Origin: Utricularia gibba
Taxonomy: Eukaryota > Plantae > Magnoliophyta
Length of the DNA stretch: 35,972 bases
Direction of reading: 5' to 3'
NCBI GenBank assembly: GCA_002189035.1
Contig: NEEC01000089.1
Span: 1-35,972 of the forward strand
In this document: positions 1 through 35,972 of the stretch, one piece after another
How positions within the stretch are numbered: position 1 is the first letter of the stretch
Layout: every line of letters starts with the position of its first letter
Notes under the pieces: model-generated
Told to the model about the DNA's origin: nothing
Seen by the model: only the letters and a program-made list of their open reading frames with translations
Databases searched by the model: none
Position numbers and translations under genes: made by a program

Positions 1-50
1 CTTGAAGAGGCCTGCCTGGTTCTGTCCTAATGTATGTGAATAGAACGGCG

Positions 51-563
51 CTAGTTTTGCAGGACGACTGCCAAGCAGTTTTCCACCTGCCTGTTTAGAA
101 TTGTGGTGTACTTTGCAAGCGGGGAGTTGACATGAAACTCGGCCAGCGCATCGTCGCAGTCGTTGCTCAAGGCTGCGCTGAGATGCGTCACCGCTGTGCC
201 TTTGTCGTTGGACTGCAGGCCTTCGAGGCTCGTCTGCAAGTCGTCGACGAGACGGTCGAAGCCCTCGACGCACGTCCCCATGACGGCGTCCTGGCTCGTG
301 CTGTCCATGGTTGAGATGGCTGGCTGCAGCATACCAAGCTTGGCCTGGGCACGGCGTCCCGCCGCAAGGGCAGCTTTCACTGCATTGATGGAGGCGCCTT
401 CCAAGGTGGTGGCGCCATTCACCATTCTGTTGCACAGTCGCTTGTGGGTCGCGGTGCGGCACATTGGATTGACGTCAGGGAGACCCACAGCGTCACTAGT
501 CGAGAACCCCATGATCAGCAGCAGTACAACAGCAAAGGCACAGGTGACCATCTGGGAAGCCAT
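51..563 (-). CDS. Pectin methylesterase/invertase inhibitor (PMEI-domain) protein, single exon, 170 aa
   Basis: ATG at 563, TAG at 51-53. Hydrophobic N-terminal signal, then the PMEI Cys pattern (MCRTATHKRLC ... TCVEGFDRL ... LSAALSNDCDD ... NCLAVV). Confidence 0.85.
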   Translation of the reverse strand: MASQMVTCAFAVVLLLIMGFSTSDAVGLPDVNPMCRTATHKRLCNRMVNGATTLEGASINAVKAALAAGRRAQAKLGMLQPAISTMDSTSQDAVMGTCVEGFDRLVDDLQTSLEGLQSNDKGTAVTHLSAALSNDCDDALAEFHVNSPLAKYTTILNRQVENCLAVVLQN

Positions 564-820
564 TTTTCCTTCCGGAGCTGTATATCGATATGTGGTTTCT
601 CCACAAACGGAGACCAGAATTCAAATCAAGAACAAGGGGTGTACAGTGGATATGATTCTTCATATATATATGAGATTGAAAATCTTGAAAGTTACTGGTC
701 CTTCACTTTCTCAGCAACATATCACGGATAGCCTTCCAATAATAGAATGAATAGAATTACTCAACATAGCAGATTGAGAGATTGACCGTGTTTCTCGTAG
801 AGAACCACAGAAATTGGATG

Positions 821-3352
821 TCAATCCTTCCAAGTCCAAGATCCTCGTCCAGTCTTCAACAAAGCAGCATAGAGCAGCTCATTCCATGAATCTGGTACAC
901 CTGGTAAGCACCAATGACTGCAGTCTTCGGCATGTATTTCTTGTTGAGCAGATTGATAATCCGGCCGGTAGATTGAAGGATGGGCATCCTTTCTGTAATC
1001 TGTAAGCTTGCTTATGTTTAGATAGGAAACAGGGGTACGCATATCCTTCAGCACGTACTCCAGGACCTTCATCTTCGAAGGGTACTTCGCTAAATATGTA
1101 TCATTGTATATGGGCTCAGTCTCCTGGTGGCACTGCCCTCCTGAATTCCAAGGTCCACCCCTGCAATACAATCAGGAAAAAGGGTTAAGATTCAGTAATG
1201 TGAATCTATAAGTAGGAAGAAAAAAGACATTTTTTTTAACCTGAAATGAGTGACAGAGAATCCTCTGAAAATCACTTGGGTATGGCTATTCTTGATGTTC
1301 TTATCCACCCATCTTGCCCAAGTCGTCAATGCCCTTTTGAAAGCTTCCAAAACTTTCAATCTTGGATAAACGTGATTACCTTCCTGGTAGTAGTCTTCCC
1401 TTAAAAAACACAAACAGAACAGACTCAACACCCGTACTTTTAAAAGCAACTGCTGCAACTGAGAAGAACCAATTGATTTCAAGAACTCACCCTTGAGAAG
1501 TTTTCTCATGAGTCCACCAGTGGCCGGTATTGAATATAAGAACATCTGCATCATGATACATATGTGTCGTGTCGTCCATTAGATCAAGTCGGAGAGTCTC
1601 AAAGGAACCATTTTTCCCTTTGAAAGATGATTCCTTGACAAGGAATGGAGAACTGACGAAGTCTATGGAGCAGTTGTAATCCTGAAAGCAAAACCAGATA
1701 AAGACAGAAGGATTAGACAACAGAACTGAAGTGCAACACTTTTTCGGATAATTTGTATGGGGTGAGTGTCGATCATGCCTCGTATCTGAATGCATAAAAA
1801 CCTTTCTTTTTGAAATCGTGTCTTCCAGAAATCTCATACACTCGGCTTTTATCCTCAACACCATGACGAAGCAGGCAAACAAGAGACTCCCACATGTTCC
1901 TGTTGAGAGAATCTCCAACAAACACTAGCTTCTGCCCCCTCAGCCTCTCAAGAAAATCAGTAGCATTGAACCTATTAACCACATAGCATTCAGTCAACAA
2001 AGTGGACTTTAATTTAAGAGAGCAACTTTTGTTATAAAAACATATTGAACCACTAAGACATCCTTGACTTCAACACAATAAAAGAAGAATCCAAAGGGAT
2101 AGATACCAGTCTGCGACTCAGCTCTTCATTAAGGCAGAAACTTTCAAAATTCTTACTGAACCACTAAAACATGTTGTGACTACAAGTAGCAAATGTGTGA
2201 AAACTCGATCAACCATGAAATAGGTAGAATGGGAAGTGAACACAATCTTAAACCAGAGACAGTATCGGATTCTTTTTGTATGTCTACTCCACGTCAAACA
2301 TATCTTGGTGGTTCAAAACCTCTAGCCATACATAGCAGCTAGTAAACGTTCAAGTCAAACAGATGCAAAGTTTTGCAGGTAAACTAATTCTTGACTGGGA
2401 TTGAAAGACAAAAAAGATGTACCTAGGAATTTCACAGCCGTATGGTTGCCATCTCCACTTCTCAAATTCATTATCCCGTCTCCCATTAAGGTGGCAATCG
2501 AAATCCTTATCGATGTAAGGGCAGGACAGTGGAGGATAATATGGGAGTGTCATCCTTCCCCATCTACCATCAAACAAAATCACAGTTCTTCAAAGATTTG
2601 GTGACGACTGGCGGAGTTTCAGTTCCTTCGCTCCTCTTACCATCACCAGCAGCCGTAGGATTCGTCGCATTCACAGAAAATTCACCGGAACCGGCGTCCA
2701 CTGCATCGGTTTCGTTCTCTTTACCACTTGATAAGACTGGATTTGGAGCAGATTCTGATCCGTTATTTGCAAAGGTGGCATTTTGAGGGTTATCAAAAAC
2801 CTTCTTTTGGCCATCAGATCTTGTTGGCGCCGCTTCATTCAATTCACCCAAATGGGCGTCCAAAGACTCCCCCTTGTACTCGCTAGCAGTTGCTATGACT
2901 GAACTCTTGGCAGACTCCGACCCATTATTGGAAAAGCGTGCATCTTGAGGCTTATCAACCACTTCACCCACATGGGCATCATCAAAAACCTCCTTTTTCC
3001 CATCCGAACTTGTTGCCACCGTGGGATTCAATTCACCCGAACGATTCCCAGCGGTCTGAACAATTTCAGAAACATTAGCGCTTCCGGAAGTAGTACCATT
3101 ACCTGAATCGGTGTAGGAAACTGAAAAGGGCCAATGCAACAAGGGGGGATTACTCAGAGAACCAAAGCTATTCAATCTCTGGAACAAAGGGTCAAGGAAA
3201 GGCGTCCGGGAAGACGCATTCACCAACACTGCACTCACAACTATGAAAGACAACAGTACCACTACACTAAACGGCGAAACAGCCTTCCTCTTAAACGAAG
3301 ATAGCCACTGATCTGAATCCGCTCTGGGTAAACCGGCAAAAAAGGTAACCAT
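821..3352 (-). CDS. TBL2: Trichome birefringence-like (TBL2-like) polysaccharide O-acetyltransferase; 5 exons: 3352-2423, 1971-1779, 1681-1491, 1399-1241, 1160-821; apparent indels at about 2545-2580
   Basis: N-terminal TM helix, low-complexity stem, [19 protein letters not shown] motif ([17 protein letters not shown]) and DxxH motif ([19 protein letters not shown]). Peptides such as [18 protein letters not shown] and [12 protein letters not shown] match my recollection of Arabidopsis TBL2. Splice sites read by hand. Confidence 0.85.
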
Positions 3353-3713
3353 CTAGACTAAGTACACCGAAAACTCTACAAAATCCAAAGAATGCGGGTA
3401 ATATAAAGAAGGTCGGCTGTCTGTTGCTTTGATGAGCTTGAACAAAAATACACTGCAAAAGACAACGATGGTGGTAACCATAAAATTAGTGGAGGAGAAG
3501 CAGGAAGACGGAGGAGACACTTCGAGAGCGGACGTTAAGGGGCATCTTTGTAACATCACCCTCACCGACGATGAGCCTCTGCCACGTGGCACCGGGAACC
3601 CATACGCCGTACGCGGACGCGCCCCATGGAAACTGTTCTCTGCTTATGAAAGGTGCTCCTGGGCAGTGGGCACCACAGTCTTAAATCCTCGGATGGTCAT
3701 TCAAACGTACTGA

Positions 3714-3782
3714 TTGGGCCTTTAAGCCCATCGTATATTGAGCCGATAATTCAAGGCCCGATGTTCGCCCAATGGGCTTTCA
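3714..3782. promoter_or_regulatory. Cluster of site II-like (TGGGCY/RGCCCA) motifs upstream of the TBL gene
   Basis: tgggcc, agccca, gcccaatgggct within about 70 bp, about 400 bp upstream of the TBL ATG. Motif match only. Confidence 0.3.
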
Positions 3783-3999
3783 TTTTTCTCAAAAAAAGAA
3801 TATTTTTTTTTGTTCACATTTCATCTTCGTCGTCCCTGCCGCTGCTGCACGGCGAACAGAAAAACCAGAAGCTTCCTCTAATTCAATGCTTTTTACAGTA
3901 ACTATTCTCAGATCACATCACGCCTTCCTCAAAAACAAGCTAAACTTCGTACTACACAACTTCAAAGTTGTGTACAAAACAAGGGGGCCTAAGCTATAT

Positions 4000-6727
4000 C
4001 TATCTCGGGCCCGACAGTTCCATAGCCTCGACCATGGACGACTCCTCGAAGTAATCGGAATACCGTTCCGGCGGCAAGTTAAACGACCGCTGCCGTGGGC
4101 TCTCTTCTACACTCAGGGATTGCTCCCATTTCTCGGCAAGCCCATCGCCTTCAAGCATTCTCAAAACCTCGGACATCTTCGGCCTGTAAGAAGGATCGAA
4201 TTGTGTGCACAGGAGGGCCACCCGCACCATTTCTTCCAGCTCCATACCATCGAAGTCGTTCTTCAGTTCTTTATCCACCATCAGATTCAGTTTCCCATCC
4301 TGGTGAAGCTTTCTTACCTGAATGAACCACAAAATCAAGTATTGAAGGGATTTTGGTGCCTGGGTTTGAAGTAGCGATAGAACAACATACCCAGTCGAGA
4401 ATGGCGCCTTTCTGGCTCGCCCCACGTCCGAAATCAACAGCTTTCTGGCCGGTGATGAGTTCCAGGAGTAGGATTCCAAACCCGAAGACATCAGTTTTTT
4501 CAGATGATTGGCCGGTGGAGAGATACTCTGGCGCGATATGGCCGACAGTGCCACGGACTGCAGTGGTGACATGAGAGTCCCGGTGGTCCAAAAGCTTGGC
4601 TAAACCAAAATCTCCGACCACCGGCTCAAATCCTCTTCTAACAAAATGTTGGCTGCTTTCACATCACGGTGAATGATTTTGGGGTCACATTGTTCATGCA
4701 AATAAACGAGGCCCCGTGCAGTTCCAAGGGCAACACTCTTCCTCCTCGGCCAATCCAAAATCGGCCGCCCGTGACTCTGATCTGAAACTCAGACAAACCA
4801 GACATCACATGTTAAAGTTCATATTCTTGTCCAAGTGAACTGAGATCAAGCAATCACCTCTTAGTCTTGACGCAACGCTACCATTAGGCAGATACGGGTA
4901 AACGAGGAGGCGCTCGTTCTCCGTGGAGCAGAAGCCCCAGAGACGAAGAAGATTTCTGTGGACTGCTAAACTGATAAGCTCTACTTCTGTCTGAAACTGG
5001 GCTTCGCCCCGACAGCGTTGAAGTCGTTTAATCTTTTTACCGCAACCACTGTGCCATTGCCAAGCCGTCCTTTGTATACAGTACCGAATCCTCCCCTTCC
5101 GAGAATGTTTTTGGAGTTGAAATTATCCGTTGCTGCCTTCAGCTCCTTGAAACTAAATCTTCTCAGATGACCTAAACGTATTTCTGGGTCGGATTGATCT
5201 GCCAAAAAGAAAAAAATTTTACAGAACAATCGGAAGGATTGAAGAATTTGAATGACTTCGACAGCATACCGTGATCATCGAAGACTATTTGTTGATTCCG
5301 TCTGAACCCCCACCAGACAAACAAGCCAAGCAATACAATGGAGAGGAAACCAGCGATGCTTGCACTAATAGCAATGGTAACAAGATGTTTCGATCTGGAC
5401 TCCGATGGACCTGAAAACCCAACAAGTAAATACAAAAAACATTGGAGTACCTCTGTAAATCCAGCTACTTACTTTTTAAAGCGTCTGGGGGAAAGGATAA
5501 TGGTTCAGGGTACACAACTGTGCAGTTGTCTGGAGAACTAATCCCACAGATAAGTGGATTTCCATTAACTCTAAAAGCAAAGCAAAATCATGAACCAGCC
5601 ATAATCAGTACAGAAGAGAAATACAGAAAGGAAGGGGATGACTCACTTGAAGGTTCTAGCAGAAACTCTTGGTGGCGATCCACTAAGATTATTGAAAGAA
5701 AGATCTCTGCAGCAATTCATGGACAGTAATACGTGAGATACTCTATTACTGAACTACAGTTCGTAATGCGAGGTCAAAAAGCGAATCGAACAGTATAAAT
5801 CGGGTAAGCCAAAAGAAACCACGTACAAAAGTGTGAGGCTTTGGACTTTAGAAAGAGTAGCGGGAATGGGCCCGGTAAGAGTGTTGTTGTTCAGCCGCCT
5901 GACTTGCTCAAGGAAAGACAAGCACATGAGAGCAATCTTCATGTTGAGAATGATTTAAACTCCAAATCTACGTTACTCACAGATACTTCAAACTCGTGAG
6001 ATCTCCAAGAGAAGATGGAATTTCTCCAGTGAGCTTGTTTTGAGAGATCAAGAGTCTGAAGCTTCTCCAGCTTCCCGATAACATCAGGAATTGGACCTGA
6101 GATTTCATTGTTCTGCAGTGACCTGCAATGGCCCTAGCCATCAATGTAAATCAATTTAAACAATACTGGAAACAAGGGAATCTTACACAGATTGCAAACG
6201 CGTGAGATTTCCTATTCCTGTTGATATGATTCCGGACAAACTCAGGCTAGGCATCTCTCTGAAAGGGAGAAGCAGCATCATTCCACTGTAGATTAACTAG
6301 GAACTCGAAAATATTTTTCTAATTGATAAGCAGCTTTCTTACAGAGCAAAAACATATCCATCTGGTGAACAAGTAATAGTCCTCCAGCTGCATGGATCTA
6401 CAGAGTTAGCATCCCAATTCTCCAGGACGTTGTAAGGATCACGCAAGTCATTCTTGATTGAAATCAAAGCAACAACTGCAAGCAGTTAACACGAAGCTCA
6501 CAATTGCTGCCAATTATTGCAGATAAAACACAGGTAACTCGAAGAACTGTGCGCTCGAGGGAAAAATTCATAGAAACTTTACTGATAAGAAACGACCAGA
6601 AACTCGGAAGAAGAAGAAGCTAACCTTCATAGTTCACCCCCGATGGCGAGAGGGTGGAATAGGTGCTCTCAGTAGCTACTAAAACTAGGAAACTAATCCT
6701 TAGAAGAAAGGAAATGAGTTTCCCCAT
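4000..6727 (-). CDS. NIK3: LRR-II receptor-like kinase, NIK3/CIK1-like; 11 exons: 6727-6625, 6475-6343, 6258-6187, 6122-5981, 5898-5827, 5706-5647, 5570-5473, 5410-5270, 5198-4859, 4781-4391, 4317-4000; three apparent 1-2 bp deletions
   Basis: [15 protein letters not shown]-terminus, [12 protein letters not shown], 72-bp LRR exons, TM helix, [58 protein letters not shown] and MELSGPR C-terminus. SERK/NIK-type exon pattern with GT-AG introns. Confidence 0.9.
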
Positions 6728-8575
6728 CCCAGCCAACTCAAGAAAGTTGTCCTGTTTTACATGAATCACCTTGTGTTTGTCAAAATAGGATCACCTTTCT
6801 AATAAACGTTCTTTCCTGAATGCAGATATCGGAAACCCAGATGCAATATTGAACAAAAACAACAGAGTTCCTTGGAGAAGATTGGAGAGAACCGTGAAGA
6901 AGCTATAAACAACACAAATGAGAGATGCCAGGTAATAAAGACAGCAGAGACAGGAAATTTTGAGATCTGGGAATCCGAATTCCTTGAATTATCTGAACCC
7001 GTTCAGGGTTTAAGAAAATCCCAAAGCCTTCCCCTCCAATAATGATGGCAAAGAAGGCATTTGAAACTTCAACCTCAGCGACCCTTCAAAGGAAACGTCG
7101 CACTCCTCTCAAGATTAGCATCGCACTCACACCCCCTTACTGTATCGTGTATAATGCTCTGGGCAGCACATGTGATCGTATTTGCAGCATTTTGGCATCC
7201 AATACCAATACGCTGCTGCAACAGTGCAAGGCATCAAACCTGTAGCAAGATGTGGACTGCACCCCCAAAAACCTTTTTTTTTTTCCAGGAAAAAGTTCAC
7301 CTTTGTTCAAATTCCACACACTGAATTTAAAAACAAAGGAAAAAAAACTGGGGAAACGCTCAATATTCAGCGATTTTGACTGAAAAGATGCGCTGCAGGA
7401 GGAGCATGTTAGGGTAGGCCAAAAAGCAAGAAAGAACAATAAATAGTGGTGGGGGAGCCAAGTGCTTTTACCTTGTCCCCATAGTTGTCGTTTCGCTTTC
7501 GTCTTTAATGAAAATTCCATTTACTCAACAATCAAGAAGCTTCACATATCATTTAAATTAGTAATCAATGGCAAAACTGAAATACGGTGCCTGAATCCTC
7601 TCTCCGCCGCGGAGACACACCGGCTGCAAGGCGCCATTTTTGTCGCTTTGGAAAATCTGCACATTCTCCACCGCACCTCGAAAACGCTAACGCCTTTAAT
7701 CAAACCCAAAGCACCCTTTAATCGCACTCGCATTGACCTCGTCGCAGTGTGATTATGCCCTTTGCTCCTCCCCAATTTTCAAACCCTAACACGAAAGTAT
7801 CACAAAACGTTCTCTGAACTCGCAAGTTCATTGATTTTTCGATTTATAAATACAATTTTTTAATGTCGGAATTAATTAATAACCTGCTTTAAAACGCTAT
7901 TAACAAAGTCATCAAGAAATCAATTCCTGGGATTTTCAAAACGTGGCCCTTAGCCCAACGATAGTGATCATTGTGGAGGGGCCCCGCCTACGTCTCAGGC
8001 GGGGCCCAGCCTATGGTCTATATATACTAAAGGATAGTTATTTTTGGGTTTACCTTTTCTCAAAAACATCATTTATCAGTCGTGTTTTTTGGGCTCATGG
8101 GCCGGACAATCCGCGCAAGCAAAACCCAGGCTCAATGGGCCCCTAACGTACTTGGGCCTGTTTCTGGTTTAGTTGGTTGTTGAGTAGTGTGTATGTGGCC
8201 CGATCCAATTGTTGAGATTCAGGAATCCGATTCTTATGCTGTATTATTTTAAAATATATACATATTATATAAATTAATATAATCATAATTAAAAAAATTA
8301 ATTTATCAAATACCACAATTAAATTAAAAAAATTATTAATATCTAAATGTCAATGTGAAAAAACATTGATTAGGGTTAACTATATATTTAGCATACGCAA
8401 GGCAAGCCTCATTAAGGGCTTGAAGAATGGATAGGGGTATTCGTAAAGTATGTATTTAGCATAGGGAAGGCAAGCAGCACCACACACGCATGGTTTCCTT
8501 GGAGACCAGATACAATGAAACCACGATTATTCTGAGAGAAGCGGACTCCATGATCGTTTCTTTGTGCTTGTGCAC

Positions 8576-10059
8576 TCAATCTGCAGCAGCCCAAATCAGA
8601 TCGTTCTGGAAGATCCAATGGCAGACCTCTGTCTTTCCCGGGCTGGAGCGCAGTGCCTGGAAGGCTGCGTGGTCGGGGCTCCAGGAAGAAGTATCCTCAT
8701 GGCAGATGGCAACGCCATGGTTAACCTGGGACTTCGTTTTGGGATCCAGGATGTCGGCTTCGTAGACCCGGACGCCATTGACAGAGTGGCAGTAGTAGAG
8801 CAGGTATGGATAGAGTGTCTGATGACACGAGACTGAGTTGGTCACTTCTCCACCATTGATCCCTTTCACGTCTCCCAGTAAGATCACGCCATTGGAGCCG
8901 GCCGGGGTATCCATGGTTCGAACTTCCGCGTTTCGGCCCAGGATGAAGGTGGCGAAGTCGATCATGTCCTCGATCGACGCCACGCACCGCTTGGTTTCGC
9001 CTCGGTTGGGGACACGCTCGCAGCCCTGGGTCGCGTCGGAGATTATTTTGGACATGCTTGAGTCATTCGCAGCGTGAAAAATAGTTCTGATTTCGGAGAT
9101 CTTGGAGGAGGCGAAGGGCAGCTTCGAGACGATGGCGCGGGGCAAGAATGACCTTCTGGGCTTCTGATCGATAAAATCCGGCATCCGCAACTGGGTACCG
9201 GGTTTCAACATGGCCTCCCGGAAGAATATCCCCGGCGGCGGCGCCGGCTTGTTTATCCCCTTATAGCCTTCGAAGTCCTTGTGGTAGTGGTTGTATTCTT
9301 TGAACTCCGGAGGAAAGTCCGCCGGAGGCTTTTCATGTCCCTATTCAGAACACAGCTTTGCACTTTAAGTACAAATTAAACAAAAATATTTGTCAAAAAA
9401 TAATTAACTAAATTCATTTCGCTATTATAAATTATTATTTTATTAATATTTAAATTTGAATTTTGTAATAAATGCACGATTTCAACGTGTTTACCTCTTT
9501 ACTGCCTCCCTTTTGGTTGTATGTCTGGAATTGAGGCGTTTTATTTTCCTGTTTTAAAAATAAACATGCTCAAGAAAACAGAAGGAATTAAAAAATGAAT
9601 TTATACACAAGCTGCTTTTTACCTTTTGATCTTCCAGTTCTGGGGAGTCCTCGTGGTGTTTGAAACACATGAGGTTCGCCTGTGCGCAGAACACCGGCAG
9701 TCGTTGCGACAGGGCTTTCGGGTCATCGGCAATCTTACGGAATTCGGCGAACTGCGCCGCCGTGAGCGGTGACGCCTTATCCAGCAAGAACCCCGAGAGC
9801 GGTGCATCGTTGGTGACATGCTTTTCCCAGTAACTAAACAGATAAGCTTTAGGCGTCGACGGAATTTTCTCTCCTCCTCCGGCGACCCTTCCCACCTTCA
9901 GGATAATATTTGTGTTTTGGTTAAACACCGTGCAACTAGTTGTGCAACTAACAGATGAGCAAAGCGTGGAAGCTTATGATTCCTTACATGGGAAATTAGA
10001 GGTACGGCGAAGGCCAACAGCCACATCAGGCGGCGGTGGAGTGGATGATCAGACGCCAT
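8576..10059 (-). CDS. BURP copy A: PG1beta-derived BURP-domain protein, 369 aa; exons 10059-9988, 9895-9623, 9340-8576
   Basis: Exon lengths 72/273/765, all phase 0, GT-AG. Signal-like MASDHPLHRRLMWLLAFAVPLISH; pro-region TPKAYLFSYWEKH...DKASPLTAAQF...FCAQANLMC; short core FKEYNHYHKDFEGY; BURP domain with CHQ, CHS, CHE, CHW intact. Confidence 0.85.
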
Positions 10060-10344
10060 AGCTGGGTGAAGAAATGAAGAAAGCAACTGAGCGTTGCTCG
10101 CGATAGGGTCTCCAATTAATTTGCTTTAGGTGGGGGGCAGTCTCCAAGGGCTGTCATGTCCTCTGTTGATTCTTGTCGCGAAGCCGGGCATTGAAACGTT
10201 GATTGCGCAGGTCACATGTGGCCATCATCATCCTCAATATCTCTTAAATATTTAATTCATTGATATTTTTAATCATACACCACATTGGGAGCTTGAGCTT
10301 TCAGTGAAGCAACACAAGACTTATTTATTTCTACATTCTTGCGC

Positions 10345-11906
10345 TCAGTCTGCAACCACCCATGTCAGATCATTCTGAAAGATCCAATGACAGACCTCGA
10401 TCTCACCCGGGGCGGAGCCCAGGGCGGCGAAAGCCGGATGGTTCGAGCTCCAGGAAGAAGTATCCTCATGACAAACAGCAACCCCATGGTTGATCTTGGC
10501 CTTCGTTTTCAGATCCAGGAGGTCGGATTCATAGACCCGAATGCCATTAACGGAGTGGCAGTAGTAAAGCAAGTAGGGATAAAGGGTTTGATGGCACGAA
10601 ACGGACTTGGTCACTCTTCCACCGTTGATTCCTCTGACGTTACCCAGTAGCACCGTGGCATTGGAGCCTGCTGCTCCATCCATGGTTCGAACAACCACGT
10701 CTCGGCCAAGGACGATTGTGGCAAAGTCGATCATGTCCTCGATCGACGCCACGCATCGCTTCGTCTCGCCCTGGTTAGGGGCTCGCTCGCAATCCTCGAT
10801 TGCCTCCGTGAACATTTTGGACTTGCTTGAGTCGTCTTGCGCGTGAAAAATAAACTTGATATCGGATATCTTGTCGGAGGAGAACGGCAGCTTAGAGATG
10901 ATGCGGCGCGGCAGAAATGACCTTATGGGCTTTCTGTCTATGAAGTCCGGCATGAGGATCGGGGCCCCGGATTTCAGCGTCGCCTCTCTGAAGAATATGC
11001 CCGGCGGTACCCGCTTGTTGCCGTCCGCGTCCTTGAGGTACTCGTTGTAGCGTTTGAATTTGGTGCCGGAATATATCGGCTTTTCCGGCTGTCCAAAATA
11101 ATGTACCAATTTTAAAATATGAAAAAAAATGCATTTTTTTTCCAAATTAAAGTCATTTTCAATAATCTGCAGCATAATTTCAATACCTTCTTAGGACCTC
11201 CTTTATTGTAATTCTGGAAATCGACATCCAGTAATTCTGGTTTTATATTTTCCTGATAATAAATGGAAGAAAAATAATTCAAATAAGAATAAATGTTTTT
11301 TTCTTACAAAAAAAAATTATTTATTTTAAATTATAAAATTAAATCCTGTAATTACTTCCATCAGCTGAAGAAGAAACTTCGTTTGTTACCTTTTGATTTT
11401 TCTGAGAGTCGCCCCTGCGATACTCGTTGTAGAGAATGAAAGCGATAACCAAGGATGTGTTCTTAACACTTTCCACAGAATCGGGAAAGCACATGAGGTT
11501 AGCCTGTGAACAAAGCTCCGGCAACCGCTCCGACAGGGCTTTCGGATCATCGGAGACCTTTAAGAACTCAGCGTACTGCGCCGCCGTGAGGGGCGACGCC
11601 TTATCCATCAAGAACTCCGATTTGGGTAAGCCACCAGCGACATGCTCTTCCCAGTAACGAAGGAGATAAGCTCGAGGAGTTAACAGATGATCCTCGGGTT
11701 TACCAGAATGAACTCCTCCACCTACCCTTCCCACCTGCATCCATTATCACAAAGAAAAGTAAGCTACTTCACTCAGTCCAGGAAACAAAACCGAGTTCGG
11801 GATCTCTCACGTTGGAAATTAGAGCGAAGACGATGACCACCGTCGACAAGTGGAGGCGCCACTGACGAGAAGCGGCGGGTGCCGCCGAGGAGGTTATGGG
11901 AAGCAT
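10345..11906 (-). CDS. BURP copy B: PG1beta-derived BURP-domain protein, about 394 aa; exons 11906-11811, 11734-11390, 11088-10345
   Basis: Exon lengths 96/345/744, phase 0. Cores FILYNEY (exon 2) and FKRYNEY (exon 3); four CH motifs intact. The last acceptor (ggacag|CCG at 11088) is inferred from frame. Confidence 0.8.
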
Positions 11907-11956
11907 CGCTGTGAGAAGAAGATGGAGGGTGGATTTCACCGAGAAACAACCTTTTT

Positions 11957-11962
11957 TTTATA
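11957..11962 (-). promoter_or_regulatory. TATA box of BURP copy B
   Basis: TATAAA about 50 bp upstream of the ATG; a similarly placed motif precedes copies C-F. Confidence 0.55.
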
Positions 11963-12178
11963 ACTCCTGGCGGCCGGCGGTACAGGAGATTGCTAAATAA
12001 TTTTTTAAAAAATTTTCAACCCAACATTCCCTATTTTAAAATTATGGATCTAATTCGAAGTTATATTTAAATTAATAATTTTACTTCTACTCAAAAAATA
12101 ATTAAAAAAATATTAAATATAACACACTTCATCATAAAAAGAAATATGGTACGGCGTCACGGCGTCACATCCGCCTGG

Positions 12179-12282
12179 CCCGACACAACTTTATAGGGCA
12201 CGTGGTTCAAAAATATAACAAGCTCCTTTCTTTCCTTATCTCGTGACCCGACACAACTTCATAGGGCACGTGGTTCAAAAAT
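12179..12282. repeat. Direct repeat, 2 x 36 bp, each copy with a G-box (CACGTG)
   Basis: cccgacacaact(t/c)atagggcacgtggttcaaaaat at 12179-12214 and 12247-12282 (one mismatch). Confidence 0.8.
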
Positions 12283-13535
12283 GCATAACGTATTAATACA
12301 AAAATTGAGAATTAAAAAAAATTAAATATGCGGTAAAATTTGATGGAATTATTTGAAATTTAGATATCATTACTATAATGTAGTGTGTTATCAACGTGAG
12401 AGATGCTTTATATCAAGATTCCATTATTTAGTGTTTGAAAATGAATTGGGTCCCACCAATAAAAAATAGTGAGCCGCCACAAAATATGTGGCGCCCAAGA
12501 TAGTTAGACTGGGCCCATTCAGGGACAGAGAGCGTGAGCCTGGCCCAGTCCTTGGTTTGTCGCGTGATGCATTCGAATCGAGAAATATGTGATTTCATTA
12601 TAAAAAGGAAAAATATGTATTTATAAATAATTCACTATTAATAGCTCAGAAAATTATTTTTTTAAAGTTTCTATTCTGTACAGAAATTTATATTCTTATT
12701 TGTATTCAAGAAAGTATTAGTATTTGTTTTATATTTTTTAATAAACTGTATAATGATGTGGGTTTATATAGGCGTAGGGTGAAGTATAAAAATGGCCACT
12801 GTCTCGTTTACTTATTAGAAAAGTGGCCGTAGTGTAGTTTTCATTATAAAAATTGCCATCATCTTTGGAATTAAATAAAGAAAAAAATGTATATGATTAT
12901 ATGCTGTATTCTATGAAATAAATAAATGTTTTCACTTTCAAAAAATAATAAATAATTTAAATTAAAAACATAATTCAAATAATTTTATATCAATCATTAT
13001 CTTTCAATAGTTTTTCAAATGGAATATCTAAGTATAAAATTGTCAGAATCATGATTCTTCACATTTTAATTCATTTTTAAAAGTGGATTTTTTTGAAAAG
13101 TTTATATCATTTTGGATAAATTTATAATAAAAACTTAAAATAACAATTATTTAAAAAACATGATTTAATTTAGATTTATATTTAGTCATATATTAAGGAA
13201 ACTTACATGCATTAAAAAATTTAAAATGTGACTTTCTAATTTATATACATACAGTATAAAAAATTTTAGATATTTAAATATTTTTGTTAATAATTGAAAC
13301 ACTTGAAAAGATTCTATTGTCTGAAATTTAGTAATTATTAATAAACTGAATGAATATTATTATGTAATTATTTTAACTATAATAAGTTTAAATATAATAT
13401 ATACGTATATGTTATTTTTAAAAAAAATAAAAAATCATATATATACATATTGACATATATTGTATCTATTTTTAAAATTGAAATGACCAATTTTATAAGA
13501 AAAAACACACACTGCGTGCTTTTTCTAATTAACTC

Positions 13536-13820
13536 AATCCTTAAGCGACGTTTCAGAATCGTTTGGAGACCTATTGGCTACGCCCGATACTGAAAAGCCG
13601 TTTGTCGTCTCTCTATGCCCCTTGCTGTCATCGCATGTACTCATTCGCATACTTTTCAAAATGTGTGTTCTCTGACTGGTGATCCTGACGGATTGGAGGG
13701 CCACGGCGGCGGATCGGAAAAGAGCAACACGACGGAAGCTGCAACCCATCTCGTAACCTGCCAACCTGCTTCTCTACTTTGTGGAACATAAAGAGCAGGA
13801 GAGACTAACGTTTATGAGTC
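13536..13820. repeat. Duplicated intergenic island II, copy 1 (also about 17768-18200, 21483-21930, 27525-27870)
   Basis: Shared blocks such as aatactgaaaagccgtttgtc and ggaaaagagcaacacgacggaagctgc recur once per duplication unit. Boundaries are approximate. Confidence 0.75.
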
Positions 13821-15526
13821 ACGATTCTACGCTCACGGGTCGACATGGAAACCTCGACATGGTGAGTTAGGGTTGATGAGTTGAAGCCTTTGACTCGATA
13901 CTAACTCTAATTGATCCATTTTATTTAATTAAAAAATAGCTTTTAAATTAAAAAAATCATATAAAATCATCATAAAAAAGAAATATAAAATATAAATTTA
14001 AGTCTTATATGATTTTAAATTTTCTATCCTTATTATTCCAGGGTTAGATTGGTAATGTAAAATATCCATGGAGTTAAAAACTTTTTTTGGTTAGTTATAT
14101 TCAAAAAAATAAAAAAGGCAAAACAAAATAAAGATAAATTTATTGAGTTTTTGAGGAGGATGCTTCATCATTCTCATTCACAAAGAAATTTCGTAATCTT
14201 CGATCCTCAGCAAACCAGTGTTTTGGACAAATACAAGCTTCTAGGGTTTCAAAACAATTAATAGACACAAAACAAAAAAAATTAAGAAAAATAGAATCGA
14301 AAAAGAAAAAGAAGAGAATAATGGTTGACAGTTTCAGAATCAAAGGTTCAAATAAGAAACTGTAGTTGTTGTTTATGATCGTTTAACCAAGAGTGAAAAA
14401 TCACTAACTAAGTTTAATGAAGAATTAGGTTTAACCACTGGCTCATTAGTCGAAACCCTAATTTTTTGTGAAAAAATTAAATGAACCTTAATATAGGACC
14501 AACTCCCCGAGTCGACCCTAAATCGTGTTTCTCAACTAGGTATAACTAATTGTAGTTATAAAAACCGATTTTCGATATCATCAAGTTTGTATTTTAATTT
14601 TACCAAAAATTGAAAAAAAAATAGAATTTTCAGGATAAATAATATGAATTCATAATTTATATAAGGATTTTAAATTTTTTATATAAATAATTTAAATAAC
14701 ATTAAAATATATATTAATGTTTATTAATTTTTTAAAATATTGTATTCATTATATGGTAGGTCCATGAGTGGATACCGTCAGCCCAACTCAATAAATAATC
14801 TGGTTAAAGCCATATTAATTATTTTTTTATGTAATCATACTTTAGCATGATCCTAATTTAAAACTTGGCGAAGACCCATTGATATAGAATCGGGCCGGCC
14901 TGGCCCAACTTTCGTTTCTAAAACCTAGAGATCTCATTTTTACAAATTATTTTTGTTGAAATTAAGAATTCAACCATTTTGTACACTATAAACCTAAATA
15001 CATAAGAAGCAGAAGCGTATATCATATTATAAAAGATTTGATCCAATCAATTAATATTAATCTACAATTTAGTATACACTTGATTATTTAATTTTTCAAG
15101 TTAAGATACATAATTATTTGTTCTAATAATTTCCAATGATTTCAACCTTTATGACCTGCCCCCACCCATTGTGAAACAATTGACTCTCTCTTTTCCTTTA
15201 TGTGTTTCGATGGGGGATCTCAACCCTAGAATTAGGGATTTGGTTGTGAAATTAAGATATTCATTTCGAAATCTTAAATACATAGGCATCGGGTGAATCC
15301 CTGCAGCCCTAAGGGAGATCAGTAGATACCAAAAGCAAGCATTGATATTGATTAACACATATATTACAAGATGACAAGATGACCAGATGACCTGGTTTCC
15401 ACGTTGGAATCCAGCTGAAACACAAAGCAAGAGCCACACCACATGGTTTCCTTCCAACACATACAACGAAGGAAACCACTCTTATTCTGACCGAGACGGT
15501 CTCCATACTTTCACTTCTTCCCCTGC

Positions 15527-16727
15527 TCAGTCTGCAATGACCCACATCAGATCGTTCTCGAAGATCCAGTGGCAGACCTCGATCTTCCCGGGACTAGACC
15601 CCAACTCCGCGAACGCAGAGTGGTCGGCGCTCCAGGAAGAGGTATCCTCGTGACAGATGGCCACCGCATGGTTGATCTTGGACTTGGTTTTTGCATCCAG
15701 GATATCGGCTTCATAGAGGCGGATGCCGTTCACGGAGTGGCAGTAGTAGAGTAAGTAGGGATACAGGCGCTGGTGGCACGAAACGGACTTGGTCAATCTC
15801 CCGCCATTGATGGCTTTCACATCACCCAGCAAGGCAGTGGTGTTGGATCCGGCCTTGGTGTCCATTGTACGGGCGACCACCTTCTGGCCCAGCACCTGCG
15901 TGGCGAAGTCCACCATGTCTTCGATCGACGCCACGCACCGCTTCGTCTCGCCCACGTTGGGTTCCTGCTCGCAGTCGTCGAGTGCGTCGGTGAACATTTG
16001 GGTCCTGCTTGGGTGATCTCCGGCGTGGAAGATCTTCTTGATATCGGCCAGTTTGGAGGAGGCGAAGGGCAGCTTTGAGACGATGGTGCGCGGCAAGAAC
16101 GACCTGGCGGGGTTCTTGTCGGTGAAGTCGGGCATGGTTATCAGGACGCCGGGCTTCAGCGTCGTTTCCCTGAAGAACATCCCGGGGGGAAGCCAATTGG
16201 TAACCTTTTCATTCTCGCCCAGGCCCTTGATGAAGCGGCACGAACGACCAAAGAATCTATAATAAAATTGATACGAGAAGCAGCGGCGACGTTGGTCCAA
16301 CGTCTTCTCGGTGTCGCTGTCGGCGGAATTAGGTAAGCACATAATGTTGGCCTGTGAACACAGCTCCGGCATGTGCGCCGACAGGGCGTTCTGATCGTCG
16401 GCGATCTTGTTGAAGGCGGCGTATTGGGCGGCGGTGAGCGGGGACGCCTTATCCATCAGAAACTCGGACTTGGGTAGACCGCTGGTGACGTGCTTCTCCC
16501 AGTAGCTCAGGGCATAAGCTTTGGGCGTCAACGGGTTCTCAACTCCGATAACCCCGACCACCTTCAATCGTTAAATACAGAATAATGCTTGGGTTTTGGG
16601 GAAGCCGCAGTAAAGGAAAAAGATTTCTTACATTGGAGACCAGAACGGAGGCGAGAATGCACAGCCACGTGAGCCGGTGTTGAAGCGGCTGAGGAGAAGT
16701 GGCGGCGGCCGCGGATATGGGAGACAT
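15527..16727 (-). CDS. BURP copy C, 376 aa; exons 16727-16632, 16561-15527
   Basis: 96-bp signal exon plus a 1035-bp exon in one ORF. Core RRRCFSYQFYYRFFGRSCRFIK; four CH motifs intact. Confidence 0.9.
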
Positions 16728-16793
16728 CGCCGACTGAAAAGGAGAGGGGGAACCGAGTGAGGATGCAGGATTAGAGTAGAAGAAGCACCTTCC

Positions 16794-16799
16794 TTTATA
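16794..16799 (-). promoter_or_regulatory. TATA box of BURP copy C
   Basis: TATAAA about 67 bp upstream of the ATG, conserved in copies D and E. Confidence 0.55.
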
Positions 16800-16959
16800 G
16801 GCAAATGGCGGCGGCTGAGTGCATTGCATGGAGAAATGGACATGTGATTGATAATCCATAAATTGTCCAACTAAATCAAGAACCAATATGCACAAAAGAC
16901 GATCATTTGGAAGTCAACATCCGATGGCCAACACTTTTGGGAATCTTTACATTAAAACC

Positions 16960-17320
16960 ATAGGGATTGTGCGTGGTTCTGAAGTGCTGCTGTTTATCAT
17001 TAACATCAGGTTCCAATCAAGCGAAGACCCGGTCATGGAAATGTCCAAATGGCTGCTCCCCACACGCCACCACCTTGTAGCTGGCTGTCTGTAGACTGAG
17101 TCCACATGAATTGGAGGATCTGTGAGGATAAGGCAAGTGGAATGCCATGCCACCATTATTGAACTGGGATCTGTGCGGATAAGGCAAGTCTTTCTACGAC
17201 GCTGAGGCAAGACTTCCAGCAACTGCATCAGTTGAAGGTGGATCATTTCTGCTTTTTTAAGTTGGAACTCAACCCCAATATCCGATGGATCGGATGAGCT
17301 CAAGGTTAAGCACACAAAAA
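16960..17320. repeat. Duplicated intergenic island I, copy 1 (also about 20940-21290, 26545-26870)
   Basis: Shared blocks ggttctgaagtgctg, gcgaagac...ggaaatgtcca, ccattattgaactggg and gcaactgcatcagttgaaggtggat. Boundaries are approximate. Confidence 0.75.
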
Positions 17321-17767
17321 ACTTGTATCACAATCAAAAAAATTAGGTCAAACTTATTAATATTAATATGTAATTTCTTGTATAATTAATTATTTTATTT
17401 TTCAAATTCTATGGTATTGCTTTTTCTAATAAACACCCTCAAGTCAAAGTAATTTTCAATGCGGTGAATACTTGTTTTTTTTATTGTACGTAGTGCCCAA
17501 ATCATGAATTGATCTAATTTTTATCAATTAATTATAATGTATCTTTTTATTTTTTTTAGCAGAACTGAGATCAACACAAAACCCATTTTGATCATCTAAT
17601 GTAAAACAAACATTTTGATATGAAATTTAAGATGTGATGAATCGTACTTAAAAAAAATATGAATCATATTAAAAAAAGATTAAATCAAATCGATTATTAG
17701 TGATATTAAATGTTTTAAATATTTAAATATTTTATTTTATTTAGTATTACTTATTATAAATACAAAT

Positions 17768-18200
17768 TAAACCAGTGGGTTGGTTTCCTTACAGTGCCTC
17801 TTGGGGCACCCCCTTCTGCAAACTCTGCTCCTGGCCATGGAACGAGTTGGATCTGCTGCAGGTGCCAATGCTTCTCCGACGTTGTAGAATCGTTTCGATA
17901 CCTATTGGCTGTACCCAATACTGAAAAGCCGTTTGTCCTGTGTGCATACCCCTTGTTATCATGACATGAACTCATTCACATATATTTCAAAATGTGTATT
18001 CGCTGATTGCTGAGGGCCCTGGCGGCTGATCGGAAAAGAACAACACGACGGAAGCTGCATTCCCATCTCGTAACCGGCCAAACTGCTTCTCCCTCAGTGG
18101 AGCATACCGAGTAGGAGATACCTACGCTTCTGATGTGCATAGCCCAACCACACCAGCTGGATTTTCAATTTGTTTATTTGTCATGTGACCGTGCCTATCT
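17768..18200. repeat. Intergenic island II, copy 2
   Basis: Closely similar to 21483-21930, with flanking AT-rich DNA also aligned. Confidence 0.8.
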
Positions 18201-18944
18201 GCTGTAGTTTTTTTTAAAAAAAAATCAATCAATTTTGAAAATTATTTAAAACATTATTTCCATTTTCAAAATACTTCAACTTTTGAAAGTTATATACTCC
18301 TATTCTATTAATTAAAATTCATCATTTCAATTTCGATAGAAATAAATTATGTTTTTAAAAACATATATTTCATTCTCAAATTTCGAAAAACTTAAATTTA
18401 AATAATTAAGTGTTTTTATGAAATTCATAGTTTTAAATATATATTAGAAATATATTTTAAAAAAATTAACTTTGTGTTATAGGCAATTGTCAAACCAATT
18501 TATCGCCACTCATTCATTTTGTTTATTGATTGAACATTTTTATTTTAATTTCACCAAAAATTAAAAAATAATCCTTGAATTTAATTTATAAAAACTTGTG
18601 ATCACCCTATGCTTGGCACTTTGCAATTGTTTAATGAGTTTTAAATACATTCGATTAATTTTTTACATATATGATGCGTAATTTTTTCACATAGTTAACA
18701 GACGATGACTACTTTTTCTAATTTATTCGATTATTTCATTAGGGTGCCAAGACAAGCCTTGGTGTATATTATGTTGTGTAGATGGGTGTGACCGGAAGCA
18801 AGCATTGATACTAATTCACACGTTCGAATCCAACCGAAACAGAAAGCAAGCGCCACACCACATGGTTTCCTTCCGACGCATACAACGAAGGAAACCACTC
18901 TTATTTACTTTCTTGCACCCTATTCTTTCATCTTCTCCCCCTGC

Positions 18945-20154
18945 TCAGTCTGCAATGACCCACATCAGATCGTTCTCGAAGATCCAGTGGCAGGCCTCGA
19001 TCTTGCCGGGACTGGACCCCAACGCCACGAACGCCGAGTGGTCGGCGCTCCAGGAAGAGGTATCCTCGTGACAGATGGCCACCGCATGGTTGATCTTGGA
19101 CTTGGTTTTTGCATCCAGGATATCGGCTTCATAGAGGCGGATGCCGTTCACGGAGTGGCAGTAGTAGAGTAAGTAGGGATACAGGCGCTGGTGGCACGAA
19201 ACGGACTTGGTCAATCTCCCGCCATTGATGGCTTTCACATCACCCAGCAAGGCAGTGGTGTTGGATCCGGCCTTGGTGTCCATTGTACGGGCGACCACCT
19301 TCTGGCCCAGCACCTGCGTGGCGAAGTCCACCATGTCTTCGATCGACGCCACGCACCGCTTCGTCTCGCCCACGTTGGGTTCCCGCTCGCAGTCGTCGAG
19401 TGCATCGGTGAACATTTGGGACATGCTTGGGTGATCTCCGGCGTGGAAGATCTTCTTGATATCGGCCAGTTTGGAGGAGGCGAAGGGCAGCTTTGAGACG
19501 ATGGCACGCGGCAAGAATGACGTTGCGGGGTTCTTGTCGGTGAAGTCGGGCATGGTTATCAGGACGCCGGGCTTCAGCGTCGCTTCCCTGAAGAACATCC
19601 CGGGGGGAACCCAATTGGTAACCTCTTCATTCTCGCCCAGGCCCTTCTTGATGCCGCACTTAGGACGACCCCTGAATCTATAATAAAATTTATACGTGAA
19701 GCAGTAGCGGCTGAAAAACTTGTCAGTAGTGTTCTCAGTGACGCTGTCGGCGGAATTAGGGAAGCACATAAGGTTGGCCTGTGCACAGAGGTCCGGCATG
19801 TGGGCCGACAGGGCGTTCTGATCGTCGGCGATCTTGTTGAAGGCGGCGTATTGGGCGGCGGTGAGCGGGGACGCCTTATCCATCAGAAACTCGGACTTGG
19901 GTAGACCGCTGGTGACGTGCTTCTCCCAGTAGCTCAGGGCATAAGCTTTGGGCGTCAACGGGTTCTCAACTCCGATAACCCCGACCACCTTCAATCGTTA
20001 AATACAGAATAATGCTTGGGTTTTGGGGAAGCCGCAGTAAAGGAAAAAGATTTCTTACATTGGAGACCAGAACGGAGGCGAAGACGAACAACCACGTGAG
20101 CCGGTGGTGGAGCGGCTGAGGAGAAGTGGCGCCGGCCGAGGATATGGCAGACAT
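18945..20154 (-). CDS. BURP copy D, 379 aa; exons 20154-20059, 19988-18945
   Basis: Nearly identical to copy C outside the core. Core FFSRYCFTYKFYYRFRGRPKCGIKK; four CH motifs intact. Confidence 0.9.
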
Positions 20155-20219
20155 GGCCGATTGTAGAGAAGAGAAGAGGAACCAAGTGAGGATGCAGGAA
20201 TTGAAACGAAGCACCTTCC

Positions 20220-20225
20220 TTTATA
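20220..20225 (-). promoter_or_regulatory. TATA box of BURP copy D
   Basis: TATAAA about 66 bp upstream of the ATG. Confidence 0.55.
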
Positions 20226-20939
20226 GTATCATTGGGCAGGCAGTGGCGGCTGCTGCGTGCATTGCATGGGGAAATGGACATGTGATTGATTACCCATAAA
20301 TTATCGAAGAAAATCAAGAAATTGAAGATGCAAAAATCGTGAACCATGTTCGGCAATATGCACAAGAGGATCATTTTGAAGGCAACATCCGATGGCTAAC
20401 ACTTTTTGTGAATATTTATTGTATATATTAAGTCCAAATAATCAATAAATATAAAGTATATTAAAAAATATTATACACAATCAATTAATATTAATATTTT
20501 TTATATAATTAATTATTTTAATTTTAATTCACTATTTGAAATTGATTGTTTTAATAGTTATCCTAGAATCAAGTTAGTTTTTAATTCGATTAAAACTTTT
20601 TTTGTGTGTAATTGTAAATAATGTTCAATTTATAAATCGATCTAATTTTTATCATCTAAGTTTAATACATCTTTTTTTTAATTGAAATTCAGATCAATAT
20701 AAAATTCATCTTGACTATTCAAGTTGTGTTCCAAGACAAATGTTTTGATAGTATGTTAAAATCTAGTATCCGATACATTGAGCGAACATACATAAAGGTA
20801 AAATATATAATACATGTGAATCATATTAAAAAAAATTATGTACAATCGATTACTAAGGATTGATAATATTTTTTTATATTTAAATATTTGAATTTCAAGT
20901 ACCTATGTTAGATTTTTTGTTTTAATAACAACCATTCAA

Positions 20940-21290
20940 CTTGGGGAGTGTACGTGGTTCTGAAGTGCTGGTGATTATCACCAACATCAAGTTCCATTCA
21001 AGCGAAGACCCAGTCATGGAAATGTCCAAATGGCTGCTCCCCACGCGCCACCTTGTAGCTGAATGTATGTAGACTGAGTCCACGTGAATGGCTAAGGCAA
21101 GTGGAATGCCATGCCACCATTATTGAACTGGGGTTCCTTTCCTTGGTGCATCAAACAGCCTTCTCAGCACGTTAACGCAAGAGTTCCAGCAACTGCATCA
21201 GTTGAAGGTGGATCACGTCTTCTTCTTTTTTTGTTGTTAGTTAAGTTCGATGCATGTTGTTAGTTAACTTGGAACTCAACCCTAGTGACG
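20940..21290. repeat. Intergenic island I, copy 2
   Basis: Aligns by eye to 16960-17320. Confidence 0.75.
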
Positions 21291-21482
21291 AGGATACACA
21301 TGTTGAAATTAAACATATAATGAGTGAACAAGAATGCATGAAATACAAGTATACAATAAATATTAAAAATATTAAAAAAATTATGATTAATTATTTACTA
21401 GTAATTTTTAATTTTTTATATATTTGATTATTTTAATTTCAAATTAAGACGTGATATTATTTACTCTAATATTAATCAGATA

Positions 21483-21930
21483 CAACCAGCGGGTTGGTTT
21501 CCTCTAGAGTCCCTCTTGGGGCAACCCCTCCTGCAAACTCCGTTGCAGGCCATGGAACGAGTTGGATCTGCTGTAAATGCCAATGCTTATCCGACGTTGT
21601 AGAATCGTTTCGAGACCCATTGGCTATAGCCAATACTGAAAAGCTGTTTGTCCTGGGCGCACATCCCTTGTTTTCATGACATGAACTATTCACATATATT
21701 TCAAAATGTGCATTCGTTGATTGCTGAGGGCCCTGGCGGCTGATCGGAAAAGAACAACACGACGGAAGCTGCATTCCCATCTCGTAACCGGCCAACCTGC
21801 TTCTCTTCTCAGTGGAGCATACAGAGTAGGAGATACCTACGTTTCTGATGTGCATAGCCCAACCACACCAGCTGGATTTGCAATTTCTTTGTTTGTCATG
21901 TAACTTGTGACCGTGCTTATCTGCTCTAGT
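21483..21930. repeat. Intergenic island II, copy 3
   Basis: Aligns by eye to 17768-18200; the offset of about 3.7 kb defines the duplication unit. Confidence 0.8.
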
Positions 21931-23494
21931 TGCAACAAAAGAAGAAAAAAATCAATTTTGAAAATTATTTAAAATATTATTTCAACTTTTTAAAATTATA
22001 TACCCTATTCTATTAATGAAAATTCATCATTTCAATTTCAATAGAAAAAAATATGATTTCACAAAAAATTAACATATAATTCATTCTCAAATTTCGAAAA
22101 AATTAAATTTGCCTTATAAGCAATTGGCAAACAAATTTATTGCCACTCATTTATTTTGTTTCATGAATTAAAAATTATATTTTAATTTCACAAAACATAA
22201 AAAAGAATAATCTGTGTATTTTAATTTATAAAAACTTGTGATCACCCTATGCTTGGTGCTAACCACTCTTTTAAATAATATATCTTTCATTTTATAATTA
22301 CACCTTTATCATCCACTTTGAAATTGTTTAATGAGTTTTAAATACATTCAATTTGATTATTTTAAATTAAGAAAAAGAAAAAAATGAAATAGTAAAATAA
22401 TGAAAAAATGATTGTTGGGAATAAAAAAAAATTCCTTCATGTTCATGAATTGAGAATAATTTTCTTTTTTGGTATCCCAATTTATAATTGTAATATTTTC
22501 TATTATCTATTTAAATTAGTAGTTATCTTGAATGTTTGATCTGTGGTGATTCCAATGGTTCCAAAAGGGTCCACATGCCATTTGAACATAAAGGAACTCT
22601 TATCATTTCCTCAGTTATATATTTATATTTGATTCTTTTTTATCAATAATTTTTTTCAATAAAGAACTAGATATATCAAACTACATAGTTATAAAGTTTA
22701 CAAATAACTTATCTTATACAATTTTTTAAAGTATGTAATGGATTAGTTATTTATTCGTGCCAATTCCGTTCATCGAGATACATGTAGCTGAATATTTATA
22801 TTTGATATATTTGACAACAATCATTAAAAATTGATTTTAATAAAATAAAAAATAGGTCTTTATGACGTGTGTGTTTAAATTTCTATGAAGTCATTTATGT
22901 TTGATAATAAAACTGATTTTAAAATATTTAAAAAAGTACTAACTATTTCTAATATAGGTATGCCCTATTGTGTGTTGCCTGACATTGTGAAGCAATTGAC
23001 TCTCTTTTTCTTTTTTTTAGGATGGCATATCGAAACCCTAAAATTAGGGATTTGATTGTAAAATTGGGAGGTTTATAACCAAATTTAGGGTGTATATATA
23101 GTGGCTGGCCGTAAGGAACATCCATATGTACATGTAGTGGCCATTAAGGGACTTTCCGCACTTATAAAAGTAATCATCCTAATTTTCAATCACACATATT
23201 ACGATTAATTTTTTTATATATATGATGGGTAACTTTTTCACATAGTTAATAGATGATGACTACTTTTTAAATTTATTTGATTATTTCATTAGGAGGCCAA
23301 GACATGCCATGGTGTATATTATGTTGTGTAGATGGGTGTAACCGAAAGCAGCATTGATACTAATTCACACGTTCAAATCCAACTGAAACAGAAAGCAAGC
23401 GCCACACCACATGGTTTCCTTCCGATGCATACAACGAAGGAAACCACTCTTATTCTGACCGGGACGGTCTCCATACTTTCTCTTCTTCCCCTGC

Positions 23495-26335
23495 TCAGTC
23501 TGCAATGACCCACGTCAGATCGTTCTCGAAGATCCAGTGGCAGACCTCGATCTTCCCGGGACTGGAACCCAACGAAACGAAGGCGGCGTGATCGGCGCTC
23601 CAGGAAGAGGTATCCTCGTGGCAGATGGCCACCGCATGGTTGATCTTGGACTTGGTTTTTGCATCCAGGATATCGGCTTCGTAGACGCGGATGCCGTTCA
23701 CCGAGTGGCAGTAGTAGAGTAGGTAGGGATACAGGCTCTGGTGGCACGAAACGGACTTGGTCAATCTCCCGCCGTTGATGGCTTTCACATCACCCAGCAG
23801 GACATTGGTGTTGGATCCGGCCTTGTTTTCCATTGTACGGGCGACCACCTTCTGGCCCAGCACCAGGGTGGCGAAGTCGACCATGCCCTCGATCGACGCC
23901 ACGCACCGCTTCGTCTCGCCCACGTTGGGCTCCCGCTCGCAGTCTCCGAGTGCCTCGGTGAACATTTTGGACATGCTTGAGTCGTCGCCGGCGTGAAAGA
24001 TCTTCTTGATATCAGGCAGCTTGGAGGAGGCGAAGGGCAGCTTTGAGACGATGGCGCGCGGCAGGAACGACCTTGCCGGCTTCTTGTCGGTGAAGTCGGG
24101 CATGGTTATCTCGGCTCCCGGCTTCAGCGTCGCCTCCCTGAAGAAGATCCCCGGCGGCACCCAATTGGTAACCTTTTTACTATCCCCCGTTTCCTTCTTG
24201 TAGTGGTTATAGCGCTTAAAGCGAATATCAGTGTCAACCCCTCGCTGTTAAAAAAAAAAGTTACCCTTCGGAATTTAACCATAACAACATTTTTTCCCAC
24301 GGTAAAAACTTTCTTACCGCAGCATCTACTTGGCTGTCCTTGTGGTAGTGGTTGATATCCACCAATTGAGCCGCGGTGAATTCCTGAAAGGAAAAAGAGT
24401 TAAAAAATTTCTATCCCTCTGCTTATTAAATTTCACCTCGGTTTACCTCTTTGTGTCCTCCCTTTTGGTGATAGTGTGTGAAGCTAATATCCGGCTTCAC
24501 TTCTTCCTGCTTAAACGATCAAAACAATTCATAAGCAGTAAAAAACTTTAGTCACCTTCGGGCAACCGGTTTACCTTCTTGTGGCCACCCTTTTGGTGGT
24601 AGCGTGAAAACCTGATATCTGTGACCTCGGGCTTCACCTCCTCTTCCTGTGAACATGAAGACCGGTAACGTTAAAAAAAAAAAAAAAGTAAAATCTTGTT
24701 GTTACTGTTAGAGGTTGGTATTTTTTAATTTACCTGTTTGTGACCTCCCTTTTGATGGTAATGGTTGAAGCTGATGTCCTTGACTGCTTCAGGCTTTATC
24801 TCGTCTTCCTGTAATAATATACAGTAAATTAGTTAAAATTCTTTTTTTAACCTTTAATATTCTTCCTTTTTTTAGAAAAATAATTATTTCTTAATAGAAA
24901 AAGCAACGAATTTTATAACTAATTTACCATTTTGTGGCCACCCTTTTGGTGGTAACGGTGAAAGCTGATATCTTGGACTGCCTCAGGCTTTATCTCGTCT
25001 TCCTGTAATAATATACTGTAAATTAGTAAAAATTCTTTTTTTTAACCTTTAATATTCTCCCTTTTTTTAGAAAAATAATTATTTCTTCATAGAAAAAGCA
25101 ACGAATTTTATAACTAATTTACCATTTTGTGGCCACCCTTTTGGTGGTAACGGTGAAAGCTGATATCTTGGACTGCCTCAGGCTTTATCTCGTCTTCCTG
25201 TAATAATATACTGTAAATTAGTAAAAATTCTTTTTTTTAACCTTTAATATTCTCCCTTTTTTTAGAAAAATAATTATTTCTTCATAGAAAAAGCAACGAA
25301 TTTTATAACTAATTTACCATTTTGTGGCCACCCTTTTGGTGGTAACGGTGAAAGCTGATATCTTGGACTGCCTCAGGCTTTATCTCGTCTTCCTGTAATA
25401 ATATACTGTAAATTAGTAAAAATTCTTTTTTTTAACCTTTAATATTCTCCCTTTTTTAGAAAAATAATTATTTCTTGATAGAAAAAGCAACGAATTTTAT
25501 AGTTAATTTACCATTTTGTGGCCACCGTGTTGGTGGTAACGGTGGAAGCTGATGTCCTTGACTGCCTCAGGCTTTATCTCGTCTTCCTGTAATAATATAC
25601 AATAAATTAGTAAAAATTCTTTTTTTAACCATAAATGTCTTCCTTTTTTAAAAAAACTAACTATTTATTAATAAAAATGAATTTTAAAATTAAATTACCA
25701 TTTTGTGGCCACCCTTTTGGTGGTAACGGTGGAAGCTGATATCCTTGGCAACAAGCCTTGCATCTTCCTGTTAAAAGAAGCGGGTAAAAGTAAATACATA
25801 TTAAAACAGTAAAAATTATTTACCCTTTCATTATGTAACGTTTTACCTGCTGGTGATCATCGGTAGATCGGGGCGGTAATGGTTGTAGCCGTGAAAATCG
25901 ATGTCCGACGTCTTCTCGGTGGCGCTGCCGGCGGAATTAGGAAAGCACATAAGGTTGGCCTGTGAACAGAGCTCCGGCATGTGGGCCGACAGGGCGTTCT
26001 GATCGTCGGCGATCTTGTTGAAGGTGGCGTATTGGGCAGCGGTGAGCGGGGACGCCTTATCCATCAGAAACTCGGACTTGGGTAGACCGGTGGTGACGTG
26101 CTTCTCCCAGTAGCTCAGGGCATAAGCTTTGGGCGTCAACAGGTTCTCAACTCCGATAACCCCGACCACCTTCAATCATTAAATACAGAATAATGCTTGG
26201 GTTTTGGGGAAGCCACAGTAAAGGAAAAAGATTTCTTACATTGGAGATCAGAACGGAGGCGAGGATGCACAGCAACGTGAGCCGGTGGTGGAGCGGCTGA
26301 GGAGAAGGGGCGCCGGCCGAGGATATGGCAGACAT
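23495..26335 (-). CDS. BURP copy E, 12 exons, about 603 aa if one 1-bp deletion near 25865 is corrected; exons 26335-26240, 26169-25847, 25767-25699, 25586-25512, 25392-25318, 25197-25123, 25002-24928, 24808-24734, 24646-24575, 24506-24447, 24383-24318, 24244-23495
   Basis: Nine mini-exons of 69, 75, 75, 75, 75, 75, 72, 60 and 66 bp. Each is bounded by cag|GAA and |gtaa, is phase 0 and is stop-free. The terminal 750-bp exon carries an intact BURP domain. Exon 2 is 323 bp, one base short of phase 0. Not supported by transcript data here. Confidence 0.75.
24734..25767 (-). repeat. Tandem exon+intron repeat with a 194-195 bp period inside BURP copy E
   Basis: Exon starts at 25586, 25392, 25197, 25002 and 24808. 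The exons at 25392, 25197 and 25002 and the two introns between them are nucleotide-identical. Confidence 0.95.
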
Positions 26336-26400
26336 GGCCGATTGTAGAGAAGAGAAGGGGAACCAAGTGAGGATGCAGGAACTGAAACGAAGCAGCTTCC

Positions 26401-26406
26401 TTTATA
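26401..26406 (-). promoter_or_regulatory. TATA box of BURP copy E
   Basis: TATAAA about 66 bp upstream of the ATG, same context as C and D. Confidence 0.55.
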
Positions 26407-26544
26407 GTGTCATTGGGCAGGCAGTGGCGGCTGAGTGCATTGCATGGAGAAATGGACATGTGATTGGTTACCCATCAATTATTGAAGAAAATCAAGAAAC
26501 TGAACATGCAAGAATACATGTATCCTGAGCCATGTTCCGCGATA

Positions 26545-26870
26545 TGCAGCTGATGTTGATGCTGGAAGTGCTGGTGTTTATCATCAACATCAGATTCCAC
26601 TATGGAAAATGTCATTCGAGCGAAGACACAGGCATTGAAATGTCCAAGTGCTATTCTCCACACAGCAACTCTGTAGCTTGAATGTATGTAAACTGAATGC
26701 ACATGAATGGAAGGATGCCTGACACTGAGGCAAGGAGAACGCCGCCATTATTGAACTGGGGTCCCATTCGAGTTAACTTCTATGAATGAAAGGACTTTTT
26801 TATTGTGACCCAAGGCAAGAGCTTTAGCAACTGCACCAGTTGAAGGTGGATGCATCATTTCTTCTTTCTA
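26545..26870. repeat. Intergenic island I, copy 3 (diverged)
   Basis: gaagtgctggtgtttatcatcaacatcag, gcgaagac, attattgaactggg and gcaactgcaccagttgaaggtggat blocks. Confidence 0.7.
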
Positions 26871-27524
26871 GTTGTTATTGTTGGAAATATGGTATACTAG
26901 AAGATGCGTAAAATTTCATATTATTAATTGAAATTTATTTTAACTAGTTTATATAAAATGAAACTTCATTTATCACTTGACGATGAAATAGTATCACGTA
27001 CACATAGAGTCTAAGTGTGTAGTGTATGCAACTTAATTAATAAATTCTATTTAATTCATAAGTAGAAGTTATTGTACGAATATATACAAAATAAGTAAAA
27101 GTAGTCTATTTAAAATTAATTAAATTAATTATTAAATAAATCACATTTTATCAACTTATGTGATAAGTAATAGATATAGTTAAAATTGAAATAAGTTAAG
27201 AATAAATAAAAGTAGAATTAGAAGTTATGTTTAATAAAAGTTAGAGGTATTATGTAAAACAATAACTTTACTTTATGTCATAAGTAAAATAAGTCACAAA
27301 CTACCGTCTAATTTGTTAGATTGGGATTAGGCTTTTAGAACCCAAAAGGCTACGCATACAGGGGGTGTAAATCCGATTTCGAAAGTCAATCAGGGTTAGA
27401 TGGGTACGTATTCAACCATGTTCTTGACAGATCTATTAAATCCTGAGGGATTAAGAAATCCATTAACATATACTGAGACTTTGATCGTTTTTGGCTGTTG
27501 GTATTCAAAGAAACTCAGTCTCCG

Positions 27525-27870
27525 GGATTGGTTTCCTCTACAATCCCTATCATAGCATTCTCTCCGGCGAAATCTGATGCAGGGCATGGAAATTGGAATG
27601 AAATGAACCTGCTGTAGGTGCCAATGCTTCGAGACCTGTAGCTAATACTGAGAATCCGTTTGTCGTGTCTGCATACCCATTTTTACGATGCAGTGAACTC
27701 GCACACAGATATTTCGAAATGTGTGGTCTTTGATCGGTGATCATGTGGGGAGTGGGCCCTGCCTGCCTATTGGAAAAGAGCAACACGACGGAATCTGCAA
27801 TCCTATCTCGTGACGAGCCAACCTGCTTCTCCTCTCTCAAGCTCACGGAGGAGGAGAGCCTTACGTTTCT
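27525..27870. repeat. Intergenic island II, copy 4 (diverged)
   Basis: aatactgagaatccgtttgtcg, ggaaaagagcaacacgacggaatctgc and ccaacctgcttctc blocks. Confidence 0.7.
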
Positions 27871-28956
27871 CTTGTACACAACACACACACACAACTTTTA
27901 GCACGTGTTTTCCAACCCGCCAGACCCAAAGATACCATCTTATATATACATTAAGTAGTGTTCTAAAATCTTTAGAATTTATTTTTACTTTTTTAAAACT
28001 ATTTTTTAAAAATAGAAATGATAATTAAAAGTAAATTATTAATTATTTTTTTAAAATTAACTTTTGTAATATAATTTCAAAAGTATTTTTTGATATAATT
28101 TCTTTTAAAATTGTTATTGTTCTATAACAAAATTATTTTTATTTTTAAAAAATAGAAATAAAGTTCAAAAATTTTACATTAACACTGTTTTATATTATAT
28201 TAAAAAATTTTAAAATTTATTATTTCACATTACTTTTAAGAATTTTCAATATAATAACTTTTCCTTCAAAATAAAATATTCAACTTAATAGTACATATTA
28301 ATATTGAATTAATTAATTAGATTTTTCGTTAATGATGAAATACAATATCATTTTTTTATTTCAAAATATTTTTTATTCAATTCTTTATTATAATATTTTA
28401 ATAATATTCTATATGAACACACAAATATTTATTTTTAAACTAGTTATTTTTATGTAAATTAATTACTATTTGATGATATGTCTTTTAGAAAATCGTTTTT
28501 GATAAGAGTATCTTTACTTATTTTTGGAAATGCTGACATTGGCATTTCCGAAAATTGAGTAATTAAGTTTCTATTACGTTTGTATTTATTTTCGGAAATC
28601 ATAATATTAAAATAATATTAAAATAAATATTATAAGCTACATTTTAAGCTATTTTAGGAATGAAATCAGGTTTTATTATTTTCGTTTCTAAAAAAAATAA
28701 GAAACAAATTTACTTATTTACGAAAACATTTGCCCTATTTTCGAAAAAATCACATCAATATTTACAAAAATAAATAAAGATGCTTTAATACATATTAAAT
28801 GTAAAAATTTAAGTTTTACAACTTTTTTAAAAATAAAAAATTACAATTTAAATGTCATTTATGTCTAGTCGTAATAAAAAAAACTCAGAAAATCAACCGT
28901 AAACCCTAAAAAACGCAAGAAATGAAATCGATTCCTGTAGGAGAAGAACGACACCC

Positions 28957-29147
28957 CATCCAACACTTTGGCTGCATACCCCCCGCCCGCCACCATTAGA
29001 ATCCAAGAACCGGAATTGATATCATCCAACACTTTGGCTGCATACCCCCGCCCGCCACCATTAGAATCCAAGAACCGGAATTGATATCATTCAAAACTTT
29101 GGCTGCATACCCTCGTCACCATTAGAATCCAAGAATCCGAATTGATC
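28957..29147. repeat. Tandem repeat, 3 x about 65 bp
   Basis: ccaacactttggctgcatacccc..cgcccgccaccattagaatccaagaaccggaattgatatcat starting at about 28960, 29026 and 29091. Confidence 0.9.
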
Positions 29148-29729
29148 TCCCGGGCCCAAATTCGAACGAAAGGATTTCCACCCATCACAGCTGATAGGTA
29201 ATTACTTGTTCAGTGAGGTGTCGTCGGGTCTATCTTCTTCCCCCCTCACCCCGCGCTGTTGTCTTTCTTTCTTTTCGTTTCTGAAGTTGTCGTTCTGGTT
29301 TTTTCATCAGATTGTGGGAATTGGAATCCTGTTTTCCTCCCGACAGAGCAGTTTTGTGGCGTGGATCCCGACGTCTCCGGCGGAGTTGATTCCGATCAGT
29401 GAAAATTGAACGCACGGATGAAGGAAGGATGGATAGATACTATCAACGTCGGGAATAATAATTCACTCACATGGGCAATAATTAATAAATAACCTTTGAG
29501 CACGTGCGACAGCAGACACCCATTGACTCGGTACGAGTAGAGGTGGATGGGTACGGGTTCGACCCATTAACCCGTAATGGGAATCGTTGCATTTTACGCG
29601 TGGGAACGGGAGGGGTAAATCTAACCACCCTCACTTTATCTCATACACAGCATGTACAAAAAAATATATAGAGGAATGTGGGTAGATTTCTCATACCTTA
29701 ATAATACAGTGGGTATTTTTTAAAAAAAC

Positions 29730-30226
29730 TCGGCGGAGAAGCCTGGGTCTCGGAACGCCGGCAGCAGAAATGTTATCTGCGAAGCAACCTGTGATTTAGA
29801 AAAGTGGCCACTGTCATTCACTATGTGAGAAAAGTGATCATCCTACGTATAAAATTTTTGACTTAGTGTGAGAGAGGTGGGCAGGATAGCCACTTTTCTA
29901 AATGGCCCGCGAAGCAACACAGGGGGTTGCTGGGGCTCAGGATTGTCGATGAGCATAGGAAGGTGAAGAGGGAAGTCAAGTGGAGGATCGAGGAACCGGG
30001 GGCGCTTCAACACTGAAGGAAGATGAGAATGAGGGAAGTGAGCGATGAGTGGATCGAGTACGAGTTCAACTTGCCATGGATTGACGCGATCCACGTTCTG
30101 TAGAAAATCGGGCACATCCCAAGTCACCTGCAATTGGATTCAGTTTTATTAAAAAGGAAAAAAAAAAGCTTCAATTCAAAGATGAATCTGCGTTACCTTA
30201 AGAAGTTTCCATGGGGAGGCAGGCCA
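29730..30226 (-). pseudogene. Fragment of an ARF10/16/17-type auxin response factor gene with a retained 69-bp intron (30196-30128), a frameshift and a TE insertion
   Basis: WPASPWKLLK|gtaacg...ttgcag|VTWDVPDFLQNVDRVNPWQVELV matches the ARF-domain end WPxSPWRLLQ|VTWDEPDLLQNVKRVSPW, including the intron position as I recall it. It continues with KRPRF..DFP and SNPLCCFADNI. No B3 domain is present. Confidence 0.8.
29789..29908. mobile_element. 120-bp Mutator-like non-autonomous element (MITE-like)
   Basis: 10-bp direct repeat GCGAAGCAAC at 29779-29788 and 29909-29918, consistent with a target-site duplication. Perfect 15-bp inverted repeat atttagaaaagtggc (29794-29808 / 29889-29903). Removing the element restores the ARF reading PLCCFADN. 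Confidence 0.75.
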
Positions 30227-30683
30227 TTTTTGTTTTCTACAAAAAATCTTCACTTGAACCCCCCTTTCCTCCTTTACTGTAATCTGAGTTTTTTGTCATG
30301 TTAATGTTTTGATGAGATGAGTTTTATCCCTTCGTACATGTTATGTTTTGTCCTGGCCCATATCCAAGGTCCAAGATACATAAGACATGACAACTCGAGA
30401 TGACACAAAAATAGAGAAAAAAAAATTCAAAAATGAATGAAAGCAAAGTCTATTTAAATAACATATAATTTAAAAATCTAATGTTATCCCATTTATAAGT
30501 ATTATTATATTTTTCATTAGGGTTTGACCAGAAGGGGAGCACGTGGCCTTTTGGGACATGATTGTGATATTTCATAGAGGTAAACCGACCATATAAGTCC
30601 ATACCATACCTTGTGCTATTAACACACGCACACGCACACACCAGGGGAAATAAGTTTGGGCCGGGTTCATCGGGCCGGCCCAT

Positions 30684-32655
30684 TTAATCCGCGACGACCC
30701 ATGTCATATCGTTCTCGAAGATCCAATGACACACTTCGATCTTACCCGGGCTGGGGCCCAAGGCGATGAAGGCCCCATGATCTGGGCTCCATGAGGAGGT
30801 GTCCAGGTGGCAAATAGCCACGCCGTGGTTGATCTTGGACCGGGTGTTCGGGTCCAGGATATCCGCTTCGTAGACCCGGACCTTGGGAACCGAATGGCAG
30901 TAGTAGAGCATGTACGGATACAGGCTTTGGTGGCACGACACCGACATCGTGACGTTGCCACCGTTGATCCCTTTTACTTCGCCCAGTAAGACTTGAGAGT
31001 TGGCGCCGGCGGTTGTGTCGGTGGAGCGTACCGTCACGCTCCGGCCCAACACGGACGTCGCGAAGTCGATCATGTCCTCGATGGACGCCACGCACCGCTT
31101 CGTTTCACCCGCACTCGGGGCGCGTTCGCAGTCGTGCAGCGCATCGACGGCCATTTTAGAAATGCTTGATTCCTCCCCTGCATGGAAAATCTTCTTGATC
31201 TCGTGCATCTTTGAGGATGAAAACGGCAGCTTCGAGACGATGCCGCGCGGCAAGAATGATCTTTTCGGCATCTTGTCTCGGATGTCCGGCATCGGCATTA
31301 GAGTGCCCTCTTTCAGCATCGCCTCCCTGAAGAATTTCCCCGGTTCCACCCATTTGCTTACCTTTGTTGCGTCCACGGATGCTGCCGGAGGTGAGCTGTC
31401 GTTGCGGTAACTGGAGAATGTGGTGGGGGTGGCCTTGTCGTACTCTTTGAACGTGTTGTTCACACCGTATATCTTGAAATCGACGGTTGTGGCCTTGGCG
31501 CCTTTGCCGTAGCCGGTGAATTTGTCGGTGCCCTCGTTGAAACTTTGGCCGTAATTCACGAATCCCAACTCCGAGCTGCTAGATCCCTTGCCGTAGGATT
31601 CGAAACTGTCATCCCCGACGTTGGATTGATTTCTGTAACTTTTGAAAGTATCTGAAGCACCGCTTCCGCCGGTGCCGTAGTTGCGGAAATTATTCTGCGG
31701 CACGTTGCCGTCGTCCCCGTAAGAGGTGAATGTATCATTTGCTTCTTTACCATGCTCCCCGTAGTTCCTGAAATTGCTGCCGATTACGTTGGATAATCCA
31801 CCTCCGTAGCTTGTGAATGTGTTGTCGATGTCGCTACCCTTCTTCCCGTAGCTAGCGAATGTCTGGTCTCCGGCGTTGGCTTCGTCGGAATAGGAGGTGA
31901 ATTGTTGATCCCGGTCATTGCCTCCATCGGAATAGGATGCGAATCTGAGATTGGGGTTGTTCGTTTGCTTGCCGTAATTACTGAATTGGCCCTCACCCCC
32001 GCCGGCGCTGGTTCCGTAGGTGTTGAAGTTCTGGTCCACGACGTTGGAACCAGTGGCGTAGGCCACAAAACCATCGTTGTGGTCGGTGGAGTCGCGACTG
32101 TAGCGCCGGAAAGTATTCACAACCACGTTACCGTTTTCAGAGTATTTCTGGAAAGCATCGGCTCCTTTTACGCGGCCATCCCCGTAGCTGGTGAAGTTCT
32201 GTTCCGTATAACTCGCGAAATTAACATCGGTATCATGCTTCGCCAAACTCGGCGACAGATCAGGGAAACACAAGAGCTTCGCTCGTGCACAGAATTCCGG
32301 CAATTGCGCCGAAAGCGCGTTCCTATCGCCAGCGATTTTACTGAAGGCGGCGTACTGCGCCGCCGTCAGCGGCGACGCCTTGTCAATCAGAAGCGCCGGT
32401 TTCGGTAAATCATTGGCAATCCGTTTCTCCCAATACCGTAGCAGATAACCTCTGGGTGTGAACGGATTTGAATCCGCCAGGCGTCTTCCACCGGATACCT
32501 GCAGCAAGCCACACAGAAATCAGTGAGGATTCATTCCGGATACCGAACTTAATTCCGTTGCTAACCTCGGAAATCGAAATGCAAGCGATGAAAAGGAAGC
32601 ACAAGAGCCGACGGGCCGGAGATGAAGCCGACGCCGCGTGGGAAACGATCCCCAT
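30684..32655 (-). CDS. PG1beta: BURP copy F: canonical polygalacturonase non-catalytic beta subunit (PG1beta/AroGP-like), 634 aa; exons 32655-32566, 32498-30684
   Basis: Signal exon, NPFTPRGYLLRYW pro-region, 21 FxxY motifs counted by hand (FASY ... FSSY), and a BURP domain with CHQ, CHS, CHL, CHW. Confidence 0.95.
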
Positions 32656-32710
32656 TTTCGCTTTCAGAAGAAGAGAACCGTTGATGCATTTCCTACAAAC
32701 CACCCTTCTT

Positions 32711-32716
32711 TTTATA
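32711..32716 (-). promoter_or_regulatory. TATA box of PG1beta copy F
   Basis: TATAAA about 56 bp upstream of the ATG. Confidence 0.5.
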
Positions 32717-35700
32717 GTGGAACGCCAGTTAAGAATTTATTAATCGAATTATAATTTAAATATAATTCATTTGATATTTTTTATAATAAAAAAATATTGA
32801 AAAAATTAAAATATCACCCCCTGCCCCTCCTCTGAATCTCATCAAATATCTTTTTCAAAATTATTTATTTTTTAATTAGTATTTACTGCAAAAGACTATT
32901 CATTTAAATAAAAAACTGTTTTATTACAAAATAATTAAATGGCGCCCGATGCCACAAAAAATCTCTGCGTACGATATTTTTAATATATAGTTTTTATTTT
33001 ATGCAAAAATTAGATATTTTTATAGGGTGCTAGATGGAGAGTGGCAACCACTTTTATCAGTATCTTCATTAAACTTTGTATTTTTATCTGTTTGTAGTAA
33101 GTAAAATAAGGGATATTATTGTCTGATGGCGACATCCATATGGAGCCGGTAGGGCGCCTATTCAATAAATATCATCATGAACGAGGAAAATGCAAAGCCA
33201 TGTGGTCATCCTCCCGAAATTATTTGGATATTTTTTATTATATTATTAGTAAAGCCCCATCTGCGCTATACTTCTAAATAAATGATTTTTTTTTCTTTTG
33301 TACTAGTTATAGTTTAGAATTACCTCAAAAAATTTTGGAACAAGTAAAAATTTATGTACTTTTACATGGTTCCTACGGCTCCTATTATCATGATACAATC
33401 TCGTTTTGCATGGTATCATTTAATTCGAGTCTTCAATTCTCACGATTTTATGTTTTTTTTAAGTAAAAGACTTTACATAAGATTAGGAATATGCTATTAT
33501 TTAATAATATTTATTTTTTCATTTCTAATCAATACAAGATATCATCATAGAATATTGTTTAATATCATTTATAATTGATCTTCACTATTTAAAAATTGAG
33601 CAAAAATAGTTCACATTATTTATTTCAATGAAATTAGAAACCTAAATCATTCTTTCGAATCTAAATAGCACCACCACCATTTGGCTAGCAAGATTTAGTA
33701 ATATGTTTGCTGCATAAAGGACATCATATATCACATTATCCACAAATAGAGTTTTAAATTCCAAATGTACATAAGAAAATCATAATGGAACATTACACGT
33801 CAGATTATCCACAAATGGCATTAATAACATATTATTTTATGAGAGATAAATAAATTAAACATATTTCGATCAAATGGCAAATTGAAATTATGAAAAAATA
33901 AAAGTTGGGAAATTAAGGAGGGTTTAAAAAAATGATCAACTTTAGTTTTTCTTTATGTTGTAAAGTTAGCATTAACACGTGACCAAATTTGGGACTTAGA
34001 AAATGGATCCACCTGAATTTATTTTTCATAGGCTAAATAAAATAAAACGTGGCCAATTTTCTAAATCGGCGGCCAGTAAAGATGGGTATGGGTAGGTTAG
34101 GTACGGTAGGTTCTGTCCGTCGGTGCGCTCCCTTCCCTTATCGGGCATAACCGTGGAGCTAATTTTTTTTAATTTTCATTTAATTGGACCCCTGGAGTGT
34201 AAATGTGTGGGGCCCGCGTTCGTTGATTCAATAACAGTGCCTTTTTTTAATGGTCTAACATGTGTTTGATTATGTTTAATTAAGATTATTTTTCGAGAAT
34301 TGACTATAAAAATTAAAAAATAAAATTATACCAAACACGATTTTATAGATACGAACGGTATAAAAATACAAGGAAGAAGATCTCTCTGGAACACGAAACT
34401 ATTTTTGCACATGTATCTTATCAAAAGGTGGATTAGAGAACCATAATGTTGTGTTGTAATGTATATTGTATATATGTATGATAAATTATTTATATTAAAA
34501 TTAAAGATCTAATGAATCATACGATCACATTTGAAGTTAAAATATACAAATAATATAGATTATAATTTATAATTTTTTAAATACTTGAATAGTTTATTTT
34601 AATTTATCGATGATAAATTATTTATTTAAATATCTTTAACGTATCAAGCATGACTTGAAAAATGGAGCAAGGATTTTGGTTGTAGTACTTGTGTTTTTAA
34701 TGCAATATACTCGTGGTTTCAACGGTTGTTGTCTAGACAGTTGACGAAAAATCACCAGATGGTGGTTATTATAGCAAATGCCGGATTTGTGGTGCCACTG
34801 TGAAAAGAGAGAGACAAGATCATTCATTTCTGGGACCTGCTGCTGCATATCTTCAATCTCCCTCTGACCCATTTCTCTTCTTGCAATTCTATTTACTGCG
34901 CAGCGTCGGCACTCTTTCAGCACTGCACTGTAAATGATTGTGTTCTCTGGGTTTTTCCTCCTCTTCCCAACAAATAAATTTACGGACGGAGGTGATAATC
35001 AAGTCCTTGATTAATGTAACCCCAGTTTTGGAGTAGTCAAGGGCGGTAGTTGAAGAAAAAAGATGATGACAATCACCTTTTGATTTCGATTAAATAATGG
35101 AGTGGGCGACAGGAGCGTCTGTATTGTGGTTGATTCTGATATTAGAAGCACTTCACATGGGACGTGGTCCTCTTTCCGTGCCCTCATTTGCGTCGGGAGA
35201 AAAGCAACAAGGAGGATTAGGAGATAAGGATCAAGTTCAATGCAACAAACCAAGAAATGATCACAATTAATCATCGGGAGGGCATGTTATCGATCCCGGT
35301 TTGGAATATCCATCGCTCTGCGCTGGAGATGGCGCCCCAGCGGGATCGCACATACTGTGGCGTAGGACCCCAACTGTCCCCTCCTTCCTCTCTTCCTCCT
35401 TTTGACAAGCAGCCTTTCTAGTGCTGTGTTGCGAATAACGCTCTCCAAGCCTGCTCTGCGAAAACAGGCGAAGACGTCTGTCAGTCCCTCCTCCTCTTCT
35501 GCTCTATTCTGTTCGAGCATCATCAATTACTAGTCCAATGAACGGCAGCAGAGGTGAAGAAAGGGAATGAGATAGTGGTGGTGGTGGGTGGGTGGGTCGA
35601 GCCTCTCTGCCAAAAGCGCGACATTGTGGGAGATGAAAGACTGTGTCGTCACCTTTTCCTTTTGGTCATCATCAGCCAGATAGCATGCAACAACATTCAC

Positions 35701-35972
35701 ATATAAGATTCTCCAGAGACACCCACTTTTTTCTTTCAGACAGACCGAAAGATTATTGATGCTTGTAGAGTCCCAACTCCCAAGAGTACTTGATGCGAAG
35801 GTTAGATTAGATTCAATTCGTGGGTGCCCATCCCATGAACAGAGACATACATGATGAGCATGCCCGTCACGCCCAGTCGATGAGGGACCTTACGCCCATC
35901 AAGAACTCAAGCCCAATGCTACTCTCCAGCATATTTTTGATACGTAACCATACTCCATAACAAAAATCACCC

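Follow-up and report, generated by a model that had tools for sequence, protein, structure and literature searches.

PG1beta of tomato and AtPGL1-3 of Arabidopsis combine a signal peptide, a C-x6-C pro-region and, at the C-terminus, a BURP domain, and PG1beta-like proteins are defined by about 20 repeats of 14 aa, each starting with FxxY. The Arabidopsis AtPGL genes have two exons and 21 FXXY motifs (PMC4460304). In tomato and alfalfa, where PG1beta is known to associate with polygalacturonase or pectin, mature PG1beta is the central domain alone, and the Phe residues of its FxxY motifs carry a −2 Da modification (PMC5313189). We infer that the BURP domain modifies these residues; a demonstration was not found in the literature searched.

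The fused autocatalytic burpitide cyclases AhyBURP (PDB 8SY2/8SY3), SkrBURP, KjaBURP and LbaLycA form a second comparison set. In these proteins, as in the genes described here, one polypeptide contains a segment rich in aromatic residues, either variable or repetitive, and downstream of it a four-CH BURP domain. However, their BURP subfamilies are different ones (USP-type for AhyBURP), identity in the structural alignment is only 22–24%, and the conserved pro-region of our genes is specific to the PG1beta subfamily. Tandem duplication of PG1beta-like, BNM2-like and RD22/USP-like genes has been described in several species (PMC6102523). The BURP family surveys did not report positive selection in PG1beta-like genes, and the portions considered here do not describe remodeled cores, mini-exon amplification or gene conversion (PMC6102523). 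Our reading of this locus, with a probability of roughly 0.55, is that the genes are a tandem family specific to this lineage and encode wall-protein precursors of the PG1beta type, whose payload is the central aromatic segment.

Array layout and gene models

The window, that is, the whole stretch of 35,972 nucleotides that was analyzed, comes from a plant of the order Lamiales and contains six neighboring BURP-domain genes (A–F) on the minus strand, from 8576 (stop codon of A) to 32655 (ATG of F). They encode BURP-domain wall proteins that are predicted to be secreted. The gene models and the matches to Pfam PF03181 in all six genes (E-values about 3e-62 to 8.8e-66, profile positions 1–215 of 216) agree with the original prediction of a six-gene array at these positions, sharing a signal exon, a C-x6-C pro-region and four CH motifs. 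In each gene the N-terminus encoded by exon 1 is hydrophobic (predicted signal peptide), a phase-0 intron common to all six follows this exon, and every pro-region ends in C-x6-C. The BURP domain, for which we used the criterion CH-x10-CH-x25-27-CH-x25-26-CH with an FF motif ahead, starts with G[IMK]FFRE and carries CH-x10-CH-x27-CH-x25-CH in all copies. Reading frames are intact as modeled, with GT..AG introns only. Rfam and tRNA scans of the window gave no matches. The features are as follows.

30684..32655, minus strand: gene F, canonical PG1beta-type, 634 aa; exons 32655-32566 (signal) and 32498-30684
32267-31341, minus strand: core of gene F, 21 FxxY
23495..26335, minus strand: gene E, 599 aa as modeled, 12 exons
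26335-26240, 26169-25847 and 24244-23495, minus strand: signal exon, pro-region exon and last exon of gene E
25756/25767-25699, 25586-25512, 25392-25318, 25197-25123 and 25002-24928, minus strand: mini-exons 1–5 of gene E
24808-24734, 24646-24575, 24506-24447 and 24383-24318, minus strand: mini-exons 6–9 of gene E (nine in all, 58–75 nt)
18945..20154, minus strand: gene D, 379 aa; exons 20154-20059 and 19988-18945; core 19763-19602
19703-19656, minus strand: Cys-flanked aromatic and cationic loop of gene D, CFTYKFYYRFRGRPKC
15527..16727, minus strand: gene C, 376 aa; exons 16727-16632 and 16561-15527; core 16336-16184
16282-16238, minus strand: loop of gene C, CFSYQFYYRFFGRSC
10345..11906, minus strand: gene B, 416 aa; exons 11906-11811, 11734-11390, 11252-11187 (mini-exon) and 11088-10345
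8576..10059, minus strand: gene A, 387 aa; exons 10059-9988, 9895-9623, 9548-9495 (54-nt mini-exon) and 9340-8576

RNA contigs confirmed that A and B each have four exons as modeled, one of them a mini-exon of 54–66 nt. All three introns of A were confirmed in runs X25, X26 and X15, and all three introns of B were seen as GT..AG joints at word depths in the thousands, with deeper RNA cover for B than for A. This splicing and expression led us to reject pseudogene status for both genes. In runs X25–X28 the word share is explained by A and B exons with no further gene needed, so C is probably silent there; of the copies whose expression the original prediction asked to be checked, A and B are transcribed and spliced as predicted. 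Pseudogene status is unlikely for the rest, given their intact frames and low BURP-domain dN/dS. Between 0.51 and 0.54 of the 31-mers of E were present in RNA runs, which matches its exon share less the loss at junctions, and by this share E is probably expressed, in samples other than those with A and B. Within one study, the RNA samples containing E differed from those containing A/B. For gene E to stay in frame, mini-exon 1 must use, instead of the first AG, an acceptor lying 11 nt downstream of it (a predicted junction between exon 2 and mini-exon 1), and the phase of this junction makes E a possible pseudogene.

Core remodeling and phylogeny

The cores of A to F measure 68, 84, 51, 54, 274 and 309 aa, close to the sizes first estimated, and contain 3, 3, 0, 1, 10 and 21 FxxY motifs, respectively. 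Gene F had been called a canonical PG1beta with 21 FxxY, and exactly this number was counted, in a gene of two exons like the AtPGL genes; its best matches are Lamiales PG1beta proteins (70–71% identity). The other five have fewer than the roughly 20 repeats. Compared with tomato PG1beta and AtPGL1-3, A–D have just 0–3 FxxY, E has its motifs in separate mini-exons with a His-rich 25-aa period, and A, B and E carry extra introns.

All six genes fell within a 24-row Lamiales PG1beta set (SH-aLRT 99). A–E formed one clade (100/100) with a long stem (0.53–0.68), attached next to F plus Genlisea, and monophyly of all six was not rejected (AU p = 0.405). A–E are hence PG1beta-like members by descent, with a non-canonical architecture. 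The tree of the array genes, (A,B,(E,(C,D))), does not bear out a stepwise replacement of the FxxY domain: it implies contraction in the common ancestor, followed by collapse in C/D and re-expansion in E, and FxxY is retained in A, B and E and, as a single motif, in D.

No protein closer to A–E than canonical PG1beta was found in the two protein libraries searched. Short PG1beta-like proteins with an architecture like that of A–E and cores of 30–127 aa do occur in Rhododendron vialii (isoforms), Salvia splendens, Trifolium, Dionaea, Acer/Xanthoceras, Lonicera and Melia, some of them with new tandem units or Cys pairs of their own. We rejected an old short-core subfamily including A–E, as short copies elsewhere nest with the long copies of their own lineage; these proteins are independent derivations, not orthologues, and PG1beta-like genes of other eudicots have repeatedly come to have short cores. 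A widespread known short-core subfamily had been named in advance as a finding that would speak against the original prediction. The architecture is indeed widespread, but through repeated derivations and not as a single known subfamily. The Dionaea and Trifolium-like short copies are genuine genes, each with an uninterrupted reading frame, and no further BURP gene was found within 10 kb of either locus (single gene each). A search for tandem arrays around the Salvia and Rhododendron proteins gave no records.

Mini-exon repeat of gene E

The E core (10 FxxY, 29 His) is built from nine mini-exon units that share one frame, and the mini-exons of A, B and E are one homologous FxxY unit. Part of the core region is a tandem repeat.

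24726..25748, minus strand: tandem array inside gene E, with one mini-exon plus one intron as the unit; period 195 bp, 5.3 copies

Matches within this array amounted to 93% (TRF), and units 3 and 4 were 100% identical, exon and intron alike. Between the older units 6–8 and units 2–5, exons retained 56–87% identity, whereas intron identity dropped to about 30%.

Selection and gene conversion

Among pairs of A–E, dN/dS was 0.13–0.37 in the BURP domain and 0.14–0.44 in the pro-region of all pairs but D–E, where a value of 1.51 came from just one synonymous and five non-synonymous differences. Both regions are under purifying selection. Additionally, of 140 columns with a conservation of 90% or more among other PG1beta proteins, 134 were kept and six were changed in all of A–E. 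The conserved, enzyme-like domains first proposed are thus intact and constrained in the five derived copies.

The A–B core, with dN/dS of 0.44 at dS of about 1.1, is under moderate purifying selection. Conversely, dN/dS of the C–D core was 1.36, which does not differ from 1 (Fisher p = 1), and positive selection on the C/D core is not demonstrable. The cores are still rich in aromatic residues, in line with the aromatic cassette once proposed. The core is not the sole fast-changing part, as the signal exon diverges equally fast (C–D identity 78%, dN/dS 0.88).

Sliding identity along the C–D genomic alignment revealed two tracts, beside which identity was 70–93%.

16403..16642 (D 19830-20069), minus strand: tract of C 100% identical to D, running from the last bases of exon 1 (16642-16632) through intron 1 and across most of the pro-region
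15632-15931 (D 19050-19349), minus strand: second tract of C 100% identical to D

Tracts of 240 and 300 nt at complete identity point to gene conversion in the flanks of C, D and E. Since core dS is 3–4 times flank dS, the contrast between core and flank partly reflects this conversion, and for C–D it is inflated by it.

These data bear on whether the core is a dispensable linker, with function residing in the pro-region and BURP domain and the central segment decaying or drifting under relaxed constraint, its aromatic residues inherited and not selected. The C–D core and signal-exon rates agree with a linker, as do the independent core shortening in Rhododendron, Dionaea, Sapindaceae, Trifolium, Salvia and others and the requirement of AtPGL3 for its BURP domain (PMC4460304). 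So do the in-frame indels that separate the C core from the D core, and a second B transcript form lacking, in frame, 84 coding nt (28 core residues). Variant transcripts showed three non-synonymous to one synonymous difference in the core and four to eight in the BURP domain. In the AlphaFold model of D (mean pLDDT 82.7), the pro-region and BURP domain were confidently modeled (pTM 0.82), and the core was a low-confidence excursion with pLDDT below 50, i.e., predicted disordered; this prediction and the shortened B form are as compatible with a tolerant linker as with a substrate. However, constraint on the A–B core, the far better preservation of mini-exons than introns in E together with the single frame of its nine units, and the retention in both C and D of the Cys pair and of six aromatic positions would not be expected of a linker, nor would cores free of frameshifts and stops, the E junction question aside. 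A dispensable linker is therefore conceivable but rather less than probable.

Cores as possible peptide substrates

The original prediction saw a catalyst-plus-substrate family; spelled out, each BURP domain would cross-link Tyr to a residue two to three positions upstream in its own core and proteases would free diversified macrocyclic, burpitide-like peptides. The BURP fold matches that of the copper-dependent cyclase AhyBURP (phmmer E 1.3e-14, Foldseek E 6e-13), but fold and CH motifs, though conserved, are features of all BURP proteins and do not discriminate cyclases. Also in favor are the aromatic-rich cores, modeled as flexible and tethered beside the BURP domain, the expression of copies in different samples, and the C/D loops, in which the aromatic scaffold and Cys pair are conserved while polar positions vary. 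The C/D cores also carry F[ST]Y[QK]FY, whose spacing equals that of the bicyclic selanine core VLFYPSY; the rings of the latter join L2–Y4 and Y4–Y7, and YPSY has the i,i+3 spacing found in FxxY (PMC11253845). Yet this match could be a mere residue of FxxY ancestry. A recognizable burpitide core is a short motif with Tyr or Trp as its last residue, in most cases repeated and with Gln or Val as its first, and the known cores QPYGVGSW, QLLVW, VLFYPSY and others are absent from the array genes. Array cores contain FxxY, F-x-Y and Y-x-x-Y spacings and, among A–E, are repetitive only in E; apart from the 25-aa units of E, there are no short cores that recur between conserved flanking sites for recognition or cleavage. 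In the literature searched, cyclase activity is not shown for any PG1beta-type BURP protein, and the C–D core does not depart from neutrality. A peptide-cyclase family would fit the architecture but is unlikely, and a linker under weak constraint rivals it on equal terms.

The C and D loops, C-x13-C and C-x14-C, are rich in Arg/Lys and Phe/Tyr, and core pI is 9.1–9.2. The core ends align with the tail of exon 2 and the last exon of E, and the central 60 nt align nowhere there. Presumably such loops resemble hairpin antimicrobial peptides, and C and D, whose precursors are predicted to be secreted, might give rise to a cationic aromatic hairpin, closed by a disulfide, that travels within the BURP precursor and is set free in the wall. 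An atlas search with the D core gave no score above 0.61 and no likeness to a known peptide family, and AlphaFold confidence was low; we consider a hairpin peptide very improbable.

Proposed origin and significance

For the family of wall-protein precursors that we favor, the tree, intron positions and repeat structure suggest the following origin. An F-like gene (two exons, 21 FxxY) would have duplicated in place, and in the ancestor of A–E the FxxY domain would have shrunk to a few units, with two introns gained around one FxxY mini-exon. E would then have re-expanded by tandem duplication of the mini-exon and intron unit into its His-rich repeat, whereas C and D would have lost the mini-exon and introns, leaving a short cationic, aromatic loop between two Cys; gene conversion would have kept the flanks of C, D and E alike. 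The copies may be secreted precursors working like canonical PG1beta, in which the pro-region on one side and the predicted copper-binding BURP domain on the other anchor the aromatic payload, which would undergo oxidative modification at FxxY-type sites and, in some copies, excision. Paralogues would thereby supply payloads differing in length, charge and site of expression, with weakly constrained sequences. Two points weigh against a payload: AtPGL3 keeps its BURP domain, so release is not universal, and a core that tolerates a 28-aa deletion with dN/dS near 1 may have no function at all.

A bolder and quite doubtful extension is that PG1beta-type BURP domains are in-cis oxidases of FxxY-type motifs, the array then being a natural series in which the substrate domain was cut down and rebuilt, giving new modified peptides. 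If so, the −2 Da shift on FxxY Phe would be BURP chemistry, perhaps even in the form of a Phe-Cbeta-O-Tyr ether spaced i,i+3 as in the selanine YPSY ring. Example products would be a bicyclic F-x-Y-x-x-Y core in the C/D disulfide loop and the His-rich repeat of E, and a wall protein would be turning into a RiPP precursor family.

The array bears on the biochemical role of the BURP domain in the PG1beta class and on the −2 Da modification of FxxY. One locus here appears to combine intron gain in a repeat domain, repeat growth by exon-plus-intron tandem duplication, and gene conversion, which lends a hypervariable look to a segment of ordinary variability. With one canonical gene and five natural variants (0, 1, 3, 3 and 10 FxxY) in which the BURP module is otherwise conserved, the array offers a test set for whether the PG1beta-class BURP domain acts on its own central domain.

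Results and discussion

The six neighbouring PG1beta-type BURP genes, A to F, form a real array that is partly expressed. We found six sets of BURP-domain reading frames in the window, all on the minus strand, each matching the whole of Pfam profile PF03181 (E = 3e-62 to 8.8e-66). A tblastn search of the window with F, the canonical FxxY-rich copy, recovered exactly six copies each of the BURP domain and the pro-region, with no additional fragments of either. The stretch is plant DNA, with a G+C content of ~45–57% within genes and 19–35% between genes. Gene models were made from three-frame reading of the minus strand, with coordinates fixed by script; every intron of the six models has GT..AG ends, and there are 0 internal stops.

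PG1beta-type BURP genes of the array in window coordinates, with the length of the core (the segment between the pro-region and the BURP domain) and its number of Phe-x-x-Tyr (FxxY) motifs.
A: 10059..8576, minus strand, 4 exons, 387 aa; core of 68 aa with 3 FxxY
B: 11906..10345, minus strand, 4 exons, 416 aa; core of 84 aa with 3 FxxY
C: 16727..15527, minus strand, 2 exons, 376 aa; core of 51 aa with 0 FxxY
D: 20154..18945, minus strand, 2 exons, 379 aa; core of 54 aa with 1 FxxY
E: 26335..23495, minus strand, 12 exons, 599 aa as modelled; core of 274 aa with 10 FxxY
F: 32655..30684, minus strand, 2 exons, 634 aa; core of 309 aa with 21 FxxY

Common to all six copies are a signal exon followed by a phase-0 intron, a pro-region of 75–82 aa with C-x6-C at its end, and the pattern CH-x10-CH-x27-CH-x25-CH in the BURP domain. 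F resembles the Arabidopsis AtPGL genes, which likewise have 2 exons and 21 FXXY repeats (PMC4460304). The charge of the core varies widely among copies, with a pI of 4.8 in F, 7.1 in E (29 His), and 9.1–9.3 in B, C, and D. The gene models and motif counts bear out the array anatomy described in the original prediction, including the 21 FxxY motifs of F, but not its stepwise replacement of the FxxY domain, as A, B, D, and E still carry 3, 3, 1, and 10 motifs.

Two cell-wall genes are neighbours of the array, both on the minus strand: a pectin methylesterase inhibitor (PF04043; 51–563) and a PC-esterase/trichome-birefringence-like gene (PF13839; 1192–1921). A 65-nt tandem repeat (3 copies, 91% matches) lies between E and F (28957–29146). 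Another repeated element of ~150–230 nt, with no Rfam or tRNA match, stands ~1.1–1.6 kb upstream of B, C, and D (13535–13682, 17777–18013, and 21492–21728; 60–86% identity among these three copies), so upstream sequence seems to be part of the duplication unit. A similar reading frame alone hints at a possible fourth copy upstream of E (27550–27894).

In both trees, one of 126 PG1beta-like proteins and a careful second one of 42, A–E formed one clade (100/100) with a long stem (0.53–0.68 changes per site) and the order (A,B,(E,(C,D))). F paired with Genlisea, and all of A–F lay inside the Lamiales sequence set (SH-aLRT 99). Forcing A–F together cost 0.7 log-likelihood units (AU p = 0.405), so the data are compatible with a local duplication of an F-like ancestral gene. 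The dS of A–E versus F was saturated (0.9–1.8), indicating either an old split or a fast-evolving lineage. The best matches of F reached 70–71% identity (Genlisea, Sesamum, and Paulownia), and no protein nearer to A–E than canonical PG1beta was found in a 5.8-billion or a 1.84-billion-representative library, although the latter is clustered at 50% identity and cannot exclude closer relatives of A–E.

The mini-exon, a short FxxY-coding exon of the core, is homologous among A, B, and E and corresponds to a single unit (CAG/GAA..F-x-x-Y-x-Q-K-G-G-x-K-x/GTAA; slashes, splice sites), which argues that the 4-exon structure, with its two new introns, is ancestral to A–E. The C and D cores are alignable to E over the first ~45 nt (E exon 2 tail) and the last ~50 nt (E last exon), and their middle, which codes a Cys loop, does not align to E. 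The central payload of A–E would have contracted first and then been rebuilt in various ways. The start of B intron 2 (11381–11394), AAAAG/GTAACAAAC, resembles coding AAAAGGTTACCAAT (K-V-T-N) at 16206–16219 in C; a K-V-T-N coding stretch of this type immediately precedes the BURP domain of C, D, and E, where F has AAG GTT TCG. A duplicated coding AAG/GT that turned splice donor in B intron 2 would fit this resemblance.

In E, exon 2 has a phase 2 donor (25847/GT), in contrast to the phase 0-0 mini-exons. Splicing to the first acceptor (exon start 25767) disrupts the frame and brings a stop in mini-exon 2, whereas an AG lying 11 nt further downstream (exon start 25756) preserves the frame and was taken for the model. 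In another frame, exon 2 ends in phase 0 (..STDDHQQ/GT), so a single-nucleotide indel close to the C4 run (~25874), real or an assembly error, is also possible. A 195-bp unit of mini-exon and intron is repeated in tandem (5.3 copies). Exon and intron identity are alike in units 1–5 (0.77–1.0; units 3 and 4 identical), whereas units 6–8 versus units 2–5 have exon identities of 0.56–0.87 and intron identities of ~0.3. Judged from these identities, units 1–5 can be taken as recent and units 6–8 as old, and the retention of exons beside diverged introns in the latter points to constraint on the coding units.

RNA sequencing runs X1–X5 contained 0.51–0.54 of the 31-mers of the E region (23400–26400). 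The exon share of E is estimated at ~0.66, or ~0.55 once words at the 11 junctions are lost, and the observed 31-mer share is consistent with fully spliced E mRNA. Runs X25–X28 of the same study contained 0.21–0.23 of the 31-mers of 8500–18499, a span that takes in A, B, and C; with ~2600 nt in total, the A and B exons are enough to explain a share of 0.23, and C is therefore probably silent in these runs. The presence of E and of A and B in different samples of one study suggests different expression sites. Contigs of X25, X26, X15, and X29 on 8500–14499 had zero depth across intergenic 12100–14499, indicating that these runs are RNA. GT..AG joints in RNA contigs coincided with the three predicted introns of A (9896–9987, 9549–9622, and 9341–9494) and of B (76, 137, and 98 nt), covering the mini-exons of A (54 nt) and B (66 nt). 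Word depth was in the thousands for B and between tens and ~1000 for A. In X15 transcripts, the Phe of the FEGY motif at A codon 156 (window 9273) is changed to Ser; one of the three FxxY motifs of A is therefore not fixed.

A second transcript form of B has a joint from 11248 to 11470 that skips 221 nt, made up of the intron with 80 nt of exon 2 on one side and 4 nt of the mini-exon on the other. This takes out 84 coding nt in frame, i.e. 28 core residues, the FILY motif among them. The skip has GT..AA ends and a 5-nt microhomology (GGAAA), and no shift gives canonical ends on both sides. It was the sole B form in X15 and X29, whose contigs differ by ~2% from the window, whereas X25 and X26 contain it together with the canonical form. 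A deletion allele or a homeologue seems likelier than splicing.

Region-wise dN/dS (Nei-Gojobori) was 0.13–0.37 for the BURP domain in every pair and 0.14–0.44 for the pro-region except in the D–E pair, where a value of 1.51 rests on five non-synonymous differences and a single synonymous one. The A–B core had a dN/dS of 0.44 (dS 1.1). In the C–D core (51 codons; dN 0.213, dS 0.157), dN/dS was 1.36 and did not differ from 1 (Fisher p = 1). A neutral linker, that is, a core without function, explains most of the same facts as a weakly constrained payload does. Compared with its flanks, the C–D core showed far higher non-synonymous change (p = 2e-11) and also higher synonymous change (p = 0.03). 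However, C and D share 100% identical tracts of 240 nt (C 16642–16403, D 19830–20069) and 300 nt (C 15931–15632, D 19050–19349), beside which identity falls to 78–88% in exon 1 and 70–78% in the core (neighbouring segments overall, 70–93%). Likewise, the 5' part of E is closer to C and D (dS 0.02–0.06) than its BURP domain is (dS 0.21). Such an identity mosaic is typical of gene conversion among tandem paralogues, which would have homogenised the C–D flanks and would explain the contrast between core and flanks. The C–D signal exon is as diverged as the core (dN/dS 0.88). The predicted hypervariable core is thus overstated given the likely conversion of the C–D flanks and the equally diverged signal exon. 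The C and D loops agree at two Cys and six aromatic positions and differ at polar ones. A partial list of B transcript variants gave synonymous:non-synonymous counts of 8:4 in the BURP domain, 1:3 in the core, and 1:5 in the signal exon.

Among 140 columns that are ≥90% conserved in the other 121 proteins, 6 were changed in all of A–E, mostly conservatively. Only one relative has a solved structure, the copper-dependent peanut cyclase AhyBURP (phmmer E = 1.3e-14; Foldseek E = 6e-13, TM 0.63–0.68 by target). The AlphaFold model of D (mean pLDDT 82.7, pTM 0.82) is confident for the helical pro-region and the BURP domain, with pLDDT <50 at core residues 84–124; the modelled core may be a flexible segment that protrudes between the two parts of a single folded unit. 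Of the three domains of the PG1beta precursor, only the central one makes up the mature wall protein in tomato and alfalfa; every FxxY Phe residue identified carries a −2 Da mark, read by the authors as dehydro-Phe (PMC5313189). The BURP domain is retained by and required for AtPGL3 (PMC4460304). BURP cyclases join Tyr or Trp to a carbon 2–3 residues upstream, as in the cores of selanine (VLFYPSY; rings L2–Y4 and Y4–Y7) and arabipeptin (FLWGY; ring L2–Y5) (PMC11253845). FxxY has the i,i+3 spacing found in BURP cyclase cross-links, and the spacing of F[ST]Y[QK]FY in C and D matches that of the selanine core. No paper tying PG1beta or its −2 Da mark to burpitide chemistry was found in the literature searched; we infer that the two may be linked. 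The hypothesis that these genes encode peptide-cyclase precursors is compatible with a conserved pro-region and BURP domain around a weakly constrained payload.

Proteins of 329–462 aa with the same architecture occur in Rhododendron, Salvia, Lonicera, Dionaea, Oldenlandia, Cardamine, Melia, Trifolium, Acer, Dipteronia, and Xanthoceras. C-x6-C was locatable in 15 of the 21 short proteins, whose cores (30–127 aa) are mutually unrelated. Instead of FxxY repeats, Salvia splendens (P0051) has its own tandem unit, NKYYATEDRVRRD.., in about 2.5 copies; Rhododendron vialii (P0032/P0037) has its own 20-aa unit, KAFKVAGPAVQIGYGKSFNE, in one to four copies, with isoforms differing by one versus four. 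A Cys pair is present in one short-core protein, and the Dionaea and Trifolium-like short copies are continuous genes in genomic DNA. In the tree, each short protein groups with long PG1beta genes from its own lineage. Together with the unrelated cores, this indicates that shortening and re-invention of the PG1beta core are recurrent, rather than marking one known short-core subfamily, the counter-case raised in the original prediction. The Utricularia array is best read as a PG1beta family specific to its lineage, in which a conserved pro-region and BURP domain are combined with a weakly constrained central payload.

Follow-up and report, generated by a model that had tools for sequence, protein, structure and literature searches.

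A PG1beta-derived BURP gene with a mini-exon array of histidine-rich FxxY units, a candidate substrate-enzyme fusion for copper-dependent peptide modification

Structure and expression of gene E

The window (the whole analysed stretch of 35,972 nucleotides, probably of a Lentibulariaceae genome) contains a six-gene tandem cluster, in which a BURP gene, termed gene E, lies on the minus strand at 26335-23495, adjoined by the canonical PG1beta gene F. Gene E comprises 12 exons (Table 1), nine of which are mini-exons of 60-75 nt, all in phase 0 and with lengths divisible by 3. They all lie between cag and gtaa. A scan of 25800-24250 for CAG, an open stretch of 19-25 codons and GTAA returned 10 units, where 500 shuffles gave a mean of 0.14 and at most 3. 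The preliminary description of this locus listed nine phase-0 mini-exons with their peptides, and all nine are found on the minus strand. The spliced protein also contains the 10 FxxY motifs counted there, with DIDFHGYNHY in exon 2 and DIRFKRYNHY in the last exon flanking the mini-exon array. Judged only by its hydrophobicity, the N-terminus appears to be signal-peptide-like.

Table 1. Features of gene E and its repeat array, in positions of the window
Feature	Position	Strand	Description
Exon 1	26240-26335	-	Start codon at 26335; 32 codons; hydrophobic signal-peptide-like stretch; donor AAT/gtaaga
Intron 1	26170-26239	-	RNA joints in X1, X6 and X3
Exon 2	25847-26169	-	PG1beta-type pro-region and first FxxY (DIDFHGY); one-base gap in G-run 25870-25873
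Mini-exon 1	25699-25767	-	23 codons, FHRY; RNA joints 25766>25846 and 25585>25698
Mini-exon 2	25512-25586	-	25 codons, FHRY, HQHGGHK variant; joint to mini-exon 1 in X1, X6 and X3
Mini-exon 3	25318-25392	-	25 codons, FHRY; same sequence as mini-exons 4 and 5; RNA contigs have loose ends with exon-exon junction sequence
Mini-exon 4	25123-25197	-	Copy identical to mini-exons 3 and 5; known from DNA sequence and splice sites
Mini-exon 5	24928-25002	-	Copy identical to mini-exons 3 and 4; contig end loose at 25003 continues into the 3' end of an upstream ..HKM exon
Mini-exon 6	24734-24808	-	25 codons, FNHY; joint 24645>24733 and loose end at 24809
Mini-exon 7	24575-24646	-	24 codons, FSRY; joints on both sides in X1, X6 and X3
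Mini-exon 8	24447-24506	-	20 codons, FTHY; RNA joints on both sides
Mini-exon 9	24318-24383	-	22 codons, degenerate (DINHYHKD), without FxxY; RNA joints on both sides
Last exon	23495-24244	-	Final FxxY unit (DIRFKRYNHY), FF motif, BURP domain with four CH motifs, stop codon
3' UTR (at least this long)	23365-23494	-	X3 RNA contig starts at 23365, crosses the last exon and reaches mini-exons 9, 7 and 6
Tandem array of 195-bp exon+intron cassette	24726-25748		Tandem Repeats Finder: 5.3 copies, 93% matches

RNA contigs from three runs (X1, X6 and X3) confirm introns 1 and 2, the junction between mini-exons 1 and 2, and the chain from mini-exon 6 through 7, 8 and 9 to the last exon. The joints have GT..AG ends in the three RNA runs and are absent from the DNA run X8; word depths at these joints are in the thousands in X1 and X6. 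The 12-exon model agrees with these data, with mini-exon 4 lacking transcript proof of its own because short-read contigs collapse at this copy. Gene E is a real, expressed and abundantly transcribed plant gene. Skipped mini-exons or a silent locus, either of which would have refuted the preliminary description by its own account, are not what the RNA contigs show: they carry mini-exon joints, and expression is abundant.

The exons and peptides of the earlier gene model stand, but a one-base gap was overlooked that leaves the window as given out of frame. The spliced coding sequence is 1811 nt: the phase-2 end of exon 2 does not fit the phase-0 start of mini-exon 1, and the shifted frame runs into stop codons after mini-exon 1. 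No phase-compatible alternative donor or acceptor that rescues the frame of the window as given was found. The RNA contigs of X1, X6 and X3 have one more G after 25869, and the DNA run X8 has one more C after 25868. All contigs over the site (three RNA runs and one DNA run) contain an extra base, in two different alleles that are both in frame, and either one yields a 1812-nt coding sequence and a 603-aa open reading frame. The frame break is explained by one base missing from the window in the G-run at 25870-25873. A pseudogene, in which the frameshift is real and the sequenced individual makes no BURP protein, would match the 1811-nt coding sequence with its early stops, but it is very improbable and is rejected on the read evidence: the extra base is present in every contig at the site, the gap sits within a homopolymer run, the repeats are under purifying selection and the BURP domain is intact.

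BURP domain and relation to PG1beta

The last exon matches Pfam PF03181 (E 6.2e-65) over profile positions 1-215 of 216. The four CH motifs conform to CH-X10-CH-X23-27-CH-X23-26-CH-X8-W, a pattern found in all six paralogs of the window, and the FF motif reads GIFFRE. In a 62-sequence alignment gene E keeps every family-invariant Cys, His and Trp column. The claim of an intact BURP domain is therefore borne out by the full-length profile match, the CH motifs and the complete set of conserved Cys and His residues. Such domains cross-link aromatic side chains oxidatively in a Cu-dependent manner (PMC11253845, PMC12186524).

AF2 models the last exon with a pLDDT of 90 and a pTM of 0.84. Foldseek identifies AhyBURP (PDB 8SY2/8SY3), a USP-type cyclase, as its only PDB fold match (E 1e-12, probability 1.00, TM 0.54-0.67). 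AhyBURP is the only solved structure that matches gene E; the sequences match at E 4e-13 and the CH motifs align, but identity is ~22-30% and the core peptide of AhyBURP lies inside its BURP domain, not in N-terminal repeats. In this model the FKRY tail beside the BURP domain is of low confidence, with pLDDT under 50 for residues 1-20 and a mean of 58 for residues 21-30. With such low values for the tail no docked pose is predicted, and AF2 is uninformative on docking.

An exhaustive HMMER search with the BURP exon and word-indexed searches returned only PG1beta-like proteins, at no more than 71% identity. The BURP exon is 61-65% identical to PG1beta-like representatives, and the BURP domain 61-67% identical to that of PG1beta, AroGP and AtPGL. 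The exon 2 pro-region has 50-54% identity to the N-terminus of Genlisea PG1beta and to that of gene F, extending through the first FxxY, where D-I-D-F-H-G-Y in gene E aligns with D-V-N-F-A-S-Y in PG1beta. The tree unites paralogs A-E in a single clade (SH-aLRT 100), embedded among PG1beta-like proteins of Lamiales. By these comparisons gene E belongs to a lineage-specific clade of five members (A-E) that descends from PG1beta, the polygalacturonase-1 non-catalytic subunit.

With PG1beta, AroGP and AtPGL the gene shares the BURP domain, the pro-region and repeats with invariant F-x-x-Y, besides its position next to gene F. In gene F, too, F and Y are invariant in ~20 FxxY motifs whose inner residues vary. 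The repeat architecture is different: PG1beta has 14-aa Gly/Asn/Ser-rich repeats and gene E has 20-25-aa units rich in His, Lys, Glu and Asp; the repeats of gene F, with ~20 motifs, lie in one exon, whereas in gene E, with 10 motifs, each unit has a mini-exon to itself. Gene E thus does not have the PG1beta-type central domain of ~14-aa FxxY-initial repeats, and its longer units of different composition make it a PG1beta derivative rather than a canonical member. We note that this distance in length and composition also speaks against the oxidation in cis proposed below.

Composition, origin and selection of the repeat units

Eight units of gene E each consist of a 20-25-aa His/Lys-rich module and an acidic spacer on a phase-0 mini-exon of their own, and an acidic half alternates with a basic half in each. 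The repeat region contains 11.8% H, 17.1% K+R and 18.4% D+E. All FxxY units keep F and Y unchanged, and the pair of residues between them varies (HR, NH, SR, TH, HG, KR). An FHRYH-type core had been proposed; since the His inside FxxY is not conserved, the core is better described as F..Y. The invariant histidines stand after the Tyr, which is followed by His in 8 of the 10 units (all eight mini-exon units) and by Asn in the remaining two. Ser, Arg or Asp precedes the Phe; Asn never does.

The array expanded as a 195-bp exon+intron cassette was duplicated in tandem. Three cassettes have identical exons, with introns of 119-120 nt and 17-18% GC. Since the cassettes are in phase 0, copy number can change, or exons can drop out in splicing, with the frame intact. 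Purifying selection acts on the block DI.F..YHQKGGHK, with pN/pS of 0.07-0.37 over 15 codons and pS up to 0.5-1.0 between old units, an estimate drawn from ~7 synonymous sites per pair. Selection on YHQKGGHK could stem from a function other than modification, a point that counts against cis-oxidation.

A single homologous mini-exon, devoid of histidines, is present in each of paralogs A and B (FQTYNQKGGSKE in A, FQNYNKGGPKK in B). Relative to these single modules, gene E has gained three histidines per unit. Paralogs C and D have a repeat-less, Cys-flanked aromatic insert in place of a unit. FHRY/HQKGGHK units occur in none of ~25 relatives inspected, from libraries that apparently do not include kin of the source genus, which is no evidence of uniqueness. 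A short PG1beta-derived BURP protein of Rhododendron vialii has a comparable design: a 21-aa repeat (AFKVAGPAVQIGYGKSFNE.K) is encoded on 63-nt phase-0 mini-exons between cag and gtgaat, and two isoforms of 443 and 380 aa differ by whole units. Its repeat sequence is different, however, without FxxY or histidines, and its introns are long (0.5-2.5 kb). In the tree it is sister to the long PG1beta of Rhododendron, placing the origin of its mini-exons as independent of that in gene E.

Candidate modification of the repeats

Gene E looks like a substrate-plus-enzyme fusion, a candidate for copper-dependent peptide modification. The -2 Da modification of PG1beta phenylalanines has reportedly been without explanation since 1992. 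In mature PG1beta all identified FxxY phenylalanines carry it, read as didehydro-Phe, and the mature protein is the repeat domain alone, a wall polypeptide and not a released small peptide (PMC5313189). The modification is described for alfalfa, Arabidopsis, cannabis and maize, with no enzyme assigned to it (PMC5313189). Within the literature searched, no PG1beta-type BURP domain is reported as catalytic, which counts against catalysis in gene E, and nothing was found on Utricularia and BURP, on His-rich BURP repeats or on a PG1beta-type cyclase.

By analogy, the most likely chemistry for gene E is the -2 Da modification of PG1beta, performed in cis by its own BURP domain. The gene would encode a secreted pre-pro-protein whose copper-binding BURP domain modifies the disordered repeats of its own chain. 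Each F..Y motif would be oxidised by 2 Da, giving either didehydro-Phe or a ring closed by a Tyr-O to Phe-C-beta ether. Cleavage would next remove the pro-region and the BURP domain, leaving the modified repeat polypeptide, whole or in large fragments, as the functional product. Such a polyampholyte would carry little net charge at pH 7 and become strongly cationic on protonation of its histidines, suiting pH- or metal-dependent binding in the wall or in a secretion. We hold this PG1beta-like sequence of events, with the modified repeat polypeptide as its product, to be our leading reading, at somewhat less than an even chance.

The repeats may instead act unmodified, a possible but rather doubtful alternative. 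The protein would then be a His-rich, pH-switchable wall or secretion protein that binds metal or pectin, or a polyprotein of cationic His-rich peptides with acidic spacers, and the BURP domain would have no role beyond folding, targeting or metal loading. The three histidines per unit, gained relative to the A and B modules and then kept by purifying selection, are consistent with such a role, as is the alternation of acidic and basic halves. BURP proteins are known to bind metals (SALI3-2, PMC4047006), and for PG1beta pectin binding by way of its basic and aromatic residues has been proposed (PMC5313189). This reading leaves unexplained why F and Y, spaced i, i+3 as in modified PG1beta, are the most conserved aromatics of every unit, and why an intact catalytic-type BURP domain is retained.

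A fused burpitide precursor is unlikely; small macrocycles may be released from the gene E product. The class is defined by a Cu-dependent macrocyclic side-chain cross-link made by a BURP domain (PMC11253845). Here the domain would macrocyclise each F-x-x-Y, most plausibly through a 17-membered Tyr-O to Phe-C-beta ether, and proteases would release (S)FHRY(H)-like cyclic peptides. [quoted passage not shown] In the literature searched, validated fused cyclases are RD22-type or USP-type (PMC12056006); by the tree gene E is PG1beta-type, a clade without validated cyclases.

The multi-core repeat joined to a BURP domain does resemble RD22-type fused cyclases (PMC12056006, PMC12037056). These enzymes (LbaLycA, SkrBURP, KjaBURP, GheBURP), for which cyclisation is demonstrated, belong to another BURP clade, however, and act on hydrophobic Trp- or Tyr-terminated cores that are often Gln-initial. 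Their repeat expansion is attributed to tandem-repeat slippage, and per-repeat exons are not described in the literature searched. A closer parallel was missed when the cores were called unlike known classes, namely the Tyr-phenol-ether (cyclopeptide-alkaloid) class: a 17-membered X-x-x-Y ether ring, which fits an F-x-x-Y cross-link, is known in arabipeptin A (FLWGY), and Phe is among the residues known to serve in the beta-oxy position (PMC11253845). Cyclopeptide-alkaloid cores end in Tyr and are typically bounded by a C-terminal His (PMC10107690); in gene E the motif-final Tyr is invariant and His follows in 8/8 mini-exon units.

The split precursors of this class (ArbA2 and CamA1/2; ST proteins, PF10950; cyclases ArbB2/CamB1) also have ~25-aa repeats, the length of the ST/PF10950 repeat and of the 25-aa unit here. 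Like gene E they show a charged recognition stretch with a hydrophobic residue and K-P or D-P, and a core-final invariant Tyr followed by His or Gln. The ..IKPEAVKDIS-FHRY-HQKG of gene E briefly resembles ..VAKDISVDPSGN-ILWY-HG of CamA2, but the KDIS match is a 4-mer that may be due to chance. The high expression of gene E would also suit a precursor. Several features argue against one. A Pfam scan of four unit-containing translations, with E up to 10, gave no family match, PF10950/DUF2775 included, and kinship with PF10950 or EFEPRPxxxxY-type repeats was set aside on this ground. In contrast to ArbA2 and CamA1/2, the repeats are fused to BURP; the units have no N-terminal Asn or Gln boundary, and their polar, charged ring residues are unlike any known burpitide core. 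Conservation for 7 residues past the Tyr suggests that the whole unit is the product. Finally, repeat precursors with Tyr (S/TxY) occur commonly in nature with no molecule known to derive from them (PMC11250218).

Still less probable is that gene E encodes the first PG1beta-type autocatalytic cyclase, closing 17-membered Tyr-O to Phe-C-beta rings on polar His/Arg F-x-x-Y cores. If so, it would add a new series of cyclopeptide-alkaloid-type burpitides, found in a lineage of carnivorous plants, and the -2 Da Phe of PG1beta would be BURP-catalysed, arising as the ether ring or as its elimination product didehydro-Phe. Release of small macrocycles would extend burpitide chemistry to polar, histidine-rich cores.

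Gene E is a compact and regular candidate substrate-enzyme fusion, with eight near-identical units and abundant transcripts. Its duplicated phase-0 exon+intron cassettes show a genetic route to multi-core precursors that is distinct from in-exon slippage. Close paralogs with one unit (A and B) or a repeat-less insert (C and D) make the cluster a natural test set for the role of the PG1beta BURP domain and for the enzyme that modifies FxxY phenylalanines.

BURP cluster and structure of gene E

Six BURP genes (A to F) lie in tandem on the minus strand of the window, between 8576 and 32700. Outside the cluster, ORFs at 51-563, 821-1921 and 4000-4621 resemble, by eye, a pectin methylesterase-inhibitor-type protein, a trichome-birefringence-like protein and a receptor-kinase domain, respectively. 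Gene F is of the canonical type of the polygalacturonase-1 non-catalytic beta subunit (PG1beta), with approximately 20 FxxY (Phe-x-x-Tyr) repeats, all within one exon; its best database match is from Genlisea aurea (71%), which, with no nearer match in the libraries searched, points to a probable source in the Lentibulariaceae. The repeat region of C and D is intronless, and a short Cys-flanked aromatic, cationic insert (e.g. CFSYQFYYRFFGRSC) replaces the repeats.

The mini-exons of gene E (m1-m9) were located by three-frame translation and direct search for the nine peptides listed in the preliminary description, all of which can be placed on the minus strand with splice-type flanks. Every mini-exon has ..cag immediately before it and gtaa.. 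immediately after it (9/9), and all lengths are divisible by three. A pattern scan finds 10 mini-exon-type units, versus a mean of 0.14 and a maximum of 3 in 500 shuffles. Tandem Repeats Finder gives 5.3 copies, at 93% matches, of a 195-bp unit corresponding to one exon plus one intron, and m3, m4 and m5 are identical to one another. The mini-exons have a GC content of 49%, versus 13-38% for the introns. The intact BURP domain said to follow the repeats is indeed complete in the last exon. Separately, the m7 end and its intron start (24566-24582, ACAAGAAG|GTAAACCGG) align with last-exon sequence coding for Y-K-K-E-T-G (24186-24202, ACAAGAAGGAAACGGG) at z 2.8, a score reached by 7/300 shuffles; this weakly suggests that the m7 donor GT arose inside former coding sequence through a one-base change.

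BURP genes of the window and exons of gene E
Feature	Position	Strand	Remarks
BURP gene A	about 8576-9928	minus	
BURP gene B	10345-11740	minus	
BURP gene C	15527-16895	minus	
BURP gene D	18945-20374	minus	
BURP gene E	26335-23495	minus	His-rich mini-exon gene
BURP gene F	30684-32700	minus	canonical PG1beta-type
E exon 1	26335-26240	minus	precedes mini-exons
E exon 2	26169-25847	minus	precedes mini-exons
E m1	25767-25699	minus	translation, peptide search
E m2	25586-25512	minus	translation, peptide search
E m3	25392-25318	minus	translation, peptide search
E m4	25197-25123	minus	translation, peptide search
E m5	25002-24928	minus	translation, peptide search
E m6	24808-24734	minus	translation, peptide search
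E m7	24646-24575	minus	translation, peptide search
E m8	24506-24447	minus	translation, peptide search
E m9	24383-24318	minus	translation, peptide search
E last exon	24244-23495	minus	complete BURP domain, Pfam E 6e-65

Gene E belongs to the BURP family and derives from the PG1beta subfamily, though it lacks the 14-aa repeats of canonical PG1beta. In an exhaustive profile search, PG1beta-like representatives match its BURP exon at 61-65% identity; exon 2 matches the PG1beta pro-region at 50-54%, through the first FxxY (SDIDFHGY vs TDVNFASY). The only solved relative is the peanut cyclase AhyBURP (sequence E 4e-13, fold E 1e-12). In the BURP-domain tree, A-E fall together as a derived clade (SH-aLRT 100) within the Lamiales PG1beta-likes; E is sister to C+D (98), and F pairs with Genlisea aurea (83). 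Gene E is at most a candidate burpitide cyclase, the defining feature of that class being the cross-link.

Transcripts and reading frame

Transcript data consisted of assembled contigs, not reads, from RNA runs X1, X6 and X3, compared with the window over 23350-26480. Their joints coincide with predicted gene E introns, namely intron 1 and the exon 2-m1, m1-m2, m6-m7, m7-m8, m8-m9 and m9-last exon junctions, and all are CT..AC on the plus strand, that is, GT..AG on the gene strand. DNA run X8 lacks all of these splice joints. The near-identical m2-m6 collapse in the short-read contigs, but the loose ends read the expected exon-exon junction sequence. Minor joints skip whole units (e.g. 25391>25698, depth 141 in X6) and may stem from exons skipped in frame, from differing copy number or from assembly across repeats; the count of nine mini-exons per transcript is therefore a predicted one. 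The proposed 12-exon model is borne out at the listed joints. Gene E is abundantly represented in X1 and X6, as junction contigs there have word depths of approximately 3,000-7,000, a rough indication of expression level.

The ATG has a TATAAA 67-72 nt upstream of it (26407-26402). One spliced contig of X6 nevertheless reaches at least 145 nt beyond the ATG on its 5' side and takes in an out-of-frame upstream ATG at 26459, which could mean another start site or an artefact of the contig. X8 contigs diverge from the window at 25639-25670, within the m1-m2 intron, and continue into 231-255 unlike bases, which points to a structural difference in that accession, either an insertion or another cassette arrangement.

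The window sequence itself joins an exon 2 ending in phase 2 to an m1 that begins in phase 0, and the spliced coding sequence (1811 nt) runs into stops. All contigs across the site carry one base more than the window: a G after 25869 in the X1, X6 and X3 RNA contigs, giving a run of five G, and a C after 25868 in X8, which also carries other SNPs. Both versions restore the frame (..HYRPRSTDDHQQ| or ..RPGS..), yielding 1812 nt, 603 aa and 10 FxxY. A homopolymer error of the assembly is the simplest explanation for the gap, with a private null allele as a less likely one.

Origin of the repeat

In genes A and B alike there is exactly one predicted phase-0 mini-exon homologous to the gene E unit. 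That of A (9496-9549, minus) encodes ENKTPQFQTYNQKGGSKE, including FQTYNQKGGSKE, and that of B (11187-11252, minus) encodes ENIKPELLDVDFQNYNKGGPKK, including FQNYNKGGPKK. Each is flanked by canonical cag|..|gta sites, and the histidines are absent from the homologous module. The module (acidic start, K-P, F-x-x-Y, KGG.K) therefore already occupied its own exon before gene E, which multiplied the cassette. Histidine replaces three positions in the gene E unit (F-H.., Y-H and GG-H-K). Among older units, the 15-codon block DI.F..YHQKGGHK. shows pS of 0.5-1.0, near saturation, and non-synonymous differences of 0.07-0.20; pN/pS is 0.07-0.37, indicative rather than precise at approximately 7 synonymous sites per pair. 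Variation is confined to the two inner FxxY residues, the position just before F and the final one; F, Y and the HQKGGHK after Y do not vary.

A Rhododendron vialii gene (CP127076.1, L001:4316-8240) represents an independent origin of this exon-per-repeat design. It is a short PG1beta-derived BURP with its own 21-aa repeat. Three units lie on 63-nt phase-0 mini-exons and a fourth is joined directly to the BURP exon, all of them encoding AFKVAGPAVQIGYGKSFNE.K; annotated isoforms differ by whole units (three units).

Proposed chemistry and product

Copper-dependent cross-linking of aromatic side chains is the enzymatic activity of BURP domains, which act in cis on fused precursors or on separate ones (PMC11253845, PMC12186524). 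The cyclopeptide-alkaloid class is defined by an ether from the Tyr phenol to a beta-carbon; Phe is among its known beta-oxy residues, and 17-membered X-x-x-Y rings are known from arabipeptin A, derived from FLWGY (PMC11253845). In the wall, mature PG1beta consists of just the repeat domain, and all of its identified FxxY phenylalanines show -2 Da, read as didehydro-Phe, the enzyme being unknown (PMC5313189). Gene E retains F and Y of FxxY at PG1beta spacing, ahead of an intact BURP domain. Because these modifiable or linkable residues are kept in that arrangement, oxidation of each F..Y in cis by the gene E BURP domain appears the most likely chemistry, and the most likely product would be a modified repeat polypeptide, as in PG1beta.

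Other products would also fit, either a metal- or pectin-binding protein without modification or a polyprotein made up of cationic peptides. The repeats contain 11.8% H, 17.1% K+R and 18.4% D+E, an acidic half alternates with a basic half in each unit, and the histidines were acquired and then conserved. That small macrocycles are released is a genuine possibility, though a less likely one: His comes directly after Tyr in 8/8 mini-exon units, a position it also takes where the cores of cyclopeptide-alkaloid precursors end, and unit length and layout resemble the 25-26-aa ST/Arb/Cam units, yet the clade is without validated cyclases, PF10950 is unmatched by the units, the cores are polar and have no Asn or Gln boundary, and conservation runs well beyond Tyr.

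A literature search turned up neither His-rich BURP repeats nor a PG1beta-type cyclase, and no account of BURP genes from this plant group. Gene E offers a clean test case for the role of PG1beta-type BURP domains, and an example of precursor expansion through duplication of an exon-plus-intron cassette.
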